Shown one piece after another: positions 1 to 64,000 of a stretch of 64,000 nucleotides of DNA. Below the pieces are notes generated by a model. That model was given only the letters and a program-made list of their open reading frames with translations. It was not told the origin of the DNA and searched no databases. The translations under genes and the position numbers were made by a program. This stretch comes from Acidimicrobiales bacterium. GTDB taxonomy: Bacteria; Actinomycetota; Acidimicrobiia; Acidimicrobiales; CATQHL01. The stretch covers positions 1,775,451 through 1,839,450 of the forward strand of contig OZ242194.1 of assembly GCA_965206165.1 (NCBI GenBank), read 5' to 3'. Numbering within the stretch: position 1 is the stretch's first letter; every line of letters starts with the position of its first letter.

Positions 1-1
1 C

Positions 2-1150
2 ATCGAGGCCTACAAGGCCGTGCTCGAGGAAGCCGGCGAGGACGAGGCCGGAACCGGAGCCGATGACACCGCCGGCGAACTCACCGTCGAGGACCTGCTC
101 AAGGGCACTCTCACCGATCCCTCCGCCGACGACGCCGATGTCACCGTGATCCTCCCCAGCGCGCCCGATGCCACCGGCCAGGTGTACCACTTCCTGATGG
201 GACCGGCGCTGACCACCGGCGCCTCCCTGGAGAGCGCCGTGGCGGTCCTCGAGTTCGCGCAGTGGAACGTGCAGGTGACCGCCCTCGAAGGGCCCGAGGG
301 AATCGACCGTTTCAACGAGGCCGCCCGCACCTGCTACTACGAGTCGCCCGACCCCGTGCGGTGCCCCACCGGACAGCTGGGCATCGTCCTGGACCACGTC
401 GTCGAATCGGCGCCGGTCGTCAACGCTCGGGCCTTCGAGCGCGACCGGATCAACATCACGGGCGCCTTCAACGAGGTCGAGGCCCGTGATCTGGCGCTGG
501 TGCTGGACTATGGCGCGCTTCCGCTGGAGTTCGAGGACCCGGCCGAGAGCGGGCTGGTGCGCACGGTGTCGGCCACGCTCGGCCGTGACGCCCTGCGGGC
601 CGGTCTCATCGCCGGCATCGTGGGTCTGGCCCTCGTGGCGTTGTACATGCTGGCCTACTACCGGCTGCTGGGGCTGGCTGCGCTCGGCAGCCTGGCGGCC
701 TCGGGCGTGCTGTTGTGGGTGGTGGTGTCGTTCCTGTCCGCCACGCAGGGTCTGGCCCTGACACTGGCCGGCGTGACCGGCCTGATCGTGGCGATCGGCG
801 TTTCCCTGGACTCCAACGTCATCTACTTCGAGCACCTGAAGGAGGACGTGCTGGGCGGGCGGACGCTGCGCAGCTCGGTCGACCAGTCGTTCCCCGTGGC
901 GTTCCGGACGATCTTCTGGGCCAACCTGGCGACGCTCATCGGTGCGAGCATCCTCTGGCTGCTCACCATCGGCTCGGTACGGGGTTTCGCCGCCATTCTG
1001 GCCATCGCCTCCATCCTGGACCTCGTGGCCACCTACTTCTTCCTGCGACCTGTGGTGCGCCGGCTGGCCAACTGGTGCGCGCGGCGGCCAGGCCTCGTGG
1101 GAATGGCGACGGTGGTCGCAGCCGCCGCGGAGACGGAGGAGGGGTCGTGA
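2..1150 (+). CDS. secD: Protein translocase subunit SecD (5' end cut by window edge)
   Basis: The frame is open from the first bases of the window. The C-terminal multi-TM region carries a SecD/SecF-type motif (GVSLDSNVIYFEHLKED). The TGA overlaps the GTG start of secF (GTGA). Confidence 0.9.
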   Translation: MEAYKAVLEEAGEDEAGTGADDTAGELTVEDLLKGTLTDPSADDADVTVILPSAPDATGQVYHFLMGPALTTGASLESAVAVLEFAQWNVQVTALEGPEGIDRFNEAARTCYYESPDPVRCPTGQLGIVLDHVVESAPVVNARAFERDRINITGAFNEVEARDLALVLDYGALPLEFEDPAESGLVRTVSATLGRDALRAGLIAGIVGLALVALYMLAYYRLLGLAALGSLAASGVLLWVVVSFLSATQGLALTLAGVTGLIVAIGVSLDSNVIYFEHLKEDVLGGRTLRSSVDQSFPVAFRTIFWANLATLIGASILWLLTIGSVRGFAAILAIASILDLVATYFFLRPVVRRLANWCARRPGLVGMATVVAAAAETEEGS

Positions 1151-2226
1151 GCGGTTCGGCGACCGGAGCCCGTGGCGTCCTGCGGCGTATGTACTCCAAC
1201 CAGGTGAACCTGGACTTCGACCACCTCTGGCGGCGCTCGGTCGTGCTCTCGGTCGTGGTGCTCCTGATCGCCGGGGGAGCCTGGATCTTCCGGGACCTGA
1301 ACATGGGGATCGAGTTCGAAGGGGGAGCGTCCTGGGAGGCACCGCTGGGCGACATCGAGATTGCCGAGGTCCGCGAGGCGCTGGCGTCCGTCGGGCAGCC
1401 CGACGCCCGAATCCAGCAACTCGCCGGGGGGGTCGTGCGGGTGCGAGCAGAGGTTGCCGAGACGAACACCGCCGAGGTCGCCGCCGTCAAGCAGGTGCTG
1501 GCCGACCTGGCCGGCATCGATCCCGACGACATCTCGTTCTCGGCCGTGGGCCCGTCGTGGGGCGCGCAGATCACCAGCAAGGCGCAGCGCGCCCTCATCG
1601 TGTTCTTCGTCGTGATCGCCGTCTACATCTGGCTGCGGATGGAGTGGAAGATGGCGCTGGCGGCCCTCGTCGCCGTCGGACACGACATCCTCCTCACGGT
1701 CGGCTTCTACGCCCTGTTCGGTATCGAGGTGACGCCCGCCACCGTCATCGCCTTCCTCACCATCCTGGGGTACTCGCTGTACGACACGCTGGTCGTTTTC
1801 GACAAGATCCGCGGGAACGCCCGGACCCGCAAGGACCCGTACTTCCAGATCGTGACGCGGTCGGTCAACGAGGTGTTCATGCGCTCGGTGAACACCACCA
1901 TCACCTCGGTGCTGCCGGTCCTGTCGATCCTGATCATCGGCCGTTTCGTGCTCGGGGCGGTCACGCTGCAGGAGTTCTCGATCGCCCTGCTGGTGGGTCT
2001 GCTGGCCGGCACCTACTCGTCGCTGTTCGTGGCGGCGCCGCTGGTGGCCTGGCTGCACGTCTGGGTCAGCGGCGAGCGGCCGGGTCAGCAGTCCCCGCCG
2101 GAGCGCCGCCCCAGCGACTCCGCGCCGCGCGCCAGGCGTGCTGCAGGCAGCGGACCGGTCGGGAGGTCAGGGGTGACGACCACCCGCACCCACCCGGCGC
2201 GGCCGGCCAAGAAGCGGCGCAAGTGA
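1147..2226 (+). CDS. secF: Protein translocase subunit SecF
   Basis: GTG at 1147 is in frame with ORF 715..2226. Motifs seen: LGYSLYDTLVVFDKIRGN and multiple TM helices. Placement directly after secD is typical. Confidence 0.9.
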   Translation: MSGSATGARGVLRRMYSNQVNLDFDHLWRRSVVLSVVVLLIAGGAWIFRDLNMGIEFEGGASWEAPLGDIEIAEVREALASVGQPDARIQQLAGGVVRVRAEVAETNTAEVAAVKQVLADLAGIDPDDISFSAVGPSWGAQITSKAQRALIVFFVVIAVYIWLRMEWKMALAALVAVGHDILLTVGFYALFGIEVTPATVIAFLTILGYSLYDTLVVFDKIRGNARTRKDPYFQIVTRSVNEVFMRSVNTTITSVLPVLSILIIGRFVLGAVTLQEFSIALLVGLLAGTYSSLFVAAPLVAWLHVWVSGERPGQQSPPERRPSDSAPRARRAAGSGPVGRSGVTTTRTHPARPAKKRRK

Positions 2227-2266
2227 GGGAACCGGTGAGGTTCTCGGACATGGACACACCCACGCG

Positions 2267-2803
2267 ATGAGCGCCGGAGACAACGAGGCCCTGTGGCGGG
2301 AGCTGGTCCGGGAGATCCCGGACTTCCCGGTCGCCGGTGTCGGCTTCAAGGACATCACGCCCGTGCTGGGCCACCCCGCAGCGTTCGCGGCCTGTGCCGA
2401 CGCCCTGGCGGAGCCTTTCGCCATGGCCGGGGTGGAGGCGGTGGCCGCTGCGGAGGCCCGCGGATTCATCTTCGGCATCCCCGTGGCCGAGCGCCTCGGG
2501 GCCGGGTTCGCCGCGGTCCGCAAGCCGGGCAAGCTGCCGGCGGCGGTCGTCGGCGTGGAATACGAGCTGGAGTACGGGACCGACCGGCTCGAGATGCACG
2601 TGGACTCCTTCGCCCCGGGGGCGCAGGTGCTCATCGTGGACGACGTGCTGGCCACCGGCGGCACCGCCCGGGCCACGTGCGACCTGATTGAACGCGCCGG
2701 AGGGCAGGTCGTGGGCTGTGCCTTTTTCGTCGAGTTGGCGTTCCTCGGCGGCCGCAGCCGCCTGGAGGGCCTGCGCGTGGAGTCCTTGCTCACCTACACC
2801 TAG
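2267..2803 (+). CDS. apt: Adenine phosphoribosyltransferase
   Basis: 178-aa ORF with FPVAGVGFKDITP and the PRPP loop VLIVDDVLATGGTA. The secDF-apt-relA order is classical. Confidence 0.93.
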   Translation: MSAGDNEALWRELVREIPDFPVAGVGFKDITPVLGHPAAFAACADALAEPFAMAGVEAVAAAEARGFIFGIPVAERLGAGFAAVRKPGKLPAAVVGVEYELEYGTDRLEMHVDSFAPGAQVLIVDDVLATGGTARATCDLIERAGGQVVGCAFFVELAFLGGRSRLEGLRVESLLTYT

Positions 2804-2869
2804 GCAGCGGCGAGTGATCGTGCGCTCGCTCTGCGATGCTATTGGTGTGAGGCACAGGCGGATCGTGGG

Positions 2870-5152
2870 GTGCGAAGCATGAGCGTCGGGGTGACCGCTG
2901 AGGTGCCCGTCGCCGAGTCGGCTGACCTGCCTGCGTGGGGCACGCTGCAGCCGTGGCGGGGGCACCCCGCCGCTGGGCCGATCACCTCGCTGCTGGCGGA
3001 GTACTCGGCGCGCTTTCCTGGCGCCGGCACCGAACTGATCGAGCGGGCCTACTCCTGGGCGGCGAGCGCCCACCGCACCCAGCGACGCAAGTCGGGCGAG
3101 CCGTTCGTGGAGCACCCGCTCAACGTCGCCCGCATCGTCGCCCGTCTCGGTCTCGACGGCGTGAGCGTGGCGGCGGCCCTGCTGCACGACGTCATCGAGG
3201 ACACCGACCGCACGCTGGCCGACGTCGAGGCCGAATTCGGCTCCGAGGTTGCCAAGATCGTCGACGGCGTCACCAAGCTGGATCGCGTCGAGTTCACGAC
3301 CCGTGAACGCCATCAGGCCGCCTCGCTGCGCAAGATGCTCGTGGCGATGGCCAAGGACCTGCGGGTTCTCATCATCAAGCTGGCTGACAGGCTCCACAAC
3401 ATGTGCACGCTGGCGGCTCTCTCGCCGGCGAAGCAGCAGCAGGTGGCGCGCGAGACGCTTGACGTCTACGCGCCCCTGGCGCACCGCCTCGGCATGCAGG
3501 AACTGAAGGGCCGCCTGGAGGACTTGGCCTTCGCCGCCCTGCACCCCAAGTGGTACGCCCAGATCGATCACCTCGTGGCCGAACAGGATCCCGAACGCGA
3601 CCTCTACCTGGCGCAGCTCCTGGTCACCGTGGAGGGACGGCTGCTCGAACTCGGCGTCGGGGCCGAGGTGACCGGCCGGCCCAAGCACCTCTGGAGCATC
3701 TACGAGAAGATGGTGCTGAAGAACCGCGACTTCAGCGACATCTACGACTTGGTCGGCATCCGGATCATCACTGAGAACGTGCGGGACTGTTACGCGGTGC
3801 TGGGCGCTGTCCACGCCATCTGGAAGCCGCTGCAGGGGCGCTTCAAGGACTACATCGCCATGCCCAAGTTCAACCTCTACCAGAGTCTGCACACGGCGGT
3901 GGTGGGCCCGCAGGGCAAGGTCGTGGAGGTGCAGATCCGGACGCGGGAGATGCATTCTCGGGCCGAGCACGGTGTGGCTGCCCACTGGGACTACAAGGAG
4001 GAGAGCGGTGGCGACCTGGCCTGGCTGAGCCGGATCATCGACTGGTCCGAGGAGAGCGACGACCCCGAGCAGTTCCTCGGCAACCTCAAGGTCGAGTTCG
4101 AGCACGACGAGGTGTTCGTCTTCACACCGCAGGGTGACGTGGTGACCCTGCCGGTCGCAGCCACCCCGGTGGACTTCGCCTACGCCATTCACACCGAGGT
4201 GGGGCACGGCTGCATCGGTGCACGCGTCAACGGCCGCCTCGTTGCGCTGACCACCAAACTTTCCACGGGCGACACCGTTGAGGTCATGACCTCCAAGGAT
4301 GTCGACGCCGGCCCGTCACTGGATTGGCTGCAGTTCGTCGCCACCAGCCGGGCACGCTCACGGATCCGCCAGTGGCACATGCGGGAGCGGCGCACCGAGG
4401 CCCTCAACCGGGGCCGCGACGAGATCACCGCCGAGTTGCGCCGGGCGTCCCTGCCAATCGCCCCGGTCATCCGTTCCGAGACGTTGCGCGACGTGGCAAG
4501 CGAGCTGCACTACGACGACACCGATGCGCTGTTCGTTGCGGTCGGGGAGCGCCACCTCTCGGCCCACTCGGTCGTGGAGCGGGTCGGCCGTCGTTTGCGC
4601 GGCGAGGACGGCGAGCACCGGCAGCCTGCCGAACGCCTCTCGACCACCGCTCTGCGACCGCCGCGGTCCACGCCCAAGCGATCTGGCGGGGCGGGCGTGC
4701 ATGTGGAGGGCTTCGGCGACGTGTGGGTGCGCCTGGCCAAGTGCTGCACGCCGGTGATGCCCGACGAGATCATCGGCTTCGTGACCCGGGGCCGCGGTGT
4801 GTCGATCCACCGGGCGGACTGCGCCAACGCCGTGGCTCTCAGCAGCGACGGCGAGGCGGCGCGGATCATGGACGTGGAGTGGGAGGAGGGGGTCTCCACG
4901 GTCTTCACCGCCGCGATCGAGGTGCGCTCGCTCGACCGGCCGCAATTGCTCCGCGACGTGGCGGTGGCCGTGTCGGAGCAGCAGGCGAACATCGTCTCGG
5001 TGAACGCCCGTGCCGGCACCGACGGCGCTTCGATCATGCGCTTCGAGATGGAGCTCTCCGACGGGGCGCAATTGTCGTCGGTGCTCCACGCGGTGCGCCG
5101 GATCGACAACGTCTACGACGCCTACCGGGTGCTGCCCGGCGGCAGGGGCTGA
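2870..5152 (+). CDS. relA: Bifunctional (p)ppGpp synthetase/hydrolase RelA/SpoT
   Basis: 760-aa ORF with an HD hydrolase motif (LLHDVIEDT), a synthetase region (RPKHLWSIYEKM, DLVGIRI), and TGS and C-terminal ACT-like regions. Confidence 0.95.
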   Translation: MRSMSVGVTAEVPVAESADLPAWGTLQPWRGHPAAGPITSLLAEYSARFPGAGTELIERAYSWAASAHRTQRRKSGEPFVEHPLNVARIVARLGLDGVSVAAALLHDVIEDTDRTLADVEAEFGSEVAKIVDGVTKLDRVEFTTRERHQAASLRKMLVAMAKDLRVLIIKLADRLHNMCTLAALSPAKQQQVARETLDVYAPLAHRLGMQELKGRLEDLAFAALHPKWYAQIDHLVAEQDPERDLYLAQLLVTVEGRLLELGVGAEVTGRPKHLWSIYEKMVLKNRDFSDIYDLVGIRIITENVRDCYAVLGAVHAIWKPLQGRFKDYIAMPKFNLYQSLHTAVVGPQGKVVEVQIRTREMHSRAEHGVAAHWDYKEESGGDLAWLSRIIDWSEESDDPEQFLGNLKVEFEHDEVFVFTPQGDVVTLPVAATPVDFAYAIHTEVGHGCIGARVNGRLVALTTKLSTGDTVEVMTSKDVDAGPSLDWLQFVATSRARSRIRQWHMRERRTEALNRGRDEITAELRRASLPIAPVIRSETLRDVASELHYDDTDALFVAVGERHLSAHSVVERVGRRLRGEDGEHRQPAERLSTTALRPPRSTPKRSGGAGVHVEGFGDVWVRLAKCCTPVMPDEIIGFVTRGRGVSIHRADCANAVALSSDGEAARIMDVEWEEGVSTVFTAAIEVRSLDRPQLLRDVAVAVSEQQANIVSVNARAGTDGASIMRFEMELSDGAQLSSVLHAVRRIDNVYDAYRVLPGGRG

Positions 5153-5298
5153 CCCTTCCGGGCGGGGGCGCCGGTGGCCGTCGGCGGATCGTCTGGCGAA
5201 ATCGCTCCGGCGCCGACCCCCGGCGTCCCCGCCCTCCGCTCTCGTCATTCCGGCTCGCCCGTCGTCCGGGCGGGGGCCGGGACGCACTCGGCAGTGGG

Positions 5299-6228
5299 CT
5301 ACTTCGTGTCGCCCCGCGGCACGCCGCGATCGAGGGCTGCTGCCAGCGCACCGACCACTTCGCCGTGCGTGAAGGTGAACCCGTCCGCCAGCAGCACTTC
5401 CGGCACGACCCGGGCGCTCTGTGTCAGGGCGGCCACCGCTTCGGAGCCGAGTAGAAGGCTCGGTAGCAGGAGCGGTACGGGCAGGACCGCGGGGCGGCGC
5501 AGCGCTTGCCCCAGAGCGCGGGTGAACTCGCCGTTGGTGACGGGGTTGGGCGCCGTGAGGTTGACCGGCCCCGCCACGTCGCTCCCGAGAAGGTGGCAGA
5601 TGGCGGCGACGGTGTCGGTCAGCGAGATCCAGCTCACCCACCGGTCGGCGGGGCCCAGGCGCCCGCCGAGGCCAAGCCTGAACAGTGGCAACTGCCGGCG
5701 CAGGAACGGCCCGTCGGCGGACAGGACGACACCGGTGCGCAGCAGCACGGTTCGCACGGCGACCTCCGGTTGGGCCGCTGCCTCCCATTCCTGGCACAGC
5801 TCGGCCAGGAATCCCCGGCCGGGTCCGGTGTTCTCGGTCACGATGGTGTCGCCGCGCTCGCTGTAGAAGCCCATGGCCGAGGCGCTGAGGATCACCTCGG
5901 GCGGCCGTGACAGGCCCGACACCGTCGCCCCCAGCAGTGCGGCGGCGCCCACGCGGCTATCGCGCAGCAGCTGCTTGCGAGCCGGCGTCCAGCGCCGGTC
6001 GCCGATACCGGCCCCTGCCAGGTTGATCACGGCCTCGGTGCCCTCCAGAGAGGCGCCGTCCAGGGTGCCGGCAGCCGGATCCCAGGTGGCCTCGTCGGCG
6101 GCCGCGGCAGGACGGCGCACCAGCCGGCGCACGGTTCGACCCTGCCGGCGGAGTTCGGTGAACAGAGCGCGACCGATGAGTCCGCTCGACCCGGCGATGA
6201 CGATGGGCCTGTCGCTCGAGTGGTCCAC
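5299..6228 (-). CDS. TIGR01777/YfcH-like NAD-dependent epimerase family protein (SDR with DUF1731-type C-terminus)
   Basis: Rossmann motif IAGSSGLIGRAL. The GTG at 6228 is preceded by AGGAGG (reverse complement of 6233-6238). The longer ORF up to 6372 is probably an upstream extension. Confidence 0.8.
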   Translation of the reverse strand: MDHSSDRPIVIAGSSGLIGRALFTELRRQGRTVRRLVRRPAAAADEATWDPAAGTLDGASLEGTEAVINLAGAGIGDRRWTPARKQLLRDSRVGAAALLGATVSGLSRPPEVILSASAMGFYSERGDTIVTENTGPGRGFLAELCQEWEAAAQPEVAVRTVLLRTGVVLSADGPFLRRQLPLFRLGLGGRLGPADRWVSWISLTDTVAAICHLLGSDVAGPVNLTAPNPVTNGEFTRALGQALRRPAVLPVPLLLPSLLLGSEAVAALTQSARVVPEVLLADGFTFTHGEVVGALAAALDRGVPRGDTK

Positions 6229-6543
6229 GGCGCCTCCTACAGGTAGCGGAACGCCTTGGAGGGCCACGCTACGGCACCGGTCGCCGCTAGCGTCGCCGCG
6301 GTGAGCACGAGGCTGCTGATCGCTCTGAGCCTGCTGTGCGGGCTGGCGATCCTGGTGGCGTTCGCGTTCCAACTCCTGATTCGCTGACTTCGGCGTCCGG
6401 CGTGGAGTCGTCTGTCACCGGGCACTCCCGGGGCACGGTTCAGCGCTGTCCCGAGGGAGCCGGCCGTGGCGTCGCCTGTTGCTGCCGGGCACTACTGTTG
6501 CTAGTGTTGCCAATGGCGAGTGGGGTGAGTTCTCGAACGACAG

Positions 6544-7797
6544 ATGTCTCGACGTGCGCGGTTTCTCGCCGCCTGCCTGCTTGTCCTCCTGCCAACCCTC
6601 CCTGCCCGCGCCCAGGACTCCGCTGACAATCAGTACCTCCAGGACCGGATCGCCGGCGACGAGGACCTGAACCAATCACGGGCAGTGCTCGAGCAACTCG
6701 ATGTCGAGCAAGCCGTCACGGGCGAGGACATCGCCGCGCTCCGACTCTCGACTGCCGAACTCGAAGTCGAACTGGCGCGCACGGTTGAGTTGGTGGCGCT
6801 GTCGGAGACCCGCCTCTCCAACATCGCCGCCCGCCAGGCCCTCACCACCGACCTGCACGCCGCGGCCGAGCGGGCGCTGGCGCGCGCCGAGGCCTCCCAT
6901 GACGCCCAACGCCGGCTCGTGACCGAACGGCTCGTCAACATGTACATCTTCTCCACCGAGCACCGGACCGCCCTGTCGTGGCAGATCACCGACATTCAGG
7001 ACCTGGAGAACCGCCACGTGATCCTCACCATGGTGGGCGAGCACGACAAGGCGCTGCTGGAGAGCCTCGACGCCGCCGTCGCCGAGATCGGCGAGCGCCG
7101 CGAGACGCTGGAGTCCCTGCAGAGCGGCATTGGGGCGTTGGCTCGCCAGGAGAGTCAGGTCCTCGCCGAGACCAGCCGCAACCGTGACCTGCAGGCGGCG
7201 CTGCACGCCGAATTGCAGGCGCGGATCCGGGAGTTGCACGACGAGATCGAGGCGCTCGAGCAGGCCCAGGCAGAGGTCACCGCCATCATGACCAAGCGCG
7301 TCTCCGAGATCGAGCTCGAGGCGGCCGAGCGGGATCGCCTCCGGCGGATCTGCTTCGACAGGCCGCGCCAACCGCTCGGCAACGACGGATCCTGGATCGA
7401 CTGCCCGGGCGTCGGCGTGGTGATCCCGCCGAACGCCGTGCGGTGGCCGGTGGTCGACCGGGTGACCTCCGAGTACGGCCCGCGCTGGGGGCGCGTGCAC
7501 GAGGGCATCGACATCGGCGGCGATCTCGGTGCCTCGATCCATTCCGCCGAGTCGGGCCGGGTGGACTACGCCGGCTGGATCGGCGGCTACGGCAACACGA
7601 TCATCGTCGATCACGGCGGCGGGATGACCACGCTGTACGGGCACATGGACGGCTTCGCCGTGTCGGCCGGCCAGACGGTTTCCATCGGCCAGGTGCTGGG
7701 TTCCGTGGGCCACAGCGGGTTATCCCAGGGCCCCCACCTGCACTTCGAGGTGCGCATCGGCGGCGCACCGGTGAACCCCCGGAAGTACCTGCCTTAG
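6544..7797 (+). CDS. Secreted M23 family metallopeptidase with N-terminal coiled coil (EnvC-like)
   Basis: Signal-like N-terminus, then a long Ala/Glu/Leu-rich coiled-coil segment. C-terminal M23 motifs: HEGIDIGG, GYGNTIIVDHGGG, GPHLHFEV. Confidence 0.85.
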   Translation: MSRRARFLAACLLVLLPTLPARAQDSADNQYLQDRIAGDEDLNQSRAVLEQLDVEQAVTGEDIAALRLSTAELEVELARTVELVALSETRLSNIAARQALTTDLHAAAERALARAEASHDAQRRLVTERLVNMYIFSTEHRTALSWQITDIQDLENRHVILTMVGEHDKALLESLDAAVAEIGERRETLESLQSGIGALARQESQVLAETSRNRDLQAALHAELQARIRELHDEIEALEQAQAEVTAIMTKRVSEIELEAAERDRLRRICFDRPRQPLGNDGSWIDCPGVGVVIPPNAVRWPVVDRVTSEYGPRWGRVHEGIDIGGDLGASIHSAESGRVDYAGWIGGYGNTIIVDHGGGMTTLYGHMDGFAVSAGQTVSIGQVLGSVGHSGLSQGPHLHFEVRIGGAPVNPRKYLP

Positions 7798-7844
7798 CGG
7801 GATGCCCCTCTGGGCCGCCGCGGGTCGACCGGTAGGCTGAGCGG

Positions 7845-9239
7845 GTGACATCGCACGATCTGATCGTGGTGGGCGGCGGCCCGGCGGGGTACGCGTCGGC
7901 GCTGTACGCCGCCGCCGCCGGGCTCGACGTTGGCCTGGTGGAGCGCTCCAAGCTGGGGGGCACGTGCCTGCACGTGGGCTGCATCCCCGCCAAGGAACTG
8001 CTCGAGACGGCCGCTGTCTTCCGGGCCGTCGCTCACGCGGCCGAGTTCGGTGTCGCCACGTCGACGCCCACGCTGGACATGGGTGTGGCGCAGCAGCGCA
8101 AGCAGGGGATCATCGATCGCCTCACCGGCGGCTTGGCGCAATTGCTCGGCAGCCGCAAGGTGACCGTCTACGACGGCAGCGGCGCCCTGGGGCCCGGCCG
8201 CACGGTCACGGTCAGCGGCGGTGCCGAGAGTGCCACGCTGACGGGCCGCAATGTGATCCTGGCGACCGGCTCGGTGCCCCGTGTTCTCGATGGGTTCACC
8301 GTCGACGGCACCGGTGTCGTGACCTCCGACGAGCTGCTCTCGCTCGAGTCCGTGCCGGCCACCGCGGTGGTCATCGGCGGTGGCGCCATCGGCTGCGAGT
8401 TCGCCTCGATGCTGTGCGACATGGGCAGCGCGGTGACGCTGCTGGAGGCCCTGCCGAGGCTGCTCGCCGGGGCCGACACCGATGTGAGCCGGCAGGTCGA
8501 GCGGTCCTTCAAGCGTCGGGGCATGAAAGTTCACACCGGTGTGAGTGTCGCCGGGAACGATCCCTCCGGCGGTTCGCAGATCGTCCGCTACGGCGACGGC
8601 GAGAGGGTGCGTGCGGAGTTGGTGGTCGTGAGCGTGGGTCGCCGTCCCCGCACCGACGGCTTGGGGCTCGACGGCACGGCCGTGCGGATCGACGAGCGCG
8701 GCTTCGTGGAGGTCGACGAGTGCTGCCGCACCGCCGAGGATGGCGTCTATGCCGTGGGCGACGTGGTCGCCACGCCGCAGTTGGCCCACGTCGGGTTTGC
8801 CGAGGGCATGCTCGCCGTGCAGGATCTACTGGGGGAGGAGCCCGTGCCGCTGGACTACGGCGGCGTTCCCTGGTGCATCTACTGCCAGCCCGAGGTGGCC
8901 TTCGCCGGCCTCACCGAGCAGGCCGCCCGCGACGCCGGATTGGACGTCGTGGTGTCCAAGCACCGGTACGCCTCCAATGGCCGGGCCATGATCGTGGGCG
9001 ACACCGACGGGTTCGTGAAAGTCGTGGCCGAGCGCACCGCCGACGGGGAGGCCGGGCGACTGCTGGGCGTGCACCTCGTGGGGCCGTGGGCCACCGAGCA
9101 ACTGGGCCAGGGATACCTGGCGGTCAACTGGGAGGCCACCGTGGCCGATGTCGCCGGATTCATCCAGCCGCACCCCACGCTGAGCGAGTTGTTCGGCGAG
9201 TCGGTGCTGTCGCTGACCGGCCGGTCGCTCCACGGCTAG
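7845..9239 (+). CDS. lpdA: Dihydrolipoyl dehydrogenase (E3)
   Basis: GTG start. FAD motif VVGGGPAGY, redox disulfide GGTCLHVGCIPAK, and a C-terminal dimerisation region containing HPTLSE. Confidence 0.93.
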   Translation: MTSHDLIVVGGGPAGYASALYAAAAGLDVGLVERSKLGGTCLHVGCIPAKELLETAAVFRAVAHAAEFGVATSTPTLDMGVAQQRKQGIIDRLTGGLAQLLGSRKVTVYDGSGALGPGRTVTVSGGAESATLTGRNVILATGSVPRVLDGFTVDGTGVVTSDELLSLESVPATAVVIGGGAIGCEFASMLCDMGSAVTLLEALPRLLAGADTDVSRQVERSFKRRGMKVHTGVSVAGNDPSGGSQIVRYGDGERVRAELVVVSVGRRPRTDGLGLDGTAVRIDERGFVEVDECCRTAEDGVYAVGDVVATPQLAHVGFAEGMLAVQDLLGEEPVPLDYGGVPWCIYCQPEVAFAGLTEQAARDAGLDVVVSKHRYASNGRAMIVGDTDGFVKVVAERTADGEAGRLLGVHLVGPWATEQLGQGYLAVNWEATVADVAGFIQPHPTLSELFGESVLSLTGRSLHG

Positions 9240-9406
9240 CGGGTCGTCGGGGCGCCGTTCAGGTACGGCTACACGGTCGGCGAGGCACCGGCGGACGGAA
9301 CGGACGGACTGGCTGCCCTATCGTCAATGGGGCAGAGGGCCCATCCCCGGCTCAGAACCGGGTACAGGCACCAGGCGCGGCGAGCGAGCACACAAGGACG
9401 GGCGCA

Positions 9407-10732
9407 ATGGCGGACGTGGTTCTTCCCCAACTGGGCGAGACGGTGACCGAGGGCACAATCATCCGCTGGATGAAGCGGGTCGGCGATGAGGTCCGCCGTG
9501 ACGAGCCGCTCTTCGAGATCTCCACCGACAAGGTCGACTCCGAGGTGCCGTCACCCGCAGCCGGCGTCCTGACCGAGGTGGTGGTGCCGGAGGGCGCGAC
9601 GGTGGAGGTGGGCACGCTGCTGGCGGTCATCTCCGACAGCGCGGCGGCCCCTGCGGCGGCCGCTCCTGAACCCGCGCCCGCCGCGGTGCCTACCCCGCCG
9701 CCTGCTGCCGCGCCACCGCCCGCGCCTGCTGCCGCGCCGCCGCCCGCACCCGAACCCGCGACGCCCGATATGACGCCGGAGCATGCCGAGGAGCGGTCTC
9801 AGCCGCGACTGCTGTCGCCCGTCGTCCGCAGGCTCGTCAATGAGCACGGCCTCGACGTCTCGACCATCGAAGGCAGCGGCGTGGGCGGCCGCATCACCCG
9901 GGCGGACGTGGAGCGCATCATCCGCGAGCGTCAGAGCGCCCCTGCCCAGACGCCGGGCTCGCCCTCAGCAGCGGCGCGTCCTGCCGCTCCCGCCCCCGAG
10001 CGCGCTCCCGACGCCGGAGGACCGCTCATCGTGCCGCTCAGCAGCATTCGCAAGACCATCGGTCGGCACATGGTCGCCTCCAAGGCCACGTCACCGCACG
10101 TGCTGACCGCCGTGGAGGTGGACTTCGAGGGCGTCGAGCGGGTGCGCAGGACGGCGCGGGCCGGCTGGCGCGCTCAGGAGGGCTTCAGCCTCACCTACCT
10201 GCCGTTCATCGCTCGCGCCACCTGCGATGCCATTGCCGATTTCCCGCAGATCAACGCCAGCATCGACGGCACCAACCTCGTCGTGCACCGCAGCGTGCAC
10301 CTCGCCGTGGCCGTCGACCTGGACTTCCAGGGGCTGCTGGCGCCGGTCGTCCGCGACGCCGAGACGAAACGACTGCGGGCCATCGCCCGCGAGGTGGTCG
10401 ACTTGGCGGCCCGCGCCCGCCGCAAGGAGCTCTCGGCCGCCGAGGTCACCGGGGGCACCTTCACCATCACCAACCCCGGCCAGTACGGCACGCTGATGCA
10501 GTTCCCGATCATCAACCAGCCGCAGGTGGCCATCCTCTCGACCGACGGCATCCGCCGGCGCCCGGTCGTCGTGACCGACGAGCTGGGCGACGAAGCCATT
10601 GCCATCCACTCGGTCGGGGTGCTGGCGCTGGCGTGGGATCACCGGGCTTTCGACGGGGCCTACGTGGCGGCGTTCATGGATCGTCTGCGGGACATCATCC
10701 AAACGCGGGACTGGGAAGCCGAGATCGTCTAG
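9407..10732 (+). CDS. sucB: 2-oxoacid dehydrogenase E2 dihydrolipoamide acyltransferase (DlaT/SucB type)
   Basis: The ATG at 9407 is in frame. Lipoyl domain (EISTDKVDSEVPSP), Ala/Pro linker, E3-binding domain (SPVVRRLVNEHGLD) and catalytic motif DHRAFDG. Confidence 0.9.
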   Translation: MADVVLPQLGETVTEGTIIRWMKRVGDEVRRDEPLFEISTDKVDSEVPSPAAGVLTEVVVPEGATVEVGTLLAVISDSAAAPAAAAPEPAPAAVPTPPPAAAPPPAPAAAPPPAPEPATPDMTPEHAEERSQPRLLSPVVRRLVNEHGLDVSTIEGSGVGGRITRADVERIIRERQSAPAQTPGSPSAAARPAAPAPERAPDAGGPLIVPLSSIRKTIGRHMVASKATSPHVLTAVEVDFEGVERVRRTARAGWRAQEGFSLTYLPFIARATCDAIADFPQINASIDGTNLVVHRSVHLAVAVDLDFQGLLAPVVRDAETKRLRAIAREVVDLAARARRKELSAAEVTGGTFTITNPGQYGTLMQFPIINQPQVAILSTDGIRRRPVVVTDELGDEAIAIHSVGVLALAWDHRAFDGAYVAAFMDRLRDIIQTRDWEAEIV

Positions 10733-12429
10733 TGGCACCCGCATCGGTGGCCGTTCACGCGGCGCCGGCAGGGCGCTCCGCCGCCGAAGCCGCCGGGTGC
10801 GAAGTGGTGGCGCCCGCGCACCTGGCAGTCCGCTGGCTCGGGCGGGTCGGCTACGACGAGGCCTGGGCCCTCCAGCGCGGCCTGCACGCCCACAGCGCCC
10901 GCAATCACCTCCTGTTGCTGGAGCACCCGCACGTCATCACGATGGGTCCCCGAGCCGAGCAGGCGCACGTGCTGGTGGATCCCGCCGCAGCGGGAGCCGA
11001 AATGTGCCGCACCGACCGGGGGGGCGACGTCACCTACCACGGCCCCGGCCAGCTCGTGGGCTACCCGATCCTCACACTGGGTGGTCCTCGTGCCGGTGGG
11101 CTCGGGGCGGCCGCGGCGTACGTGGAGAGCCTCGAGGACCTGCTCATCGAGGTCCTCGCCGACCTGGGGCTGCGCGGCGCGGGAAGACTCGAGCGCCACC
11201 GCGGGGTCTGGCTCGACGCCACCGGCGTGCGGCCGCGCAAGATCGCCGCCATCGGGGTGCGTGTGCGGCGGGGACGCACCCTGCACGGGTTCGCGCTCAA
11301 CGTGGACCCGGATCTGAGCTGGTTCGGCCGGATCGTGCCGTGCGGGATCCGCGAGCATCCGGTCACGTCGCTGATTGCCGAGGGCGTGGTGGTCACGATG
11401 CCCGAGGTCGTCGACGCCGTCGCGACGCGAGCGACACAGCGATGGGGGACAGGCGGGTGGGATCGGGCTGACGTCGCCGCTCCCTCTGGTCGGCGCCGGC
11501 GGCCCGAGGTGGCAGACGTCGCAGCCGTCGCGAACGAGTCGCGGGCGTTGGAGATTTCCGTCGCGGCCGGGCGTAAGCCGTCCTGGATGCGCGTCGTGGC
11601 TCGTACCGGGCCGGAGTTCCGCCGGATCAAGTCGCACATGCGCGACCTCGACCTGGTGACCGTGTGCGAGGAGGCCGGTTGCCCGAACATCTACGAGTGC
11701 TGGGAGCAGGGCACGGCCACGTTCATGCTCGGCGGCGAGCGCTGCACGCGTGCCTGCGGGTTCTGCCTCATCGACACCCGGCGGCCCGAGCCCCTCGACC
11801 CTGACGAGCCCGAGCGGGTTGCCACCGCCGTCGCCCGCATGGAACTCGACCACGCAGTCGTGACCGCCGTGGCACGGGATGACGTCTCCGACGGTGGCGC
11901 CGCGCACTTCGCGGCCTGCATCCGGGCGATCCGGCGGCTTCGCCCGGCGGTCACCGTCGAGGTGCTCATCCCCGACTGCAAGGGCGATGCCACCGCGCTC
12001 GCCACGATCTTCGACGAGCGTCCCGACGTGCTGAACCACAACATCGAGACCGTGGCGCGGTTGCAGCGGACAGTGCGCCCCTCCGCCGGCTACGCCCGGA
12101 GCCTGGCGGTGCTGGCAAGGGCGAAGGATGCCGGACTCACGACCAAGTCCTCCATCATGGTGGGACTCGGCGAGACCGCCGCCGAGGTGACCGAGGCGCT
12201 GGCCGACCTCGCCGGGGTCGGCTGCGACATCGTCACCATCGGCCAGTACCTGCGCCCCAGCAGTTCCCACCTGCCGGTGATGCGCTGGTGGCGGCCGGAG
12301 GAGTTCGAGACGCTCGCGGAGATCGGGCGGGAACTGGGCATCGGCCACGTCGAGTCCAGCCCGCTGACGCGCTCGAGCTACCACGCCGCGGGAGCGGCCC
12401 GCTCGGTCGGGGCACCGCGCCCAAGGTGA
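10732..12429 (+). CDS. lipB-lipA: Fused octanoyltransferase LipB / lipoyl synthase LipA (single uninterrupted frame)
   Basis: The N-terminal half has LipB motifs (LLLLEHPHVITMG, DRGGDVTYHGPGQLVGYPIL, RKIAAIGVRV). The C-terminal half has LipA radical-SAM motifs (CEEAGCPNIYECW, CTRACGFCLIDT). No stop codon lies between the halves in ORF 10633..12429. The start may be GTG 10732 (overlapping the E2 TAG) or GTG 10804. Confidence 0.85.
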   Translation: MAPASVAVHAAPAGRSAAEAAGCEVVAPAHLAVRWLGRVGYDEAWALQRGLHAHSARNHLLLLEHPHVITMGPRAEQAHVLVDPAAAGAEMCRTDRGGDVTYHGPGQLVGYPILTLGGPRAGGLGAAAAYVESLEDLLIEVLADLGLRGAGRLERHRGVWLDATGVRPRKIAAIGVRVRRGRTLHGFALNVDPDLSWFGRIVPCGIREHPVTSLIAEGVVVTMPEVVDAVATRATQRWGTGGWDRADVAAPSGRRRRPEVADVAAVANESRALEISVAAGRKPSWMRVVARTGPEFRRIKSHMRDLDLVTVCEEAGCPNIYECWEQGTATFMLGGERCTRACGFCLIDTRRPEPLDPDEPERVATAVARMELDHAVVTAVARDDVSDGGAAHFAACIRAIRRLRPAVTVEVLIPDCKGDATALATIFDERPDVLNHNIETVARLQRTVRPSAGYARSLAVLARAKDAGLTTKSSIMVGLGETAAEVTEALADLAGVGCDIVTIGQYLRPSSSHLPVMRWWRPEEFETLAEIGRELGIGHVESSPLTRSSYHAAGAARSVGAPRPR

Positions 12430-13277
12430 GCGAGGTCCACGCCGCAACCGTCCTGCTGCAATGGGCTGCGGGCGGTCTCGTCTTCGGGTGGGTGACCACG
12501 CGGCGACGTGAGGTGGGGCCCGGCTACGGGTGGCTACTGCGATCGCTCTACGCCGCCTTGGCGGCTCTCGCCGGCATCATCGGCGCCACCGCCGGGTTCC
12601 GCGCGGCGCGCGACGTGGCCGCTCTGGCGGCTGCTGCTGTGGCCTTCGGGGTGCTCACCGTGTCCTTCCGGCGCCGTGGTGCGCCAGACACAGCGCAAAC
12701 CGCCGACGCGCTGCGCCGCCGCAGGAGGGTGGCGGCGATGCTCGGCCGCCCGCCCGCCGAGCCCGAGTCGCCGGAGGGCCCGAGATTCTCTCCGGCACTG
12801 GATCTGGCCGCCCCGCTCGTGGCGCTGGTGGGCGTCGTCGCCGGCGGTGTCGTCGCGGGCGGACCAGTGGCGCTCTCGGTGGCCCGCGTGCTCGTCGGAG
12901 CGCTCTTCTTCGGGGCTGTCTCCGACGCCATGCTCCTGGGCCACTGGTACCTCGTACAGCCCGGCCTGCGTCGCGCACCGCTGGTGCAGCTCGTGCGCTG
13001 GAGCATGGCTCTCTGGGTTGCCGAGACAGTGGTGCTGCTGTGGCCCACGGGGGTCGTCTCGATCATGACAGGCACAGTCGACGATGGCTTCGGTGGTCTC
13101 CTTGGCTGGTACTGGGTGATGTGCGCGGCGGGTAGTGCGGTGCTGCTGGGCGCCACCGAAGCGGCGCTGAAGATCCGCCGTTACGCCGCGGTGATGGCCG
13201 GGACCGGCCTGCTGTACCTGGCGATCATGACCGCCTTCGGGATGGACCTCATCGCACGGGTGTCGCTGCGCCCGTAA
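12426..13277 (+). CDS. Hypothetical polytopic membrane protein
   Basis: GTG at 12426 overlaps the lipA stop (GTGA). Several hydrophobic helices are visible and third codon positions are GC-rich. The position after lipA mirrors the conserved membrane protein found in mycobacterial synteny. Confidence 0.6.
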   Translation: MSEVHAATVLLQWAAGGLVFGWVTTRRREVGPGYGWLLRSLYAALAALAGIIGATAGFRAARDVAALAAAAVAFGVLTVSFRRRGAPDTAQTADALRRRRRVAAMLGRPPAEPESPEGPRFSPALDLAAPLVALVGVVAGGVVAGGPVALSVARVLVGALFFGAVSDAMLLGHWYLVQPGLRRAPLVQLVRWSMALWVAETVVLLWPTGVVSIMTGTVDDGFGGLLGWYWVMCAAGSAVLLGATEAALKIRRYAAVMAGTGLLYLAIMTAFGMDLIARVSLRP

Positions 13278-14139
13278 GGCGAACCGCGTTCCGGGCGAGG
13301 TGGCTCAGCGACTCCACGCGTGCATCGGGAGGAGCCGACTCGCGGCGCATCATGAAGAGCGGGCGGTGCGCCACGGCCTCGCCGGTCACGTCGACGAGGT
13401 CAGGGTCGTCGCCGCCGACGGCCTGCGGCAGGACGGTCCAGGCCAGCCCCACCGAAGCCACCTGGCGCAGCACGTCGGGGTTCTGTGAGGTGAGTGTCAC
13501 GACCGGCTCGATCCCGCGGTCGGCCAGCCCCGCTTCGATCAGCGCCCGTGTGCGTGATCCCTCGGGCGGCAACGCCCATTCGACCTCCGCGGGATCGCGA
13601 GCTGCGAAGTCGCCGTCGCGGCGGGCGTAGATGCGCAGTTCCTCGGTGCCGAGCTGCTCGCCGATCATCCCGGGCATCGGTGGGCCGACGGCGAAGACCA
13701 GGTCCAGCTCGTAGCGCATGAGACGATCGCAGAGAGCAGAGGTGGAGTCCACCACGAGCCGCATCTCCACGGTGGGGTGCGTCTCGCGGAAGATCATGAG
13801 GGCGTCGGGCAGCAGATACAGCGTGCCCGCGTCGGTGAGGCCGATCCGGAGTTCCCCGACCGCGCCGTGATGGTGCGCCTGGATCCAGGTCTCCAAGTCC
13901 CCGGCGCGTCCGAGGATCTCCGCGGCGAAGTCGGCCACCATCCGCCCGCCCTCCGTGAGACGCCGCCGCCGACCGTCCTGCTCGAACAGGACGATGCCGA
14001 GCCGCTGTTCGAGCTGCGAGAGGCTCTGGGACAGGGCAGGCTGGCTGATCCCGAACTCCTCGGCAGCCTCGGTGAACGAGGACAACTCGGCCACTTTCTG
14101 CAGGTAGGCGAGGGAGCGGGTGCTGACGTTCACGGGCAT
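13249..14139 (-). CDS. LysR family transcriptional regulator
   Basis: The N-terminal wHTH (LAYLQKVAELSSFTEAAEEFGISQPALSQSLSQLEQRLG) is followed by a LysR substrate-binding region. The ATG at 14139 was chosen over the upstream extension. Confidence 0.85.
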   Translation of the reverse strand: MPVNVSTRSLAYLQKVAELSSFTEAAEEFGISQPALSQSLSQLEQRLGIVLFEQDGRRRRLTEGGRMVADFAAEILGRAGDLETWIQAHHHGAVGELRIGLTDAGTLYLLPDALMIFRETHPTVEMRLVVDSTSALCDRLMRYELDLVFAVGPPMPGMIGEQLGTEELRIYARRDGDFAARDPAEVEWALPPEGSRTRALIEAGLADRGIEPVVTLTSQNPDVLRQVASVGLAWTVLPQAVGGDDPDLVDVTGEAVAHRPLFMMRRESAPPDARVESLSHLARNAVRLTGAATPVR

Positions 14140-14215
14140 CTGGGAGTTTCCGGGACGGTCATGGCGGCGATCGCTGGGGTGTCGCCGCTGGCGGTGCGCG
14201 ACCATGACCACGATC

Positions 14216-14235
14216 CTATAGGTGTTTACCTATAG
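14216..14235. promoter_or_regulatory. Perfect palindrome CTATAGGT-GTTT-ACCTATAG in the lysR/ino1 divergent intergenic region (candidate LysR operator)
   Basis: Two 8-bp inverted arms with a 4-bp spacer were read directly. The site lies in an AT-richer stretch between the LysR start (14139) and the ino1 start (14389). Confidence 0.3.
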
Positions 14236-14388
14236 ATGCAGTTGCAAGGTTCCAAGAATCTAATATATTGGTGTCCCGACATGAGGACTCGGTAACTCGA
14301 GCCCGCTTTGGCGGAGTTCGTCGAGCCGCATCCACAACCGAACCGCAAGCCTGACCGTCACAGCGGCGTCCGGCACCTGGAGGAAGAC

Positions 14389-15459
14389 ATGGGAACGATC
14401 AACGTGGGAATAGCCGGCGTCGGCAACTGTGCGTCATCGCTGGTGCAGGGTGTCGAGTACTACCGGAACACCAGAGCCACAGACGACATCCCCGGCCTGA
14501 TGCATCCGGTGCTCGGTGGCTATGGCATCGGGGACGTGCGCTTCACGGCCGCCTTCGACGTTGATCAGGACAAGGTCGGCGAGGATCTCGCCAAGGCCAT
14601 CGGGAAGGGCCAGAACAACACCGTTGCGTTCTGCGCGGTGCCGACGGCGGGCGTGGAGGTGCAACGGGGACCCACGCTCGACGGCATAGGGCGCTACCTC
14701 TCCGACGTGATCGTCGAGTCGCCGCAGGCACCGGTGGACGTGGCCCGCGTGCTGCGAGAAACAGACACCCAAGTGCTCGTTTCTTACCTACCCGTGGGCT
14801 CCGAGCAGGCGGCGCGCTGGTACGCCGAGCAGGCGCTCGAGGCCGGCTGCGCACTGGTCAACTGCATGCCCGTCTTCATCGCCGGTAATGATTCCTGGGC
14901 CGAGCGCTTCCGGCGCCGGGGCGTACCGATCGTGGGCGACGACATCAAGTCCCAGGTCGGGGCGACGATCGTGCACCGCAATCTCGTGCGGCTCTTCCAG
15001 GACCGCGGCGTCCGGGTTGATCGCACGTACCAACTCAACTTCGGCGGCAACACCGATTTCCTGAACATGCTGGAGCGGGACCGGCTGGAGTCCAAGAAGG
15101 TCTCCAAGACCCAGGCGGTCACCAGTCAACTCGAGTCCGAACTGGCCGGTTCGGACGTGCACGTCGGCCCCTCCGACCACGTGCCCTGGCTGGAGGACCG
15201 CAAGTGGTGCCACATCCGCATCGAGGGGACGACGTTCGGCGATGTCCCGCTGAACGTGGAGCTGAAGCTGGAGGTGTGGGACAGCCCCAACTCCGCCGGC
15301 GTGGTCATCGATGCCATCCGCTGCGCCCGCCTGGGCCTCGACCGGGGCATCGGCGGCCCGCTCTACGAGACCTCCGCCTACTTCATGAAGTCGCCGCCGC
15401 GCCAGATGCGCGACGAGGACGCCCGCAAGGCTCTCGAGGAGTTCATCGCCGGTTCCTGA
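14389..15459 (+). CDS. ino1: Inositol-3-phosphate synthase
   Basis: The ATG at 14389 is preceded by GGAGGAAG. N-terminus [25 protein letters not shown], and the length (about 356 aa) is typical of actinobacterial Ino1. Confidence 0.93.
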
Positions 15460-15468
15460 CCGCGGCCC

Positions 15469-15545
15469 GGGCGAGGGGCGGGGTGCCGCTCTGCTCCTCC
15501 ACGCAGGCGAAGAGTCGTCGCAGCCCGGCCCCCCGCCCCTCGCCC
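15469..15545 (+). terminator. Long GC-rich inverted repeat downstream of ino1 (possible terminator or structured element)
   Basis: The 15-bp arm GGCGAGGGGCGGGG-type (15469-15483) is complementary to CCCCGCCCCTCGCC-type (15531-15545), with a loop of about 47 nt. No clear U-tract follows. Confidence 0.35.
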
Positions 15546-15618
15546 TCGGTTGTACGCGCGCGCCGCTAGCGTGACTTGGCGCCCGCGCCCCTGATCACGC
15601 CGATAGAGGAGTAGCACC

Positions 15619-17103
15619 GTGGCCATTTCCGTGACCCTCGCCCCAACCGTTCCCGCCGGTGCCGATGTGACCGCGCTTGCCGTCTGCTCCGAGGGGCTCG
15701 ACGCCGAGCCCGGTGGCCTGGACTGGGGGCTGCTGCGTGGCCTCGGCTTCGAGGGCAAGGCGGGCCAGGTGCAGTTGGTGTCGGGACCCGACGGACGGCC
15801 CGTGGCCGTCGTCGGGATGGGCCCCGCCGCCGGCGTCACCCCGGCGGTCATCCGCCGCTCCTCGGCGGCGCTGGCACGGGTGGTGCACCGGCATCGCTGG
15901 CTTGCCTCGTCGCTTCTCGATGTCGTTGCCGACGACGGTGACCTCGCCGCCGCGACGCAGGCACACGCCGAGGGAATCCTCCTGGGTGCCTACGGCTACG
16001 ACGCCTACAAGAGCGACCCCGAGCCCAACTCCCTACGGAAGCTGTCGGTCGTCGGTACCGGGCGGGAGGTGCGTGATGCGCTGAAGCTCGGCGCAGCCGT
16101 GGCCGAGGCCGTCTGCTTCGCGCGGGATCTGGTCAACGAGCCGGGTGGGTCGCTGACCCCCGAGAAGCTCGCCGCGGCGGCCCGGGCGCTGGCGTCGGGC
16201 GACGACGGAACCGACGGCGCCGCCTTGGACATCCAGGTCTGGGAGCGGGACGAGATCGTCGAGGCCGGCCTGGGCGGGCTACTGGGGGTCAACCGCGGCT
16301 CGACGCAGCCTCCCCGGTTCGTCGAGATCACCTGGCGGCCGGCCACAGCCACCGGCGGCTTCCTGGCCCTCGTGGGCAAGGGAATCACGTTCGACTCCGG
16401 AGGGCTGTCCATCAAGCCCGCCACGGGCATGGAGACCATGAAGATCGACATGAGCGGCGCCGCCGCGGTCCTGGGGGCGATGCGGGTGGTCAAGGTGTTG
16501 GAGCCGCCAATCCGGGTGACCGGCTACATCCCCATCACGGACAACATGCTGGGTGGCGACGCCACGCGGCCCGGTGACATCCTCACCATCCGTAACGGCA
16601 AGACGGTGGAGGTGCTCAACACCGACGCTGAGGGGCGGCTGATTCTCGCCGACGCCCTGTCGCTGGCCAGCGAGGCCCGGCCGGACGCCATCGTGGACCT
16701 CGCCACCCTGACCGGGGCGTGCGTGGTGGCCCTCGGCACCAAGGTGGCCGGCCTCCTGGGCAACGACGACGGCTGGCTGGACAGCGTGCAGGCCGCGGCC
16801 GATCGGTCCGGCGAGCGAGTCTGGCGTCTGCCGATGCCCGAGGACTACCGCAAGGAACTCGACTCCCCGGTCGCAGACCTGAAGAACATCGGCAACCGTT
16901 GGGGCGGCACGCTCACTGCCGCTCTGTTCCTGCGGGAGTTCGTGGCCGACGGCATCCCCTGGGCGCATCTGGACATTGCCGGGCCGGCCTGGACCGACAG
17001 CGTTGACGGCGAGGCCGCCAAGGGCGGCACAGGCTTCGGCGTCCGCCTGCTCGTCGACCTCATCGGCAACTTCGCCCCACCCGGCGACAGCGCCGGCGAC
17101 TGA
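15619..17103 (+). CDS. pepA: Leucyl aminopeptidase (M17)
   Basis: 494-aa ORF with M17 motifs VGKGITFDSGG and NTDAEGRLILADAL. Confidence 0.92.
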   Translation: MAISVTLAPTVPAGADVTALAVCSEGLDAEPGGLDWGLLRGLGFEGKAGQVQLVSGPDGRPVAVVGMGPAAGVTPAVIRRSSAALARVVHRHRWLASSLLDVVADDGDLAAATQAHAEGILLGAYGYDAYKSDPEPNSLRKLSVVGTGREVRDALKLGAAVAEAVCFARDLVNEPGGSLTPEKLAAAARALASGDDGTDGAALDIQVWERDEIVEAGLGGLLGVNRGSTQPPRFVEITWRPATATGGFLALVGKGITFDSGGLSIKPATGMETMKIDMSGAAAVLGAMRVVKVLEPPIRVTGYIPITDNMLGGDATRPGDILTIRNGKTVEVLNTDAEGRLILADALSLASEARPDAIVDLATLTGACVVALGTKVAGLLGNDDGWLDSVQAAADRSGERVWRLPMPEDYRKELDSPVADLKNIGNRWGGTLTAALFLREFVADGIPWAHLDIAGPAWTDSVDGEAAKGGTGFGVRLLVDLIGNFAPPGDSAGD

Positions 17104-17107
17104 CTCT

Positions 17108-17887
17108 TCAGCCGCCGCTCAGAGCGTCGTCGCTCGCGACACCGTTGCCGCTCGAGTTCGCCACATCGCTGATTGCTGCCCGTGCCCGCGTGTGCTGTTC
17201 GGTCGCCCAGCGGGCGGCCTCGAAGGCCACGGCGGGATGGAACTGCCAGGAGTGCAACTGGCGTTCCGCAGCGTCGGGCTCGTCGCCGCACGCCAGCAGG
17301 GCCATGGCCAGATGCCGGGCGCGAGCCAGCATGTCGGCGTCCTCCTGATCGGTGCCCTGACGCCGGTGCCAGTGGTCGTGCGTGGTGCGCAGGTGAGGTG
17401 GGAGGCGCTCGGCCATGCGGGAGGTCAGGTCGGGCAGGCGGGTGCGCACGAAAAGGGCGTTGTGGCGACCGCGCTGCATGAGCCCGAACCGGCAGCAGCG
17501 ATCGAACGCCCGGTCGAACGCCGACTGGAGGGCCTGCCGGCTGCCGAGGCCGATCTCGCCGGCAATCTCCGCCGTGTTCACTGCATACCCCTCGGGTTCC
17601 TCCTCCAGCCGCATGGCCAGGCGGCGGATCAGCCAGGTGGCCGACGGCCCCAGCACGCCCAGCCAGAAGAGTTCCACGTAGGGCGAGCGCGGGTGGTGCC
17701 CGCGGTGGGCATCGGTGCAGAGGTCCACCCACGGCTCCACCCACAAATCTGGAGAGCCGGTCGATCCGTTGGCCGCGTGGCGACGGGAGTGGGCGTTCCC
17801 GTCGCGGGCGCGGTCCGAGCCTATGGGAGGCGCTGGTGGGGCAGCGGTGGCTGCGGCGGGCTTGTCGATGATCAATGGGGTCTGCAT
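17108..17887 (-). CDS. Conserved hypothetical protein (possible DNA-binding protein)
   Basis: The ATG at 17887 is preceded by AGGAG. It shows high-GC3 coding character and lies upstream of an AT-rich promoter-like tract (17957-18051). I could not assign a family. Confidence 0.6.
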   Translation of the reverse strand: MQTPLIIDKPAAATAAPPAPPIGSDRARDGNAHSRRHAANGSTGSPDLWVEPWVDLCTDAHRGHHPRSPYVELFWLGVLGPSATWLIRRLAMRLEEEPEGYAVNTAEIAGEIGLGSRQALQSAFDRAFDRCCRFGLMQRGRHNALFVRTRLPDLTSRMAERLPPHLRTTHDHWHRRQGTDQEDADMLARARHLAMALLACGDEPDAAERQLHSWQFHPAVAFEAARWATEQHTRARAAISDVANSSGNGVASDDALSGG

Positions 17888-18051
17888 GGCAATGGCTCCT
17901 GAGCGTGTTCTGCACGTGGGATGCCGCGGCATCAAGGGTGAGTCGTCACCGGACAATATGTGGTCTAACAGATATTCATATAACAGCGAGATACTATTGT
18001 CAATAGCATGAAGTTATGTGATGGTGCCTGGCCGGCTCCTGCCGGCGTTCG

Positions 18052-19227
18052 TCAACTCAGGGAGGCGTAACAGGCTCGCTCGACGCTGTCGAAGAGCGCG
18101 AATGTGCGCGGGTCGCCGAACGGGAATTGCTGGCTGATGTACGTGCCGGCCACCTGGTTCTGCATGTCGATCCAGTAGAACGAGTTGGCGAGGCCCGCCC
18201 ACATGAGGCCTCCTGCCGGCCTGCCGGTCGGCAGCGGCTCCTCGTTGATCTGGAAGGTCAACCCCCAGGTCTTCTCCACGCCCGGGTAGAACTCGGTGTC
18301 GCTGGAGAAGCCGGGTATCGCGGTCGGCAGCGGCACCACCCGCAGGTTGCCCATGTTGTTGACCACCATCCGGTCGACGGTCTCGGGGCGCAGTACCTGC
18401 ACGCCGGCTCGCGTGCCACGACCCAGGATCATCTGTAGGAACCGGCTGTAGTCCTCCACCGTGCCGTACAGACCTGCGCCACCGAGTTCCACCTCGGGAT
18501 CCTGGAGCATCTCGAAGTCGATGACGCCAAGGGATCCGTCATCGCCCCGGATGTGGACCGCCGCCATGCGGGCTCGCATCTCGTCGCTGATGGCGAACGA
18601 TGTGGAACTCATACCGAGCGGGTCGAGCACGTGCCGGCGCAGGTAGTCGCCAAGACGTAAGCCGGAGACTTCCTCCACGATGAGCCCCACGTGGTCGATG
18701 CCGGTGCCGTACATCCACTGCTCGCCCGGGTCGTAGAGCGCCGGCACCTGCAGTGCCGCCCGTTGGCAACTCATGATCGACGGGGTGCCGGTGGCCTCGT
18801 TGAAGCGCAGCAGATCCTCACTCCAGAGTTCGTACACGAACCCGGCCGTGTGCGTCAGCAGGTGGCGGAGTGTGATCGGAGAACGCGCCGGACGGGTGAG
18901 CGGCCGGCCCGCGTCGTCGAAGCCTTCCAGGACGCCCACCTCGCCAAGAGCGGCGAGAATCTCGGCGGCGGGAGCGTCGAGGTCGAGTTGGCCGCGCTCG
19001 ACGAGTTGCATGGCGGCGACGCCGGTTACCGCCTTGCTCATGGAGGCGATCCAGCAGATGGTGTCGGTGGTCATGGGCCCGGCCGCTGGGTCGTCGATGG
19101 CACGTGCCCCGGCCGCCGCGGCGGCGAGTACACCGCCGGCGGTCACGATCTGCGCGGTGGCGCCGGCCACGTCGCCGTGCCTCACGCCGCGCTCGAGGAT
19201 CGCTTGAACCTGTTCCTGGAGGATCAT
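18052..19227 (-). CDS. Serine hydrolase, beta-lactamase (class C / EstB-like) family
   Basis: S-x-x-K motif (ASMSKAVTG). The length and overall pattern match esterase/PBP4-like beta-lactamase-fold proteins. The ATG at 19227 has GGAG upstream. Confidence 0.85.
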   Translation of the reverse strand: MILQEQVQAILERGVRHGDVAGATAQIVTAGGVLAAAAAGARAIDDPAAGPMTTDTICWIASMSKAVTGVAAMQLVERGQLDLDAPAAEILAALGEVGVLEGFDDAGRPLTRPARSPITLRHLLTHTAGFVYELWSEDLLRFNEATGTPSIMSCQRAALQVPALYDPGEQWMYGTGIDHVGLIVEEVSGLRLGDYLRRHVLDPLGMSSTSFAISDEMRARMAAVHIRGDDGSLGVIDFEMLQDPEVELGGAGLYGTVEDYSRFLQMILGRGTRAGVQVLRPETVDRMVVNNMGNLRVVPLPTAIPGFSSDTEFYPGVEKTWGLTFQINEEPLPTGRPAGGLMWAGLANSFYWIDMQNQVAGTYISQQFPFGDPRTFALFDSVERACYASLS

Positions 19228-19367
19228 GGGCTGCTCCGTTCGCCGGTGGCGGCCGTCAGGCGTCTGCGCCCGGACCTGCACATTGTGCTCCACAGGCGGC
19301 CACGGTGGGGGTCGGTCCGGATCGCCTCGCGGCGTGTCCGGGTAGGGTCGCGGCCGGGAGGGCAGTT

Positions 19368-20156
19368 GTGGCGAGTGTCGGCGAACTGGCCGAAGAGATC
19401 CGCCGGGCCCGGCAGTTGGTGGACCGGGCCGAGCGCATCGTCGTGCTGACCGGCGCCGGCATCTCGACCGACTCGGGCATCCCGGACTTCCGCGGTCCGC
19501 AGGGGGTGTGGACCCGCAACCCCGCCGCCGAGGCGAAGGCCCACATCACCAACTACATGAGCGACCCGGAGGTGCGCAAGGAGGTGTGGCGGCAGCGATT
19601 GGCCGAGAACATCCGCGAGCGGCCGCGTCCCAACGCCGGCCACCGGGCGATCGTGGTGCTGGAGCGGCGCGAGAAGCTGCACACCCTCGTCACCCAGAAC
19701 GTGGACGGACTGCACGCCGATGCCGGCACCTCGCCGGGGAGGCTGGTCGAGATCCACGGCACCCGACGGCGGGTCAAGTGCCTGGGTTGCGGTGAGGAGT
19801 GGCCCACGGAGCATGCAACCGAGCGGTTGCGAGCCGGTGAGGAGGATCCGCTCTGCAGGTCCTGCGGCGGCCTGCTGAAGTCGGCGACCGTCTCCTTCGG
19901 GCAGAACCTCGTGATGGCCGATCTCGTGCGAGCCTCCGATGCGGCAACTGCGTGCGACCTCATGCTGGCGGTGGGCAGCACCCTGGGGGTGTACCCGATC
20001 GCGCAGGTGGTGCCGGCGGCCCGCGCGGCGGGCGCCGCCCTCATCATCCTGAATCGTGATCCCACGCCCTTCGACGACCTCGCCGATGTGGTGCTTCGCG
20101 AGTCCATCAGCGAGGTGCTGCCACTCGTGGTTCGGGATCCCGGGGCCGGTTCCTGA
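19368..20156 (+). CDS. NAD-dependent protein deacylase (Sir2 family)
   Basis: The GTG at 19368 follows GGGAGGG. Motifs: GAGISTDSGIPDFRG, QNVDGLH, and Zn cysteines CLGC...CRSC. Confidence 0.9.
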   Translation: MASVGELAEEIRRARQLVDRAERIVVLTGAGISTDSGIPDFRGPQGVWTRNPAAEAKAHITNYMSDPEVRKEVWRQRLAENIRERPRPNAGHRAIVVLERREKLHTLVTQNVDGLHADAGTSPGRLVEIHGTRRRVKCLGCGEEWPTEHATERLRAGEEDPLCRSCGGLLKSATVSFGQNLVMADLVRASDAATACDLMLAVGSTLGVYPIAQVVPAARAAGAALIILNRDPTPFDDLADVVLRESISEVLPLVVRDPGAGS

Positions 20157-20370
20157 GCCGCAGGCGGGGTTCCGCTCGGCTCGGGCGCCGAATCCTGACC
20201 AACTTGGTAGACTTTTGACCGCGGGGGATCCGGCCTCGACAGGGTCCGGTTGACCTCGCCGCCGAACACCCGGGATGGGGGCATTCGACCATTCCGGCGG
20301 CGAACCGAAGGGTCTGAACCCACACGCCCTGACCGGACCGCCCAGCCGACTTGCCCAAGGAGCCGAAGCG

Positions 20371-21549
<1,179 letters not shown>

Positions 21550-21591
21550 CGCACGCGCCGGGCGCCCCAGCGCGACCGGCGCAGCGGGCCG

Positions 21592-24500
21592 CTACCAGAT
21601 GTCGGCGACGTCGGCGGCGGCCTCCTCGGCCAGGTAGCGCCGCCGCCGGGTTACCACCAGCAGCGCCGCGATCAGAACCAGGCCGACGCCCGCCAGAACG
21701 ACGACCGCTGTGTCGTTGGTCACCGAGTCCTGCCATGAGCGGTTGCGAGCCGGCGCCGAGTCGGACGGTGTCACCGGTTCGACCGGTGCCGCCGGTGCTG
21801 CGGTTGACTCGCCCGTCGCAGTGCCGGCCGTGCCGGCCGGCGACGCCGTCGTGGCCGCCGGAGTTGCGGCGCCCTGGTCGCCGGCGGTTGGTGCGATGGC
21901 ATGGTTCGGGGTCGCCTGGGCGGACATGGGCGCGGCCGAGGCACCTACCTCGTTGTTGGCGAGGATCGTGATCGTGTAGGCGGCGCCGCCGATGAGGTTC
22001 TCGATGGTGTGGCTGGTGTGGATCGTGTCGATGGACGTGACCGCTCCGTCGGGCGCCACCCAGGTGAGGGTGTAGGACCGGACCGGCAGACCGCCGTCGT
22101 CGGTCGGGGGTTGCCAGGAGACCAGCAGCGACTCGTGGCCGATGGTGATCTCGGCGTAGGCCAGAGGGCCCGGGGCGCGCGCCGGCGTGGCTCGCACCGG
22201 GTCGGCCGTGACCGAGGTGCCGACCTCGTTCGTGGCCGTGACGGTGATGCCGTAGGTGGCGCCGTTCGTGACGCCCTCGATGGTGTGGCTCGTCCCGGTG
22301 GTGTCCGCCGTCCCGGTCGTGCCGTCGGGCGCCACCCAGAGCAGGGTGTAGCCGGTGACGCGCACTCCCCCGTCGCTGGCGGGGGGATCCCATGCCACGT
22401 GGATCCGTGAGTCGTCGCGGGTGGTTCTCACCGCGACGGGAGCGCCGGGAATGTGGGCCGGTGTCCCGCTGGTGGGCTCGCTGGCCGGCGAGGTGCCGAC
22501 CTCGTTGTCGGCTGTGACGGTGAAGGTGTACGTGGTGCCGTTGGCAAGTCCTTCGAACGTGTGGCTGGTTTGCGTGGTGCCGGCCGATCCGGTCGTCCCG
22601 TCGGGTGCCGTCCAGGTGACGGTGTAGGACAGAACCGGGAGGCCCCCGTCGCTGGTGGGGGGCTGCCAGGTGAGGTCCACACGGCCGTCGCCGCGGTCGA
22701 CGGTAACGGTGGCGGGCGCGCTGGGTGCCGCGGCGGGGGTCGCGGATGCCGGGCCACTGGCCGGCGAGGTTCCGGCGTCGTTGCCGGCGGTCACGGTGAT
22801 GGTGTAGGTGGCGCCGTTGAGGAGGTTCCCCAGGGTGTGGCGCACGTCGGTGGTCTCGATGGTGCCGGTCGCGCCGGTGGAGGAGATCCAGGTGATGGTG
22901 TAGGAGGTGACTCCCAGGCCGCCGTCGTTGCTCGGGGGTTGCCACGAGGCCTCGATCCGACCGTTGCCGCGGGCGGTCGTCACCTCCCGCGGTGCGCCGG
23001 GCGGCGTACCTGGCCGGTGGCTGGCGGGCTCGCTGTGCCCCGAGGTGCCGGCCCGGTTGGTGGCGGTGACGGTCACGGTGTATGTCGATCCGTTGGCCAA
23101 CCCCGTGATGACGAGTTGGGTTGCCTGTGCCGAGGCGAAGCTCGTAACGCCGTCGGGTGCGGTCCAGTACACCGTGTAGGACTCCACGGCCAGCCCGCCG
23201 TCGTTGGCCGGCGGTGACCAGGAGACACCCAGGCGACCGTCGCCTCGCTGCAGTTGCACGTCCCGCGGCCCCCCCGGTGCTCCGAGCGGTGTGGCGTTGG
23301 CGCTGGCCGCGGGCGAGGTGGCTGCGGCGTTGGTGGCGGCGACGCTGATCGTGTAGGTGGCGCCGTTGGCGAGGTTGCGCAGCGTATGGGTGGTGTCGGT
23401 CGTACCGATGGTGCCGGAGGCGCCTGTGGAGGAGGTCCAGGTGAGCGTGTAGCCCGTGATGGGGCTTCCACCGTTGTCGGCCGGTGGCAGCCAGTTCACG
23501 ACGATCTCGCTCGGTCCGGGCGACACCGAGATCGACTGCGGCCCACTCGGTGCTCCGAGCGGTGTGGCGTTGGCGCTGGCCGCGGGCGAGGTGCCTGCGG
23601 CGTTGGTGGCGGTGACGCTGATCGTGTAGGTGGCGCCGTTGGCGAGGTTGCGCAGGGTGCGGGTGGTGTCGGTCGTACCGATGGTGCCGGAGGCACCTGT
23701 GGAGGAGGTCCAGGTGATCGTGTAGCCCGTGATGGGGCTGCCGCCGTTGTCGGCCGGTGGCAGCCAGTTCACGACGAGCTCGTTCGGTCCCGACGAGATC
23801 GAGACCGACTGTGGCGCGCCGGGGGTATTACCGACCGCGGGCGTCGGCGTGGTCGCGGGGGTTGACAGGCTCGGAGGCAGGGAACTGCTCTCGGCGAAGA
23901 CGAACTTGGTCGACAGGAGATGCCCCCCGCGGCCGTCGGCGTTTGGAAGCGGGCCCCAACCTTCGGACTCGGCGCCCTTGTTGACCACGAACACGAAGCG
24001 CTGCCCGGACACTGATTTCGTGCCGGCCGAACCGATCAGCCGCACCGTCGCCCGGTCGATGCGTCCGGAGACGCTGATGTTGCCGGAGACCTCGATGCGC
24101 TGCAGGGTGCCCACGTTGGTGTCGGTCACGCGGGCGAGCCAGCGGCTGAGGGCACCGACGCTGTAGGTGCGGGTCCACGGGGTGTAGGGATCGCTCGAGG
24201 TGTAGGGGTCCTCGACGGCCACCAGGTACGGAAGCTGCTCGTTGAAGGCGTACCCGCTGTTCTCCGTGTACCCGCCCCCGGAGGTCGTGAAGAGTGCGAG
24301 AACCGGCGCGCCGCCGTAGGTGAGAACCTGGCCGGCCGTGTCGGCGACGGCCTGTAGCCAGGGTCCGTTCCGGGCCGACTGCTCTCGTGTGTTGCCGCTG
24401 TAGACCTGACTCTGGGTGTCGTCGTAGAGGTCGAACGGGGCGGTCCAGGTGTCGCTGTTGCGGTTCTCGCGGGCGACGTGGAGCGCATAGGTGCGCGATG

Positions 24501-25221
24501 CCACGGCCTGTGCCCGGAGAGCCTCTACGGGCCAGTCGGGCGGCACCTCGGCCACGCCCCGGAGGTAGTGCTCGAGTTCCAGGTTCGTGAGCACGATGCG
24601 GTACCAGGTGTTTCCGGACAGCTTTGTCAGGGTGATCCGGCCATGCGAGTAGGAGTGGCCGGTGGCCGAGGATTCGACCGCCACACCGTCGGCTGTCCTG
24701 ATCTGCAGGACGTCGCCGCGACAGACCTGGCCACCGCAGAGCGACGTGCCGCCGCTGGTCTCGACCGCCCAGCCGTCACTCTCGCGAACGACGCTGAACA
24801 ACTCGGTGGCCGAGGAGCTGTAGACGGCGGTGCCGTCCAGCACGAGCTCGAACGCGCCGCGTGGCCGGAACCGGCTGCGGCTGGCCGCTGCCAGGTAGAC
24901 CCGCAGGTCGTCCAGATCCCATCCGCCCGTGAGCACGGTGCCGGGGTAGTAGAAGCTCAGGATCTGGCCGGCCGTCTGCCCGGCGGCGATCCGGGCCGGC
25001 AATGACTGGTGGCTGATGCCGACGCCATGGCCCCAGCCGGCGCCGCTGAAGGTCAGGTCATCGTCGGGTGCGAGGGTGGGCGTGCTGAAGCCGGCGCTCT
25101 GCGCGGCCCCAGGTCCGGATAGCGGGAGACTCCACAGCGCCGCAGCCAGCACGACCAGCACTGTCGCCGCGGCCGCAGCGCGACGGCCGGCGCACGGGGC
25201 GCGCCGGGAACGAGGATTCAT
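21592..25221 (-). CDS. Secreted SpoIID/LytB-domain protein with seven FN3 repeats and a C-terminal membrane anchor
   Basis: Signal peptide, then a SpoIID-type region (EHYLRGVAEVPPDWPVEALRAQAVASRTYAL). Seven repeats of about 90 aa follow, with W-x-PP..DGG...Y and Y..V.A.N signatures. The C-terminus has a hydrophobic helix followed by RRRR. Confidence 0.85.
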   Translation of the reverse strand: MNPRSRRAPCAGRRAAAAATVLVVLAAALWSLPLSGPGAAQSAGFSTPTLAPDDDLTFSGAGWGHGVGISHQSLPARIAAGQTAGQILSFYYPGTVLTGGWDLDDLRVYLAAASRSRFRPRGAFELVLDGTAVYSSSATELFSVVRESDGWAVETSGGTSLCGGQVCRGDVLQIRTADGVAVESSATGHSYSHGRITLTKLSGNTWYRIVLTNLELEHYLRGVAEVPPDWPVEALRAQAVASRTYALHVARENRNSDTWTAPFDLYDDTQSQVYSGNTREQSARNGPWLQAVADTAGQVLTYGGAPVLALFTTSGGGYTENSGYAFNEQLPYLVAVEDPYTSSDPYTPWTRTYSVGALSRWLARVTDTNVGTLQRIEVSGNISVSGRIDRATVRLIGSAGTKSVSGQRFVFVVNKGAESEGWGPLPNADGRGGHLLSTKFVFAESSSLPPSLSTPATTPTPAVGNTPGAPQSVSISSGPNELVVNWLPPADNGGSPITGYTITWTSSTGASGTIGTTDTTRTLRNLANGATYTISVTATNAAGTSPAASANATPLGAPSGPQSISVSPGPSEIVVNWLPPADNGGSPITGYTLTWTSSTGASGTIGTTDTTHTLRNLANGATYTISVAATNAAATSPAASANATPLGAPGGPRDVQLQRGDGRLGVSWSPPANDGGLAVESYTVYWTAPDGVTSFASAQATQLVITGLANGSTYTVTVTATNRAGTSGHSEPASHRPGTPPGAPREVTTARGNGRIEASWQPPSNDGGLGVTSYTITWISSTGATGTIETTDVRHTLGNLLNGATYTITVTAGNDAGTSPASGPASATPAAAPSAPATVTVDRGDGRVDLTWQPPTSDGGLPVLSYTVTWTAPDGTTGSAGTTQTSHTFEGLANGTTYTFTVTADNEVGTSPASEPTSGTPAHIPGAPVAVRTTRDDSRIHVAWDPPASDGGVRVTGYTLLWVAPDGTTGTADTTGTSHTIEGVTNGATYGITVTATNEVGTSVTADPVRATPARAPGPLAYAEITIGHESLLVSWQPPTDDGGLPVRSYTLTWVAPDGAVTSIDTIHTSHTIENLIGGAAYTITILANNEVGASAAPMSAQATPNHAIAPTAGDQGAATPAATTASPAGTAGTATGESTAAPAAPVEPVTPSDSAPARNRSWQDSVTNDTAVVVLAGVGLVLIAALLVVTRRRRYLAEEAAADVADIW
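23276..23821 (-). repeat. Near-identical tandem duplication (2 x 273 bp) encoding FN3 repeats 1 and 2
   Basis: The unit starting GGTGCTCCGAGCGGTGTGGCGTTGGCGCTGGCCGCGGGCGAGGTG recurs at 23276 and 23549 with only scattered substitutions. Confidence 0.8.
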
Positions 25222-25431
25222 GGAAAGTTGTATCCGAAGTCGTCACCACCCCTTGCCACTGACATCATCGCCCACATCCACCACTTTTGCAACAGATATG
25301 ACCCTTCTCGGTCGGCTTGTCGAGCACCCATCGCACCGCCGATCGCACGGGAAGGCCGGACCCGAGACTAGGTGGAGCCAACGCCTCACTCGTGTCAATC
25401 GTCGGCGACCGCCGGGAAGTACACTCCGCCC

Positions 25432-26412
<981 letters not shown>

Positions 26413-26422
26413 TCTGACCCAC

Positions 26423-27781
26423 GTGCGGGCGCGCCGATTTTGCATCGTGGGTGGCGGCCCGGCCGGCAACTCGTGCGCGTCCGTGGCTGCTCGTCTGGGG
26501 GCCGAGGTCACCCTGATCGAGCAGGACGTTCTCGGCGGCGCTGCCAACCTCTGGGATTGCATCCCGTCCAAGGCCATGATTGCCGCGGGCGGCGTGATGT
26601 CGTTCGTCTACCGCGCCACAGGCATGGGACTGGATCCCGTGACGCCCACCATGGATCTCGACGGCCTGCGGGAGCACATCGAATCCATCCAGCGGCGGTT
26701 GAACGAGTCGCTGCACCAGATGCTGGTGAGCCAGGGTGTCGATATCGTCCGCGGCACCGGGTCGTTCGTGGGGCCGCACGAGGTGGTTGCCGAGACGGCC
26801 GACGGTCGACTGGAGATCACTGCTGATGTGATCGTGCTGGCCACCGGCAGCCGCCCTCGCATCCCTGACTGGTGCACGCCCGACGGTCGCCGGGTTCTCA
26901 CCACCCGCCAGGCGTACCCGCCGCCGGAGGTGCCGCAGCACCTCGTGATCATCGGCTCGGGCGTGACCGGCGTGGAGTTCGTCCACATGTTCAAGAGCTT
27001 CGGCAGCGACGTGACCCTCATCGTGAGTCGACAGCAGGTCCTGCCCGGGAAGGACCCAGAGGTCGCCGCTCTGCTCGAGGAGAGCTTCTTGACCCGCAAG
27101 GTGAACCTCTACAAGGGAGCGCGGGCCAGTGCGATCGACATCCACGACGACGGTGTGGCGGTTCGCTGTAACGACGGACGGGTTGCCAACGGCACGCACG
27201 CCTTGCTGGCCGTCGGAGCGAACCCCAACTCCGAGAACCTCTCTCTGGCGGCGGCCGGTGTCGAGTCCGACGGTGGTTACGTGGTGATCGACCACAACTG
27301 CCGCAGTTCGGTGCCCCACATCTACGCCGCCGGCGACCTCACCGGTATGGCCCTGCTCTCATCGGTCGCAGCCATGCAGGGCCGCAAGATCGCCGAGCAC
27401 GCCATGGGCCTGCACCACAATCGCCCGCACCGCCACATCGACTACAGCCAGGCCGCTTCGGCGGTGTTCACCGAGCCCGAGATCGCCGAGGTGGGACTCA
27501 CCGAGGCGGAGGCGACGGGCCGGAAGATCCGGGTCACCAAGATGCCGTTCTCGGTTACCCCGAAAGCTCTCATCAACAACGACCCGCGGGGCTTCCTGAA
27601 GTTGGTGTCCGATCCCGCAACGGGTGTCGTGCTGGGCGGGTCCATCGTCGGCGGGCAGGCCGCCGAGTTGATCTCGGTCGTGGCGCTGGCCGTGACCGCC
27701 CGGCTCACGGTCACCGACATCGCCGAGACACTCTTCGCCCACCCGACGCTGTCCGAAGCCCTCGGCGACGCTGCCGAGTAA
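26423..27781 (+). CDS. Pyridine nucleotide-disulfide oxidoreductase, LpdA(Rv3303c)-like NAD(P)H dehydrogenase
   Basis: FAD motif VGGGPAGN. The position of the usual CxxxxC holds only one Cys (GGAANLWDCIPSK). The C-terminal dimerisation domain contains HPTLSE. Confidence 0.85.
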   Translation: MRARRFCIVGGGPAGNSCASVAARLGAEVTLIEQDVLGGAANLWDCIPSKAMIAAGGVMSFVYRATGMGLDPVTPTMDLDGLREHIESIQRRLNESLHQMLVSQGVDIVRGTGSFVGPHEVVAETADGRLEITADVIVLATGSRPRIPDWCTPDGRRVLTTRQAYPPPEVPQHLVIIGSGVTGVEFVHMFKSFGSDVTLIVSRQQVLPGKDPEVAALLEESFLTRKVNLYKGARASAIDIHDDGVAVRCNDGRVANGTHALLAVGANPNSENLSLAAAGVESDGGYVVIDHNCRSSVPHIYAAGDLTGMALLSSVAAMQGRKIAEHAMGLHHNRPHRHIDYSQAASAVFTEPEIAEVGLTEAEATGRKIRVTKMPFSVTPKALINNDPRGFLKLVSDPATGVVLGGSIVGGQAAELISVVALAVTARLTVTDIAETLFAHPTLSEALGDAAE

Positions 27782-27877
27782 CGCTTGTCCGAGTTGCGGC
27801 GTCACCGACGCGGCCGAAACTCCCTGCGACACTGACGCTCCCTGGGACACTGATTCCCGAGTTGTCGAGCACCTCCG

Positions 27878-28387
27878 ATGAGCACTCCACCGCACCCGGG
27901 CGACGACCCGCCCACCGAACCCGAGGATTTCGTGCTGCAGGAGCCGCTGGGGTCGCTGCTGGCGCGTTTGGCCGCCCGACTGTTCGACGCGGCGCTGATG
28001 CTCCTGGCCGTGCTGGCGAGCGTTCCACTGCCTGACGGCGGACGCTTCGCCGTCCTGGTGGCGGTGCCGATCCTCTACGACACCATCATGGTGGCGACCG
28101 CCGGGCGGACGATCGGCAAGATGATCATGGGGCTCCACGTGGTGCGCCGCCACGACGGGGCCCGCCCCGAGTGGCTGCCGGCACTGGCCCGAGGCGCTCC
28201 GGCGGGCATCCTGGCGGCCGGCCCGCAGTTCGCCGCCATGATGATGGTGCTGTGCATCCTGCCGATGGTCGGCGACACCCGCCTGCAGCGCAGCCTGCAG
28301 GATCGCATCGCCCGCACCGTCGTCGTGCAGCGCCAGCGCCCCTGGGGAGGCCGATCCGCAGCAGGATCCGGCCGAGGCGCGACCTGA
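27878..28387 (+). CDS. RDD family membrane protein
   Basis: 169 aa with an RLAARLFDAALM... pattern, TM helices, and the R..D..D spacing typical of RDD proteins. Confidence 0.7.
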   Translation: MSTPPHPGDDPPTEPEDFVLQEPLGSLLARLAARLFDAALMLLAVLASVPLPDGGRFAVLVAVPILYDTIMVATAGRTIGKMIMGLHVVRRHDGARPEWLPALARGAPAGILAAGPQFAAMMMVLCILPMVGDTRLQRSLQDRIARTVVVQRQRPWGGRSAAGSGRGAT

Positions 28388-28529
28388 CTCCGAGTCGACA
28401 GGCACCCGCCACCCGGGCCGTGCTGGAGCGGCCCGCGGGCTGCGCTACGCGCGCGACACGACTCTGAGCCGACAGGCCCCCACCACACCCGGCTAGTGGG
28501 CGCACCGCCGCAACTCAGGCGTCAGTGTG

Positions 28530-29420
28530 TTACTTCTGCTGCGAGCTGAAGATCGTGGGGAGACCCTTGCGTGCAAAGTCGGGGGCACCATGCATCTGGC
28601 GGCCGTCGATGGTGAGCATCTGGGACGCCTCGCCGCCGCAGATGCGGCCACCGTGCGAGTCGAGGATGCCATTCAAGCCGATCTGGTTGACGGGGTAGGA
28701 GTCGAGGGCCGAGTAGGTCTGCAGCAGCAGCGGGCGAGGTCGCGGCGAGTTGTTCGGCAGCGAGCCGTGAATCATGCAGCAGTTGTGGACGGTCACCGAC
28801 CCCACGGGGCCGCCGAGGTACACCATCCGGTCGAGGTCCAGCCCGGCAACGTCGGCATCGTTCAAGGCGCCGGCCCAGGAGCCGTCGGCTCCGTACAGGT
28901 CGTAGAGCGGACCGAGATGGCTGCCGGGCAGCACCCCCATCGGCGCCATGTCTGCGTCGACGTCGCTGAGGTAGACGCCAATCGTGAGCGGTGTGAAATC
29001 GGTGTGGGGCCAGAACTGGATGTCCTGGTGCCATTTCACCTCCGCGCCGCCGTCGGACCACTTGAAGTTGAGCTTGGAGTGGTGATACCGGACCGGTCCG
29101 CCCAGCAACGCCGATGCGAGTTGCGCAGGTGGGCCCTCGAACGTGAACCGTGCATACGTCGGGTGCCGGTCGACCGGGTAGTTGAGGCGCCGCAGCCTCG
29201 GGGCCTGCGCGGTGTGCGCTGGTTCGAGATCAAAGACCGTGCCCGAGGAGGTCTCCGAACGGCTGGCCTCGGTGAACTCCGCGGTGACGGCATTGAGCTC
29301 GTCGAGCCACTCGGGTCCGACAAAGCCCGGCAGGCACAGGTAGCCGTTCGCCTCGTACTCGGCGCGTTGACGGTCCGAGATGAGACCTGCTGCGTTTGGG
29401 GGTGCTTCTGCGAGCGTCAT
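28530..29420 (-). CDS. Phytanoyl-CoA dioxygenase (PhyH) family Fe(II)/2-OG oxygenase
   Basis: N-terminus YEANGYLCLPGF, an H-x-D motif (WHQD) and a later His, in a PhyH-like arrangement. Confidence 0.8.
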   Translation of the reverse strand: MTLAEAPPNAAGLISDRQRAEYEANGYLCLPGFVGPEWLDELNAVTAEFTEASRSETSSGTVFDLEPAHTAQAPRLRRLNYPVDRHPTYARFTFEGPPAQLASALLGGPVRYHHSKLNFKWSDGGAEVKWHQDIQFWPHTDFTPLTIGVYLSDVDADMAPMGVLPGSHLGPLYDLYGADGSWAGALNDADVAGLDLDRMVYLGGPVGSVTVHNCCMIHGSLPNNSPRPRPLLLQTYSALDSYPVNQIGLNGILDSHGGRICGGEASQMLTIDGRQMHGAPDFARKGLPTIFSSQQK

Positions 29421-29522
29421 GACCCAACCCTACCGGGCGAGGCTTTCTCGAATCTGTGTGCAGATTTGCCGCCGCACAGCGCGGCACCCAGGTCCTCGCT
29501 GCCGCTGCCTACGCTGAGGGCC

Positions 29523-30065
29523 GTGTTCATCCTCCTGCTCCTGGCGTTGCTGGGCATTCCGGTGGCGGAGATCTTCTTCATCATCCGGGTGACCCGCGAC
29601 CTGGGCATCCCCGAGACCATCGGTCTGCTGGTGGCGGTGTCGGTCGCCGGGGCGTGGTTGGTGCGCCGCTCCGGCCTCGGCGTGTTGCGTCAGATCCGGG
29701 AGCGGAGCGCCCGCGGCGAGATCCCCGGGAAGGAACTCGTCGACGGTCTGCTCATCCTGGTCGGCGGCCTGTTGATGCTGACACCGGGTTTCCTGACCGA
29801 CGCCGTGGGTCTTCTGCTCCTCGTTCCCCCGACCCGGCTGGCGCTACGGGGGCTGCTGGTCCGCAGGTACAGCAAGAGACTCCGGGTCGCCGGCTGGACC
29901 GCCGGTCCAGGCCTCTTCGGCGGTTTCGGCGGAGGCGGGGGGCGCCACGGGTCGAGCGGGTTCGGATTCGACACCGGGTCGGGTCGAGACGATGTTCGCG
30001 ACGTCAGAGAGCCTCGTGCGCTTCGTAAGGGTCGAAGACGCAGGGAGAAACCCGGCGGCAGCTAG
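29523..30065 (+). CDS. fxsA: FxsA family membrane protein
   Basis: From GTG 29523 the product reads VFILLLLALLGIPVAEIFFIIRV...LTPGFLTDAVGLLLLVPPTR, typical of FxsA/UPF0716. The upstream part of the long ORF is antisense to the PhyH gene. Confidence 0.75.
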   Translation: MFILLLLALLGIPVAEIFFIIRVTRDLGIPETIGLLVAVSVAGAWLVRRSGLGVLRQIRERSARGEIPGKELVDGLLILVGGLLMLTPGFLTDAVGLLLLVPPTRLALRGLLVRRYSKRLRVAGWTAGPGLFGGFGGGGGRHGSSGFGFDTGSGRDDVRDVREPRALRKGRRRREKPGGS

Positions 30066-30125
30066 ACCCAGAGCGGCTGGTGATGTTCAGGTCGCTGGCG
30101 AGGGCCGCTCCGCCCGAGCCGCTCA

Positions 30126-31163
30126 TCAGGCCGGTAGTTCCGCCCGCACGATGGCTGCCCCGGCGGCGAGCGCCGACAGCTTGGCGAAGGCGACTTCGCG
30201 TGACAGGTATTTCATGCCGCAGTCGGGGGCACAGATGAGCCGCTCCGCCGGCACGTACTGCAGGGCCTCGCGGATTCGCTGTGCGACCGTCTCCGGCGTC
30301 TCCACCTCGGCGTCGCCGTTGTCGATCACGCCGAGCACGACGGTCTTGTCGGGCAGCTTCGCGAGGATGTCCAGGTCGATCCCAGGTTGCGCAGCTTCGA
30401 TGGAGATCTGATCGATGGCGCTGGCGTTCAGCTCCGGCAGGAAGGCGTAGGCGTCCGGCTTCCCGAGCCCCCGCCAGGCGTGGATGGCCGCGTACCCGAA
30501 GCACATGTGCAGCACGGTCGTCCCGGTGACCCCGTCGAGCGCCTCGTCGAGCACCTCGACCGCGTACTGGGAGGCCTTTTCGGGTTTGGCCTGCATGTAC
30601 GGCTCGTCGAGTTGCACGACGTCGGCCCCGGCGTCGAAGAGGTCCTTGATCTCCCGGTTGACCGCCTTGGCGTAGTCGGAGGCCGCCTTCCGCTCGTCGC
30701 CGTAGTGATCGTCCTGGGCCTGCTGGATCAGCGTGAACGGTCCGGGCAGGGTGAGCTTGATGGTGCGAGTGCTGTGGGCTCCCAGCAACTCGAGGTCACG
30801 CACGCCGATCGGCTCGGGCCGGGTGATCGGCCCGGCGATGCGAGGGACGGGATTCGGCTTGCCCGTGCGATCCATGGCGCTGCCGTGGTGGTCGGGGTCG
30901 ATGCCGCCGAGGGCGGTGGCAAAGCGGTTCGAGTAGCTCTCGCGCCGGATCTCGCCGTCGGTGAGGATGTCGATGCCGGCGCGCTCCATGTCCCCGATCG
31001 CCACGATGGTGGCGTCGTCCTGGGCCTCGGTGAGGAATTCCGGCGCGACCCGCCAGAGCTCCCTCGCCCGCACCCGGGGCGGGAGGCGGGTCAGCAGCGC
31101 GGGCCGATCGATCAGCCAGTCCGGCTGCGGGTAGCTCCCCACCACGGCAGTCGGCAACAGCAC
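30126..31163 (-). CDS. Cobalamin-independent methionine synthase family protein (MetE C-terminal-domain-like, about 345 aa)
   Basis: LPTAVVGSYPQPDWL at the N-terminus, and Zn ligand regions (HMCFG, CAPDCGMK). Confidence 0.85.
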   Translation of the reverse strand: MLLPTAVVGSYPQPDWLIDRPALLTRLPPRVRARELWRVAPEFLTEAQDDATIVAIGDMERAGIDILTDGEIRRESYSNRFATALGGIDPDHHGSAMDRTGKPNPVPRIAGPITRPEPIGVRDLELLGAHSTRTIKLTLPGPFTLIQQAQDDHYGDERKAASDYAKAVNREIKDLFDAGADVVQLDEPYMQAKPEKASQYAVEVLDEALDGVTGTTVLHMCFGYAAIHAWRGLGKPDAYAFLPELNASAIDQISIEAAQPGIDLDILAKLPDKTVVLGVIDNGDAEVETPETVAQRIREALQYVPAERLICAPDCGMKYLSREVAFAKLSALAAGAAIVRAELPA

Positions 31164-31314
31164 GCAGCCGAGCCTAATGGACCGCGCTTGTCTACCTGGC
31201 CGTCAACCGCCCACCGAGCACCGTCGCGCTGCTGGCTGCCGGCAGGCGTGCGCGGCGGTGATCGGGCCGTCGCTCACCCGACGACGGATCCAAGCCCGCA
31301 GCGGTCTGCGCGGT

Positions 31315-32286
31315 TCAGTCGAAGAGGGTCGGCTGGGGTGGCGGCGATGGCCGGTCCGCCTCGAACGGCTCCCCGTCGGCACGTTCCGCGGGTTCCAGCA
31401 CCGCCGCTTCGAGTTCGTCGAGCGACGTGACCGGCACGGCTCCCCGTTCCTCGAGTTGCGCGTTGCCGGGACCCTCACCCGGCCCTCGCCAAACGGCGAC
31501 CCGACCGAAGCCACCTTTGAGAGCCTGCACGGCGCCCGACCAGGTGCCGCCCTTGTCCACTTCGCTGGCGACGACGAGGGTAAGCGCGGACAAGGCGTAG
31601 ATGAGCCGGTTGCGCCCCATGGCGTTACCGACGCTGAAGGGCGCTTCGGGGTTGTAGGGGGTGCACATGATCGTGCGGCCCTCGTGGATCGCCCGGCGCA
31701 CGTCGGGACTGCGGAGCTTGCGAACCAGCGACTCCGCCAGCACGCCCACCACAACTCCGCCCGCCTCGAAGGCGGCGTTCATTGCGATCTGATCCACCCC
31801 GCGGGCACCGCCGGACACGAGTGGGAGACCCAGCCGGGCCGCCAACTCCGCCGACGCCCCGGCAACGTCGGCGCCGTCGGGAGACACGTTGCGGCTGCCG
31901 ACGACCCCCACGCCTGGCTCGCCGAGCAAGTCGACGGCTCCCGCCGCGTAAAGCAACGCCGGCGCAGCCGACCCGAGCCGCTCGACGAACCGGCGAGGGT
32001 AGTGCTCGTCGAACGGTGTGAGCGTCGAGATGCCCGCCTGCCCGAGGCGCTCCAACTCGAAAGCGATCGCCGTTGCCCGGTCCAGCAACTCGACGATCTT
32101 CGCGGCCAGGTCGGCGGCCAGACCGTGCTCGCCGACAAGCTTGGTCTCGTCGGCGCCCAGAAGCAGGCTCGGCCCGCCGACCAGGTCGCACAGCCCCCAG
32201 AACTCCGACGCCTTCAGGGGCCGGACCTCGTCGTGGCCGATCCGGCTCAACAGCAGGATCGTCGCCAGCGAATCGTCGTGACTCAC
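31315..32286 (-). CDS. DprA/Smf-fold DNA-processing protein-like
   Basis: Rossmann-type DprA motifs GVVGSRNVSPDG, LVSGGARGVDQIAMNAA, GNAMGRNRLIYAL and GGTWSGA. The GTG at 32286 overlaps the upstream gene's TGA (GTGA), implying translational coupling. Confidence 0.85.
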   Translation of the reverse strand: MSHDDSLATILLLSRIGHDEVRPLKASEFWGLCDLVGGPSLLLGADETKLVGEHGLAADLAAKIVELLDRATAIAFELERLGQAGISTLTPFDEHYPRRFVERLGSAAPALLYAAGAVDLLGEPGVGVVGSRNVSPDGADVAGASAELAARLGLPLVSGGARGVDQIAMNAAFEAGGVVVGVLAESLVRKLRSPDVRRAIHEGRTIMCTPYNPEAPFSVGNAMGRNRLIYALSALTLVVASEVDKGGTWSGAVQALKGGFGRVAVWRGPGEGPGNAQLEERGAVPVTSLDELEAAVLEPAERADGEPFEADRPSPPPQPTLFD

Positions 32287-34448
32287 GTGACCGATCTCCC
32301 GGCCGTGTCGGCCAACGCGAACGGGTACACCGGGCCAGCGCCGGCCTCGCGGAGCGTCCCGCCCACGACCGTCAGCGTCCATTTGGAGTCGACGATGTCG
32401 TCCACGAGTAGAACCGGTTCGGAGGCGACGGTCCCACGAATATCGAATGCCTCCCGCACGTTTGCGTACTGTCGGCGGCTGTTCTGCATCGTCTTCTGGG
32501 GCTCAGTGTCCCGGATCTTCACGACGACATCTTCACACGGGAGCCCCAGCGCCGTTGCCAGCCGCTCGGCGAAGTCCGCCACCAACCCGGGATTCCGCAG
32601 CGAGGGCACGAAGGTCACCCAGGTCGGTGGTGGTGCCGGCTTCCAGCGATTCCGGATCAGATCCCCGGCAGCGCTGACGAGTTGGTCATCGAATCGCCCC
32701 AGTTCCTGCTTGCCCGCCCGGACGAGGCGTCCCCAGCCGCTGTCACCCCACACCGACAGCGCATGCCCCGGCTCGAGCCGATGGTCGGCTGCTATCCGAC
32801 CTCCACCCGGTATCTGCTTGCGGGGTTCAATGGCTCGCCCGGCTTTGCGTAGGTGATCCACTGCATGCTGGACGGTCGCCGGGTCGAATGGGATGGCGAG
32901 GCTGTCACCGGTGCAGTTGTCGCAGATCCCGCACGGCTCCGCCGTCGTATCGTCGAGATAGAGCCCGAGCAGTTGCATGCGACACCGGTCCGTGCGGACG
33001 TAGTCGAGCATCTGCCCCTGCTCGGTCCTGCGCAGGGCGGTTACCGACTCGACCCGGGCGTGGTCGAACGTCCATTCCCCGAGAGTTCGCAGCCAGCGGT
33101 TGCCGGCGCGCTCGACTGCACCGTCGACCTCCAGGTTCTTGAGAAGCGACTCCATCTGCGTCGACCGGACATTGAAGGATGCGAGCAGGTCGCCGGTGGA
33201 CATTGGCTCTGCCCGCTCCTCGAGGAGTGCCACGACGCGTTCAGCGAGATCAGGGGGAGGGAACGCCGAGCGGATGAAGTAGTCCTGGATGTCGGCGTCC
33301 TCGGTGCCGCGCAGCAGGATGCCCCAGGATGTATCGAGCGCCCGCCCGGCACGGCCGACCTGCTGGTAGTACGCAATCGGCGATCCCGGCGACTGGTAGT
33401 GGATCACGAAGGAGAGGTCGGGCTTGTCGAAGCCCATGCCGAGTGCCGAGGTGGCCACCACCGCCTTCACCTCGTTGGATAGGAGGGCCTGCTCGGTTTC
33501 GATCCGCTCGTCGGAATCCGTGCCGCCGCTGTAGGCGATGGCGTTGATTCCCACCGATCGCAGCCAGCCCGCAACCCGCTCGGTGTCGGCGACGGTGAGG
33601 CAGTACACGATGCCTGTCCCGTCCAGTTCCGGGATCACCTCGGCGAGCCAGGTCAGGCGCTCGGCCTGCGAGGGGATGTCGAGCGCGTGCAGTCGCAGGC
33701 CGGCGCGCCGCAGCGGACCCCGCACCAGGGGAAGACCCGAGCCGAGTTGTATGGCGACATCCTCAGTCACGCGGTCGTTCGCAGTTGCCGTGCAGCACAG
33801 GACGGGTACGCCGGCCGGCAGGAGCCCCAGAACACGGGTGATGCGCCGGTAGTCGGGGCGGAAGTCGTGGCCCCAGTCGGAGATGCAGTGCGCCTCGTCG
33901 ATAACAAGGAGGCCGCTGCGACGTCCGACCTCAGGCAGGACCTCGGTGCGGAACTTCGGGTTGGCCAGCCGCTCGGGCGAGATCAGCAGCAGGTCGACTA
34001 CGCCCTCGGCGAGCCTCCCCAGTACGAGATCCCAATCGGCTTGGTTGGTGCTGTTGATCGTCTCGGCTCGCACCCCCATCCGCTGCGCCGCCTCGATCTG
34101 GTTGCGCATGAGCGCCAGCAGCGGCGAGACCAGCAGCGTCGGCCCGGTGCCCCGGTCCCGCAGCATGCGGGTGGCGATGAAGTACACGGCGCTCTTGCCC
34201 CACCCGGTCCGCTGCACCAGCAGCACCCGCTCCCGCCGCCCCACCAGCCGCTCGATCGCCTCCAGCTGGCTCGGCCGAAAGTCCGCCCCCGGATCCCCGG
34301 TGAGCCGCCGCAGCAACTCCAGAGCCTCACGACCGAGCGAATCGCCCGCTGCCACTACGTCGACCAGTTGCCTCATGTCCCCAGAGCGTACGAACCTCCT
34401 GTGACACACCACGGTGTCGCGACCGAGTCGAACCGCGTGGCGTGCCAT
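32283..34448 (-). CDS. RecQ-family helicase fused to a C-terminal ComF/ComFC-like phosphoribosyltransferase-fold domain
   Basis: Walker A QRTGWGKS. RecQ DEAH box VIDEAHCISDWGHDFRPDY. Motif VI YYQQVGRAGR. Cys cluster CRMQ...CGICDNC. The C-terminal 170 aa or so carry TWVTFVPS, QKTMQNSRRQYANVREAF and PVLLVDDIVDSKWT. The start is ATG 34448 (GGAG upstream) or ATG 34376. Confidence 0.85.
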   Translation of the reverse strand: MARHAVRLGRDTVVCHRRFVRSGDMRQLVDVVAAGDSLGREALELLRRLTGDPGADFRPSQLEAIERLVGRRERVLLVQRTGWGKSAVYFIATRMLRDRGTGPTLLVSPLLALMRNQIEAAQRMGVRAETINSTNQADWDLVLGRLAEGVVDLLLISPERLANPKFRTEVLPEVGRRSGLLVIDEAHCISDWGHDFRPDYRRITRVLGLLPAGVPVLCCTATANDRVTEDVAIQLGSGLPLVRGPLRRAGLRLHALDIPSQAERLTWLAEVIPELDGTGIVYCLTVADTERVAGWLRSVGINAIAYSGGTDSDERIETEQALLSNEVKAVVATSALGMGFDKPDLSFVIHYQSPGSPIAYYQQVGRAGRALDTSWGILLRGTEDADIQDYFIRSAFPPPDLAERVVALLEERAEPMSTGDLLASFNVRSTQMESLLKNLEVDGAVERAGNRWLRTLGEWTFDHARVESVTALRRTEQGQMLDYVRTDRCRMQLLGLYLDDTTAEPCGICDNCTGDSLAIPFDPATVQHAVDHLRKAGRAIEPRKQIPGGGRIAADHRLEPGHALSVWGDSGWGRLVRAGKQELGRFDDQLVSAAGDLIRNRWKPAPPPTWVTFVPSLRNPGLVADFAERLATALGLPCEDVVVKIRDTEPQKTMQNSRRQYANVREAFDIRGTVASEPVLLVDDIVDSKWTLTVVGGTLREAGAGPVYPFALADTAGRSVT

Positions 34449-34576
34449 CTGGAGTCTCCGAGTGGGGTGATTGCCTACTAGTCCCGTCACTCTGGTCTAG
34501 CTCTGGCCCAGTGCGCGAGGAGCGAGCCGATTTGCACGTTTGCAGGCTCAGCTACGTCGCGCTGAGGAAAGATCGG

Positions 34577-35290
34577 TCAGGTCTGCGGTTCGAACCCGGG
34601 TAGATGAATTTTCTCGATTCGATCTGTACTTCGCTTCGCCCAGCGCATGATCTCGACCGCGCTGGGGTGATCCGTCGCGTGGAACATCTGGTACTGCGGG
34701 CGACCGCTGCTCGGATCTATGATCGTCTGTGGGAATACGTACTGATAGCCAAGCCCACGAAGACGATCGGCGAACCGGCATATGAGTGCACTGGATGGAC
34801 GTTGACTCTCCCATAAGTCCCACCAAGCATCTCGCCCACCCAACATGCGATCAAGCGTTTGGGGGCTGAACGACTCGGGATACCGGATACGGTCACGGGG
34901 CCATAGCCGGTTGATCACCTGATGCGAATTGAAGAGAATCCACAGTTCGACTTTGCAGCGCTTGGAGTTCTCTCCCGGCGGCGGTGGCACATAGGTCTTC
35001 CAGGCAGCAAGTGCCTCGATTGTTCGCCAGTCAAGCTGCGTCGACTCCTGATCTAAAAGAGCGAAACAGGGACGCTGCTCGTCAAGGTTGCCGCTGTCCA
35101 GAAGTGCGGGAATCACCACGTTGCAGTCTCCCGGGAGGATGTGGATCCGGCTGCGTTGTCGGGCACTCAAGGACTGAATTGCAGTTTCGAGCGTCTGGAG
35201 ATGCGTACTATTCTTTTCGACGAGGTAAAGATGAGCAAATGCCCGGCTCGTGGCTGCGATAAGAGAGGATCCATCGGAATCGAAAGGGTC
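34577..35290 (-). pseudogene. tcmP: TcmP (three-Cys-motif partner protein)-like gene, 5'-truncated by the IS30 end
   Basis: The reading frame continues out of the IS30 left end. Gene-derived sequence starts at DPFDSDGSSLIAATSRAFAHLYLVEKN and runs 237 aa to the stop. It lacks the N-terminal 50 aa or so of the family. Confidence 0.65.
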
Positions 35291-36033
35291 GGCCAGTTCC
35301 ATCGGTCGGTGCACGGTTCCGGTCATGATGACCGGTGCCAACACAAGCACCAACCGATGGAGGTACCAGCATGCCAGGCGCACCGCTGGAGTTGCACGAA
35401 CGCGAGGAGATCTTCCGCGCGCTGGTCGAGGATCTGCAGGCGGGTTGGGCCGCTATCGGTCGTCGGGTGGGTCGACATCCCACGACGGTGGCCCGGGAGA
35501 TCAACGCCGGGGGCGGCCGTGAGCGCTACGGGCCGGCGGCGGCGCAGCGGCGCGCCGAGGTGGCGCGGCGACGGGCGCGGCGGCGCCGCTTGGAGGCGCC
35601 GGGGCCGCTGCGGGACCGCATCTGCGCTGAGTTGCGCCGGGGGCGTTCCCCCGCGGCGATCCGCGCGGACCTCGCCGCGGAGGGCGTGGAGGCGCCGCCG
35701 TGCGTCGAGACCGTCTACCAGGCGCTCTACAGCGGTGCCCTGGACGTGAAACCCGCTGAGTGTCTGCGCCGCCGCCGCCGGCGCAGACGCTGCCGGCAAC
35801 AGCGCAACCCCCGGTCGCGGCCGGGCGGGCCGAACATCGCCGCCCGCCCCGCGGCGGTGAACGAGCGCGCCGAGGCGGGCCACTGGGAGGTCGATCAGAT
35901 CATCGGCGCCTACAACCGGTCCTCGATGATCTGGTTGACCGAACGCCAAAGCCGCTACCTGATACCGGTCACCATGCCCGACGGTTACGACGCCGACGCC
36001 GTCCTCGCCGGCCTCATCGAGGGCCTCGACACC
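35291..36033 (+). mobile_element. IS30-family element copy A: left inverted repeat plus 5' two-thirds of the transposase, truncated
   Basis: IRL is GGCCAGTTCCATCGGTCGGTGCACGG at 35291. The transposase ATG is at 35371 (MPGAPLELHEREEI..., HTH, then HWEVDQIIG...MIWLTERQSRYL). Homology to copy B stops after ...GLDT at about 36033. Confidence 0.8.
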
Positions 36034-36812
36034 CCGGCGTCTTCGGCGGGGTCGACACGCACAAGCACACCCACGTCGCAGCGGTCCTCGACGCCGCCGG
36101 GCGTCTGCTGGGCACCGCAGCATTCGACGCGGACACCGCCGGCTACGCCGCGCTGCTGGAGTGGCTCAGGGGCCACGGCAGCGTCGAGCGCGTCGGTGTG
36201 GAGGGGACCGGCTCCTACGGCGCGGGCCTCGCCCGCAGCCTCGCAGCCGCGGACGTCGACGTCGTCGACGTGAACCGCCCCAACCGCCAGATGCGCCGCC
36301 GCCGCGGCAACACCGACACCGTCGACGCGGAGGCAGCAGCGCGGGCCGCGCTCAACGGCGACGCCGCGGTGGCGCCCAAGAGCGCCGACGGGTGCGTCGA
36401 GGCGATCAGGACCCTCGGCGTGGCGCGCCGCTCCGCGGTCAAGGCCCGCACCGTTGCCGCCAACCAGATCGACGCTGTCGTCGTGACCGCCCCCGAGCAC
36501 CTCAAAGACCGCCTGCGGACGCTGAACACAGCCCGCACCGTGGAGGCCTGCGCCCGGCTGCGACATCCCGGCACAGACAGCGATCCTGTGCTCGCCGCGG
36601 CCAAGCAGGCGCTGCGCTCCCTGGCCCGCCGCCACCAGGCGCTCACCGCGGAGATCAAGCACCTCGACGCCGAGCTGCGCCGCCTGTGCGAACGAGTCAA
36701 CCCGGCGCTGCTGGGCGCTCGCGGCGTCGGCGCTGAGACCGCGGCTGCGCTGCTCGTCGCCGCCGGGGACAACCCCGACAGGATGCGCAGCGAGGCGTCG
36801 TTCGCCGCCCTC
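36034..36812 (+). mobile_element. IS110-family transposase fragment (both ends missing)
   Basis: The fragment begins inside the DEDD domain (GVFGGVDTHKHTHVAAVLD) with no start codon. It carries VGVEGTGSYG and ends in the Transposase_20 region at ...SEASFAAL, where the sequence switches to AT-richer DNA. Confidence 0.8.
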
Positions 36813-37106
36813 TTGGTTCCGCCAATCCCGAAGCCTCGACGATAATGTAATTGAGACTGCTACCCCGGTGGGCGAACTGGTCGATGGCGTCGTCAAGGTT
36901 TTCTCCTTCCAGGCTGCAGCAGATGCAGCTGTTGCTCAGATCCAAAGCCACGTCGGTCTGGAAGAAACGAGCATCGAGTCGATGTTGACCTCGCCGAAGT
37001 CGTTGATAATGGCGCCGAGTTTCAGGCGCTGGTCGTTCTTAAGGAGATGGTTGAGCAGGCTGGTTTTGCCGGCTCCCACGATGCTGGTTAATATTTTCCC
37101 AGTCTT
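36813..37106 (-). pseudogene. CobW/G3E-family P-loop GTPase remnant (frameshifted, 3'-truncated)
   Basis: The minus strand reads ...ILTSIVGAGKTSLLNHLLKNDQRLKLGAIINDFGEVNIDS, then needs a frameshift near 36962 to continue as ...DLSNSCICCSLEGENLDDAIDQF...YIIVEASGLAEP. No convincing start codon is present, and the remnant ends at the IS110 junction. Confidence 0.65.
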
Positions 37107-37153
37107 TATTATCTGTCAGTTTGAAGATTCGACACTTTGTTCTTGTATGTTTG

Positions 37154-37191
37154 TGACTGCCGCTCTCCTATTAAAAAGAGAGCGGCAGTCA
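37154..37191 (-). terminator. Perfect 14-bp stem hairpin 30 nt downstream of the acidic-repeat gene (putative terminator)
   Basis: TGACTGCCGCTCTC-(10 nt A/T loop)-GAGAGCGGCAGTCA was read directly. There is no classical U-tract after the stem. Confidence 0.45.
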
Positions 37192-37220
37192 ATCCGGGGC
37201 AATCAACCTTAGCGTAATGC

Positions 37221-38327
37221 CTAGAAATCAGTCCATCTTCCTGACACCCATTCACCTTCTCTGGGATGATCAAGGTGATAGCATGCAGGAATAAATATAT
37301 CGAAGTACCATTCTTCTCCGTATTCGAAACAAGCCAGCTGAGCCGTCAAGAACTCGAATTCCGCGAACGTTTGACCGACACACATGCCCCACGTTACATC
37401 CCACTCGCAATTATGCTGGTTACCCAAATCGCGTATGGCGATTTGGGTATCTTCGGGGTGATTGTGGCATTGCTTATACTCATCCTCGTACCAGCCGCAA
37501 GCAGTTGTAAAATCATGGATCCTCATCACTTCCTCCCAAAAATCACTATTGGGAGGAAGTGGACCTAGATTTTCTGGAGCGGCGGTCGTCGTAGTCGTCG
37601 GCACTTCGATATCCTCCTCTTCCTGTTGATCCTCAACCGGAGCGGCGGTCGTCGTAGTCGTCGGCTCTTCAACCGGAACGGTCGTCGTAGTCGTCGGCAC
37701 TTCCGGGTCCTCCTCTTCCTGTTGATCCTCAACTGGAGCGGTGGTCGTCGTAGTCGTCGGCTCTTCAACCGGAACGGTCGTCGTAGTCGTCGGCGGTTCC
37801 TCGGGACCCTCCTCTGGTGATCTGGTGCCGAGCGGTTCCTCGGCATCGTCTTCTACCTGCTGGTCTTCAGCCGGAGCGGCGGTCGTCGCGGTCGCCGGCG
37901 CCTCCTCGGCATCGTCTTCTACCTGCTGGTCTTCAGCCGGAGCGACGGTCGTCGCGGTCGCCGGCCCTTCCGAGTCCTCCTCTTCCTGCTGATCTTCAAC
38001 TGGAGCGACGGTCGTCGCGGTCGCCGGCCCTTCCGAGTCCTCCTCTTCCTGTTGATCTTCAACTGGAGCGGTGGTCGTCGTGGTCGTCGGCCCTTCCGAG
38101 TCCTCCTCTTCCTGCTGGTCTGTGCCGACTTGTTCCGGTTCGGAGACTGTTTGACCCGTTGTCTCGACTCCCTGCTCTTCCTTTTCCGCATCATCGTCGG
38201 TCAACTGCCAGGCGGCGTAAACGCCTGCTGCGACAATGATGATGCCGGCGGCGGTCCACAGGGCTCCTTTCAAGGACAAAGAGATGCCTTTGAACATGGA
38301 TTTACTTCCCGCGTTTCTGGTATCCAT
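37221..38327 (-). CDS. Membrane-anchored hyper-acidic Thr/Glu/Asp repeat protein with a Cys-rich C-terminal domain (orphan)
   Basis: N-terminal TM helix (ALWTAAGIIIVAAGVYAAW). About 250 aa of 21-aa-type acidic repeats (APVEDQQEEEDSEGPATATTV). A C-terminal domain of about 110 aa holds 6 Cys and many Trp/Tyr. Codon third positions are far more A/T-rich than in the neighbours. An alternative start at ATG 38297 follows GGGAAG. Confidence 0.7.
   Translation of the reverse strand: MDTRNAGSKSMFKGISLSLKGALWTAAGIIIVAAGVYAAWQLTDDDAEKEEQGVETTGQTVSEPEQVGTDQQEEEDSEGPTTTTTTAPVEDQQEEEDSEGPATATTVAPVEDQQEEEDSEGPATATTVAPAEDQQVEDDAEEAPATATTAAPAEDQQVEDDAEEPLGTRSPEEGPEEPPTTTTTVPVEEPTTTTTTAPVEDQQEEEDPEVPTTTTTVPVEEPTTTTTAAPVEDQQEEEDIEVPTTTTTAAPENLGPLPPNSDFWEEVMRIHDFTTACGWYEDEYKQCHNHPEDTQIAIRDLGNQHNCEWDVTWGMCVGQTFAEFEFLTAQLACFEYGEEWYFDIFIPACYHLDHPREGEWVSGRWTDF
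37577..38125 (-). repeat. In-frame tandem coding repeats (about 63-bp units and variants) within the acidic protein gene
   Basis: Repeated blocks such as GGTCGTCGCGGTCGCCGGCCCTTCCGAGTCCTCCTCTTCCTG(C/T)TGATCTTCAACTGGAGCG are visible on the plus strand. Confidence 0.8.
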
Positions 38328-38337
38328 ATCGTGTGTC

Positions 38338-39396
38338 GGCCAGTTCCATCGGTCGGTGCACGGTTCCGGTCATGATGGCCGGTGCCAACACAAGCACCGA
38401 CCGATGAAGGTACCAGCATGCCAGGCGCACCGCTGGAGTTGCACGAACGCGAGGAGATCGGCCGCGCGCTGATGGCTGACCCGATGGCGAGTTGGGCGGC
38501 GGTCGCCCGCCGGGTGGGTCGTCACCCGTCGACGATCGCCCGGGAGGTCGACCGCGGGGGTGGTTGTGGCCGCTACGGACCGGCGACGGCGCAGCGGCGC
38601 GCCGAGCGGGCGTCGCGCCGCCCGCGGCGGCGCCTCTTGGCGGTTCGGGGCGCCGCTGCGGGAACGGATCGCCACCGAGTTGCGCCTGGGGCGCTCCCCG
38701 GTGGCGATCCGGTCGGACCTCGTCGCCGAGGACGCGCCGGGGCGGCCCTGCGTGGAGACCATCTACCAGGCGATCTATGACGGCGCGCTGGGGGTGCGCC
38801 CGAGTGAGTGTCTGCGCAGCCGCCGCCGGCGGCGGCGACCGCGACAATGCCGCAGGTCAACGAGGCGCCCGACGCCGGCGAACATCTCCAGGCGACCAGA
38901 CGCGGTCAACGACCGCCGCGAGGGCGGGCACTGGGAAGGCGACCAGATCATCGGCGCCAACAACCGCTCGTCGATGATCTGGCTCACCGAACGCCAAAGC
39001 CGCTACCTGATACCGGTCACCATGCCCGACGGCTACACCGCCGCCGCCCTCGCCGGCCTCATCGAAGGCTTCGACACCATCCCCGACCGGCTGCGCCGCA
39101 GCGTGACGTTCGATCAAGGCCCCGAATGGGCCAACTGGAGCACCCTGGCCGCCCACTACAGCATCGACGTGTGGTTCTGCGACCCCCACTCGCCGCGCCA
39201 ACGCGGCCAGATCGACAACCTCAACCGCCAAGCGCGCTGATGGTTCCCCCGCGGCACCGACCTCCGCCTCGTCACCCCTGCCCAAGCAGAACACGCCGCC
39301 AACATCATCAACAACCAGCGCCGCCGCAGCCTCAACTACCGAACACCAGCAGAACTGTACGCTGCCCTCACCGTGCACTGACCACTAGAACTGGCC
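38338..39396 (+). mobile_element. IS30-family element copy B, complete ends but inactivated transposase
   Basis: IRL is GGCCAGTTCCATCGGTCGGTGCACGG (38338). IRR (39371-39396) reverse-complements to GGCCAGTTCTAGTGGTCAGTGCACGG. Total length is about 1.06 kb. It is similar but clearly not identical to copy A. Confidence 0.85.
38418..39381 (+). pseudogene. IS30-family transposase with a frameshift (about 38630) and an in-frame TGA (39238)
   Basis: The N-terminal HTH part lies in the frame of ATG 38418. The DDE part (HWEGDQIIG, MIWLTERQSRYL, VTFDQGPEW, CDPHSPRQRGQ) lies in the frame of ORF 38560..39240. After the TGA the same frame continues as WFPRGTDL...RTPAELY. Confidence 0.8.
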
Positions 39397-39601
39397 GTGG
39401 GTTGTTGATGGACAGTGCGATTCGTGAGGATCCGTCCAGTGTCTCGTTTGTATAGCGTTCCCTATTTTCTGGTTGGCCGCCGAAGATATCAAGATAGAGC
39501 ACTTCGGTGGACTTCCCTTTCGTCGTCGTGGTGAACTTATTGAGATACTCGCGCAACATGGCGAGTTTGCCTCGTGTCCAGAAGCCCCAGTATCTTCCCA
39601 T
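39397..39601 (-). pseudogene. tcmP: TcmP-like gene, N-terminal 68 codons only, cut by the IS30 copy B right end
   Basis: MGRYWGFWTRGKLAMLREYLNKFTTTTKGKSTEVLYLDIFGGQPENRERYTNETLDGSSRIALSINNP, after which the frame reads into the IS IRR. The ATG at 39601 lies 4 nt after the Gp37/Gp68 stop. Confidence 0.65.
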
Positions 39602-39604
39602 CGC

Positions 39605-40351
39605 TTATGTGTAGAGAGGTGTCGGCATCTCGTCGTAACGCTTGCCGTCGAGGTCGCGTCCTCTCGCCTTGGGGGTTCGCCCTCCCCATTGCTTGAAGAA
39701 GAAGGCCACGCCGGCCGGTCCGCACTGGTCTCGGAGGTCGCGGACCCAGACTTCCTCCATGGAACGGGCGCCGGGGCCGCTCTCGCCGCCGGCGATCAGC
39801 CAGTCGATGTCGGTGAGGTCGAGATCGGAGAGTGGTCCCAGTAGCGGCTCGGCGCTGACGAAGCGGACCTTGGCGCCGACTCGGCGGAGGTGGTCGACGC
39901 GGAACGCGTAGCGCTCGGTCTCGACGCTCACGCCCATCCAGACGTTGCCGGGCCAGTCCAAATCGCCGGAGAGGTTGAGCAACCTGCGGGAGCGTTTGGT
40001 GAGGATCTGGTAGGTGTGCTGCGGCGTACCGGCCATCACCTCGAACACCTGCCGGATGAAGTCGAGCGGCACGTCGGGGTGGAAGAGGTCGCTCATCGAG
40101 TTGACGAACACCAGCCGCGGTGAGCGCCACGTGTGGGGGATGGCCAGGGTGTCGGGGTGGAGCGTCAGGGCGAAGCCGGGGCCGCTGGTGCGGGGGTCGC
40201 CGTCGTTGCGGTACTTGGGCTGGCCCATGGCCTTGAGCCGCTTGGCGAGCGCGAGCGCATAGCAGTTGTCGCAGCCCGGCGACGTGCGGTCGCAACCCGT
40301 GGTCGGATTCCACGTCGTCTCGGTCCACTCGATGCCCGAACGGTCTGCCAC
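39605..40351 (-). CDS. Phage Gp37/Gp68 (DUF5131) family three-Cys-motif protein
   Basis: The GTG at 40351 follows AAGGAAGAGGA. Motifs: SGIEWTETTWNPTTGCDRTSPGCDNCYA (three-Cys motif), SMSDLFH, ILTKR, SAEPLLGP and IAGGESGPGAR. Confidence 0.85.
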   Translation of the reverse strand: MADRSGIEWTETTWNPTTGCDRTSPGCDNCYALALAKRLKAMGQPKYRNDGDPRTSGPGFALTLHPDTLAIPHTWRSPRLVFVNSMSDLFHPDVPLDFIRQVFEVMAGTPQHTYQILTKRSRRLLNLSGDLDWPGNVWMGVSVETERYAFRVDHLRRVGAKVRFVSAEPLLGPLSDLDLTDIDWLIAGGESGPGARSMEEVWVRDLRDQCGPAGVAFFFKQWGGRTPKARGRDLDGKRYDEMPTPLYT

Positions 40352-40872
40352 AGTCCTCTTCCTTACTCGACTGCCCACGGCCCCGATCCTAGGAACGGGG
40401 TGTGTCAGCCTTGCCGAGCGTCGGCCCCCGGGCCAATCGAGGCGACCGGCCGCGATCCCGCCGCAGCGGCCGCCCAGTCGGGTCCAACTGCCGGACGGTG
40501 ACCGATTGCCACCCGGCTTCGGGGGCGCGCAGTTCGCACAGTTCCAACTGTTCGATGTGTGCGGTGTTAGAGCGTTCGCTGAGCCGCCGCCGGCGCCTGA
40601 TCCGCGCGCACAGCACATGACGGTGCCCGGAGTCACCACCGCGTCGTCCAGCGGTGTCGAGCCCAAAGTTCACAGCCGCCGTCCCGTCACCAACCGCCGT
40701 CTCGGCCGCCCCGGCGCGAACCGCCTCGAAGCTCCGCCCGGCGTGGTCGTTGCTTCTCGGCCGGCCCTAGCCCACCGGTGGGGTCTGCGACGTTCCCTGG
40801 TCGGGGGCAGGCGGCGGCGGCAGGTCCAGTCTCGCCCCTCCCAGCCCTGGCCCCTTCGGCGGGGGTCCTATC

Positions 40873-41622
40873 TCACTGATCGGCGTCGTCGCGACGATGA
40901 CCCCGTAGTCTTCCGGCCTCGGTTCTACGCGCTCGAATGGCCATGCCAATGCCTTCTTGATCTGTTCCCACATCGGTTTCCGTCCTCTCGTCTGCGTGAA
41001 TGAACTCGAGGTACTCGATGTCCTCCCAGCGGAGGAGAACACCGATGTCATCGTGCGCCGCTGCCTGCCAGTCACCTCGCAGTTCGCCCGTTCGAGGGTC
41101 GACATCGATGGTAGCGGCCAGGTACAGGTCCTGCGGTTCGGGGTAGCGCGCCACTACGGACTGCCGACCGTTTACTTCGGCGAACGCGCCCCCGAGCCAA
41201 GTGCCCGATTTCAGCCGACATCGCACCCATCCCCTGCGCCGGTGTTGGAACAGGTGATCCCACGCGCGCGGCGCGCTGCCGATCCCGGAGAGAGCACGCG
41301 TCCACCTGCGGCCTTCCCTGATCCCGCGGCCAAGGATCGTGCCCGCCGTGGTGGGCACGGCCACGTAGGCAAGGGGCACGACCGCCATCCATCTCGGCAG
41401 GGGTTGCCCCGCCACGAACGCGCTCCAGTGGTTGCCGTACAGCCAATACAGCGGCGTAGAGAACAGGGCGAAGAAGACTGCCGAACCGCCGACGAACCGA
41501 AGAATCCGGTCCTTGCGTTGAATGCCGTACTGGCCGGCCAGCCGCTCAAAGGCCCAGGCGGACAGCGCTCCGGGGAGGAAGGCCACGCCGAGCACGGCGG
41601 TTGCCTGGAAGATCGATGACAC
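40873..41622 (-). CDS. Hypothetical membrane protein, tentatively DUF6338-like
   Basis: The N-terminal half has 3-4 hydrophobic helices. The C-terminal half has the pattern PRAWDHLF...VRCRLKSGTWLGG...YPEPQDLYL. The start GTG 41622 (GAAGGGA upstream) or ATG 41700 is uncertain, and the family assignment is from memory only. Confidence 0.55.
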   Translation of the reverse strand: MSSIFQATAVLGVAFLPGALSAWAFERLAGQYGIQRKDRILRFVGGSAVFFALFSTPLYWLYGNHWSAFVAGQPLPRWMAVVPLAYVAVPTTAGTILGRGIREGRRWTRALSGIGSAPRAWDHLFQHRRRGWVRCRLKSGTWLGGAFAEVNGRQSVVARYPEPQDLYLAATIDVDPRTGELRGDWQAAAHDDIGVLLRWEDIEYLEFIHADERTETDVGTDQEGIGMAIRARRTEAGRLRGHRRDDADQ

Positions 41623-41771
41623 CGACTGTCCCTTCGCCTCGTCTCGTCCTGTCCGGGGAAGCCAGGGGAAGCGGTTGCCACTTGGAATCGACCGCAGCAT
41701 ATGGGCCGGACCGATCGGCCACAGCGGGCAGACCGACGCGGGCACGCCGATAGGAGCGTCGTGCCCGGTGC

Positions 41772-41972
41772 TTGAGGCTTCTGACAGTCCCCTACGAGGC
41801 GAAGTTCACTCCCACGGGCGGCGGATACGTCATCGAGTCTGCAGTCGTCACCGGTGACCAAGACACATACAGTCGCTCTTCGGATGAGGACGAGTCACAG
41901 TTTCTCGAGGAGCTCATCGCCGGTTTCCTGCTGGTCCGGCGGGGTGAGTTGCCCTTGGAGGCTGCTGAGTAA
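41772..41972 (+). pseudogene. Fragment homologous to the N-terminal domain of the macro-domain protein at 43800..44747
   Basis: The fragment reads ...FTPTGGGYVIESAVVTGDQDTYSRSSDEDESQFLEELIAGFLL. The full-length gene reads [43 protein letters not shown]. The fragment lacks both the upstream part and the macro domain. Confidence 0.55.
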
Positions 41973-42572
41973 TTCGCCAGGTTCCCTCGGGTGCGTCGAC
42001 GTTCCCGTACTCGTTGTCTCCCCAGCATTGAATGGTGTTGTCGGTGCGCAGCGCGTACGAGTGCGGCCTGCCGGCGATCGCTCAGAGATCGTCTTCGTGC
42101 TCGGCTCCGAACGCCTCCAGGGCGGCCCGAAATGTGGCGCGGGGGACGAGCGTGGCGTCGCCCCTTTCCTCCAGTTCCTCGGCGTAGCGGAGTATGGCGT
42201 CCGATGCGGCGGCCCGGGCGGGCGGCGCGCTGCGGCGCGGCGCAGGATCGGCGGCATCCTGATGTGCGCGGGCTCGTCGGCATCGGGTTCGGCCATGATC
42301 CGACTATCGAGCCCGGCGCCGGCCGGCCGTCGGGCGCTCATGTCGTTTGCGCAATCGTCCTCGTCGATGAAAGCGTCCTCGTCCCCGTACGCATACATGG
42401 CATCGCGTAGCGTGCTATGTGATATCAGCGAAACGTCGCGCTTTACCTCAAGCTCGTCGGCGAGGCAGAGCACGGCATCGCGTTGCGGACCGAGTCGCAT
42501 GCGGTTCGCCGCGCGTCGCAGGATCGGCGGCATCTCGATGTGCGCGGGTTCGGTCAAGTCAGGTGCCGTCAC
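41895..42572 (-). CDS. Hypothetical ORF made of two tandem paralogous modules, the second frameshifted
   Basis: The GTG at 42572 follows GAAGGAG. Module 1 reads VTAPDLTEPAHIEMPPILRRAANRMRLGPQRDAVLCLADELEVKRD... Module 2, from ATG 42295, reads MAEPDADEPAHIRMPPILRRAAARR... Its homologous continuation (ASDAILRYAEELEERGD...EHEDDL, stop about 42082) lies in another frame. Confidence 0.4.
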   Translation of the reverse strand: MTAPDLTEPAHIEMPPILRRAANRMRLGPQRDAVLCLADELEVKRDVSLISHSTLRDAMYAYGDEDAFIDEDDCANDMSARRPAGAGLDSRIMAEPDADEPAHIRMPPILRRAAARRPPGPPHRTPYSATPRNWRKGATPRSSPAPHFGPPWRRSEPSTKTISERSPAGRTRTRCAPTTPFNAGETTSTGTSTHPREPGELLSSLQGQLTPPDQQETGDELLEKL

Positions 42573-42701
42573 GTTGCGACTCCTTCATCGGCATCCAGAA
42601 TATCGAGCACGGCGCCTAGTGCCAGAGACATCGGAACGTGGCTCGGCTCTCCAGACCGAGACCCTGCGCCAACCGGCGGCACTGCCCGCCCCGATTGCCG
42701 G

Positions 42702-42890
42702 CTAGCGGAATCGAGTCGTGCGCATCCGATCGAGGTCGCCTTCCCAACCCGAGCCTCGCATGGCACGGGCCTCCTCGAGGCTCATCGGCTCGTTGGCCAG
42801 CGTCCGAAGGGCCAGATTGACCGCCTCGCGTTTAGGGATAACCCGCATCGATATAACAGTGAACGGATTCTGGCAGTCTGCCTGCGGCAT
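42702..42890 (-). CDS. VapB-family antitoxin-like small protein without an intact toxin partner
   Basis: The C-terminal signature KREAVNLALRTL...MRGSGWEGDLDRMR resembles actinobacterial VapB antitoxins. The N-terminus is atypical. Only a 20-codon ORF follows downstream before the next gene. Confidence 0.5.
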   Translation of the reverse strand: MPQADCQNPFTVISMRVIPKREAVNLALRTLANEPMSLEEARAMRGSGWEGDLDRMRTTRFR

Positions 42891-42917
42891 CGGCCGGAGT
42901 CGGTCGGCCAGGGTGGG

Positions 42918-43181
42918 TCAGCCCGGTCGGTAGACCTCTCGGCGGTGCTGGACTCGGTGGATCAGGACGACCTCATCGACTTCGAGGATCTCGTAGATGA
43001 TGCGGTAGTCGCCGCGGCGGGCGGACCGAAGACCGTCGAGTTCGCCGACGAGTGGCTTCCCGAGCCGCTGAGGATTCTCGGCGATCGGCCCGAAGATGGT
43101 CTCCAGAGCGGCGTGCCGCACCTTTTCGGGCAGCCGGTTGAAATGGCGGAGACCTTCGGGCGTGATCTCGACTTCGTACAC
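42918..43181 (-). CDS. RelE/ParE-family type II toxin
   Basis: 87 aa. ...LDGLRSARRGDYRIIYEI..DEVVLIHRVQHRREVY is typical of RelE/StbE. It lies 10 nt downstream of a Phd/YefM gene. Confidence 0.85.
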   Translation of the reverse strand: MYEVEITPEGLRHFNRLPEKVRHAALETIFGPIAENPQRLGKPLVGELDGLRSARRGDYRIIYEILEVDEVVLIHRVQHRREVYRPG

Positions 43182-43190
43182 CCGGTCTTC

Positions 43191-43454
43191 TCAGACCTGA
43201 TCGCGCAAGCGCAGCAGCTTTCCCTCGGAGGCTTCTCGGCGCGACTTCCGCAGCGACTCCATGAGCGCGTCGTCTTGGAGTATGTCGAGGGATTCCTCCA
43301 GGGACTCGAGATCGTCGGGACTCACGAGCACGAACGAGGGTCGACCGTTGCGGGTCACCAGGATGCGGTCGTGCTGGCGCTCCACCCGGTCGGCGAGTTC
43401 GGATAGATGGGCCTTGACCTCCGAGAACGGGAGTGTGTCGCTCACAGGCACCAA
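43191..43454 (-). CDS. Phd/YefM-family antitoxin
   Basis: 87 aa. ...FSEVKAHLSELADRVERQHDRILVTRNGRPSFVLVSPDDLESLEESLDIL is a classical Phd/YefM pattern. Confidence 0.85.
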   Translation of the reverse strand: MVPVSDTLPFSEVKAHLSELADRVERQHDRILVTRNGRPSFVLVSPDDLESLEESLDILQDDALMESLRKSRREASEGKLLRLRDQV

Positions 43455-43504
43455 TATAGGTCAGAATCTTGACTTATCTCCGCGACCACCGGGGCGGAGG
43501 GGAG

Positions 43505-43728
43505 GGCCGGTTCCATCGGTCGGTGCACGGATCCGGTCATGATGACCGGTGTTTTGAGTGACACCGACCGATGGAGGTACCAGCATGCCTGGCGCTGCGC
43601 CGGGGTTCCGGTTGCACGAACGTGAGCACATCTTTCGCGCGCAGGCCGAGGATGTGGCGGGGAACAAGTCGGCCGCCGAGACGGTGTTCTGCAGGTCTGG
43701 ACGGGTACCCACAGTGACTATTGACTAG
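43505..43728 (+). mobile_element. Solo left-end remnant of a third, more diverged IS30-family element
   Basis: GGCCGGTTCCATCGGTCGGTGCACGGATCCGGTCATGATGACCGG matches the IRL regions of copies A and B. The ATG at 43585 opens a 47-codon stub (MPGAAPGFRLHEREHIFRA...) that ends at TAG 43726. Confidence 0.7.
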
Positions 43729-43799
43729 CTTGCGGTGTTGGACCGGGCCGCGCTGCGTCTCGTCGTGGTCACGCGCGTGCGGCACCTATCGTTGGCGAC

Positions 43800-44747
43800 G
43801 TGACTGCGCGTCGAGGCGACTGGGAGGCCCACCCGCTCACGCACCCGGAGTCGATCCCTTCGCCCACCCGGATCTGGACCTCCGCAGAGATGGACCACAT
43901 CCGAGAGGGCTACATCCCCAGCATGATGGAGGAGAAGTGGTTCATCTTCATGGAGGGGAATCGCTTGTTAGCGCATCGCAGTTGGACAGGACTGGGTGTC
44001 TATGCGGCGAGGTTCGCCCCGGTCGACGGTGGGTACGTCATCAGCTCCGCGGTCGTCACCGGTGACAGGTCCGAATACAAGCGCTCTTCGGATCAGGACG
44101 AATCACTGATTCTCGAAGTGCTCATCGCCGGTCACCTACTGGGTCAATCGCTCTCAGAGTCACAGCTGGCCGACAAGAGCCCGCATCTTCGCTGGGAACT
44201 GGCCGTACCCAACATTCCGAAGGAGATGTTCTTACCGCACGTTGTCGAGATGGAGCGCCCGGAGCCGAACCTCTACCTGGGCGACATCACCGAGCTGGAC
44301 GTCGACGCAATCGTGAATGCGGCTAACTCCACCCTTCTCGGAGGCGGTGGGGTCGACGGGTCCATCCATCGGGCCGCCGGCCCCGAACTCCTCGAGTACT
44401 GCCGCGCCCTGGGGGGCTGCGACACCGGGCAGGCCAAGATCACGCCGGGTTTCAACCTCGCATCCCGGTGGGTGATCCACACCGTCGGACCCGTCTGGCG
44501 CGGTGGCACCCACGGTGAGCCGGAGCTTCTCGCCTCCTGCTACCGGGAGTCACTGGCCCGCGCCGACGAGGTCGGGGCCGAGACCGTCGCCATTCCGGCG
44601 ATCTCGACGGGGGTCTACGGGTACCCGATCGCAGCGGCCGCCGCCATCGCCGTCGAGACCGTTCGTTCCACGCCCACGGACGTGTCCGACGTCATCTTCG
44701 TCGCCTTCAACCAGGAAACCTTCGACGCCTACTCCGCCCTCGGCTGA
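43800..44747 (+). CDS. Macro-domain (MacroD/YmdB-type ADP-ribose-binding/hydrolase) protein with an uncharacterised N-terminal domain of about 130 aa
   Basis: The C-terminal half carries [34 protein letters not shown] and [14 protein letters not shown] did not recognise the N-terminal half. The start is GTG. Confidence 0.85.
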
Positions 44748-44847
44748 GTTCGATACGTTGGGTTCCCATGGGAATCCACGCTGTGAATCCTCCACTGAAA
44801 AGGACCTCCGCGCCTTCTCTCGCCGCTCACGGACAAGGCCGTCGCTC

Positions 44848-45381
44848 GTGACCACGGAACCGACGTTCCCGGTTGCTCCTGAGCTGGCGATCAGCCGTTG
44901 GTTCAACACCGACGACATCCCGACTCTGGCCGACCTCAGAGGCGAGGTCGTCGTACTGGAGGCGTTTCAGATGCTCTGTCCGGGCTGCGTCTCCCACGGG
45001 CTGCCCCAGGCCCAGCGCATCCAGCAGATGTTCGGCGACGAGCTGACCGTGCTCGGGCTGCACTGCGTGTTCGAGCACCACGAAGCCATGACCCCGGTCT
45101 CGCTCGAAGCGTTCCTGTACGAGTACCGCATCAGCTTCCCCGTGGGCGTTGATGCCCATGGGCCCGGAGTCACCACGCCGATCACGATGGGCCGGTACCA
45201 GCTGCGGGGCACACCGAGCCTCGTGGTCATCGACCGGGCCGGGCGCATCCGTGTCCACGCCTTCGGTCAGGCGGACGACCTCCTGGTCGGCGCCACTCTG
45301 GCCCGCCTCATCGACGAACCCCACCCCCAGCCGGCTGACGACTGCGACCCCGACATCGGCTGCCCCGCCCCAACCCGGTAA
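44848..45381 (+). CDS. Thioredoxin-fold redoxin (TlpA/AhpC-TSA-like)
   Basis: The GTG at 44848 is in frame. The motif LEAFQMLCPGCVSHG contains CxxC. ...GTPSLVVIDRAGRI is typical of TlpA-like proteins. Confidence 0.7.
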   Translation: MTTEPTFPVAPELAISRWFNTDDIPTLADLRGEVVVLEAFQMLCPGCVSHGLPQAQRIQQMFGDELTVLGLHCVFEHHEAMTPVSLEAFLYEYRISFPVGVDAHGPGVTTPITMGRYQLRGTPSLVVIDRAGRIRVHAFGQADDLLVGATLARLIDEPHPQPADDCDPDIGCPAPTR

Positions 45382-45468
45382 CTCCACACCTGGGAGAGTG
45401 CCGAGCAATCGACGGCGGGCGTGGTTCGAACCCCAGCGTGTTCGGGAGTGAGATGTTATGATGCGCAT

Positions 45469-45705
45469 ATGCGCACCACAGTGTCGATCGATGATGAGGT
45501 CTACGAGCAAGCCCGGCGGATCGCATTCGAATCGCGCCGGACGCTCGGCGAGGTGATCAACGAACTGCTCGCGGAGGGACTCAAGGTCGTTGCCCCAGCA
45601 CCGGCGCGTCGCCGTCTCGGGCAGCTGCGAGGCACCATCAGGATCGCCGACGACTTCGACGACACGCCTCGCGAAGTGCTGGACTCGCTCGACGCCGCGC
45701 TCTGA
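45469..45705 (+). CDS. vapB: VapB-type (ribbon-helix-helix) antitoxin
   Basis: The product begins MRTTVSIDDEVYEQARRIAFESRRTLGEVINELL. The stop overlaps the vapC ATG (ATGA). Confidence 0.8.
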   Translation: MRTTVSIDDEVYEQARRIAFESRRTLGEVINELLAEGLKVVAPAPARRRLGQLRGTIRIADDFDDTPREVLDSLDAAL

Positions 45706-46085
45706 TGGCGCGACTCCTGCTCGACACCCACGTTCTGCTCTGGGCCAACGAGGCGCCGGAACGGCTCTCCGCCGAAGCAGTCGCCGCGCTGGAGGACCCG
45801 GCCAATGACCTGCTGGTGTCGTCGGTCTCGGTCGCCGAGATCGAGATCAAGCGACGGCTCGGCAAGCTGGCCACGGAGCACAGTTGCCGGACACTCGGAT
45901 CACAACTCGGCGCGATCTGGCTCGACCTGACTGCTGCTCACGCCATGGGGCTGCGCACGCTCCCCAATCTTCATGCCGATCCGTTCGACCGGCTCCTCAT
46001 CGCGCAGGCGCTGGCTGAGGAGTGCACACTCGTTACCGCCGACAAGACGGTGCTCGCCTACCCGCTGCTGACGCTCACCGCGTAA
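45705..46085 (+). CDS. vapC: PIN-domain ribonuclease toxin VapC
   Basis: LLLDTHVLLW, SVAEIEIK, and DPFDRLLIAQA...LVTAD supply the PIN acidic residues. Confidence 0.88.
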   Translation: MARLLLDTHVLLWANEAPERLSAEAVAALEDPANDLLVSSVSVAEIEIKRRLGKLATEHSCRTLGSQLGAIWLDLTAAHAMGLRTLPNLHADPFDRLLIAQALAEECTLVTADKTVLAYPLLTLTA

Positions 46086-46126
46086 CGAACCGTTGGCCGG
46101 CGCCGGCGCCGGCGCCCGGCCGCCAC

Positions 46127-47902
46127 CTACTCCGGCTCGATCATCACCACCAGATCACCGCCGCCGACCAGGTCCCCGGCAGCCACCCGCACCTCGCTGA
46201 CAGTGCCCCTGCAGCCGGCGAGAAGGTTGTTCTCCATCTTCATGGCCTCCAGCACCACAACCGGCTGGCCGGCCTCGACGGTGTCGCCGACGTCCACGAG
46301 CACCTTGATGACGGTGCCCTGCATGGGGGTGCGCACCTCGCCGCTGCCCCCGCCGGCACCGGCGCCGCCGCTGCTCGAGGAGGATCGCCGCGGCCGGCGG
46401 GCCCGGCCCAGGTCGGAGGTGGCCGCGGCCGTGGCCCCGGCGGGCATCCACAGCTTGACGGTGTAGCGCTTGGAGTTGACCTCCACGTCGATGGTGTGGT
46501 GCACCTTCTCGTCGCCGCCGACCAGCGCCAGTTCCTCGGCGACCTGCATCGGCATCAGCCCGCTGAGATCCAGTTCGTCGGTCACCCAGCGGGTGGAATG
46601 CGCCACAGCGGCGAAGTCGGGGTGCGAGAGGATGGCCTGGTCCGCCGGGATGGTGGTTGCGACGCCCTCCACCTGCATCTCCCCGAGGGCTCGCAGCGTG
46701 CGAGCGATGGTGGCGGGCCGGTCGGCGCCCCAGCAGATGAGCTTGCCGACGAGGTTGTCGTAGAGGGGGCTGATCTCGTCGCCCGCCTCGTAGCCGGTGT
46801 CGAAGCGGGTTCCGAAGCCGTCGGGGGTGACCAGTTTGGCGATCCGGCCCGGTGACGGCAGGAAGTGCCCCCCGGCGGGGTCCTCGGCGTTGATGCGCAC
46901 CTCGATGGCGTGGCCCCGTAGTTCGACGTCGCTCTGGCTGAAGCCGAGCGGCTCGCCGGCCGCAACCCGAATCTGCTGCTCCACGAGATCGAGCCCGCAG
47001 ATCATCTCGGTCACAGGGTGCTCCACCTGCAGGCGCGTGTTCATCTCGAGGTACCAGAAGGACTTGTCCTGGTACAGGAACTCGACGGTGCCGGCGTTGG
47101 TGTACCCGCAGCCTTTCGCCACCGTGACAGCGGCTTCGCCCATGGCAGCGGCGATGTCCGCCGGGATGTCCGGGGCGGGGGCCTCCTCGATGAGCTTCTG
47201 GTGGCGGCGTTGCGCCGAGCAGTCACGCGTGCCCAGGTAAAGGCAGTTCCCGTGGCTGTCGGCGAGGATCTGCACCTCCACGTGGCGGGGCCGGAGGAGG
47301 TAACGCTCCAGATACAACTCGTCGCGCCCGAAGTAGGCGAGGGCCTCCCGGCGGGCCGACTCCAGCGCAGAGTCGATCTCACCGGCGGCCTGCACCACTT
47401 TGAGCCCCCGACCGCCGCCCCCGTAGGCCGCTTTGACCGCAACCGGATAGCCGTGCTCGGCGGCGAAGTCGGCGACGTCGGCCGCGGTGTCCACCAGCGA
47501 CGATCCCGGCACGCTGTGCACCCCGACGACCTCTGCCGCCCGGCGGGCGGAGATCTTGTCGCCCATCACCTCGATGGCCTCCGGCGGCGGGCCGATGAAC
47601 GTCACCCCCCGCTCCACGATCCGCTGGGCGAAGTCGGCGTTCTCGCTGAAGAACCCATAGCCGGGGTGGACAGCCTCGGCGCCGCTGGCCTCGATGGCGG
47701 CGAGGATGGCGGGCGTGTTGAGGTAACTCTCCTCGCTGGACTGCCCGCCCAAGGCGTACGCCTCGTCGGCCAGGCGGACGTGGAGCGCGTCGCGGTCCGG
47801 TTCGGAGTAGACGGCGATCGCCCTGATGCCCATCTCCCGGCAGGTCCGGATCACCCGGACGGCGATCTCGCCCCGGTTGGCGATCAGCACCGAAGAAAAC
47901 AC
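46127..47902 (-). CDS. accA: Acyl-CoA carboxylase alpha subunit (biotin carboxylase plus BCCP)
   Basis: LIANRGEIAVRVIR, an ATP-grasp region, and the C-terminal biotinyl motif EAMKMEN. GTG 47902 is the chosen start, and the long upstream Pro/Arg-rich extension was rejected. Confidence 0.9.
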   Translation of the reverse strand: MFSSVLIANRGEIAVRVIRTCREMGIRAIAVYSEPDRDALHVRLADEAYALGGQSSEESYLNTPAILAAIEASGAEAVHPGYGFFSENADFAQRIVERGVTFIGPPPEAIEVMGDKISARRAAEVVGVHSVPGSSLVDTAADVADFAAEHGYPVAVKAAYGGGGRGLKVVQAAGEIDSALESARREALAYFGRDELYLERYLLRPRHVEVQILADSHGNCLYLGTRDCSAQRRHQKLIEEAPAPDIPADIAAAMGEAAVTVAKGCGYTNAGTVEFLYQDKSFWYLEMNTRLQVEHPVTEMICGLDLVEQQIRVAAGEPLGFSQSDVELRGHAIEVRINAEDPAGGHFLPSPGRIAKLVTPDGFGTRFDTGYEAGDEISPLYDNLVGKLICWGADRPATIARTLRALGEMQVEGVATTIPADQAILSHPDFAAVAHSTRWVTDELDLSGLMPMQVAEELALVGGDEKVHHTIDVEVNSKRYTVKLWMPAGATAAATSDLGRARRPRRSSSSSGGAGAGGGSGEVRTPMQGTVIKVLVDVGDTVEAGQPVVVLEAMKMENNLLAGCRGTVSEVRVAAGDLVGGGDLVVMIEPE

Positions 47903-47973
47903 GCCATATCGTGCCAGATCGTGGCCCCGAATACGCCGACACGCCCGCTGGGTGACCCCGGAGGTGTTCGAGG

Positions 47974-48954
47974 GTGACGCCGGAGGAGGTGCGCGACCTG
48001 CTCGAGGGGACGGTCTTCGGGCCTGTCCGCTGCGTGGAGAGCACCGGTTCCACCAACGCTGATCTGCTGGCGGCCGCCCGGTCAGGTGCGCCGGAGGGCG
48101 CGGTCCTGGTGGCCGATCACCAGACGGCGGGTCGGGGTCGTCGGGGCAGGTCGTGGGTGGCGCCTGCGGGCTCGGCACTGCTGGCCTCGGTGTTGCTGCG
48201 TCCCCGCTGGGAGACCGGCCGCGTGGCCCTGCTGTCGCCTGCCACGGCATTGGCGGTGCGCGACGCCTGCGCGTCCTACGGCGCGACGGTGGAGCTCAAG
48301 TGGCCCAACGACGTGGTCGCGCCTCTGGGTCCGGGCGCGGGCGAGACCGAACCGGGTGGTGAGTGCGAGCCCGCGGTCGGGGGTGGGCCACCAGGAGCTG
48401 TCGGGGGTCCTGACGGGGGTGTGCGCTGCGGCGAGGCGAAGCTGGCGGGTGTTCTGGCGGAGTTCGATTCCGGCGGCTCGGCCCCGGCGGTCGTGGTGGG
48501 CTTCGGGGTGAACGTGCTGGCGCACGAGGGCCTGACAATGGCCATCGCAGCAGCCCACCGAGAGGACTCCGAAGCGGCCGGCGTCGGGTGGGATGGCGAA
48601 ACGACCGGCGTGGGGATGGTCGGAGAGAGCGCCGGCATGCTGCCGCCGGTGGCGCTGGCAGAACTCGCCTCCCAACAGGTGGATCGCAACGAACTGCTGG
48701 TCGCTGTGCTGCTGCGCCTCGATGCGTGGTATCGCCGCCTCGAGGAGCCGCAGGGGGCGCCGGACCTGCTGCCCGAACTCCGCCGCCACTCCGCCACCCT
48801 CGGGCGGCACGTGCGGGTGCAGACGCCGGGAGGCGTCGTCGTGGGTCGCGCCGCCGACTTCACTTCGCAGGGCCATCTCGTCGTCGCCACGGCCGCAGGG
48901 TCGGTCACCGTCGCCGCCGGCGACTGTCACCATCTACGACCCGACTCCTCGTGA
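47974..48954 (+). CDS. birA: Biotin--[acetyl-CoA-carboxylase] ligase with Gly-rich insertions
   Basis: GSTNADLL, HQTAGRGRRGRSW, LKWPNDV and KLAGVL. It is divergent from accA. Extra low-complexity segments interrupt the catalytic core. Confidence 0.85.
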   Translation: MTPEEVRDLLEGTVFGPVRCVESTGSTNADLLAAARSGAPEGAVLVADHQTAGRGRRGRSWVAPAGSALLASVLLRPRWETGRVALLSPATALAVRDACASYGATVELKWPNDVVAPLGPGAGETEPGGECEPAVGGGPPGAVGGPDGGVRCGEAKLAGVLAEFDSGGSAPAVVVGFGVNVLAHEGLTMAIAAAHREDSEAAGVGWDGETTGVGMVGESAGMLPPVALAELASQQVDRNELLVAVLLRLDAWYRRLEEPQGAPDLLPELRRHSATLGRHVRVQTPGGVVVGRAADFTSQGHLVVATAAGSVTVAAGDCHHLRPDSS

Positions 48955-49165
48955 TCTGCGGCCCGGTCCCTCCGGGCGGCGGGTGACCGGAATTGTCGTT
49001 CCCGCGAGCGCCGGACCCCAGGGGTCGGCGCCGCGGCCGCACGAGTGGATTCCGGCTTTCGCCGGAATGACATTCAACGAGAGTGGCGGTGATTATGCCG
49101 GTCTGCCCTCCCGTGCATGACTACGATCAGACAGAGTCACGTCGGTCCAACTTGGGAGGACGACT

Positions 49166-50035
49166 ATGAACGACGAAATCTCCAACGAACAGGAAGAACA
49201 GGGCGTCGCAGAGGAGGCGGCATCCAACGGAGGGGGGGAACGCCTCGTTTCATTCGCCATGCCACCGACGGATCGTCTGCTGGTCTGGCTCGGCGGGATC
49301 GCCATGGTTCTCGCTGCGATGTTGAGTTGGATCGAGGTGGCTCCTGAGGCCTTCCCGAACTTCGCCGGCGTCGGGGCGGGCGGTGGCGGTACCGGTCTGA
49401 TTGTGCTGCTGGTCGGTCTGTCCCTTCTGGTGTGCCGCAAGCAGACCCGGACAATGGTCGGTCTCACACTCGGGGCCTTTCTGGCGTCGCTCATAGCGGT
49501 CCTGAATCTGGTCGGAGAGGATGATGGAATCGGCATGGGCGCCGGTGCCTGGGTGGCGATGGTTGGGGCCGCCATCGCCTTGGCGGGCTCCGGCATCTCG
49601 ATGACCGATCCGAAGAACCGGCCGAGTCTTCGGATCACCCTGGTCTTGGCGCCGGCCCTGGGTGCCGTCCTGGCGGGTGTCGCATCCTTCGCCCTCGACT
49701 GGGGTGTCGGTCTGAGCGACTCCTTCGTCACGGGCGGTTTCGACGGTGCGGGAACCGGAGGCGGGACCTTCATCGTGGGCAGAATGGGAATCCCGATCCT
49801 CGTTCTGGCAGTGCTCGGCCTGGTGTCGCTGCTGGGCACGGCGACTTCCACCGCTTCGGCGAGCGCCAAGCGGGCGTTCACCCTGATGTTGGAGGTCGCT
49901 GGTGTTGGCATCGGGGTCATGGCAGCGGCGAGCGTTGCCGGATCCTTGCTGACTCCCTACGTCGCGATGGGATCGGGACCGATCGTGGCCCTGGTCGGCG
50001 GCACTCTGATGGCCCGGTCGGTGAAACCTGCCTGA
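49166..50035 (+). CDS. Hypothetical polytopic membrane protein
   Basis: The ATG follows GGGAGG. An acidic N-terminus is followed by about 7 Gly/Ala/Leu-rich TM helices. Confidence 0.6.
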   Translation: MNDEISNEQEEQGVAEEAASNGGGERLVSFAMPPTDRLLVWLGGIAMVLAAMLSWIEVAPEAFPNFAGVGAGGGGTGLIVLLVGLSLLVCRKQTRTMVGLTLGAFLASLIAVLNLVGEDDGIGMGAGAWVAMVGAAIALAGSGISMTDPKNRPSLRITLVLAPALGAVLAGVASFALDWGVGLSDSFVTGGFDGAGTGGGTFIVGRMGIPILVLAVLGLVSLLGTATSTASASAKRAFTLMLEVAGVGIGVMAAASVAGSLLTPYVAMGSGPIVALVGGTLMARSVKPA

Positions 50036-50059
50036 GGGCGCAGTGACCCCAACTCGATA

Positions 50060-50551
50060 ATGGTGCCGTTCGACTCCACCGAGTTCCGGCGCGTCCTGGG
50101 GCACTTCCCCACCGGCGTCACGGTGGTGACGGCCATCGACGGAGGTGTGCCCGTGGGCCTCGCCATCGGGTCGTTCGGCTCGGTCTCGCTGGACCCGCCC
50201 CTGGTCATGTTCTGCCCCGGCAGGACATCGAACAGCTGGCCGGCCATCGAGCGCAGCGGCAGTTTCTGCGTCAACGTCCTGGGGGACGACCAGGCCGCTC
50301 TCAGCTCGCTGTTCGCCGGCAGGGAGCCCGACAAGTTCGCAGGTGTCACGTGGAGTACCCGTGCGACGGGCTCGCCGGTCATCGACGGGTGCGTCGCCTG
50401 GATCGACTGCACCATCGAGACCTTCCACGAGGCAGGCGACCACTGGATCGTGCTGGGCCGGGTGGCCGACCTGGGCGTCGGCCGTCCCGAAGCCGGACCG
50501 CTGATTTTCTTCAAGGGCGGCTACGACAGAGTCATGTCGCCGGCCGACTGA
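50060..50551 (+). CDS. Flavin reductase family protein (HpaC/NADH:FMN oxidoreductase-like)
   Basis: FRRVLGHFPTGVTVVT, SFGSVSLDPPLV and NVLGDDQ. Confidence 0.85.
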   Translation: MVPFDSTEFRRVLGHFPTGVTVVTAIDGGVPVGLAIGSFGSVSLDPPLVMFCPGRTSNSWPAIERSGSFCVNVLGDDQAALSSLFAGREPDKFAGVTWSTRATGSPVIDGCVAWIDCTIETFHEAGDHWIVLGRVADLGVGRPEAGPLIFFKGGYDRVMSPAD

Positions 50552-50576
50552 ATCCCACCTACAGCAGGAGGAACCC

Positions 50577-51095
50577 ATGGCCGTCTATGCCCTCGGCGAC
50601 CTGGTGCCGCGCATCCATCCCGACGCCTACGTCCATCCCGAGGCCACCGTCATCGGCGATGTCACCATCGGCGCCGGCTCCACGATCTGGCCGCAGGCGG
50701 TCCTGCGTGGCGACGCCGGGGCGATCATTGTCGGCGAACGCAGCTCGATCCAGGACGGCGCCGTCATCCATAGCGACCCGGTGTGCCCGACGATGATCGG
50801 CAACGACTGCACCGTCGGGCACTTGGTCCACTTGGAGGCCTGCACGATGCGCGACGGATCGCTGGCCGGCGTCGGCTCGATAATCCGTCATCGGGTCGTC
50901 GTCGGGGAGGGCGCGCTCGTGGGTGCGGGAGCGGTCGTGCTCGATGGTACGGAGATCCCACCGGCCGCGCTGGCGATCGGCGTGCCCGCGAAGATTCGCC
51001 CCGGCGCCGCCGCCGGCGCCATGCTGACCGAAGCGGCGGCGAGCTACGCTAGGCGTGGCCCGACGTACCGGGCTGAACTGCGGCGACTGGACTGA
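50577..51095 (+). CDS. Gamma-carbonic anhydrase / LbH (PaaY-YrdA) family protein
   Basis: Hexapeptide repeats, and IHPDAYVHPEATVIGDVTIGAGSTIWPQAVLRGD. Confidence 0.85.
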   Translation: MAVYALGDLVPRIHPDAYVHPEATVIGDVTIGAGSTIWPQAVLRGDAGAIIVGERSSIQDGAVIHSDPVCPTMIGNDCTVGHLVHLEACTMRDGSLAGVGSIIRHRVVVGEGALVGAGAVVLDGTEIPPAALAIGVPAKIRPGAAAGAMLTEAAASYARRGPTYRAELRRLD

Positions 51096-51209
51096 TCGAC
51101 GGGTCGACTTTGGCTCGACCGTGGACCGGGAGGCTGACCTGCGGGTAGACTGGGGCCACGGAGTGCCTCGCGACAGGGGTGGAGCCCACCTCCAGGATCG
51201 GAGGACCAA

Positions 51210-52616
51210 ATGACCACGACCAGCAACATCGGTGTCGATCTCAGCAACTACGCCCTCGGTTGGAGCGACGAGGAGGACTACGTCTTCAAGCCGCGCCGGG
51301 GCCTCGACAGTGACCTCGTGCGTGAGATGTCGTTCATGAAGAAAGAACCGCAGTGGATGCTGGACTTTCGCATGAAGTCCCTGAACCGCTTCGAGCGTCG
51401 ACCCATGCCGAGTTGGGGCGGCGACCTCGACGGCATCGACTTCGACAACATCTTCTATTACATCAAGCCCACCGAGGAGCAGGTCAGCGAGTGGGACGAC
51501 GTCCCTGAGTCGATCAAGAACACCTACGAGAAGCTCGGCATCCCTCAGGCGGAGCGCAAGTACCTCGCCGGGGTGACCGCCCAGTACGAGTCCGAGGTGG
51601 TCTACCACCGCAACCGGGACGACCTCGAGGCCCAGGGCGTCATCTTCAGCGACATGGGTACGGCGGTGCAGGAACATCCCGACCTGGTGCGCAAGTACTT
51701 CGGGCGGATCATCCCCCCCAACGACAACAAGTTCTCGGCGCTCAACTCGACGGTCTGGTCGGGCGGGTCGTTCATCTACGTGCCGCCGGGCGTGAGCGTG
51801 GAGTTGCCGCTGCAGGCCTACTTCCGCATCAATGCCGAGAACATGGGGCAGTTCGAGCGCACCCTGATCATCGCCGACAAGGGCTCGCAGGTGCACTACA
51901 TCGAGGGCTGCTCCGCCCCGGTGTACACCACCGACTCGCTGCACTCCGCAGTCGTGGAGATCGCGGTGGGCGAGGGCGCCCGCGTCACCTACACGACCAT
52001 CCAGAACTGGTCCAACAACGTCTACAACCTGGTCACCAAGCGGGCCAGGGTGGAGGCCGAGGGCCACATGGAGTGGATTGACGGCAACATCGGCAGCCGG
52101 CTCACCATGAAGTACCCGGCTGTGGTGATGGTTGGGCCGAAGGCCTCGGGCGAGGTGCTGTCGGTGGCCTACGCGGGGCCGGGCCAGCATCAGGACGCCG
52201 GGGCCAAGATGACCCACGCCGCCCCCGAGACCACCTCCAAGATCGTCTCCAAGTCCATCTCCAAGGACGGCGGGCGGACCAGCTACCGCGGCTTGGTGCG
52301 GGTGGAGCCCGATGCCACCGGCTGCAAGAGCCACGTGCAGTGCGACGCTCTGATTCTCGACGAGGACAGCGTCTCCGACACCTACCCCTACATGGAGGTG
52401 GGTTCGCAGGACGCGGTCATCGGCCACGAGGCCACGGTGTCGAAGGTTGCCGACGAGCAACTCTTCTACCTGATGAGCCGCGGGCTGAGCGAGGAACAGG
52501 CCATGGGCATGATCGTCAATGGCTTCATCGAGCCGGTGACCCGCACGCTGCCCATGGAGTACGCCGTGGAGTGGAGCCGCCTCATCGAACTGCAGATGGA
52601 GGGCTCGGTCGGCTGA
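51210..52616 (+). CDS. sufB: Fe-S cluster assembly protein SufB
   Basis: 468 aa, with long stretches typical of SufB ([31 protein letters not shown]). Confidence 0.95.
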
Positions 52617-52710
52617 ACCCGGGGCCCCGGTGGCCGGGGCTGCCGAGATCGCCATCCCGATCGGCGGGGCCTACCGGCGCTCGGGCCGTCACCCGTAGAA
52701 TGGGCATGCC

Positions 52711-53082
52711 ATGCCGATGCGTCAGGACTGCAAGTACTTCGAGAGCCGTACGTACCCCAACGGCGACACCGTTCGCAAGTGCGATCTCGATCTTGCCCCT
52801 GAGGCCCCGTGGCGCTGCCCGGAGAACTGCGAGATGTACACCCGCCGGCGCGCTGACGTGAACTGGTCGTACGGAACCCTCGTGACGCCGAAGACTCCCG
52901 ACGAGCCGGCCTCCCTGGGAACCGACGATTCCATCGCCGCCCTGCTCGACGAGGCCGAGGACGTCGTGAACCAGGCCGGGCGCGAGATCATGGCCGACCT
53001 GGAAAAGGAGAAACGGCGCTTCGGCGGTCGCCTGCGCCGCACCGGGCGCCGCCGCGGGCGCAACCGCGGCGGGCACGGCTAG
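52711..53082 (+). CDS. Small Cys-rich hypothetical protein inserted between sufB and sufD
   Basis: 123 aa with high-GC3 codons. Four Cys lie in the first 40 aa (C7, C24, C36-x3-C40). An acidic middle is followed by an Arg/Gly-rich tail. TAGAAT lies 9 nt upstream of the ATG. Confidence 0.6.
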   Translation: MPMRQDCKYFESRTYPNGDTVRKCDLDLAPEAPWRCPENCEMYTRRRADVNWSYGTLVTPKTPDEPASLGTDDSIAALLDEAEDVVNQAGREIMADLEKEKRRFGGRLRRTGRRRGRNRGGHG

Positions 53083-53095
53083 CCGGCGGGTCTCG

Positions 53096-54439
53096 ATGCC
53101 GGACCTCCCCGACTCGTTCTCCGTCGCGCACGCGGTCGCCCTGCCGGGGGCCGACTGGCTGCAGCAGCGGCGCGTGAGCGCCGCCGAGGCCTTCCGGGAG
53201 ATGCCGTTGCCGACCGCTGCCGAGGAGGAGTGGCGCTACAGCCCGGTCGGCGAACTGCACCTCGAGACTTACCACCCCGCGCCCGGAGCCCCGGTCGCGG
53301 GGTCCAACGGCGGCCGGGACGCTGGCGCAGCCGGCACCGGAACTCTGGCCCCGACCGATTCCGGCGCCGATGACCTCCTCGGCTCGCTGCGAGGCCGCCT
53401 GGGCTCGCTGAGCGCCCTCGTGGTGACGTGCGACGGGCAACTCGTCAGCACCGAGATCGCTCCGGCGGCGGCAGCCGCCGGTCTGGCGGTGCGCATGCTC
53501 GCCGACGAACCGGTGCCGAGCGGTGGTCTGGGCGATGTGCTTGCGGAGCCGGCGGACGCGTTCGGACTGATGGCCGACGCCTTCTGCACCGCGCCCCTCG
53601 TGGTGGAGATTCCCGCCGGGGTGCGCCTGGTCGATCCCGTCGCCGTCGTGAACGTCGTGCGGGCGCCTGGGATGGCGATCTTCCCGCGCTTGGCGGTTGT
53701 GATCGGCGATGGCGCGGAGGCGCAGGTGGTCAACGCTTTCGTCTCCGGCGAGGCGGAATGCTTCGTCGCAGCGGTGGCCGAGATTGCCGTCGGCCCCGCC
53801 GCCCGCCTCCAGTACCTCACGCTGCAGGAGCTCGGGCCGCGTACGGTGGGTATCGACCAGACAGCGGCGGCGGTGGCGTCCCAGGGGCATCTCGCCATCG
53901 GAGTCGCTGCCGTGGGAGGTGCCTACGCCCGGTGCAGGGTCGACTGCACGTTGTCGGGACGGGGTGCCACCGGCGACATCTCCGCCATGTACTTCGGGGA
54001 CCGCGACCAGGTGCTGGACTTCCGCACCTTCCAGAACCACGTCGCTCCCGACACCAATAGCAACCTGCTCTTCGTGGGTGCCGTGGACGACCGGGCACGC
54101 TCCGTCTATACGGGCCTCATCAGGGTCGGGCTCGACGCCCGGGGCACCGACGCCCAGCAGACCAACCGCATTCTGAAGCTCTCCGAGGGCGTGTGGGCCG
54201 ATTCGGTGCCCAACTTGGAGATCGAGAACAACGACGTGCGGTGCGCTCATGCCAGCTCTGTCGGGCCGATCGACGAGGATCATCGCTTCTACCTCGAGAG
54301 CCGGGGTGTACCGCCCGACGTGGCGGAGCGTCTCATCGTGGAGGGTTTCTTCGGTGAGGCGCAGAGCCGTCTGCCCGTACAGGCCGTAGCGGCCGGTTTC
54401 GGCGAGTTGGTCCGGGCCAAGATCGGCTCCGACCGATGA
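53096..54439 (+). CDS. sufD: Fe-S cluster assembly protein SufD
   Basis: 447 aa. The C-terminal beta-helix region resembles SufB/D (HVAPDTNSN, RCAHASSVGPIDEDHRFYLESRG). Confidence 0.88.
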   Translation: MPDLPDSFSVAHAVALPGADWLQQRRVSAAEAFREMPLPTAAEEEWRYSPVGELHLETYHPAPGAPVAGSNGGRDAGAAGTGTLAPTDSGADDLLGSLRGRLGSLSALVVTCDGQLVSTEIAPAAAAAGLAVRMLADEPVPSGGLGDVLAEPADAFGLMADAFCTAPLVVEIPAGVRLVDPVAVVNVVRAPGMAIFPRLAVVIGDGAEAQVVNAFVSGEAECFVAAVAEIAVGPAARLQYLTLQELGPRTVGIDQTAAAVASQGHLAIGVAAVGGAYARCRVDCTLSGRGATGDISAMYFGDRDQVLDFRTFQNHVAPDTNSNLLFVGAVDDRARSVYTGLIRVGLDARGTDAQQTNRILKLSEGVWADSVPNLEIENNDVRCAHASSVGPIDEDHRFYLESRGVPPDVAERLIVEGFFGEAQSRLPVQAVAAGFGELVRAKIGSDR

Positions 54440-54534
54440 TGGGCAAGTTGCGGAGAGGTTTTGGGCGTGGCCGGGCATCGGAGTCCGCCCGCGAGGCGGC
54501 CCCGACCCGGATGACCGACGGGGGAGAGTTGGCG

Positions 54535-54870
54535 ATGAGTACGGAGAACACCGGCCCGGTGCGGTTGTGCGGGCGGGAGGACGTGGCGCCCGGTGAGGCT
54601 CGCTGCTTCGAGGTGGCGGGGCGGCGTGTCGCCGTCGCTCATGTCGCCGACGAGTTCTTCGCCATCGATGACACGTGCAGCCATGCCGACTACTCGCTCA
54701 GCGAGGGCGACGTGGATGTCGACGAATGTGCTCTGGAGTGCTCCGCCCACGGCAGTCTGTTCGATCTTCGCACCGGCGACGCCCTCACCCTTCCGGCCGT
54801 CAGCCCGGTGGCTGCCCACGAGGTGACGGTGACGGACGAGGGTGTCTTCGTCACGTTGCGCGGCCGGTAA
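54535..54870 (+). CDS. Rieske [2Fe-2S] ferredoxin-like protein
   Basis: The ATG at 54535 follows GGGGGAGAG. The motifs are CSHADYSL and CSAHGSLF. A Rieske gene between sufD and sufC is a known actinobacterial arrangement. Confidence 0.85.
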   Translation: MSTENTGPVRLCGREDVAPGEARCFEVAGRRVAVAHVADEFFAIDDTCSHADYSLSEGDVDVDECALECSAHGSLFDLRTGDALTLPAVSPVAAHEVTVTDEGVFVTLRGR

Positions 54871-54882
54871 AGAGGTGCGACT

Positions 54883-55656
54883 GTGAGCGAGCTGGTCGTT
54901 GAGGGTCTGCGGGCGAACGCGGGGAACGAGGCGATCCTGCACGGCGTGAACCTTCGGGTGGGCGCCGGCGAGGTGCATGCCGTGATGGGCCCGAACGGTT
55001 GCGGCAAGTCCACGCTCGCACACGTGCTGGCGGGCCGCCGCGGCTACACCGTCGTCGCCGGACAGGCGATGCTCGGCGGTCGCGACCTACTGGCGCTGAC
55101 GCCCTTCGAGCGCGCCCAAGCAGGGCTGTTCCTGGCCATGCAGTACCCGACCGAGGTGCCCGGCGTGAACCTGACCGACGTGCTGGCGGCCGCGCTACGG
55201 GCCGGGGGCCGCGACCTGGCAGCCGATGGTCTCGTCGACCTGCTGGGTGCCGAGGCCGAGCGTCTCGGCGTGCCGACCGCGCTGCTGGAGCGCTCGATCA
55301 ACGTGGATCTCTCAGGTGGGGAGCAGAAGCGGGGTGAGGCGCTGCAGCTGGCCGTGCTGCGTCCCCGCATCGCCGTGCTGGACGAGATCGATTCGGGATT
55401 GGACATCGACGCGCTTCGGGCCGTGAGCCGCCGCATCGAGCTGGCCACCACTGAGGGACTCGGCGTGCTGGCGATCACCCACTACACGCGCCTGCTGCAC
55501 GAACTGCATGCCGACCGGGTGCACATCATGATCCGCGGCCAGATCGTTACCTCTGGCGGTCCCGAGTTGGCCGACGAACTGGAACGCACCGGCTACGAGC
55601 TATGGGACCGCCCTGCCCCTGCCGAGGTGTCGGTGACGTTCGGTCGCCGCTTCTAG
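54883..55656 (+). CDS. sufC: Fe-S cluster assembly ATPase SufC (copy 1, diverged)
   Basis: Walker A GPNGCGKST, signature LSGGEQKR, Walker B AVLDEIDSGLD. Confidence 0.92.
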   Translation: MSELVVEGLRANAGNEAILHGVNLRVGAGEVHAVMGPNGCGKSTLAHVLAGRRGYTVVAGQAMLGGRDLLALTPFERAQAGLFLAMQYPTEVPGVNLTDVLAAALRAGGRDLAADGLVDLLGAEAERLGVPTALLERSINVDLSGGEQKRGEALQLAVLRPRIAVLDEIDSGLDIDALRAVSRRIELATTEGLGVLAITHYTRLLHELHADRVHIMIRGQIVTSGGPELADELERTGYELWDRPAPAEVSVTFGRRF

Positions 55657-55717
55657 CCGGCGCCGATATTCCCGGAACCGGCTGATTCTCCTGACGCCTC
55701 TCTGAACGACTCGTGAA

Positions 55718-55764
55718 CTATCGGGGCACGTGGCTGAGCCGCAGGCACGCACGTGCCCCGATAG
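55718..55764 (+). terminator. Perfect 15-bp inverted repeat downstream of sufC (putative terminator)
   Basis: CTATCGGGGCACGTG (55718-55732) pairs with CACGTGCCCCGATAG (55750-55764). An A/T-rich tract follows. Confidence 0.55.
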
Positions 55765-55808
55765 CTATATATCTATGTATCTAGACAACTAGATGATTTT
55801 ATACACAT

Positions 55809-57008
55809 TTGCCGCGTAATCGTGTGAGATATAGTCGGCCCGTGCACGGGGCGGACAGCTATGAGGGATCTCTAAAGAACCCGAACAGTGCCGCAGCAGT
55901 CACCGTCGACAACACCAGCCGCGTTCCACTGGCGACCCAGATTTCGCGACAGATCACGTGGCAGGTGGTAACGGGGCGCATAGCGCCGGGAACCCCCCTT
56001 CCCGTCATCGCCGATCTCGCAAAGCAACTCGGTATCAACGTGCACACTGTGCGCGCCGCGTACCGGCAGCTCGCTGACGACGGAATTGTCTCGATGGGCC
56101 GGGGGGCGCGGACTCGGGTCCTCGGTTACGACAGGCGTCGTGCGCTCGGCAGTAACGATTCCCACCCGAGCTTCACCATTGGAGTGCTGGTGTCGGACTT
56201 CAACGTCTACTACAACGAAATTCTCGAACCTCTGACGGCAGCAGCCGAACGCGAGGGATGGCTCCCGGTCTTCTGTCGGACCAAGCAGTTCGCGCCCGAC
56301 ATCCTCTCCCGGGGCATCGACCAACTCTTCAGCCGCAACGTCGACGGACTCATCCTTCTCCCCTTCGAGAGATTCGGAGACAAAGAGGTCATCGATATTC
56401 TGGCGTCGTCGGCGAGGCTACGGCCGTTCGTCCTGGTCGACAGTACCGACATCGGGGTGGGGTCGCGCATACTCGTGGACCATGCCGCAAGTGCCCGCGT
56501 GATGACGACTCATCTCATCGAGCACGGTCACGTCCGTATCGGGCATCTTGGGGGACCGGTGGATCGGTGTTCGACCCTCCCGTTCCGATCCGGCTTCGAG
56601 GAAGCGCTCGCCGCCGCCGGCTTGGCCGGAGAAGACCGGCTGGTTGTTCCTGCGGCGGACTACTCGCTGCAGGCGGGTTCCATGGCTGCGGGACAACTGT
56701 TGCAGCAGGACGACCGTCCCACGGCCATTGTGTGTAACACCGACGTTAGTGCTTTCGGTGTGATCGCAGTCGCTCGAGAGCTGGGCATTCGGGTTCCCGA
56801 AGAACTTGCGGTCATTGGCTACGGCGATATCCCGTTCTCCCGCTACGTCGAGACACCGCTGTCCTCGGTCCGGATTTCGGCGGACGAACTCGGCCGCGAG
56901 GCGGTCCGGACCCTCCGCAGGGCGATCGACGAGGGGAATTCCCAACCCCCCGTCGTCGTTCCCACGACGCTCGTCGCCCGGGAGTCGTGCGGCTGCACAA
57001 CTCGCTAG
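55809..57008 (+). CDS. AraR-like regulator (GntR wHTH N-terminus plus LacI/PBP-type sugar-binding C-terminus)
   Basis: PLPVIADLAKQLGINVHTVRAAYRQLADDGIV (GntR HTH) is followed by a LacI-type core (IGVLVSDF, DGLILLP, AIVCNTDVSAFGVI, AVIGYGD). The start codon is uncertain. Confidence 0.8.
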   Translation: MPRNRVRYSRPVHGADSYEGSLKNPNSAAAVTVDNTSRVPLATQISRQITWQVVTGRIAPGTPLPVIADLAKQLGINVHTVRAAYRQLADDGIVSMGRGARTRVLGYDRRRALGSNDSHPSFTIGVLVSDFNVYYNEILEPLTAAAEREGWLPVFCRTKQFAPDILSRGIDQLFSRNVDGLILLPFERFGDKEVIDILASSARLRPFVLVDSTDIGVGSRILVDHAASARVMTTHLIEHGHVRIGHLGGPVDRCSTLPFRSGFEEALAAAGLAGEDRLVVPAADYSLQAGSMAAGQLLQQDDRPTAIVCNTDVSAFGVIAVARELGIRVPEELAVIGYGDIPFSRYVETPLSSVRISADELGREAVRTLRRAIDEGNSQPPVVVPTTLVARESCGCTTR

Positions 57009-57081
57009 GGCGCCCGTCGCCGGAGCCACGGGACCGGTCTACCGGCCATGTCGGCCGGAGGCGCTGCGGTACCGTGGGCGC

Positions 57082-57375
57082 ATGAGCAACCCCAACGACC
57101 TCCTCGACGACGCCACCGTGGACTCCCGTCTGGGAGAGATTCCCGGCTGGGAGCGGCGCGATAACGCATTGCACCGCGACTTCGAGTTCGCCGACTTCAC
57201 GGCTGCGTTCGGGTTCATGGCGTCGGTCGCCTGTATCGCGGAGCGGCTGTTCCACCACCCCGAGTGGTCGAACGTGTGGAACAGGGTGTCCATCGGCATC
57301 AGCAACCACGCTGCCGGCGGGATCACGGAGAAGGACTTCGACTTCGCCGCTCGCGTCAACAGGCTCGCCGGCTGA
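57082..57375 (+). CDS. Pterin-4-alpha-carbinolamine dehydratase
   Basis: 97 aa. GW...L.R.F.F.DF..A..F and HHPEW.N.WN.V. Confidence 0.85.
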   Translation: MSNPNDLLDDATVDSRLGEIPGWERRDNALHRDFEFADFTAAFGFMASVACIAERLFHHPEWSNVWNRVSIGISNHAAGGITEKDFDFAARVNRLAG

Positions 57376-57451
57376 CCGCAAGCCCGGCGCCGCGAGCCGC
57401 GCCGTAGCGAGTCCGCCGGCGCCCGCGTCCGAGCGGTCGCAACCCGGCGAC

Positions 57452-58411
57452 TCAGACGGCGACGACGGCGTCCATCCAGTCGGCGACGAATGCCGGGCCG
57501 TCGGCGGCCGTGCAAACGCGCATGTTGGGTTGGCGTTCGGGGTGGTCGATGGTGCGAAGGATCTGCCCCTCGTACTCGACCGTGATGCTGGCGTCGCGCA
57601 GGGTGGTGTGGGTGCCGCCGAGAGCGGAGTGCACGGCGAGCGGATCGTGCAGGTAGGTGCGCTCGTCGAAGTTGGAGCCGTCGAGGCCGTATTTCGCGGC
57701 GAAGCGCAGGAATGGCTCGCGCATCTCGGCGATGAGCCGGGTCAGCTTCTGGGAGACCGGGCCACCGTCGCGGGCGAGGCGCTCGCGGTCGGCTCGGTCG
57801 AGGTACACCTGCAAGGTGACCTCCAGCGGCACGAGCGTGATGTCCAGCGGCGACCCCAGCACGATGGCGGCCGCAAGCGGGTCGGAGTTGAGGTTCGTCT
57901 CGAACGTCGCCGGCCAGGCGACCATGTGTCGCTCGACGATCCCTCCCATGATCGTCACCGGACCCAGGGCCTCCGCCAGCCCTGGCTCCATCTGCAGCGC
58001 CAGGGCGAGATTGGTGACCGGCCCGACGGTGATCAAGGCCAGTGGATCCCGGGCGCGCTCGGCGGCGCCGAGGATGAACCGCGCCGCGTCGTGACGGGTC
58101 GGCTCATCATCGGGCACCTGCCGCTCGGCGTCCGTCAGCACGCCGGCCCCTTCGTGGCCCCACATCTCGTTCCAGTGGAAGCCGTCGACGCTGCTGCGCC
58201 GCAGCGGCGCCGACCGTCCCGCCACGACCGGCACGTGTCGCTTGTCGGAGTCCTCTAACAGTGATCTCGCGATGGCGGCGCGCAACGGCGCATGACCTTG
58301 GACGGTGGTCACCCCTACCAGGTCTACGTCCGGTTGAGCGATGAGGAGCGCGAGTGCCAGCGCATCATCCACATCGGTGCCGATATCGGTGTCGAAGAGC
58401 AGTTGGGTCAT
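57452..58411 (-). CDS. Nucleoside hydrolase (IUNH family)
   Basis: The ATG at 58411 follows GGAAGGA. The N-terminal motif is LLFDTDIGTDVDDALAL. Confidence 0.88.
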   Translation of the reverse strand: MTQLLFDTDIGTDVDDALALALLIAQPDVDLVGVTTVQGHAPLRAAIARSLLEDSDKRHVPVVAGRSAPLRRSSVDGFHWNEMWGHEGAGVLTDAERQVPDDEPTRHDAARFILGAAERARDPLALITVGPVTNLALALQMEPGLAEALGPVTIMGGIVERHMVAWPATFETNLNSDPLAAAIVLGSPLDITLVPLEVTLQVYLDRADRERLARDGGPVSQKLTRLIAEMREPFLRFAAKYGLDGSNFDERTYLHDPLAVHSALGGTHTTLRDASITVEYEGQILRTIDHPERQPNMRVCTAADGPAFVADWMDAVVAV

Positions 58412-58577
58412 GGCGTCGCATCCTTCCACGATGTGTCGCGTGCTGAGGTGGGCTCGGGTCTCCGGCCGGACCGGCCAGGCAGCCTCGTCGAAGCTGCGGC
58501 GACGGCGCGCCGGGTGGCCGTGAGGCGGCCGCCGCACGGGTTGGGTGGCCGGAACTCGCGCCGGATCCCGAAGCTGA

Positions 58578-59420
58578 TCATCCCTTGATCGCCGAGCCCA
58601 CGACCGACTCGGTGAAGGTGCGCTGGAACGCCAGCAGGATGATCGCCGGGACCAGGCAGAGCACCGCGGCGCCGGCGAAGAGCATCCCCCAGTCCACCCC
58701 GTACTGCCCGAACAGCCTGGCGAGCGCCACGGAACCGACGTCCATCGCCGGGTCGGTGGTGAGCAGCAGTGGCAGCAGGTAGGCCTGCCACTGGAAGACG
58801 AAGATGATGATGCCGGCGCCCACCATGGCCGGCCCGGTCAGCGGCACGTAGACGTGCCAGAACACGCGCCACGCGCCGGCGCCGTCGATGGAGGCGGCCT
58901 CTGCGAGTTCGCGGGGGATGTCGAGGTAGAACTGGCGCAGCAGGAAGATCGCCAGACCGTTCCCCAGACCCGGCAGGATCAGGCCGATGTAGCTGTTGTC
59001 CAGTCCCACGCTCCGGGCGGTGTCGGCCAAGGGGATGGCGAGAGCCTCGAACGGCACCATGAAGGCCAGCACGACCAGGGCGAAGACGAGCCCGCGACCG
59101 CGAAAGCGGAACACCGTGAGCGCGTACGCCGCCATGGCGGACATCAGCACACCCAGGACGACCGTCGCTCCCGCCACGATCAGGGAGTTGCCGATGGCGC
59201 GTCCCAGCGTGCCGCCGGCGATCTCGGCGAGGTTGTCCGCGGTGACCGCGTCAGGGATGAACGTGCGCCAGGTCAGGGTTCTGAACGAGCGGAAGACATC
59301 GTCGCTCGGGCGCAGACCGGCGGCGACGGTCCAGGCGAGCGGAGCCAGCCACAGGATCGAGACGACAGGGACCAGTACGACCAACGGGATCCGGCCCCAG
59401 CGAGGCAGATCACGACCCAT
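58578..59420 (-). CDS. Carbohydrate ABC transporter permease
   Basis: Six TM helices and an EAA-type loop (EAASIDGAGAWRVFWHVYVPL). Confidence 0.88.
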   Translation of the reverse strand: MGRDLPRWGRIPLVVLVPVVSILWLAPLAWTVAAGLRPSDDVFRSFRTLTWRTFIPDAVTADNLAEIAGGTLGRAIGNSLIVAGATVVLGVLMSAMAAYALTVFRFRGRGLVFALVVLAFMVPFEALAIPLADTARSVGLDNSYIGLILPGLGNGLAIFLLRQFYLDIPRELAEAASIDGAGAWRVFWHVYVPLTGPAMVGAGIIIFVFQWQAYLLPLLLTTDPAMDVGSVALARLFGQYGVDWGMLFAGAAVLCLVPAIILLAFQRTFTESVVGSAIKG

Positions 59421-60315
59421 GACGGACCTGTTCCCTCCGACCGCTCATCAACCGGAACTGCACGGCCACGATGGCGGCCACCAGCGCGACGAGGACGGTG
59501 ATCTGGGCGAAGGCCGGGCCGGGATTGTTGAACACGAAGGCCTGGGTGTACGCCTCGTACATGACGAGGTTCGTGCTGCCGGCGGGGCCGCCGCGGGTGA
59601 GGATCTGCACGGGTACGAAGAGCAGGAAGTTCGCAACGGTGGCGGCCACCAGCACGAAGCTCAACTGGCGGCGGATCATCGGGGTGACGATCGTCACCAG
59701 GCGCCGCCACCAGCCGGCGCCGTCGATTGCGGCGGCCTCGAGCAACTCGGTCGGGACGTTCTTGATGCCGGCGATGAGGAACATCATCCAGTAGCCGACC
59801 CCGATCCACGAGGCGATGACCATGATCACATAGAGGGCCTGGCCGGGCGATGTGAGGAAGGGCTGGTCGGGCAGCCCCACGATTCCCAGCAGGCTGTTGA
59901 CGATCCCGTCGCCGGGGCGGAACCACACGCCCCACACGACCGTCGACACTGCCGGCGGCACCGCCATCGGCAGGAAGATCAGCGTGCGCCACAAGCCGAC
60001 GGCGGGCAGGCGTTGCGAGAGCACGACCGCCAGGGCGAAGGAGACCAGGACCTGCGCGGGATTGATGATGGCGTTGAAGGTGATCGTCGTCACGACGGCG
60101 TCCTGGAACGTGGACGACGCCAACTCGGCGTAGTTGGCGAGGCTCCACGCCCCGCCGTCGCGGAGGCTGCTGAGGAGCGTGTCGACCGCCGGGGCGATGC
60201 GAGTCAGGATCAGCGTGACGAGGGCAGGCGCCAGGAAGACCATGGCGACGGCGCCGCGCCGGTCATGGCGACGGCGCCGCGCGAGCGCCGCCGCCCGCGC
60301 ACCCGGCTGGGTCAT
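59410..60315 (-). CDS. Carbohydrate ABC transporter permease
   Basis: The EAA loop is EAAAIDGAGWWRRLVTIVTPM. It overlaps the downstream permease by 11 nt. Confidence 0.88.
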   Translation of the reverse strand: MTQPGARAAALARRRRHDRRGAVAMVFLAPALVTLILTRIAPAVDTLLSSLRDGGAWSLANYAELASSTFQDAVVTTITFNAIINPAQVLVSFALAVVLSQRLPAVGLWRTLIFLPMAVPPAVSTVVWGVWFRPGDGIVNSLLGIVGLPDQPFLTSPGQALYVIMVIASWIGVGYWMMFLIAGIKNVPTELLEAAAIDGAGWWRRLVTIVTPMIRRQLSFVLVAATVANFLLFVPVQILTRGGPAGSTNLVMYEAYTQAFVFNNPGPAFAQITVLVALVAAIVAVQFRLMSGRREQVRHGS

Positions 60316-60482
60316 CGGTCCCGGGTAGACCGCTGAGTAGTGCTGCGAACCGGCTCTCTCGTCATTCGGGCGAAGAGCCTGTCCCGGACTAGATCCGGGA
60401 CAGGAATCCAGTCTCCAGCGGACTGGCCTGCGGTTCCAACGGACTACTCAGCACGCTCCCGATTCTTCGCAAGTTGGGGTTA

Positions 60483-61784
60483 TCAGCCGCTCGGGAGTTG
60501 AGCTTCCAGTTCGGACTGGGCACGGTCGAGGGTCTCACGCACGTCGAGGCCGTTGCGGATGTCCTCGAAGGCGCGGCCCATGATCTCCTCGAACTGGATG
60601 TAGCCGGTGCTGCGCGGCCGCACGACGGAGGTGTTGGCGAGTTCGTACTCCACGAGTTGACCGCCCGTCGTGCCGCCCTCGCCCGTGTTCCACGGCGGGG
60701 AGGCGATGAAGGCCGGCAGCGCACCGGTAAGTGCCGGCGGGGCGACGTCGACGGTCAGGAAGATGTCCGTGCCCACCGGCGAGGTGGTAACCCACTTGGC
60801 GAAGGTGGTCGCCGCCTCGGTGTTCGGGCTGTTGGGGTTCACGCCGAGCGACAGAGCGCCCGTCGGCGTGGCCGCCGGGTAGCCCTCGAAGTACGGGTGC
60901 GGCGCGAAGCCGAGATCGAAGTCGAGCGGAGCGAAGAGTTCCCAGATGCCGCCCCAGTGGGTCCCGCCGAGGTAGAAGGCGATATCGCCCGCCGCGAAGG
61001 CGGCGGGAGTCTCTTCCGGTGGCATGCCGCGCGGTGCGACGCCGTCGTCGGCGAAGAGGCTTGCGTAGAACTCCATCGCCTGGATCCAGCCGTCGTTGAC
61101 GAGTGCCGGCTGCAGGTTGCCGGGGCCGGTCAGCCCGGAACCCCCGCCGAGCGACTCCATCAGCGGCTGTAGTTGGTAGTAGCGGCTCACCTGGTCGAAC
61201 TGGAAGCCGTAGGTGGCGCCACCCTCCTGGGCTTGGCGCGCCAGGTCGATCAGCTCGTCCCAGGTCATGCGGGCGTCGGGCGATGTCGAGGGATAGGCAA
61301 TCCCCGCCTGGTCCAGCAGCGACTTGTTGTAGTAGAGGATCTGGGTCGACGTGTTCAGCGGCAGCGCCATCAGGTTGCCGTCGACGGTCGATGCTGTCAG
61401 CGCCGTGTCCACCCAGTCGTTCTTGGCATCACCGACAGCATCGGAGACGTCGTGCAGGAACCCCTGCGAGTCCAGCGCCGCCACCCGCGGCTGGTCCGCG
61501 ATGTAGACGTCGGGGCTCTCCCCACCGCCCGACAGGCGGCTCTGGATGACCTGGTTCAACTCGCCGAAGGGCACGGACTCGTACTCCACGACGATGTCCG
61601 GGTTCTCCTCCTGGAACGCCTCGATAAGCGGCGCGACGCCGTCGGGGCCGTAGAACCCCAGGAACGAGATCGTCACCGGATCGTCGTCGCCGCACGACGA
61701 CAGGCTCACCGCCAGCAACGCCATGGCGCAGACAGCCGCCCCAATCGCACGCCGACGGAACGCAGAAGTCCTTGATCTTCTCAT
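60483..61784 (-). CDS. ABC transporter extracellular solute-binding lipoprotein
   Basis: The ATG at 61784 follows GGGGGAAG. A lipobox-like signal is present (LAVSLSSCGDD). The pattern is that of family-1 sugar-binding proteins. Confidence 0.85.
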   Translation of the reverse strand: MRRSRTSAFRRRAIGAAVCAMALLAVSLSSCGDDDPVTISFLGFYGPDGVAPLIEAFQEENPDIVVEYESVPFGELNQVIQSRLSGGGESPDVYIADQPRVAALDSQGFLHDVSDAVGDAKNDWVDTALTASTVDGNLMALPLNTSTQILYYNKSLLDQAGIAYPSTSPDARMTWDELIDLARQAQEGGATYGFQFDQVSRYYQLQPLMESLGGGSGLTGPGNLQPALVNDGWIQAMEFYASLFADDGVAPRGMPPEETPAAFAAGDIAFYLGGTHWGGIWELFAPLDFDLGFAPHPYFEGYPAATPTGALSLGVNPNSPNTEAATTFAKWVTTSPVGTDIFLTVDVAPPALTGALPAFIASPPWNTGEGGTTGGQLVEYELANTSVVRPRSTGYIQFEEIMGRAFEDIRNGLDVRETLDRAQSELEAQLPSG

Positions 61785-61846
61785 TGCTTCCCCCACAAGA
61801 GTTGGTCGAAGATGACTGTCTAGCATCCCGAAGCGGGCGGCGTCGC

Positions 61847-62284
61847 CTAGTTGCGCAGGCTCTCGGCCAGGGTGTTCCAGCAGAGGGTGGCGCACTTGAT
61901 GCGCACGGGGAACTTCACGACGCCCCTCAGGGCTTCGAGATCGCCGAGGTCGGCCGGCGAGGCGACCTCGCCGCCGTCGGTGACGATCGACATCATGGCC
62001 TTGAACGACCGCTCCAGCTTCTCGACGTCGGTGAGGCTGCGGCCCTTCACTGCAACCGACATCATCGAGGCGGTGGACTGGCTGATGGAGCAGCCCTGGC
62101 CACCGAAGCGCACGTCGCGGACAACACCATCCGCCACGTCGGTGTAGACCACCATCTCGTCGCCGCACAGCGGGTTGAATCCTTCGGCCCGGCTGGCGGG
62201 CGGGCAGGGCAATTCACCCCGATTGCGGGGGCTGCGGTAATGATCAAGGACGATTTCTCGGTAGAGGTCTTCGAGGCCGGGCAT
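61847..62284 (-). CDS. sufU: SufU/IscU-like Fe-S scaffold / sulfur acceptor
   Basis: NPLCGD, GQGCSIS and IKCATL. The ATG at 62284 is consistent with the ORF frame. Confidence 0.9.
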   Translation of the reverse strand: MPGLEDLYREIVLDHYRSPRNRGELPCPPASRAEGFNPLCGDEMVVYTDVADGVVRDVRFGGQGCSISQSTASMMSVAVKGRSLTDVEKLERSFKAMMSIVTDGGEVASPADLGDLEALRGVVKFPVRIKCATLCWNTLAESLRN

Positions 62285-62298
62285 GGTGGTCTCGAAGG

Positions 62299-63537
62299 CT
62301 ATTGCGGGCCGAACAGATCGCCCACGCGATCCAGCGCCTCGGCCAGGTGGTCGATGTCGGACTCGTCGTTGTAGATGTACACCGAGGCCCGCGCCGTGGC
62401 GACCACTCCCATGCAGCGCATCAGGGGCTTGGCGCAGTGGTGGCCGGCGCGCACGCAAACGGCCTGCTCGTCCAGTACCTGCGAGATGTCGTGTGCGTGG
62501 ACGTCGCCGTAGGCGAACGACAGGACTCCGCCGCGGGCGGCCGGCTCGGGCGGCCCGTGAATGGTGAGGCGCTCGCCGTGGTGCTCGGTGAGTGTGCGCA
62601 GGGCGTAGGCCGTCAGCGACACATCATGGCGCCGCACCGCGTCCATGCCGATAGCGCTGAGATAGTCGACGGCGGCACCCAGCCCAACCACCTCGGCGAT
62701 GGCCGGCGTGCCCGCCTCGAATTTCCAGGGCAGTTCGTTGGGCAGGAACCCCTCGGTGGTGACGTTGAGGATCATCTCGCCGCCGCCGAGGAACGGCGGC
62801 ATGGCCTCCAGCAGATCCTCACGGCCCCACAGCACGCCGATGCCGGTGGGCCCGCACATCTTGTGGCCCGAGAACGCCAGGAAATCACAACCCAGCTCGG
62901 TCACGTCGGTGGGCACGTGGGGCACGTATTGGGCGCCGTCCACGAGCACCAGCGCACCCCGTTCGTGGGCGGCGTCGGCGATGCGGCGCACCGGGGGGAT
63001 TGTGCCGAGCACATTGGACATGGCAGTGAGCGCCACCAGCCGCACGCCGTCGAGCAGCCGGTCGAGGTCGCGCAAGTCGAGTCGGCCGTCGTCGTCGAGG
63101 GGCAGCCAGCGCAGCTCCACGCCCCGCTCGGCGGCCAGCATGTGCCACGGGACGATGTTGGCGTGGTGCTCCATGTGCGTGAGCAGCACGGCGTCGCCGC
63201 TGTCGAGGTTGGTGCGTCCCCAGCTGTGGGCCACCAGGTTCACGGCCTCGGTGGCGTTGCGAGTGAAGATCACCTCACGCGGCGACGAGGCGCCGATGAA
63301 GCGCTGCACTTTCGCTCTGGCCTCTTCCATCTGCTGCGTGGCGATGTCGGCGATGTGGTAGGCGCCGCGGTGCACGTTGGCGTTCACGGTGCGGTAATAG
63401 GCGTCCATGGCGTCCAGCACCGTGGCGGGCTTCTGCGAGGTGGCGGCCGAATCCAGGTAGACGATCGGCTTGCCGTACACCTCTCGACCGAGGAGGGGGA
63501 AGTCGGCCTTGGTGGCGGTGGCGAGGTTGCTCATCAC
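62299..63537 (-). CDS. sufS: Cysteine desulfurase SufS
   Basis: 412 aa. HHANIVPW, the PLP lysine motif FSGHKMCGPTGIG, and the active-site RAGHHCA. Confidence 0.93.
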   Translation of the reverse strand: MMSNLATATKADFPLLGREVYGKPIVYLDSAATSQKPATVLDAMDAYYRTVNANVHRGAYHIADIATQQMEEARAKVQRFIGASSPREVIFTRNATEAVNLVAHSWGRTNLDSGDAVLLTHMEHHANIVPWHMLAAERGVELRWLPLDDDGRLDLRDLDRLLDGVRLVALTAMSNVLGTIPPVRRIADAAHERGALVLVDGAQYVPHVPTDVTELGCDFLAFSGHKMCGPTGIGVLWGREDLLEAMPPFLGGGEMILNVTTEGFLPNELPWKFEAGTPAIAEVVGLGAAVDYLSAIGMDAVRRHDVSLTAYALRTLTEHHGERLTIHGPPEPAARGGVLSFAYGDVHAHDISQVLDEQAVCVRAGHHCAKPLMRCMGVVATARASVYIYNDESDIDHLAEALDRVGDLFGPQ

Positions 63538-63549
63538 AGTCGTTCCCGC

Positions 63550-63999
<450 letters not shown>

Positions 64000-64000
64000 C

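Follow-up and report, generated by a model that had tools for sequence, protein, structure and literature searches.

Within a 64,000-nucleotide stretch of DNA (the window) from an Acidimicrobiia-like actinobacterium, two genes on the minus strand encode a RecQ-like helicase fused to a ComF/phosphoribosyltransferase (PRTase)-like domain and, downstream of it, a protein of the DprA fold. An earlier note on this DNA had proposed the pair as an undescribed module, either a helicase-armed ShosTA-like immune system or a device for processing foreign ssDNA, which raises the question of what the locus is and whether it is new. The union of the three folds in one two-gene operon was borne out by Pfam, PADLOC and AlphaFold/Foldseek. 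The claim of novelty did not hold, because the pair has published descriptions and its own PADLOC models (PDLC03928 and PDLC03927): it is PsyrTA, also known as RqlHI, an ordinary copy of a family first described in 2012-2015. We estimate at about 90% the probability that these two genes form an intact PsyrTA (RqlHI) toxin-antitoxin/anti-phage module on the chromosome of a host whose nearest named relatives are Acidimicrobiia; the functional guess of a helicase-armed ShosTA relative was essentially right, its novelty aside. The short antitoxin, the deletion-derived gene overlap and the hotspot position of this copy are minor departures. As a discovery the locus carries little weight, and PADLOC or DefenseFinder would assign PsyrTA automatically. 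What it adds is an intact example of helicase and partner from the Acidimicrobiia.

Two genes with dedicated PsyrTA profiles

PADLOC, which the earlier note had suggested running on the island, called the pair PsyrT and PsyrA. The PsyrT profile matched the helicase protein with 900 bits (E 1.8e-271, profile positions 7-686 of 689) and the PsyrA profile matched the DprA-like protein with 266 bits (E 1e-79, profile positions 6-295 of 398), and both ORFs are full length when set against their homologues. Ten further ORFs of the island were scanned with PADLOC and gave no matches. The helicase part of the first gene comprises the following features, with residue numbers referring to the 697-aa form that starts at ATG 34376.

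32283..34448, minus strand: psyrT (rqlH), RecQ-like helicase with PRTase-like domain (toxin), from the PADLOC PsyrT profile
33297..34286, minus strand: SF2 RecQ-like ATPase core, residues ~31-360, from Pfam, TIGR00614 and PDB RecQ chains
34191-34208, minus strand: Walker A TGWGKS with K61, within the ATPase core
33888-33899, minus strand: DEAH with D160, within the ATPase core
33024..33296, minus strand: RqlH-specific linker, residues ~361-451, without a Pfam domain, in place and size (~90 aa) as in M. smegmatis RqlH
32910..33023, minus strand: tetracysteine RecQ-type zinc module, C465/C482/C485/C488, from Pfam RecQ_Zn_bind

The motifs quoted in the earlier note could all be read from the translation of ORF 32283..34490(-), namely TGWGKS, VIDEAHCISDWGHDFRPDY, YYQQVGRAGR and CRMQ...CGICDNC in the helicase part and TWVTFVPS, QKTMQNSRRQYANVREAF and PVLLVDDIVDSKWT in the C-terminal part. 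The start of psyrT is ambiguous: ATG 34448 (721 aa) is preceded by a GGAG at a distance of 7 nt, and this form is present in a public protein collection, and the form from ATG 34376 (697 aa) agrees with the 687-708 aa of most homologues. All features of the RqlH clade were found in PsyrT, that is, the ATPase core, the linker, the four-cysteine zinc module, the ComF-like C-terminus and the absence of HRDC. Pfam detected DEAD (1e-21), Helicase_C (5.5e-17) and RecQ_Zn_bind (26.7 bits, cutoff 25), TIGR00614 recQ_fam scored 226 bits (cutoff 219.8), and RecQ chains in the PDB matched residues 9-360 by sequence (E 1e-57). Across 23 aligned PsyrT homologues, K61, D160-H163, QQVGRAGR and the four cysteines C465, C482, C485 and C488 are invariant. 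HRDC and RQC were absent among the five families called by Pfam. Canonical RecQ was rejected as an identity, given the missing HRDC and scores far below the cutoffs of TIGR01389 (281.7 vs 640) and PRK11057 (206.8 vs 1015). Several PADLOC models of DpdF, the helicase of the Dpd 7-deazaguanine DNA-modification/restriction island, also match (top E 2e-92), but the PsyrT model scores three times higher (900 vs 309 bits), the NCBIfam DpdF model reaches 128.9 bits against a cutoff of 550 and other dpd genes are absent from the island, making DpdF an extremely improbable identity.

The downstream gene and its junction with psyrT are laid out as follows.

31315..32286, minus strand: psyrA (rqlI), DprA-like antitoxin of 323 aa, short form without C-terminal HTH, from the PADLOC PsyrA profile
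31510..32040, minus strand: DprA Rossmann-like (SLOG) domain, residues ~83-259, from Pfam DNA_processg_A, with GSRN, SGGARGVD, RNRL and GGT
32283..32286, minus strand: GTGA overlap of the psyrT stop TGA and the psyrA start GTG, read from the sequence

The long ORF 31315..32382(-) contains GVVGSRNVS, LVSGGARGVDQ and GGTWSGA, as the earlier note had said, and DNA_processg_A matched the protein with 114.6 bits (E 4.5e-33). Since position 6 of the PsyrA profile aligns to residue 37 of this ORF, the GTG start at residue 33, giving 323 aa, is favoured over ATG 32382. The DprA domain of PsyrA aligns with the DprA structures 3uqz, 3maj and 4ljr and with ShosA (8zva/9vzo). The part missing from the PsyrA profile match corresponds to the HTH region, which is dispensable in E. 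coli RqlI. Partner genes in the two closest relatives are likewise 323 aa long, and of all surveyed partner genes roughly one in three has this short, HTH-less form. On the minus strand the GTG occupies 32286-32284 and the TGA 32285-32283, so the reported stop/start overlap is real and suggests translational coupling. In the two closest relatives the psyrT/psyrA junction has a spacer of ~66 nt and no overlap, from which we infer that the GTGA arose by a local deletion of ~70 nt. A scan of 31000-34800 gave no promoter-like site, and a terminator scan of the same interval gave one terminator-like site inside psyrA, at chance level.

Canonical DprA was likewise rejected (TIGR00732 85.8 vs cutoff 191; PRK10736 64.3 vs 495), as was ComF/ComFC, for which the GntX model scored 23.3 bits against a cutoff of 304, the likeness lying in the fold only. 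With the dprA, recQ and ComF/GntX models all far under their curated cutoffs, the foreign-ssDNA option of the earlier note found no support. The locus has folds in common with canonical RecQ (ATPase and zinc), DprA (Rossmann) and ComFC (ComF PRT), but lacks HRDC and winged-helix domains and lies in a defence/TA island rather than in a competence or repair operon. A competence-type machine for incoming ssDNA, comparable to ComFA/ComFC/DprA, might be read from the presence of all three folds and from H. pylori ComF among the structural matches listed (TMq 0.53). It is nevertheless very unlikely, considering the profile scores just given, a helicase of the RecQ type rather than the ComFA type, a neighbourhood free of competence genes, and family experiments that indicate toxicity and defence.

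The PRTase domain and its PRPP loop

Two features define the C-terminal part of PsyrT.

32286..32900, minus strand: ComF-like PRTase domain, residues 493-697, presumed toxic effector, from AlphaFold2 and Foldseek
32376..32411, minus strand: PRPP-loop motif LLVDDIVDSKWT, residues 656-667, with D659/D660/D663, read from the sequence

The Pfam PRTase match to this region is below threshold (21.3 bits vs cutoff 26.3). A sequence search of the PDB matched the helicase core alone and turned up no experimental structure for the PRTase domain of any PsyrT/RqlH protein, and we therefore used an AlphaFold model and Foldseek. The AlphaFold2 model of the C-terminal 205 residues had a mean pLDDT of 81 and a pTM of 0.82, and all 50 of the 50 PDB matches listed by Foldseek were PRT-fold proteins, 37 of them at E <= 0.001. 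They included APRT, PurF, HGPRT, OPRT, PyrR, PRPP synthetase, ComF (7p0h) and ShosT (8zvb/8zvc/8zvd), with a TMq of 0.57 for ShosT 8zvc. The structural model thus confirmed the PRTase fold of the domain, in agreement with the ComF/PRTase assignment of the earlier note.

That note had also described the usual TTG-x-T PRPP loop as replaced. The departure is real, but it is not degeneration, because a motif DD[IM]VDS[RK]WT is conserved throughout the family, its residues D659, D663, S664, W666 and T667 being unchanged across 23 homologues; a homologue from an E. coli plasmid contains the identical stretch LLVDDIVDS. In E. coli RqlH, the DIVD-to-EVME and D663A mutants are non-toxic, and deletion or mutation of the C-terminal domain abolishes toxicity (Russell & Mulvey, PMC4670107). 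PsyrT of the locus retains DDIVD, which includes the DIVD, ending at D663, that was mutated in the E. coli protein.

Relatives of the pair and a possible mode of action

The helicase family was biochemically defined in 2012 with M. smegmatis RqlH, for which ssDNA-dependent 3'-5' translocase/helicase activity was shown (PMC3378886). This protein (MSMEG_5935) shares its domain organisation and host phylum with the PsyrT of the locus, whose K61 and D160 are equivalent to its catalytic K49 and D148, but it is a 'solo' helicase without a DprA-like partner and has been regarded as an enzyme of repair. In P. syringae, PsyrT is toxic when PsyrA is absent. E. coli RqlH-RqlI is a toxin-antitoxin pair in which the toxin is neutralised by its partner and the two proteins interact physically, and RqlH toxicity leads to SOS induction, filamentation and DNA damage (PMC4670107). 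An anti-phage role of PsyrTA was reported in 2022.

With the pairs of P. syringae and E. coli F11, the locus shares the RecQ-like ATPase, the linker, the four-cysteine zinc module and the ComF-like PRTase with DDIVD, as well as the order of a toxin gene followed by a closely spaced or overlapping DprA-like gene and the setting in a defence/TA island. It differs in its actinobacterial host, in the deletion-derived GTGA overlap and in its antitoxin, from which the C-terminal HTH region (~80-110 aa) found in E. coli RqlI is missing. In BLASTP comparisons with a pair from an E. coli IncF plasmid, PsyrT showed 49% identity over residues 17-692 and PsyrA 35% over residues 7-321, the plasmid partner being 462 aa long; the gene order of the plasmid pair is identical, with a 4-nt overlap, and the pair is nested in a type I R-M operon. 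By analogy with these systems, PsyrT of the locus would be toxic on its own, neutralised by PsyrA and in contact with it.

ShosTA resembles the locus in that its toxin has a PRTase domain and its antitoxin is DprA-like, and it is described as a TA system with a role in phage defence (abortive infection) via DNA damage; ShosT structures match the model of the C-terminal domain, and the ShosA profile weakly matches PsyrA. ShosT, in contrast, has no helicase, the sequence families are distinct, and ShosA neutralises ShosT without direct binding (type IV), whereas RqlH and RqlI bind physically. Membership in ShosTA was rejected in view of the full RecQ-like helicase and of the PsyrA model score (266 bits vs just 87.7 bits for ShosA in PADLOC); no ShosT model was found among the best 25 of 34 PADLOC matches.

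We propose that the N-terminal part of PsyrT may act as a RecQ-like ssDNA-dependent 3'-5' translocase/helicase, as its conserved motifs suggest, and that the PRTase-like domain would be the toxic effector, with the acidic DDIVD loop probably needed for toxicity as in E. coli RqlH. If ShosT is a guide, this domain probably works by binding or consuming PRPP, which would disturb nucleotide metabolism or DNA replication. PsyrA, which shares a transcript with PsyrT and whose translation is probably coupled to that of PsyrT at the GTGA, would restrain PsyrT until a cue arising on phage infection lifts the inhibition. Phage ssDNA or intermediates of replication could plausibly serve as this cue, by engaging the helicase or by titrating the DprA-like protein, and the freed PRTase activity would then arrest the cell and the replication of the phage. 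The PRTase chemistry, the sensing by the helicase and the release trigger are no easier to test here than in the E. coli and Pseudomonas systems.

Genomic setting and distribution

The setting agrees with the earlier description of an IS/TA-rich island: IS30-like, IS110-type, ParE/Phd and PIN genes lie close by, and a 5'-truncated TcmP gene, the remnant mentioned there, adjoins the pair. The locus lies in a conserved hotspot of variable content, where TA genes, IS elements and a candidate defence pair are also located; in relatives this hotspot is occupied by HNH genes together with a type I R-M system. The window contains no second recQ-like or dprA-like gene. Phage records yielded no full-length PsyrT homologue (0 with >= 80% coverage), giving no sign of prophage carriage.

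Such surroundings might also suit a plain addiction module, which would keep the island or hotspot stable through post-segregational killing and play no part against phages. PsyrTA in P. syringae was originally identified as a TA pair (Sberro 2013, as cited in other papers), other TA pairs (ParE/Phd, PIN) are adjacent to the locus, and PsyrTA of E. coli NILS69 did not detectably protect either its native host or K-12 from the phages used. Against this stand the anti-phage activity reported for the family and the occurrence of family members within R-M operons and defence islands; TA behaviour and phage defence can, moreover, coexist. We consider addiction alone possible but doubtful.

The earlier note had asked how often a DprA-like gene follows such RecQ-PRTase fusions. 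In a neighbourhood survey it lay directly downstream in 28 of 31 non-actinobacterial loci. In most Actinomycetota the partner is rare; it was present at four of seven Acidimicrobiia loci. In the survey by Russell & Mulvey, hardly any Gram-positive bacteria had the partner (PMC4670107). Because most Actinomycetota carry the helicase without a DprA-like partner, toxicity is not universal in the family. The best homologue among GTDB species representatives, with 73% identity, is from the Acidimicrobiales, and equally close Acidimicrobiales homologues (73%) have different surroundings; one of them is accompanied by the partner and another lacks it.

The pair occupies one chromosomal site in three related genomes, beside housekeeping genes, and its codon composition matches that of the host (GC3 0.83-0.85). 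Together with the NILS69 result, the HTH-less antitoxin and the partnerless helicases of most Actinomycetota, these are the points against a defence module. The stable site and host-like codons would equally suit domestication to a role outside defence, in which RqlH would be the RecQ-type repair helicase of this lineage and its partner a RecA-loading or regulatory factor of a DNA-repair/recombination module. RqlH of M. smegmatis, a repair-type RecQ-like helicase from a genus without RecQ (PMC3378886), would fit such a role, as would the binding of RecA and ssDNA by the related antitoxin ShosA. Counting against it, the toxicity-linked PRPP motif is intact, PsyrA matches its own model far better than the dprA model TIGR00732, and the antitoxin, 77-79% identical among relatives, has changed far more quickly than the housekeeping genes on its flanks (94-96%); the variable cargo of the site and the equally close homologues located elsewhere, with and without partner, point the same way. 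We regard this role as unlikely, and the PsyrTA toxin-antitoxin/anti-phage module as the preferred reading.

A related and similarly improbable view is that the Acidimicrobiia pair has been domesticated into a regulated repair or replication-stress factor, or a dual repair and defence factor, rather than a simple abortive-infection TA system. Such a view is allowed by vertical inheritance at one site in at least three genomes, host-like codons and the short partner without HTH. Other Actinomycetota show scattered loss of the partner, sometimes with D663 replaced, and if domestication were true, these changes would be repeated steps on the same path.

Identity of the gene pair

The window is GC-rich (~68%) and carries, on its minus strand, adjacent reading frames for a RecQ-like helicase that bears a phosphoribosyltransferase (PRTase)-like domain and for a DprA-like protein.

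Reading frames and candidate psyrT starts
32283..34490, minus strand: helicase ORF, maximally 735 aa
31315..32382, minus strand: adjacent DprA-like ORF, maximally 355 aa
ATG at 34448, minus strand: first psyrT start candidate, 721 aa, GGAG 7 nt upstream, the form in the public protein collection
ATG at 34376, minus strand: second psyrT start candidate, 697 aa, fitting homologue lengths (mostly 687-708 aa); the form used for PsyrT residue numbers unless the long ORF is named

An earlier note, drawn from the sequence alone, had proposed an undescribed defence or ssDNA-processing module, and every motif that it quoted was found in the translations of the two ORFs. Pfam profiles detected DEAD, Helicase_C, ResIII and RecQ_Zn_bind domains on the helicase, with Pribosyltran remaining sub-threshold (21.3 bits vs a cutoff of 26.3), and DNA_processg_A on its partner (E 4.5e-33). 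At the profile level, we consider the PADLOC scan decisive for the identity of the pair as PsyrTA (RqlHI): the helicase matched PsyrT with 900 bits (E 1.8e-271; residues 55-731 of the long ORF aligned to profile positions 7-686 of 689) and the partner matched PsyrA with 266 bits (E 1e-79), while the runner-up families DpdF (309 bits) and ShosA (87.7 bits) scored much lower. Hence, the kind of module had been recognized correctly, but it had wrongly been taken for new, as the system is known. The window psyrTA is an ordinary member of a known, automatically annotated system, and the interest of the locus is low.

Four other assignments were rejected on NCBIfam equivalog scores, namely canonical RecQ (281.7 vs a curated cutoff of 640), canonical DprA (85.8 vs 191), DpdF (128.9 vs 550) and GntX/ComF (23.3 vs 304).

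Near 32290 the minus strand reads ...GGGAGATCGGTCAC-GTGA-GTCACGACGAT..., and the proposed overlap was confirmed: the helicase stop codon TGA occupies 32285-32283, and the DprA-like gene has an in-frame GTG at 32286-32284. The PADLOC PsyrA match opens with profile position 6 at residue 37 of the long ORF, consistent with a psyrA start at this GTG (323 aa) and not at the ATG at 32382. In both closest pair-bearing relatives, L081 and L082, the genes are separated by a spacer of ~66 nt (12094-12161 and 12004-12071, respectively; compare 32283-32300 in the window). The GTGA overlap is thus specific to the window genome, where a ~70-nt deletion produced it and, with it, probable translational coupling.

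A tblastn search of plasmid records retrieved an E. coli IncF plasmid that encodes a homologue of full length. Genes annotated there as 'RecQ family helicase' and 'DprA' share 4 nt and lie within a type I R-M system, with hsdM/hsdS on one side and hsdR on the other. In BLASTP comparisons, PsyrT was 49% identical to this helicase over toxin residues 17-692, including an identical LLVDDIVDS-WTLTVV stretch, and PsyrA was 35% identical to the plasmid DprA-like protein over antitoxin residues 7-321.

Architecture of PsyrT and proposed mechanism

The RqlH clade, as delimited by Ordonez et al. (PMC3378886), has a RecQ-like ATPase domain, a ~90-aa linker and a tetracysteine zinc module, lacks HRDC and carries a ComF-like PRTase domain at the C-terminus; all five features were found in the window PsyrT. 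In an alignment of 23 homologues (numbering of the 697-aa form), K61, D160-E-A-H, C465, C482, C485 and C488 were invariant. AlphaFold2 modelled the C-terminal 205 residues with a mean pLDDT of 81 and a pTM of 0.82. When this model was compared with the PDB using Foldseek, all 50 matches listed, 37 of them at E <= 0.001, were PRT-fold proteins (APRT, PurF, HGPRT, OPRT, PyrR, PRPP synthetase), including H. pylori ComF (7p0h, TMq 0.53) and ShosT (8zvb, 8zvd and 8zvc, the last with TMq 0.57). The model thus recovers the PRT/ComF fold that the earlier note had proposed, and the opposite outcome, which would have spoken against its reading, did not occur. The PRPP loop had also been described as replaced; its form is the family norm, with D659, D663, S664, W666 and T667 invariant in the 23 homologues. 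The loop includes a DIVD stretch ending at D663, and the E. coli RqlH mutants DIVD-to-EVME and D663A lost toxicity (PMC4670107). P0002, the closest full-length relative (listed with L081), carries DN in place of DD in this loop (LLVDNIVDS).

For M. smegmatis RqlH, ssDNA-dependent ATPase activity and 3'-5' translocase and helicase activity are documented, none of which needs the C-terminal domain (PMC3378886). In E. coli F11, RqlH without RqlI caused an SOS response, filamentation and growth inhibition; toxicity required the PRTase domain and PRPP-pocket residues, the two proteins are encoded in one operon and interact physically, and RqlI 1-320 rescued fully, the C-terminal HTH being dispensable (PMC4670107). 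In P. syringae, the orthologues PsyrT and PsyrA are described, in papers citing Sberro 2013, as a toxin-antitoxin pair. Millman et al. list PsyrTA among phage-protective systems and relate it to ShosTA, a PRTase toxin with a DprA-like antitoxin; one E. coli PsyrTA gave no protection against the phages tested. Recent work has shown that ShosT toxicity depends on PRPP binding and that ShosA binds ssDNA and RecA, and one study reports that ShosT disrupts purine metabolism. We found no published report of the substrate, trigger or structure of PsyrT.

Other family members have thus been shown to act as helicases, to be toxic in a way that depends on the PRPP loop, to interact as toxin and antitoxin and to protect against phage, and at the window locus all relevant sequence and structural features are conserved and the genes are intact. 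The locus is best explained by applying the published PsyrTA/RqlHI model to it, in which a helicase-tethered PRTase-like effector would be restrained by its co-translated DprA-like partner until an infection-associated cue frees it, leading to genotoxic or metabolic arrest. PRPP chemistry in the window PsyrT would be expected by analogy with ShosT, and we likewise infer the trigger of release and any PsyrTA activity in the window organism.

Distribution and divergence of the family

The PsyrT/RqlH family is large, judging from sequence searches. A word-indexed protein search returned at least 8000 candidates, all scored ones passing E 1e-10, and the best 120 of these were 69-95% identical to the window PsyrT; a relative was encoded in 596 of the first 600 pattern matches in GTDB species genomes, and the C-terminal domain alone retrieved 2402 cluster representatives at E <= 0.001. 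RqlH-type PRTase domains also occur at the extreme C-terminus of proteins of 1056-2597 aa (P0141, P0150, P0160, P0161, P0179 and P0191), a placement suggesting that the domain may be a portable effector module joined to other machines.

Partners were counted as DprA-like genes directly after the helicase, in those of the best 80 GTDB loci whose downstream sequence extended for at least 1 kb.

Loci with a DprA-like partner
Non-Actinomycetota: 28/31
Acidimicrobiia: 4/7
Thermoleophilia: 1/9
Actinomycetes: 1/25

These counts reproduce the pattern of Russell & Mulvey, who found mostly RqlH alone in Gram-positive bacteria (PMC4670107), and by them the window locus belongs to the pair-bearing minority of Actinomycetota loci. 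About one third of the surveyed partner genes are short (~305-350 aa), as in the window, the others being extended by 80-150 aa at the C-terminus. One Chloroflexota locus (L043, 7214-7894) has its DprA-like gene upstream, not downstream, of the helicase, deviating from the order that Russell & Mulvey called invariant.

Several solo RqlH lineages, which lack the DprA-like partner, have the D663 equivalent replaced (L012, L019, L021, L032, L036, L038, L040, L054 and L070; for example DDLRFSGWT, DDRRMSGWT, DDVLASGWT and DDRTRSGWT), mainly in Solirubrobacterales and their relatives, with a single locus each from Acidimicrobiales and Kineococcus; other solo lineages retain D or E. The replacement may represent detoxification following antitoxin loss.

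The two close relatives (PsyrT 92% and 84% identical) carry the pair at the same site, flanked on one side by MetE-like, FxsA, PhyH, RDD, oxidoreductase and GDP-mannose dehydratase genes and on the other by DUF5131 and then variable cargo. Homologues with 73% identity in other Acidimicrobiales lie in unrelated contexts, one with and one without a partner; psyrTA is therefore not a universally conserved, syntenic core locus, an arrangement that would have contradicted the earlier proposal. Within its own small clade psyrTA is nevertheless inherited stably, and in codon composition it matches the host (GC3 0.83-0.85). Between L081/L082 and the window, PsyrA is 77-79%, PsyrT 84-92% and MetE-like/PhyH 94-96% identical, so that divergence is fastest in the antitoxin, slower in the toxin and slowest in the flanking genes. 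In P0004, a 781-aa protein of a close relative (90% identical), the called PsyrT product leaves the family sequence inside the PRTase domain, and sequence from the N-terminus of PsyrA (..DDSLATILLLGRLG..) is found in the extended tail at its C-terminus; either a pseudogene or a mistake in the assembly could account for this.

The island and its neighbouring elements

As proposed earlier, psyrTA lies in a region rich in IS and toxin-antitoxin genes, next to a TcmP remnant.

Features of the island
31.3 to 46.1 kb: island, with a biotin carboxylase gene at its far end
Window 31300-46100, L081 1-13200, L082 1-13100: hotspot intervals
34577-35383 (minus strand), 35288-36270, 38335-39455, 39605-40666 (minus strand): TcmP, DUF5131 and two IS30-like copies together
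37221-38327, minus strand: 368-aa ORF between the two IS30-like copies
42918-43454: ParE/Phd
43800-44747: Macro-domain protein, extended by 150 aa at the N-terminus
45705-46085: PIN gene

Besides PsyrTA and the truncated TcmP gene, the island contains IS30-like and IS110-type elements, an ORF with acidic repeats, and DUF5131, DUF6338, ParE/Phd, Macro and PIN genes. Comparison with the relatives identifies the interval from the MetE-like to the biotin carboxylase gene as a conserved integration hotspot whose cargo varies: one relative has a type I R-M system (hsdR/S/M) there, together with a second DUF5131 gene, and the other has HNH, DUF5615/DUF433, ResIII, Macro and ParE/Phd genes.

The DUF5131 gene matches the PADLOC candidate PDC-M41B/PDC-M30B (E 3e-108), and the TcmP gene matches TIGR04474 and the candidate PDC-M41A. 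In a close relative the two are contiguous and directly upstream of psyrT, and in the window they lie ~4.2 kb apart. The window TcmP is 5'-truncated: position 54 is the first profile position matched, and what looks like its N-terminus is the end of an IS30-like element. The inserted DNA is bracketed by two diverged IS30-like copies (72-85% identical), the first overlapping an IS110-type transposase ORF (35760-36845). Given this split, truncation and bracketing, the candidate defence pair looks to have been inactivated by IS insertion.

The 368-aa ORF combines a hydrophobic segment at the N-terminus, acidic tandem repeats rich in Thr/Glu/Asp/Gln (63-96 nt units in the DNA) and a Cys/Trp-rich C-terminal region, and had no match in Pfam, NCBIfam or PADLOC. 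Its GC3 of 0.59, compared with ~0.85 in host genes, suggests that it is recently imported cargo.

Follow-up and report, generated by a model that had tools for sequence, protein, structure and literature searches.

Introduction

The closest described counterparts of the locus analyzed here are cDHS1/2 of Pseudomonas aeruginosa, which are core defence hotspots (Johnson et al. 2023, PMC10250203), and hotspot #37 of E. coli (Hochhauser et al. 2023, PMC10121019). Core defence hotspots place several immune systems between conserved core genes, are filled in nearly all genomes that have the site, and lack a single mobilising element. Johnson et al. proposed that transfer proceeds through the conserved flanks by homologous recombination (PMC10250203).

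Several gene families that recur in our locus also have described relatives. PsyrTA, or RqlHI, pairs a RecQ-family helicase that ends in a PRTase domain with a DprA-like partner encoded after it on the same strand. It is presented as a toxin-antitoxin and anti-phage system in PMC8790059, where Sberro et al. 2013 is cited for it, and it is also treated in Russell & Mulvey 2015 (PMC4670107); in one recent heterologous E. coli test it gave no phage protection (bioRxiv 10.1101/2024.12.20.629700). The PADLOC-DB candidates PDC-M41 and PDC-M30 join a three-Cys DUF5131 protein to a TcmP partner (TIGR04474). In type II toxin-antitoxin modules such as ParE/Phd-YefM and VapBC, a small antitoxin gene lies upstream of the toxin gene.

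We describe a 14.8-kb stretch of an Acidimicrobiales genome in which anti-phage and toxin-antitoxin genes do cluster, and which is an old fixture common to most species of its genus rather than a recent insertion. With a probability of about 0.8, we read it as a core defence hotspot: an island of defence and toxin-antitoxin genes whose place in the chromosome, with a metE-like gene on one side and accA/birA on the other, is fixed within one Acidimicrobiales genus. As defence hotspots go, it is well documented but ordinary.

Results

The window is a 64,000-nt stretch of Acidimicrobiales bacterium (GCA_965206165.1 OZ242194.1:1775451-1839450), a genome referred to below as G000. A sequence-only reading had singled out the interval 31315-46085 (~14.8 kb) as a run of accessory genes, and every element that it listed was located by our tools, with profile searches identifying the defence, toxin-antitoxin and mobile genes. 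The left flank is a metE-like gene with a Meth_synt_2 catalytic domain (30126-31163, (-) strand; PF01717, 124.6 bits), whose orthologues are 83-97 % identical in 15 of 17 genus genomes and which is thus core to the genus. On the right, Pfam identifies AccA, the acyl-CoA carboxylase alpha subunit with biotin carboxylase and BCCP (46127-48250, (-)), and, beyond it, BirA (47974-48954, (+)). The reported lack of an integrase or tRNA at the borders held up: there is no tRNA anywhere in the window and no tyrosine recombinase in it or within 70 kb. A search for direct repeats at the borders (about 31.2 and 46.1 kb) found no att repeats. No Rfam family matched in the region, and no phage structural or conjugation domain was present among the ORFs scanned.

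The leftmost genes are a DprA-like gene and a RecQ-PRT fusion, a pair that had been noticed before but not recognized as the described PsyrTA/RqlHI system. PsyrT/RqlH, the predicted toxin (32283-34490, (-)), is a RecQ-family helicase whose C-terminal domain is PRTase-like; it matches the PADLOC PsyrT profile at 900.4 bits over positions 7-686 of 689, TIGR00614 at 226 bits, and the Pfam domains DEAD, Helicase_C and RecQ_Zn_bind. Its DprA-like antitoxin partner, PsyrA/RqlI (31315-32382, (-)), matches PF02481 at 114.6 bits and PADLOC PsyrA at 266.5 bits. PsyrA of relatives aligns from residue 29, and the true psyrA start probably lies close to 32298, where it overlaps the psyrT stop; the overlap of the two ORFs is consistent with an operon. 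Gene order, strand and full-length matches to both PADLOC profiles (900 and 266 bits) identify the pair as a complete copy of PsyrTA. It differs from the described system in its host, a high-GC Acidimicrobiales genome, and in its weak Pfam PRTase match (Pribosyltran, 21.3 bits, below the cut-off).

DUF5131 (Gp37/Gp68, three-Cys; 39605-40666, (-)) matches PF07505 at 323.9 bits and PDC-M41B at 358.6 bits, its PDC-M41B and PDC-M30B matches ranging over 339-359 bits, and orthologues (78-88 %) occupy the same place in six relatives. The two TcmP fragments that had been read beside it are confirmed. The N-terminal fragment (39368-39601, (-); translation; TIGR04474 positions 2-67, 46.8 bits) adjoins DUF5131 on the downstream side and is cut by the right end of an IS30 copy (copy B). 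The C-terminal fragment (34577-35383, (-); TIGR04474 positions 54-257, 105.3 bits; PDC-M41A, 53 bits) contains genuine TcmP sequence at ~34589-35284, its first 31 ORF codons being antisense to an IS30 end, and is 67 % identical to residues 90-322 of TcmP in the sister species, G002. DUF5131 and the TcmP fragments are a broken PDC-M41 candidate pair, incomplete in G000 because TcmP is in two pieces. Intact pairs occupy the same locus in relatives, G002, G013 and G014 having the M41A type and G012 the M30A type with a wHTH domain, whereas TcmP here consists of two non-identical fragments 4 kb apart.

Three IS30-family ends or copies and an IS110 fragment were found, as the sequence-only reading had proposed. 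IS30 copy A (35290-36033, (+); HTH_38, 33.8 bits) is truncated and keeps its left inverted repeat and, from the N terminus, two-thirds of the transposase; over 748 nt it matches copy B at 81 % identity, and it is 77 % identical to residues 1-232 of an intact IS30 transposase of G012. Copy B (38340-39396, (+); HTH_38 40.1 bits, rve 30.1 bits) is full length with 26-nt terminal inverted repeats, and its transposase is frameshifted, recovered in two frames, with one internal TGA stop. A left-end fragment of ~150 nt (43505-43656, (+)) is 80 % identical to copy A and carries repeat families D6, D8 and D10. The IS110-family transposase fragment (36034-36845, (+), inside ORF 35760-36845) matches PF01548 at 82.1 bits and NF033542 at 129.5 bits over positions 2-257 of 343, under the 140-bit cut-off. 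Also present, in agreement with the earlier list, are a CobW/G3E GTPase remnant of ~45 codons (36697-36951, (-); PF02492, 32 bits, positions 55-98 of 180; TIGR02475, 25.4 bits) and an acidic-repeat gene (37221-38327, (-)) with 63/96-nt repeats. From its translation, the latter encodes a hyper-acidic protein of Thr/Glu repeats that is anchored in the membrane and has a Cys-rich C-terminal domain; the gene has no family match in Pfam, a GC content of 54 % (z = -4.5), and a partial paralogue at genome position 1494635-1495002.

The right-hand part opens with a DUF6338 membrane protein (40873-41745, (-); PF19865, 99.4 bits), also found at 76 % in the island of G017 and at 94 %, interrupted by IS30, in that of G013. 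A macro-domain gene is present as a full copy and a fragment. The full copy (43800-44747, (+); PF01661 155.7 bits, NF001664 231.6 bits) is of the O-acetyl-ADP-ribose deacetylase type with an N-terminal domain of ~130 aa. The fragment (41772-41972, (+)) is a decayed N-terminal domain, 66 codons long, of a second such gene; it is 68 % identical to 44001-44141 and, at the nucleotide level, 82 % identical to the macro copy that lies upstream in G002. A tandemly duplicated small ORF (41895-42572, (-); repeat D9) has no Pfam match; its family sits between hsdM and hsdS in relatives, with homologues by hsdM in G007, G012, G013, G014 and G017.

Two toxin-antitoxin pairs, predicted to be complete, follow the type II layout, with ParE_toxin/PhdYeFM and PIN domains. 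A ParE/RelE-superfamily toxin (42918-43181, (-); PF05016, 45 bits) is paired with a Phd/YefM antitoxin (43191-43454, (-); PF02604, 69.5 bits), and this pair occurs in seven relatives at 62-85 % identity. A PIN-domain VapC toxin (45705-46085, (+); PF01850, 48.6 bits) follows a VapB-like antitoxin (45421-45705, (+)) whose assignment, unlike that of the described modules, depends on a sub-threshold match (16.5 bits); the VapBC pair is kept in G002, G007, G013 and G016. A further departure is an additional VapB-like antitoxin remnant that lacks a toxin (42702-42890, (-); translation): the ORF is present as reported, but its match is weak (PF09957, 17.6 bits, below the cut-off). An AhpC/TSA-type redoxin (~44752-45381, (+); PF00578, 26.1 bits) completes the set; its ORF as listed begins at 44503, overlapping the macro gene, and the orthologues in G007 are ~160 aa long.

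Abrupt changes of composition are real but local. Against a genome baseline of 68.5 +/- 3.2 % GC in 1-kb windows, the outliers lie at 34.5-38.5 kb: 59.0 % at 34.5-35.5 kb (z = -3.0), 75.6 % at 35.5-36.5 kb (z = +2.2) and 54-57 % at 36.5-38.5 kb (z = -3.5 to -4.5). The remaining interval stays within -1.5 to +1.1 SD of the genome mean. GC3 of the backbone genes is native, at 0.80-0.85 close to the median of the genome, and only the TcmP fragments (0.62-0.63; C-terminal fragment 0.62) and the acidic gene (0.59) are at or under the 1st percentile.

The whole interval was compared in 9 of ~17 genus genomes, the remainder being fragmented. Eight other species hold a metE-like-to-accA interval of 6.8-23.8 kb (G016 6.8, G017 13.4, G007 16.9, G003 18.3, G012 20.2, G014 20.6, G002 20.8 and G013 23.8 kb), and the modules that they share follow one another as they do here. 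The shared backbone comprises PsyrTA, TcmP-DUF5131, type I R-M hsdMSR, ParE/Phd, macro, redoxin and VapBC; the order of the right-hand modules varies among species. G000 and G002 are collinear at 91.3 % from metE-like to psyrT (30113-34411) and at 94.3 % from macro to birA (43744-49000), and this collinearity across the island edges makes the backbone continuous with its housekeeping flanks. In the sister genus the accA-birA adjacency is kept, no island gene lies within 9-16 kb, and a suf cluster occupies the position beside accA-birA; in G011 the island is broken up. The same content in place in eight species, together with native GC3, indicates that the backbone is ancestral to the genus and that the variable part is the core only, ~34.4-43.7 kb. 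The sequence-only reading had set a variable island against an ancestral region with the same content, in the same place and of normal composition in relatives. Half of the latter picture is what we find, with PsyrTA, DUF5131, ParE/Phd, macro, redoxin and VapBC in place in eight species, but the core varies.

Relative to its sister species, G000 gained IS30 and IS110 debris and the low-GC cargo segment. Seven of the nine genomes carry hsdMSR at the locus (85-94 % identity; PADLOC MTase_I 605 bits, Specificity_I 433 bits, REase_I 143 bits), including G002, whose RpoB is 97 % identical. The G000 locus has neither the operon nor a remnant of it, and elsewhere that genome holds only a 30 % hsd paralogue. 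We infer that hsdMSR was ancestral here and was lost by the G000 lineage, and that loss of this operon, kept by seven relatives, was the chief event at the locus in G000.

The PsyrTA tree is in strong disagreement with those of the flanks and RpoB. PsyrTA places G016 with G000/G002 (97/99) and G013 with G003/G007 (100/100), whereas the flank and RpoB trees place G016 with G003, G007 and G017, and G013 with G000, G002 and G012. An AU test on the PsyrTA data rejected both flank groupings (p = 1.2e-62 and 4.4e-5), the groups tested having come from the other trees and been chosen after all trees were seen. The conflict suggests that alleles have been exchanged among species at the locus. The species tree consists of RpoB alone, poorly resolved but for two clades, and three flank genes, and the flanks are themselves mosaic (G012 AccA is 76 % identical against 97 % for its metE-like gene; BirA is 93 % identical to that of G002 and 55-63 % to others), so it is uncertain how many exchanges took place and in which direction. 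The hsdMR tree roughly tracks the two RpoB clades.

Discussion

We propose that the island was put together no later than in the common ancestor from which most species of the genus descend. Its order may have been PsyrA-PsyrT, TcmP-DUF5131, hsdM-small ORFs-hsdS-hsdR, ParE/Phd, macro, redoxin and VapBC, although the varying order of the right-hand modules makes this a parsimony guess. Inheritance since then would have been mostly vertical, with three sources of turnover. Homologous recombination between congeners, acting through the conserved flanks and backbone, would replace alleles; replacement shows as tree conflict in the case of PsyrTA, and TcmP and ParE/Phd have likely undergone it too. 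IS30, IS110 and ISL3 insertion would bring small cargo, and deletions would remove modules. In the G000 lineage, the type I R-M operon would have been lost after the split from the sister species, and TcmP destroyed by an IS30-bounded insert with the IS110 fragment, the CobW remnant and the low-GC acidic-repeat gene. PsyrTA, ParE/Phd, VapBC, the macro-domain deacetylase, redoxin, DUF5131 and DUF6338 likely remain functional.

It is conceivable, but improbable, that this is a plain ancestral region of genus-core genes inherited strictly vertically, for which island or hotspot would be no useful term. The backbone in place in eight congeners, its native GC3, the G000/G002 collinearity at flank-level identity and the rough agreement of the hsdMR and RpoB clades all sit comfortably with such a history. 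Yet no two genomes are alike in content across that 6.8-23.8 kb range; PsyrT, hsdMSR, TcmP, DUF5131 and even the entire right-hand module show lineage-specific losses, and IS30, ISL3 and IS110 have inserted. The PsyrTA data are incompatible with the flank topology, the sister genus has no island by accA, the island of G011 is broken up, and other phyla included, PsyrTA is known from over 598 loci, in other settings than this one. Entry in one block as a prophage, ICE/IME or large transposon that later lost its integrase and degraded is very unlikely. Accessory genes between housekeeping genes, low-GC patches, transposase genes and a DUF5131 named after the phage proteins Gp37/Gp68 might invite that view, but the window offers no tRNA, tyrosine recombinase or border repeats, nor any phage structural or conjugation domain among the scanned ORFs. 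Moreover, the backbone is genus-wide and compositionally native, divergence tracks the flanks only approximately, with PsyrTA in conflict, and the IS30 lineage is scattered through relatives' genomes (at least 12 copies in G012) rather than tied to this site. The sequence-only reading had itself preferred a long-lived recombination hotspot to a recent integrative element; differing gene content among congeners and a PsyrTA phylogeny not explicable by the flank/RpoB topology bear this out, and its view of the whole interval is supported in part, since the island is old, the backbone conserved, and the core alone varies.

For 35290-39396 only, it is possible, though doubtful, that an IS30-bounded composite transposon carrying the CobW remnant and the acidic-repeat gene landed in TcmP and that its left IS30 copy was later truncated by IS110. 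The two copies are directly oriented, the TcmP C-terminal fragment adjoins the outer left inverted repeat (35290) and the N-terminal fragment the outer right one (39396), the cargo has a foreign composition, and G002 has an uninterrupted TcmP-DUF5131 pair. However, the copies share only 81 % identity, neither transposase is alive, and the outer 3-nt flanks are unlike (GTC and GTG). The TcmP fragments, besides being non-identical, overlap by ~14 profile positions (54-67), so that one insertion into one gene is not enough to explain both.

Read as a core defence hotspot, the locus differs from cDHS1/2 and hotspot #37 in being compared across species of a genus (n = 9 genomes) rather than strains, and in largely retaining PsyrTA, DUF5131, hsdMSR, ParE/Phd and VapBC across species rather than swapping them for many systems. 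A tRNA or tmRNA flanks the P. aeruginosa sites, whereas none borders this one. The PsyrTA tree conflict fits the flank recombination proposed by Johnson et al. We would expect anti-phage activity from the island, with the RecQ-PRTase toxin restrained by its DprA-like partner, and the three toxin-antitoxin modules may also play a stabilising (addiction) role. The macro and redoxin genes may be ordinary housekeeping genes rather than defence genes. In more distant Acidimicrobiales, PsyrTA occurs in unrelated gene contexts.

Conservation of the interval across the genus

Nine genomes were examined, the source genome (G000) and the eight congeners with contigs long enough for the interval to be fetched, and in each of them it is bounded by the metE-like gene and accA/birA; window proteins were mapped onto the fetched sequences, and the right flank in the relatives was located by BirA. 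In G000, which is closed, 3.67 Mb long, has a mean GC of 68.5 % and holds the window at bases 1775451-1839450, the left flank encodes a 345-aa Meth_synt_2 (metE-like) protein by Pfam (30126-31163, - strand), and the right flank the acyl-CoA carboxylase alpha subunit AccA (46127-48250, - strand) followed by BirA. Of 17 genomes in the genus, 15 have an orthologue of the metE-like protein, at 83-97 % identity. The metE-like-to-accA distance is 15.0 kb in G000 and 6.8, 13.4, 16.9, 18.3, 20.2, 20.6, 20.8 and 23.8 kb in the congeners, and the shared modules stand in largely one order. PsyrTA and/or a type I restriction-modification system is present in every one of the nine intervals. DUF5131 recurs in six of the eight congeners (absent from G016 and G017), ParE in seven (with its Phd partner in five of those, absent from G003 and G016), the macro gene in seven, the redoxin in five and VapBC in four. 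The presence/absence matrix nevertheless shows that content differs among genomes, with STAND-like ATPases, NYN, ISL3 and IS30 in relatives. Synteny, which the sequence-only reading had suggested as a check, was the decisive test; the content does vary, over intervals of 6.8-23.8 kb, but the backbone modules lie at the same place in eight congeners.

Between G000 and its sister species (G002), one continuous alignment runs from the metE-like gene into psyrT (30113-34411, 91.3 % identity) and another from the macro gene through birA (43744-49000, 94.3 %). Because these alignments are unbroken across the edges of the island, the edges are as old as the flanks, and the variable core spans about 34.4-43.7 kb.

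The locus qualifies as a core defence hotspot: its flanks are conserved core genes, known systems occupy it in nine of nine genomes examined, its content varies, and no single mobilising element is present. Less usual are the depth of conservation, with most systems persisting at one site across species, and the exchange of alleles in place of wholesale replacement. The components are either known systems (PsyrTA, ParE/Phd, VapBC) or candidates already catalogued (PDC-M41). The locus is most accurately described as a defence island that is ancestral and conserved across the genus, with a variable core full of IS remains and a restriction system apparently lost in G000. We give roughly a 40 % chance to a stronger reading, in which a multi-system immune locus has stayed stable at one site through the diversification of the genus (RpoB 92-97 % identical between species), while its alleles were swapped between species by homologous recombination and not by mobile elements. 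Its anchors would be toxin-antitoxin modules: PsyrTA at the left edge, ParE/Phd with VapBC at the right. If true, this would be a slower, allele-based evolution of defence, in contrast to the rapid presence/absence turnover usually described. The island also documents in detail a defence hotspot of the poorly studied and mostly uncultured Acidimicrobiales, at a site conserved across species and not merely strains; it opens no new kind of biology, and its interest is modest.

Borders and composition

Every element that the sequence-only reading had listed between the two flanks was recovered by Pfam, NCBIfam and PADLOC scans, and its observation that neither a tRNA nor an integrase marks the borders held. 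The whole 64-kb window contains no tRNA, tmRNA and Rfam families have no match at the island, and none of the 10 genomic matches to the tyrosine recombinase family PF00589 falls inside the window. The direct-repeat search that it had suggested at about 31.2 and 46.1 kb found none. D20 (18 nt, at 32655 and 46166), the sole pair spanning the region, was rejected as an att-like repeat; it sits inside genes. The transposases inside the island are of the dead DDE type only. With no integrase, tRNA or att repeats, the island fails as an integrative element of the prophage, ICE or IME kind.

The abrupt composition changes noticed earlier were confirmed, though only in three patches of the island: the TcmP C-terminal fragment (GC 59 %, z = -3.0), the cargo DNA at 36.5-38.5 kb (GC 54-57 %, z = -3.5 to -4.5) and the IS30/IS110 DNA (GC 75.6 %, z = +2.2). 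The GC3 of the backbone stays near the genomic median of 0.79, at 0.80-0.85 for PsyrA, PsyrT, DUF5131, ParE, Phd, macro, redoxin and PIN; that of the TcmP fragments (0.62-0.63) and the acidic-repeat gene (0.59) lies at or below the 1st percentile. The earlier view of a long-lived hotspot rather than a recent element was right in spirit. For the backbone, however, the relatives carry the same genes in place with normal composition, which that reading had itself named as the mark of an ancestral, conserved region rather than a variable island. Three ORFs without family match, 41854-42705 (+), 42483-43406 (+) and 45501-45881 (-), were set aside as antisense shadows of real genes.

Toxin-antitoxin modules at the edges

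At the left edge, a DprA-like gene (PsyrA; 31315-32382, - strand; PADLOC PsyrA 266.5 bits, PF02481 114.6 bits) adjoins a RecQ-PRT fusion on the same strand (PsyrT; 32283-34490, -; PADLOC PsyrT 900.4 bits over profile positions 7-686 of 689), the two ORFs overlapping at 32283-32382. Pfam scores in PsyrT are 77.9 bits for DEAD, 62.5 for Helicase_C and 26.7 for RecQ_Zn_bind; the C-terminal PRTase-like domain matches Pribosyltran at 21.3 bits (residues 640-718), below the cut-off. These matches indicate that the pair is the described PsyrTA/RqlHI and not a new system, and in annotation such RecQ-PRT/DprA-like pairs should be named PsyrTA. In RqlHI, genotoxicity comes from the PRTase domain attached to the helicase, and the DprA-like protein keeps that domain in check (PMC4670107). 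Sberro et al. 2013 are cited, in PMC8790059, for the validation of PsyrTA as a toxin-antitoxin system; PMC8790059 and PMC4670107 describe, for the homologues from P. syringae and E. coli F11, a growth-inhibitory toxin with a neutralising partner, and phage defence.

PsyrTA-related loci number more than 598 across bacterial phyla and one archaeon, and the nearest named relatives of this PsyrT protein are Acidimicrobiales MAGs. PsyrTA adjoins the metE-like gene in G002, G003, G007, G013, G014 and G016, as well as in the fragmentary genus member G015, and lies at the opposite end of the interval in G012. In G017 (fetched locus L095, reverse-complemented, 1112-2122) PsyrA is kept beside the metE-like gene and PsyrT is gone, leaving PsyrA as an orphan antitoxin after toxin loss.

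Towards the right edge, a Phd/YefM antitoxin gene (43191-43454, -; PF02604 69.5 bits) lies directly upstream of a ParE toxin gene (42918-43181, -; PF05016 45 bits) with a 9-nt spacer, and the two form a canonical type II toxin-antitoxin pair. Next to them is a weak, VapB-like orphan (42702-42890, -). The PIN gene at the border (VapC; 45705-46085, +; 48.6 bits) is preceded by a 94-codon ORF (VapB; 45421-45705, +) with a sub-threshold VapB_antitoxin match of 16.5 bits; the PIN gene and its upstream small ORF are kept together in four relatives, and the two very likely constitute a VapBC type II pair. An AhpC/TSA redoxin (~44752-45381, +) and the macro gene (43800-44747, +; NF001664 231.6 bits) lie between these modules. 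The macro protein is of the O-acetyl-ADP-ribose deacetylase type, with an additional N-terminal domain that has no assignment; a 66-codon fragment of that domain lies at 41772-41972.

Probable loss of the type I restriction-modification system

Seven of the eight congeners (G002, G003, G007, G012, G013, G014 and G017) carry hsdMSR in the middle of the interval, recognised by PADLOC as MTase_I (605 bits), Specificity_I (433 bits) and REase_I (143 bits), with hsdM and hsdR 85-94 % identical between species. The G000 island has no match to an hsd remnant even at E = 1, and the only hsd relative in this genome is a 30 % paralogue elsewhere. Because the sister species G002 (RpoB 97 % identical) retains the operon, the simplest reading is that hsdMSR would have been lost recently in the G000 lineage, which would record a dated loss of a type I system; its loss in G016 is independent. 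One deletion from a G002-like arrangement was rejected as the cause, since the small ORFs and the macro fragment are ordered differently. In G017, hsdR matches in two pieces only (query residues 1-160 and 393-940).

Small ORFs of a family without Pfam match (~90-120 codons, shared motif EPAHI.MPPILRRAA) lie between hsdM and hsdS in G007, G012, G013, G014 and G017, tandemly repeated with up to ~5 copies in G012 (fetched locus L003, 9777-10744). With the hsd genes gone, the small ORF persists in G000 as an orphan, tandemly duplicated at 41895-42572 (-). Beside it is a DUF6338 gene (40873-41745, -), also found in the islands of G013 (94 %, split by IS30) and G017 (76 %). In G002 (fetched locus L001, 11222-13476) hsdM and hsdS are separated by three inserted + strand genes, for proteins of 292, 221 and 234 aa. 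Neither Pfam nor PADLOC gives a significant match to any of them, the one hit being a sub-threshold HTH_23; the first two have 81-86 % homologues in G000 outside the window, at C1:2041662-2043199. This insert may be a small mobile module, possibly related to defence. Among the recurring unassigned genes, DUF6338, the small ORFs of the hsd operon, the macro N-terminal domain and the three-gene module are reasonable defence candidates.

Disruption of the DUF5131-TcmP pair

DUF5131 and TcmP together make up the PADLOC candidate system PDC-M41, and TcmP of the PDC-M41A type (327 aa) stands beside DUF5131 in G002, G013 and G014 (e.g. L001 4417-5400). The G000 island holds a three-Cys DUF5131 protein (39605-40666, -; PF07505 323.9 bits, PDC-M41B 358.6 bits) with no intact TcmP adjoining it. 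TcmP is present only as an N-terminal fragment (39368-39601, -; TIGR04474 positions 2-67) and a C-terminal fragment (34577-35383, -; positions 54-257), split by IS30, IS110 and cargo DNA, and the pair is therefore broken, recording an IS-mediated knockout of a candidate system. The second fragment was missed with the G002 protein as query and recovered only with the TIGR04474 profile. In G003 and G007 DUF5131 occurs without any TcmP, and the G012 TcmP (L003 1856-3076) is a low-GC, 406-aa protein of the PDC-M30A type with a GMT-wHTH domain. A second pair, apparently intact, lies outside the window at C1:326360-328237, with a TcmP-like protein of ~340 aa and a DUF5131 protein of 263 aa in the reverse gene order and with low GC3 (0.68-0.69). 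This pair could make up for the broken one.

The DNA between the fragments may, tentatively, be an IS30 composite transposon (35290-39396) that carried in the low-GC cargo. Its left copy (A, 35290-36033) is truncated, with its outer left end abutting the TcmP C-terminal fragment; its right copy (B, 38340-39396) is full length, frameshifted and bounded by 26-nt inverted repeats, with its outer right end abutting the N-terminal fragment. Between them are an IS110 fragment (ending at 36845), a CobW remnant (36697-36951, -) and the acidic-repeat gene (37221-38327, -). The presence of outer inverted repeats and the direct orientation of the copies fit such an element. The flanking triplets are unlike, however (GTC and GTG), the copies are just 81 % identical, and both transposases are broken; moreover, the TcmP fragments flanking the segment overlap in profile coordinates, so that a single insertion into one gene is not the explanation.

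All three closely related IS30 copies of G000, including a 150-nt end at 43505-43656, lie within the island, and two distant family members lie elsewhere. An island-specific IS30 lineage was nevertheless rejected, since near-identical copies (at least 12) are scattered over the G012 genome, and G002 and G013 also carry several outside the island. The islands of G012 and G013 each also hold an IS30, and the G000 copies are relics of a genus-wide IS. The similarity between 39267-39397 and genome position 699.8 kb falls within the copy B transposase and is unrelated to CobW. A single partial paralogue of the Cys-rich C-terminal domain in the acidic-repeat protein lies at C1:1494635-1495002 (74 % nucleotide identity over 377 nt); neither has a family match.

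Probable exchange of alleles between species

Trees were built from the concatenated flanks (metE-like, AccA and BirA), from RpoB, and from PsyrA+PsyrT. The flank tree and the RpoB tree, the latter resolving two clades only, concur on two points: a sister relationship of G000 and G002, and the placement of G013 and G012 with that pair but of G016 with G003, G007 and G017. In the PsyrA+PsyrT tree G016 joins G000/G002 (97/99) and G013 joins G003/G007 (100/100). With the PsyrTA alignment, the AU test rejects the groupings of the flank tree (p = 1.2e-62 and 4.4e-5), for groups chosen after the trees were seen. Similar discordance appears within the island and beyond it. ParE/Phd of G000 and G002 share only 77 % nucleotide identity inside a 94 % region, and the TcmP fragment of G000 matches its G002 counterpart at 67 % identity, versus 88 % for the adjoining DUF5131. 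AccA and BirA identities are out of step with those of the metE-like protein, making the flanks mosaic: BirA is 93 % identical to that of G002 and only 55-63 % to those of six other congeners, and in G012 AccA is 76 % identical versus 97 % for the metE-like protein. Recombination tracts thus seem to reach beyond the island into accA and birA. Homologous recombination is the transfer mechanism proposed for core defence hotspots (PMC10250203), and the best reading of these comparisons would be allele replacement, by this route, between congeners at a fixed locus.

Origin of the island

In the sister genus (G018, G019 and G020; GC 57-60 %) accA and birA are still adjacent, the metE-like gene is absent, and no island genes were found within 9-16 kb of accA. 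In G019 and G020 (fetched loci L101 and L100) the suf Fe-S cluster lies directly beyond accA, at the place of the island; in G000 the cluster is found beyond birA instead, at 52.7-63.5 kb of the window. This difference in suf placement indicates that the left border of the island coincides with an inter-genus rearrangement breakpoint. G011, a reduced (2.6 Mb) member of the genus, has widely separated flanks and, at another place, a more divergent PsyrTA (69 % and 51 %); in more distant Acidimicrobiales PsyrTA sits in unrelated neighbourhoods. Given its absence beside accA in the sister genus, its break-up in G011 and the placement of PsyrTA elsewhere in these distant relatives, the island is specific to this genus, and it was probably assembled near the genus base. 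Beside accA in G018 (fetched locus L099, reverse-complemented, 5221-8657) are two genes that, judged by eye from their translations, resemble an XRE-HTH/ImmA-type peptidase and a DNA methyltransferase-HNH fusion; in the sister genus, too, defence-like genes may be drawn to the site next to accA.

Follow-up and report, generated by a model that had tools for sequence, protein, structure and literature searches.

The window, that is the whole 64-kb stretch of DNA analysed here, contains in an Acidimicrobiia-like genome a chromosomal hot spot located directly upstream of PsyrTA, in which a 4.1-kb unit with a different IS30-family element at each end interrupts tcmP. This locus is probably a decayed module of the candidate defence pair DUF5131 + TcmP, occupying a conserved hot spot upstream of PsyrTA, whose IS-broken tcmP left one remnant of a 'W type' and one of the 'L001 type', brought together by the route proposed below. 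The scar is ordinary decay within a defence island and not a new system, and the split tcmP is an ordinary pseudogene scar without functional significance of its own. Judged from the sequence, DUF5131 and PsyrTA are still intact in the window; TcmP would be non-functional here because its gene is broken by the unit and its N and C remnants are of W type and L001 type, respectively. The coordinates and features given in the original prediction for the DUF5131 gene, the two tcmP pieces and the IS junctions hold, as does the placement of the module within a defence/TA/IS island. The features of the locus are as follows.

31315..32286, minus strand: PsyrA (PADLOC PsyrA, E = 1e-79; PF02481)
32283..34376, minus strand: PsyrT (PADLOC PsyrT, E = 1.8e-271; Pfam DEAD, Helicase_C, RecQ_Zn_bind, Pribosyltran)
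34577..35290, minus strand: tcmP C piece (L001 type), 237 codons + stop (TIGR04474, 105 bits)
35291..36039, plus strand: IS30-family element A, 5' 749 bp only (NF033563, E = 5e-33; IRL at 35291)
36040..36870, plus strand: IS110-like transposase fragment (NF033542 profile 2-257 of 343; PF01548; right boundary approximate)
36871..38337, minus strand: low-GC cargo (55% GC; ORF 37221-38327)
38338..39396, plus strand: IS30-family element B, 1059 bp, ends complete (NF033563, E = 8e-48; transposase frameshifted)
39397..39601, minus strand: tcmP N piece (W type), 68 codons (TIGR04474 profile 2-67)
39605..40351, minus strand: DUF5131 (Gp37/Gp68), 248 aa, intact (PF07505, 324 bits)
40873..41745, minus strand: DUF6338 gene, right edge of the hot spot (PF19865, E = 3e-28)

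The window contains no single complete tcmP ORF, the gene being present as two pieces with the 4.1-kb IS-bounded unit between them. Between the TAA stop of DUF5131 and the N-piece ATG at 39601 lie 3 nt (GCG). The N piece was aligned to positions 2-67 of the TIGR04474 profile (E = 3e-12, 46.8 bits), a score below the curated cutoff of 53 bits because the piece is only 68 residues long. It includes a SAM-binding-like motif, DIFGGQP, has a GC content of 51% versus 68% for the window, and reads into ...GAACTGGCC; this is the IRR of IS30-B, with its end at 39396. The C piece begins at the IRL of IS30-A (GGCCAGTTCC..., from 35291), matches profile positions 54-257 (E = 5e-30, 105.3 bits, above the cutoff) and is free of internal stops and frameshifts; it has lost the N-terminal 87 residues, the motif FAGTG among them. 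This piece is 99% identical at the protein level to the intact 324-aa TcmP P0001, and 99.2% identical at the nucleotide level to the tcmP gene of the related contig L001.

By BLASTP against P0001, residues 8-62 of the N piece corresponded to P0001 47-99 and the C piece started from P0001 residue 88/89. In the HMM alignment the coordinates of both fragments overlap at profile positions 54-67, as had been predicted, and a hand alignment anchored on DGSS-IA gave an overlap of 18 codons (T51-P68 of the N piece, D32-F49 of the C piece) in which 20/54 nt are identical. These results indicate that the fragments come from two tcmP types, which share 27-33% protein identity. The original prediction had spoken of two paralogous tcmP genes: the genes are indeed two different ones, and 'paralogous' is unproven, no second DUF5131/TcmP copy having been found within the 64-kb window. 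A simple insertion of the IS-bounded unit into one tcmP, of which the pieces would be contiguous halves, would agree with the 3-bp direct repeat found around the unit in the related contig L006. Its probability is however close to nil, given the overlapping HMM coordinates (2-67 versus 54-257), the low identity within the 18 codons and between the two families, and a merged sequence that goes out of frame after two codons; contiguous halves of one tcmP are refuted by the fragment overlap.

IS30-family ends lie exactly at both junctions, in agreement with the original prediction. The elements had been described there as two IS30 copies; the family assignment stands, whereas an identity of ~81% over the full length (L006 copies) shows them to be two different IS30-family elements and not two copies. 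IRL and IRR match at 23/27 positions. Contig L006 is an independent metagenome contig (ENA analysis ERZ21829562) of a diverged strain, its flanks being 97-98% identical to those of the window; it shares both window junctions on one contig, and both of its IS30 elements are intact, with transposases matching NF033563 over the full length (E = 8e-65 and 3.6e-55). IS30-A of the window is 98.5% identical to the 1061-bp L006 element and is cut at ~36039, where the homology with L006 ends, by the IS110-like fragment, which replaces the 3' third of IS30-A and is missing its own C-terminus. IS30-B carries a +1 frameshift at 38653 and is 96.9% identical to the intact L006 copy, which encodes a 320-aa transposase. 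The product of the cargo ORF 37221-38327 is an acidic tandem-repeat protein (repeat families D1/D4) of 368 aa, rich in Thr/Glu/Asp/Gln and with an N-terminal hydrophobic segment, for which no Pfam match was obtained. The cargo is ~80% identical between the window and L006, though the flanks are as close as given above.

The unit is comparable to an IS30-family composite transposon in that two IS30-family elements in direct orientation flank ~1.5-2.2 kb of lower-GC cargo, an IRL and an IRR form its outer termini, and a 3-bp direct repeat (GTG-unit-GTG) flanks it in L006, this repeat being imperfect in the window (GTC...GTG). No direct repeat was found around either single IS30 element. Unlike such a transposon, it has elements that are just 81% identical in the window and L006, one of them truncated and the other frameshifted in the window, and its flanks are not halves of one target.

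The window belongs to a metagenome-derived contig of 3.67 Mb, and strain mosaics occur at IS clusters; an assembly chimera could in this way have joined a strain with a W-type slot to one with an L001-type slot via shared IS sequence. This explanation is very improbable, since L006 has both junctions within flanks that are 2-3% different, with intact IS30 elements and an extra ISL3 insertion (8-bp duplication), and since IS30-A and IS30-B, at 81%, are too divergent to collapse. The presence of the same junctions in this independent, diverged assembly answers the concern about misassembly that accompanied the original prediction. Within L006, the 205 nt of the N piece are identical to those of the window and the C piece differs at 7/714 nt.

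The locus was then compared in a syntenic set of seven related contigs (L001-L004, L006, L011 and L012), which revealed the conserved order DUF6338 - DUF5131 - variable tcmP slot - PsyrT - PsyrA. DUF6338 is the conserved upstream neighbour, present also in L002, L003, L006, L011 and L012. The DUF5131 and helicase genes are separated solely by the tcmP slot, whose length ranges from 0 to ~1.9 kb and which holds TcmP-324 in L001, a GMT-wHTH TcmP-380 and a 193-aa gene in L002/L003, and TcmP-307 with a 182-aa gene in L004; in L011/L012 it is empty and the DUF5131 stop abuts the psyrT start. Within the lineage, tcmP occupies an exchangeable slot, which is filled by different TcmP types or left vacant; the conserved DUF5131 gene serves as the anchor for exchange at one end, and psyrT at the other. 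The left flank of the window is collinear with L001 up to the end of IS30-A (35291) and the right flank with L001/L002 from 39643/39646. Both flanks of the scar are thus native to one locus, and neither a joining of distant loci nor a loss of chromosomal genes is needed.

This comparison bears on the event first proposed, in which two Gp37/TcmP loci of one chromosome, each hit by IS30, were fused by IS30 recombination or deletion and the DNA between them was lost. The exact IS30-family ends at both junctions and the origin of the fragments from different tcmP genes would be compatible with it, and it is established that members of the IS30 family can bring about deletions and fusions next to their insertion sites. 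It was nevertheless not borne out and is judged improbable: the seven contigs display one locus with nothing chromosomal missing and the tcmP slot alone between DUF5131 and psyrT, IS x IS recombination leaves one hybrid IS and not two 81%-identical elements with cargo, and the 64-kb window lacks a second module. An ancestral tandem arrangement (DUF5131-tcmP-W ... DUF5131'-tcmP-L001-psyrT), in which each tcmP was hit by a different IS30-family element and the DNA between these was replaced or deleted with the cargo left behind, is unlikely. Defence hot spots do accumulate tandem cassettes, and such an arrangement accounts for two different IS30 elements at near-homologous sites with native junctions on both sides. 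However, more than one module was present in 0/7 related loci, two independent insertions within 18 codons are required, recurrent IS30 targeting of tcmP was tested with a negative result, and both the non-L001 nucleotides beside the IRL and the GTG...GTG repeat are left unexplained.

The W-type sequence looks like a foreign cassette. The N piece is 69-76% identical to intact W-type TcmPs (~325 aa) of other Actinomycetota, each of which has its own DUF5131 partner, 67-73% identical to the window DUF5131; in one case (L005) the pair lies in an integrase/TrwC context. Apart from the L006 copy, no close relative of the N piece was found. No intact W-type allele was found at the window locus, and no W-type allele with the IS30-bounded unit described above was found there or elsewhere. 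According to the tail alignment, the last ~38 nt of DUF5131 (39605-39642) constitute an allele-specific 'W-type' tail. On the other side, the 2-3 nt beside the IS (35288-35290) mismatch the intact allele: the C piece opens with GAC in the window and with CAC in L006, where the intact L001 allele has GTC; this amounts to two changes in a stretch of 3 nt, versus ~1% difference over the remaining piece.

The preferred reading, insertion into a W-type gene followed by recombination into the L001-type locus, would proceed as follows. The first step would be the entry of the IS30-A-cargo-IS30-B unit into a W-type tcmP that was still intact, duplicating 3 bp of the target; the disrupted W module would then have recombined into an L001-type locus. 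One crossover would have taken place in the conserved DUF5131 gene near 39643, and the other joint would be illegitimate, formed at a microhomology (CCCTTT) that immediately adjoins the end of IS30-A. On this route the foreign W-type cassette would be the source of the N remnant, and the resident cassette, of L001 type, that of the C remnant. Later decay would include the truncation of IS30-A by IS110, the frameshift of IS30-B and the entry of ISL3 in the sister strain. It counts against this route that the illegitimate joint would lie no more than 3 nt from an IS end by mere coincidence, if the end of the donor fragment was not at that place; so do the failure to find the W-type alleles mentioned above and the cargo identity of just ~80% between the window and L006.

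The proposed route is supported by the GTG repeat of L006 together with the in-frame restoration of the W-type consensus: removal of the unit and of one repeat from L006 gives AAC AAC CCA CCC TTT, that is N-N-P-P-F in frame, the W-type consensus (L014: AAC CCA CCC TTT), bearing in mind that two of these observations were made post hoc, namely the 3-bp repeat, with a chance expectation of 1 in 64, and the restored in-frame PF. It is also supported by the first codon of the C piece (CAC/GAC), which differs from the GTC of L001.

The window DUF5131 protein was matched by PF07505 over profile positions 2-243 of 243 (E = 8e-97, 323.9 bits, cutoff 28.9). Its three-Cys motif CX6CX2C reads GCDRTSPGCDNCYA, the N-terminal C-x6-C-x2-C being located in TGCDRTSPGCDNCYA, and the protein is predicted to be radical-SAM-like; the family has been counted among the radical SAM subgroups (PMC9477430). 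DUF5131 is common in actinophages (180 phage records), and the DUF5131/TcmP pair is widespread in bacteria. The statement that this pair has no assigned function needs updating: PADLOC-DB v2 lists DUF5131 (PF07505, 'phage Gp37/Gp68') with TcmP (TIGR04474) as the candidate systems PDC-M41 and PDC-M30, and the adjoining operon is PsyrTA. The window DUF5131 matches PDC-M41B (361 bits) and PDC-M30B (341 bits) over its full length, P0001, the intact ortholog of the C piece, matches PDC-M41A (74.7 bits) and the slot variant of L002 matches PDC-M30A (217 bits). The sets are complete in L001 and L002; in the window component B is intact and component A exists as two fragments only, and with TcmP split and chimeric the system is incomplete. 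As in PDC-M41/M30, the genes are adjacent and co-oriented with a 3-nt or overlapping spacing (the TcmP start overlaps the DUF5131 stop in L001), and the pair is elsewhere also a self-contained module, including in defence islands and conjugative elements. Unlike in these systems, DUF5131 persists intact in the lineage even where the slot is empty (L011/L012). The defence role is a database prediction, so the pair is a candidate only; no experimental report on phage resistance by PDC-M41/M30 was found in the searchable literature.

The AlphaFold model of TcmP (pLDDT 81) displays a Rossmann-type strand/helix alternation, and 228 Foldseek matches were obtained at E <= 0.001, of which the top 50 listed are all class I methyltransferases. 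The modelled fold of TcmP is thus that of a class I SAM methyltransferase, which is a resemblance and not a membership. It shares with enzymes such as RlmJ and the Hen1 methyltransferase domain the fold and a conserved FxGxG-like motif (FAGTG / FGGQP), whereas its TM-scores are modest (0.37-0.45 on query), and no PDB chain was matched at the sequence level.

The RecQ-PRT/DprA operon adjoining the slot is, by its profile matches, PsyrTA, a known toxin-antitoxin and anti-phage system: it fits both PADLOC models almost end to end and has the T-then-A order of adjacent, co-oriented, overlapping genes. PsyrT, a RecQ-like helicase fused to a phosphoribosyltransferase, is apparently intact (profile 7-686 of 689), with an ORF open up to 34490. 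The ORF of its DprA-like/SLOG partner PsyrA, called as 323 aa in L001, L002 and L011, is open up to 32382. PsyrA was found downstream of PsyrT in 53/64 loci. PsyrTA is a system separate from DUF5131/TcmP, which adjoins PsyrT upstream only in this lineage: among 48 diverse PsyrT loci for which 1.5 kb or more of upstream sequence was available, DUF5131 was never the direct upstream neighbour, so the TcmP-(helicase-PRT)-DprA adjacency, whose recurrence in other genomes the original prediction proposed to check, is lineage-specific. The dN/dS of DUF5131 versus its relatives is 0.10-0.18; the gene is under purifying selection directly upstream of psyrT, whatever the slot content. It is kept intact with at least four TcmP types, with a broken chimera or with nothing. 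DUF5131 could conceivably work with or regulate PsyrTA in this Acidimicrobiia lineage, TcmP being an exchangeable accessory or specificity cassette, an idea that we regard as improbable.

Taken at one chromosomal position, the empty slot, the four TcmP types and the IS-scarred chimera form a natural series. This series shows that tcmP turns over much faster than DUF5131 and that DUF5131 persists without TcmP, and it places the boundaries of exchange at the tail of DUF5131 and the start of psyrT. It helps in the choice of constructs for tests of PDC-M41/M30 and in the study of cassette exchange in defence hot spots.

The DUF5131 (Gp37/Gp68) gene, the two tcmP fragments and the insertion sequences beside them were read directly from the sequence, and the region was scanned with NCBIfam, Pfam and PADLOC. 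The unit formed by IS30-A, its cargo and IS30-B separates the two fragments, called N piece and C piece.

Features of the scarred locus (window positions)
39605-40351, minus strand: intact DUF5131 gene, with the motif TGCDRTSPGCDNCYA and a full-length match to PF07505 (324 bits)
39601 to 39397: N piece, 68 codons of a tcmP frame starting 3 nt past the DUF5131 stop
38338-39396: IS30-B, IS30-family element with a +1 frameshift at 38653
37221-38327, minus strand: cargo gene, within 36871-38337, encoding a 368-aa product
from 35291: IS30-A, IS30-family element truncated by an IS110-like fragment at about 36039
34577-35290: C piece, 237 codons plus stop, starting at GGCCAGTTCC..., the left inverted repeat of IS30-A

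The frame of the N piece continues into ...GAACTGGCC, which is the right inverted repeat of IS30-B. The original prediction had described the DUF5131 gene, both pieces and their junctions with the IS30 ends in this way, and the direct reading and the profile scans are in agreement with it. On the TIGR04474 profile, the N piece covers positions 2-67 and the C piece positions 54-257, confirming that the pieces overlap and are not contiguous halves of one gene. Alignment on the shared DGSS-IA motif gave an overlap of 18 codons in which 20/54 nucleotides are identical. The same overlap was obtained by BLASTP against P0001, an intact relative: residues 8-62 of the N piece correspond to P0001 residues 47-99, and the C piece begins at P0001 residue 88/89. 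The GC contents of the N piece (51%) and of the C piece (56%) are to be compared with 68% for the window. Since the C piece is devoid of the conserved FAGTG / FGGQP motif, which occupies the expected motif I place of TcmP, and the N piece is devoid of the rest of the fold, TcmP is non-functional here.

IS30-A and IS30-B share only 81% identity and are thus two elements, not two copies of one. The cargo between them has a lower GC content. Its protein gave no Pfam match and combines a hydrophobic segment at the N-terminus with long tandem repeats (units of 63/96 nt) that are acidic and rich in Thr/Glu/Asp/Gln, the C-terminal part being rich in Cys and Trp. A third IS30-family element subsists as a solo left-end remnant of about 210 bp (43505-43714), which adjoins a Phd/ParE pair (42918-43454) and is absent from the syntenic site of the related contig L001. 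No shared flank pointing to a common target motif was seen at the left ends 35291, 38338 and 43505. Recurrent site-specific targeting of tcmP by IS30 was also considered, but the shorter TcmP hits (P0025, P0026, P0073 and others; 250-269 aa) have a normal N-terminal sequence and reflect alternative start calls only, and this idea was rejected.

Starting from relatives of the C-piece and DUF5131 proteins, six more contigs of related genomes were retrieved; where named, the relatives of these proteins come from Acidimicrobiia associated with sponges ('Ca. Poriferisocius' and 'Ca. Poriferisodalis'). The order DUF6338, DUF5131, slot, helicase-PRT (psyrT), DprA-like, Meth_synt_2, FxsA and PhyH is common to all of them, the slot being a variable tcmP position.

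Content of the slot in related contigs
L001: 324-aa TcmP (P0001), 99% identical to the C piece
L002 and L003: 380-aa TcmP-like protein with a GMT-like wHTH, plus a 193-aa gene
L004: 307-aa TcmP plus a 182-aa gene
L011 and L012: empty; DUF5131 intact, its stop abutting or overlapping the psyrT start (7001-9897 of each contig, syntenic to window 32283-40351)

The DUF5131 cluster of L011 and L012 (P0123) has 55 member sequences and is among the largest of the matches. In L004 (10001-14624), the DUF5131 frame is shifted close to the 3' end and psyrT lies in three ORFs, compatible with a decaying locus or with assembly indel errors. The window is collinear with L001 over 31264-35291, that is up to the IS30-A end, and again from 39643. 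Collinearity with L002 and L004 ends at about 34410 and is back at 39646 and 39621, respectively. These breaks delimit a variable cassette that comprises the final ~40 nt of DUF5131 and everything up to where the helicase gene starts, and the collinear flanks place both remnants at the native junctions of a single hot spot. By comparison with the related contigs no chromosomal gene is missing, and the 64-kb window contains no other copy of DUF5131 or TcmP. The proposed fusion of two loci with loss of the intervening DNA is therefore not supported.

A cluster look-up revealed both fragment proteins on a 23-kb contig (L006) of another ENA assembly, in the order psyrT, C piece, IS30-A, cargo, IS30-B, N piece, ISL3, DUF5131, DUF6338 and hsdM. 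Both junctions are identical in placement to those of the window. The two IS30 elements of L006 are intact (transposases of 321 and 320 aa), the window version being more decayed. The ISL3 element (8632-10000, transposase 8702-9904) sits in the last DUF5131 codons, at the boundary of slot-allele divergence, and its 8-bp duplication corresponds to window 39634-39641. The flanks of L006 and of the window diverge by 2-3% and the cargo by about 20%; the cargo proteins are ~80% identical despite flanks at 97-98%. This divergence and the extra ISL3 indicate that L006 represents a different strain and that the joint is older than the split of both strains. A misassembly of the scarred locus, which the original prediction had considered, is very unlikely: the structure is real, as a diverged contig from another assembly has both junctions. 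Between the two strains, 38/693 nucleotides differ in DUF5131, 7/714 in the C piece and 0/205 in the N piece. DUF5131 is thus far more diverged than the fragments, indicating that its alleles were exchanged by recombination after the event. Due to this exchange, the window-versus-L006 dN/dS is invalid as a proof of selection on DUF5131 after tcmP loss; the general dN/dS of DUF5131 is 0.10-0.18.

The TcmP type of the N piece (W type) is not that of L001. The only close relative of the N piece in the database is the L006 copy, which is identical to it. The next relative, a gene with 70% identity, comes from a contig full of frameshifts that also carries integrases and part of TrwC. No intact close W-type allele was found among 5.8 billion proteins, where only the fragment cluster of the window and the 70%-identical protein were retrieved. 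A scan of GTDB species genomes revealed intact W-type genes of ~325 aa in four other actinobacterial MAGs. The W-type loci L014-L016 read through, and a frame break is present in L013 and L017. An own DUF5131, 67-73% identical to that of the window, lies upstream of the W-type gene in 3/5 loci, and PsyrTA was found near none of the five. The W and L001 types share only 27% identity over the C part, which, together with the low identity in the overlap, supports the earlier proposal that the fragments derive from two different tcmP genes.

On the plus strand, the unit is flanked by GTG...GTG in L006 and by GTC...GTG in the window. In the gene sense, removal of the unit and of one repeat yields AAC AAC CCA CCC TTT, i.e. 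N-N-P-P-F in frame, and intact W-type genes match this peptide at this place (L014: AAC CCA CCC TTT ACC). Beyond the restored stretch, the sequence is of L001 type and out of frame. The codon beside the IS30-A left inverted repeat (35288-35290) is CAC in L006, GAC in the window and GTC in the intact L001 allele. The repeat-adjacent base is thus C or G according to the strain and the next base is unlike the intact allele, giving two changes within 3 nt; the remainder of the C piece differs by only about 1%. The simplest reading begins with the insertion of the unit into a W-type tcmP that was still intact, by which CAC would have been duplicated; the disrupted W module would then have entered an L001-type locus by recombination. 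The W-type tail from 39642 downwards would go back to a homologous crossover in the conserved DUF5131 gene, and the joint beside the IS end would be an illegitimate one, at the CCCTTT microhomology. A route of this kind would be homology-facilitated illegitimate recombination, which is a known process. Two other origins, tandem ancestral modules hit by two independent insertions and the initially proposed deletion between two loci, fit the synteny and junction data less well. The microhomology route has its own weak points: the GTG repeat and the in-frame restoration were noticed post hoc, no donor allele is known, and a joint so close to the IS end would be a coincidence unless the donor fragment ended there.

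In the PADLOC scan, the RecQ-like helicase-PRT was recognized as PsyrT (E 1.8e-271) and its DprA-like partner as PsyrA (E 1e-79), and both look intact. Among the PDC systems, which are no more than candidates, DUF5131 corresponds to PDC-M41B/M30B, P0001 to PDC-M41A and the slot protein of L002 to PDC-M30A. A link to the Gamma-Mobile-Trio suggested by the 'GMT-wHTH' label was dropped, TcmP and DUF5131 being unmentioned in the GMT paper. In the searchable literature, DUF5131, TcmP and PDC-M41 appear only in database or table mentions, and a PDB sequence search with TcmP and DUF5131 gave no meaningful match. Modelled by AlphaFold with 40 homologs (pLDDT 81, pTM 0.81), P0001 resembles class I SAM methyltransferases (228 hits with E <= 0.001) such as the Hen1 methyltransferase domain and RlmJ, with TM-scores on the query of 0.37-0.45. 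DUF5131 is classed as a radical SAM subgroup (PMC9477430). As a working model, the intact DUF5131/TcmP pair could be a SAM-using module for nucleic-acid modification or sensing.

The recurrence of the TcmP-(helicase-PRT)-DprA neighbourhood was surveyed in 80 diverse PsyrT loci from JGI metagenomes. PsyrA follows PsyrT in 53/64 loci, but DUF5131 is directly upstream of PsyrT in none of the 48 loci with enough upstream sequence, and only two loci carry it within 6 kb, both downstream. The adjacency does not generally recur and is lineage-specific. The contexts in which more distant TcmP relatives adjoin DUF5131 are unrelated: a conjugative element, the neighbourhood of a DUF222-HNH gene, and a position flanked by hsdM/ApeA and by an AAA_15/DUF3226 pair. 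A general functional linkage between TcmP and PsyrTA was consequently rejected as a rule. Another helicase-TcmP neighbourhood exists in Sinorhizobium meliloti, where the TcmP gene SMa2243 and the Hna defence helicase SMa2245 are listed under one putative transcription unit, both being about 2-fold up in nolR+ cells (PMC12445080, Table 1).

Phage records with DUF5131 number 180, most of them from temperate actinophages. The gene of Gordonia phage Fairfaxidum (L098 2492-4433) has the integrase on one side and the immunity repressor on the other, and is convergent with an adjoining methyltransferase gene. TcmP-like genes occur in only three phage records, two of which are the same phage, Gordonia phage BaxterFox (L099 1068-3478), with the gene directly after the immunity repressor and apparently without DUF5131. 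Such positions would be typical of prophage-carried defence genes.

Elsewhere in the window island, diverged direct repeats were observed (41792-41934 and 44000-44142, 76%; 42209-42305 and 42485-42581, 70%), which may be duplicated or exchanged gene modules. The first pair relates a short ORF to the N-terminal part of a Macro-domain protein gene (43800-44747). By eye, the ORF at 45421-45705 resembles an antitoxin, and the one after it (45705-46085), which overlaps it, a PIN/VapC-type toxin; this predicted pair adds to Phd/ParE.

In sum, a chimeric pseudogene scarred by insertion sequences occupies the variable slot of a defence hot spot, beside an intact PsyrTA, and as such is a fresh instance of already known kinds of things. 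The slot alleles also form a series of modest interest, one member of which is empty and leaves DUF5131 on its own.
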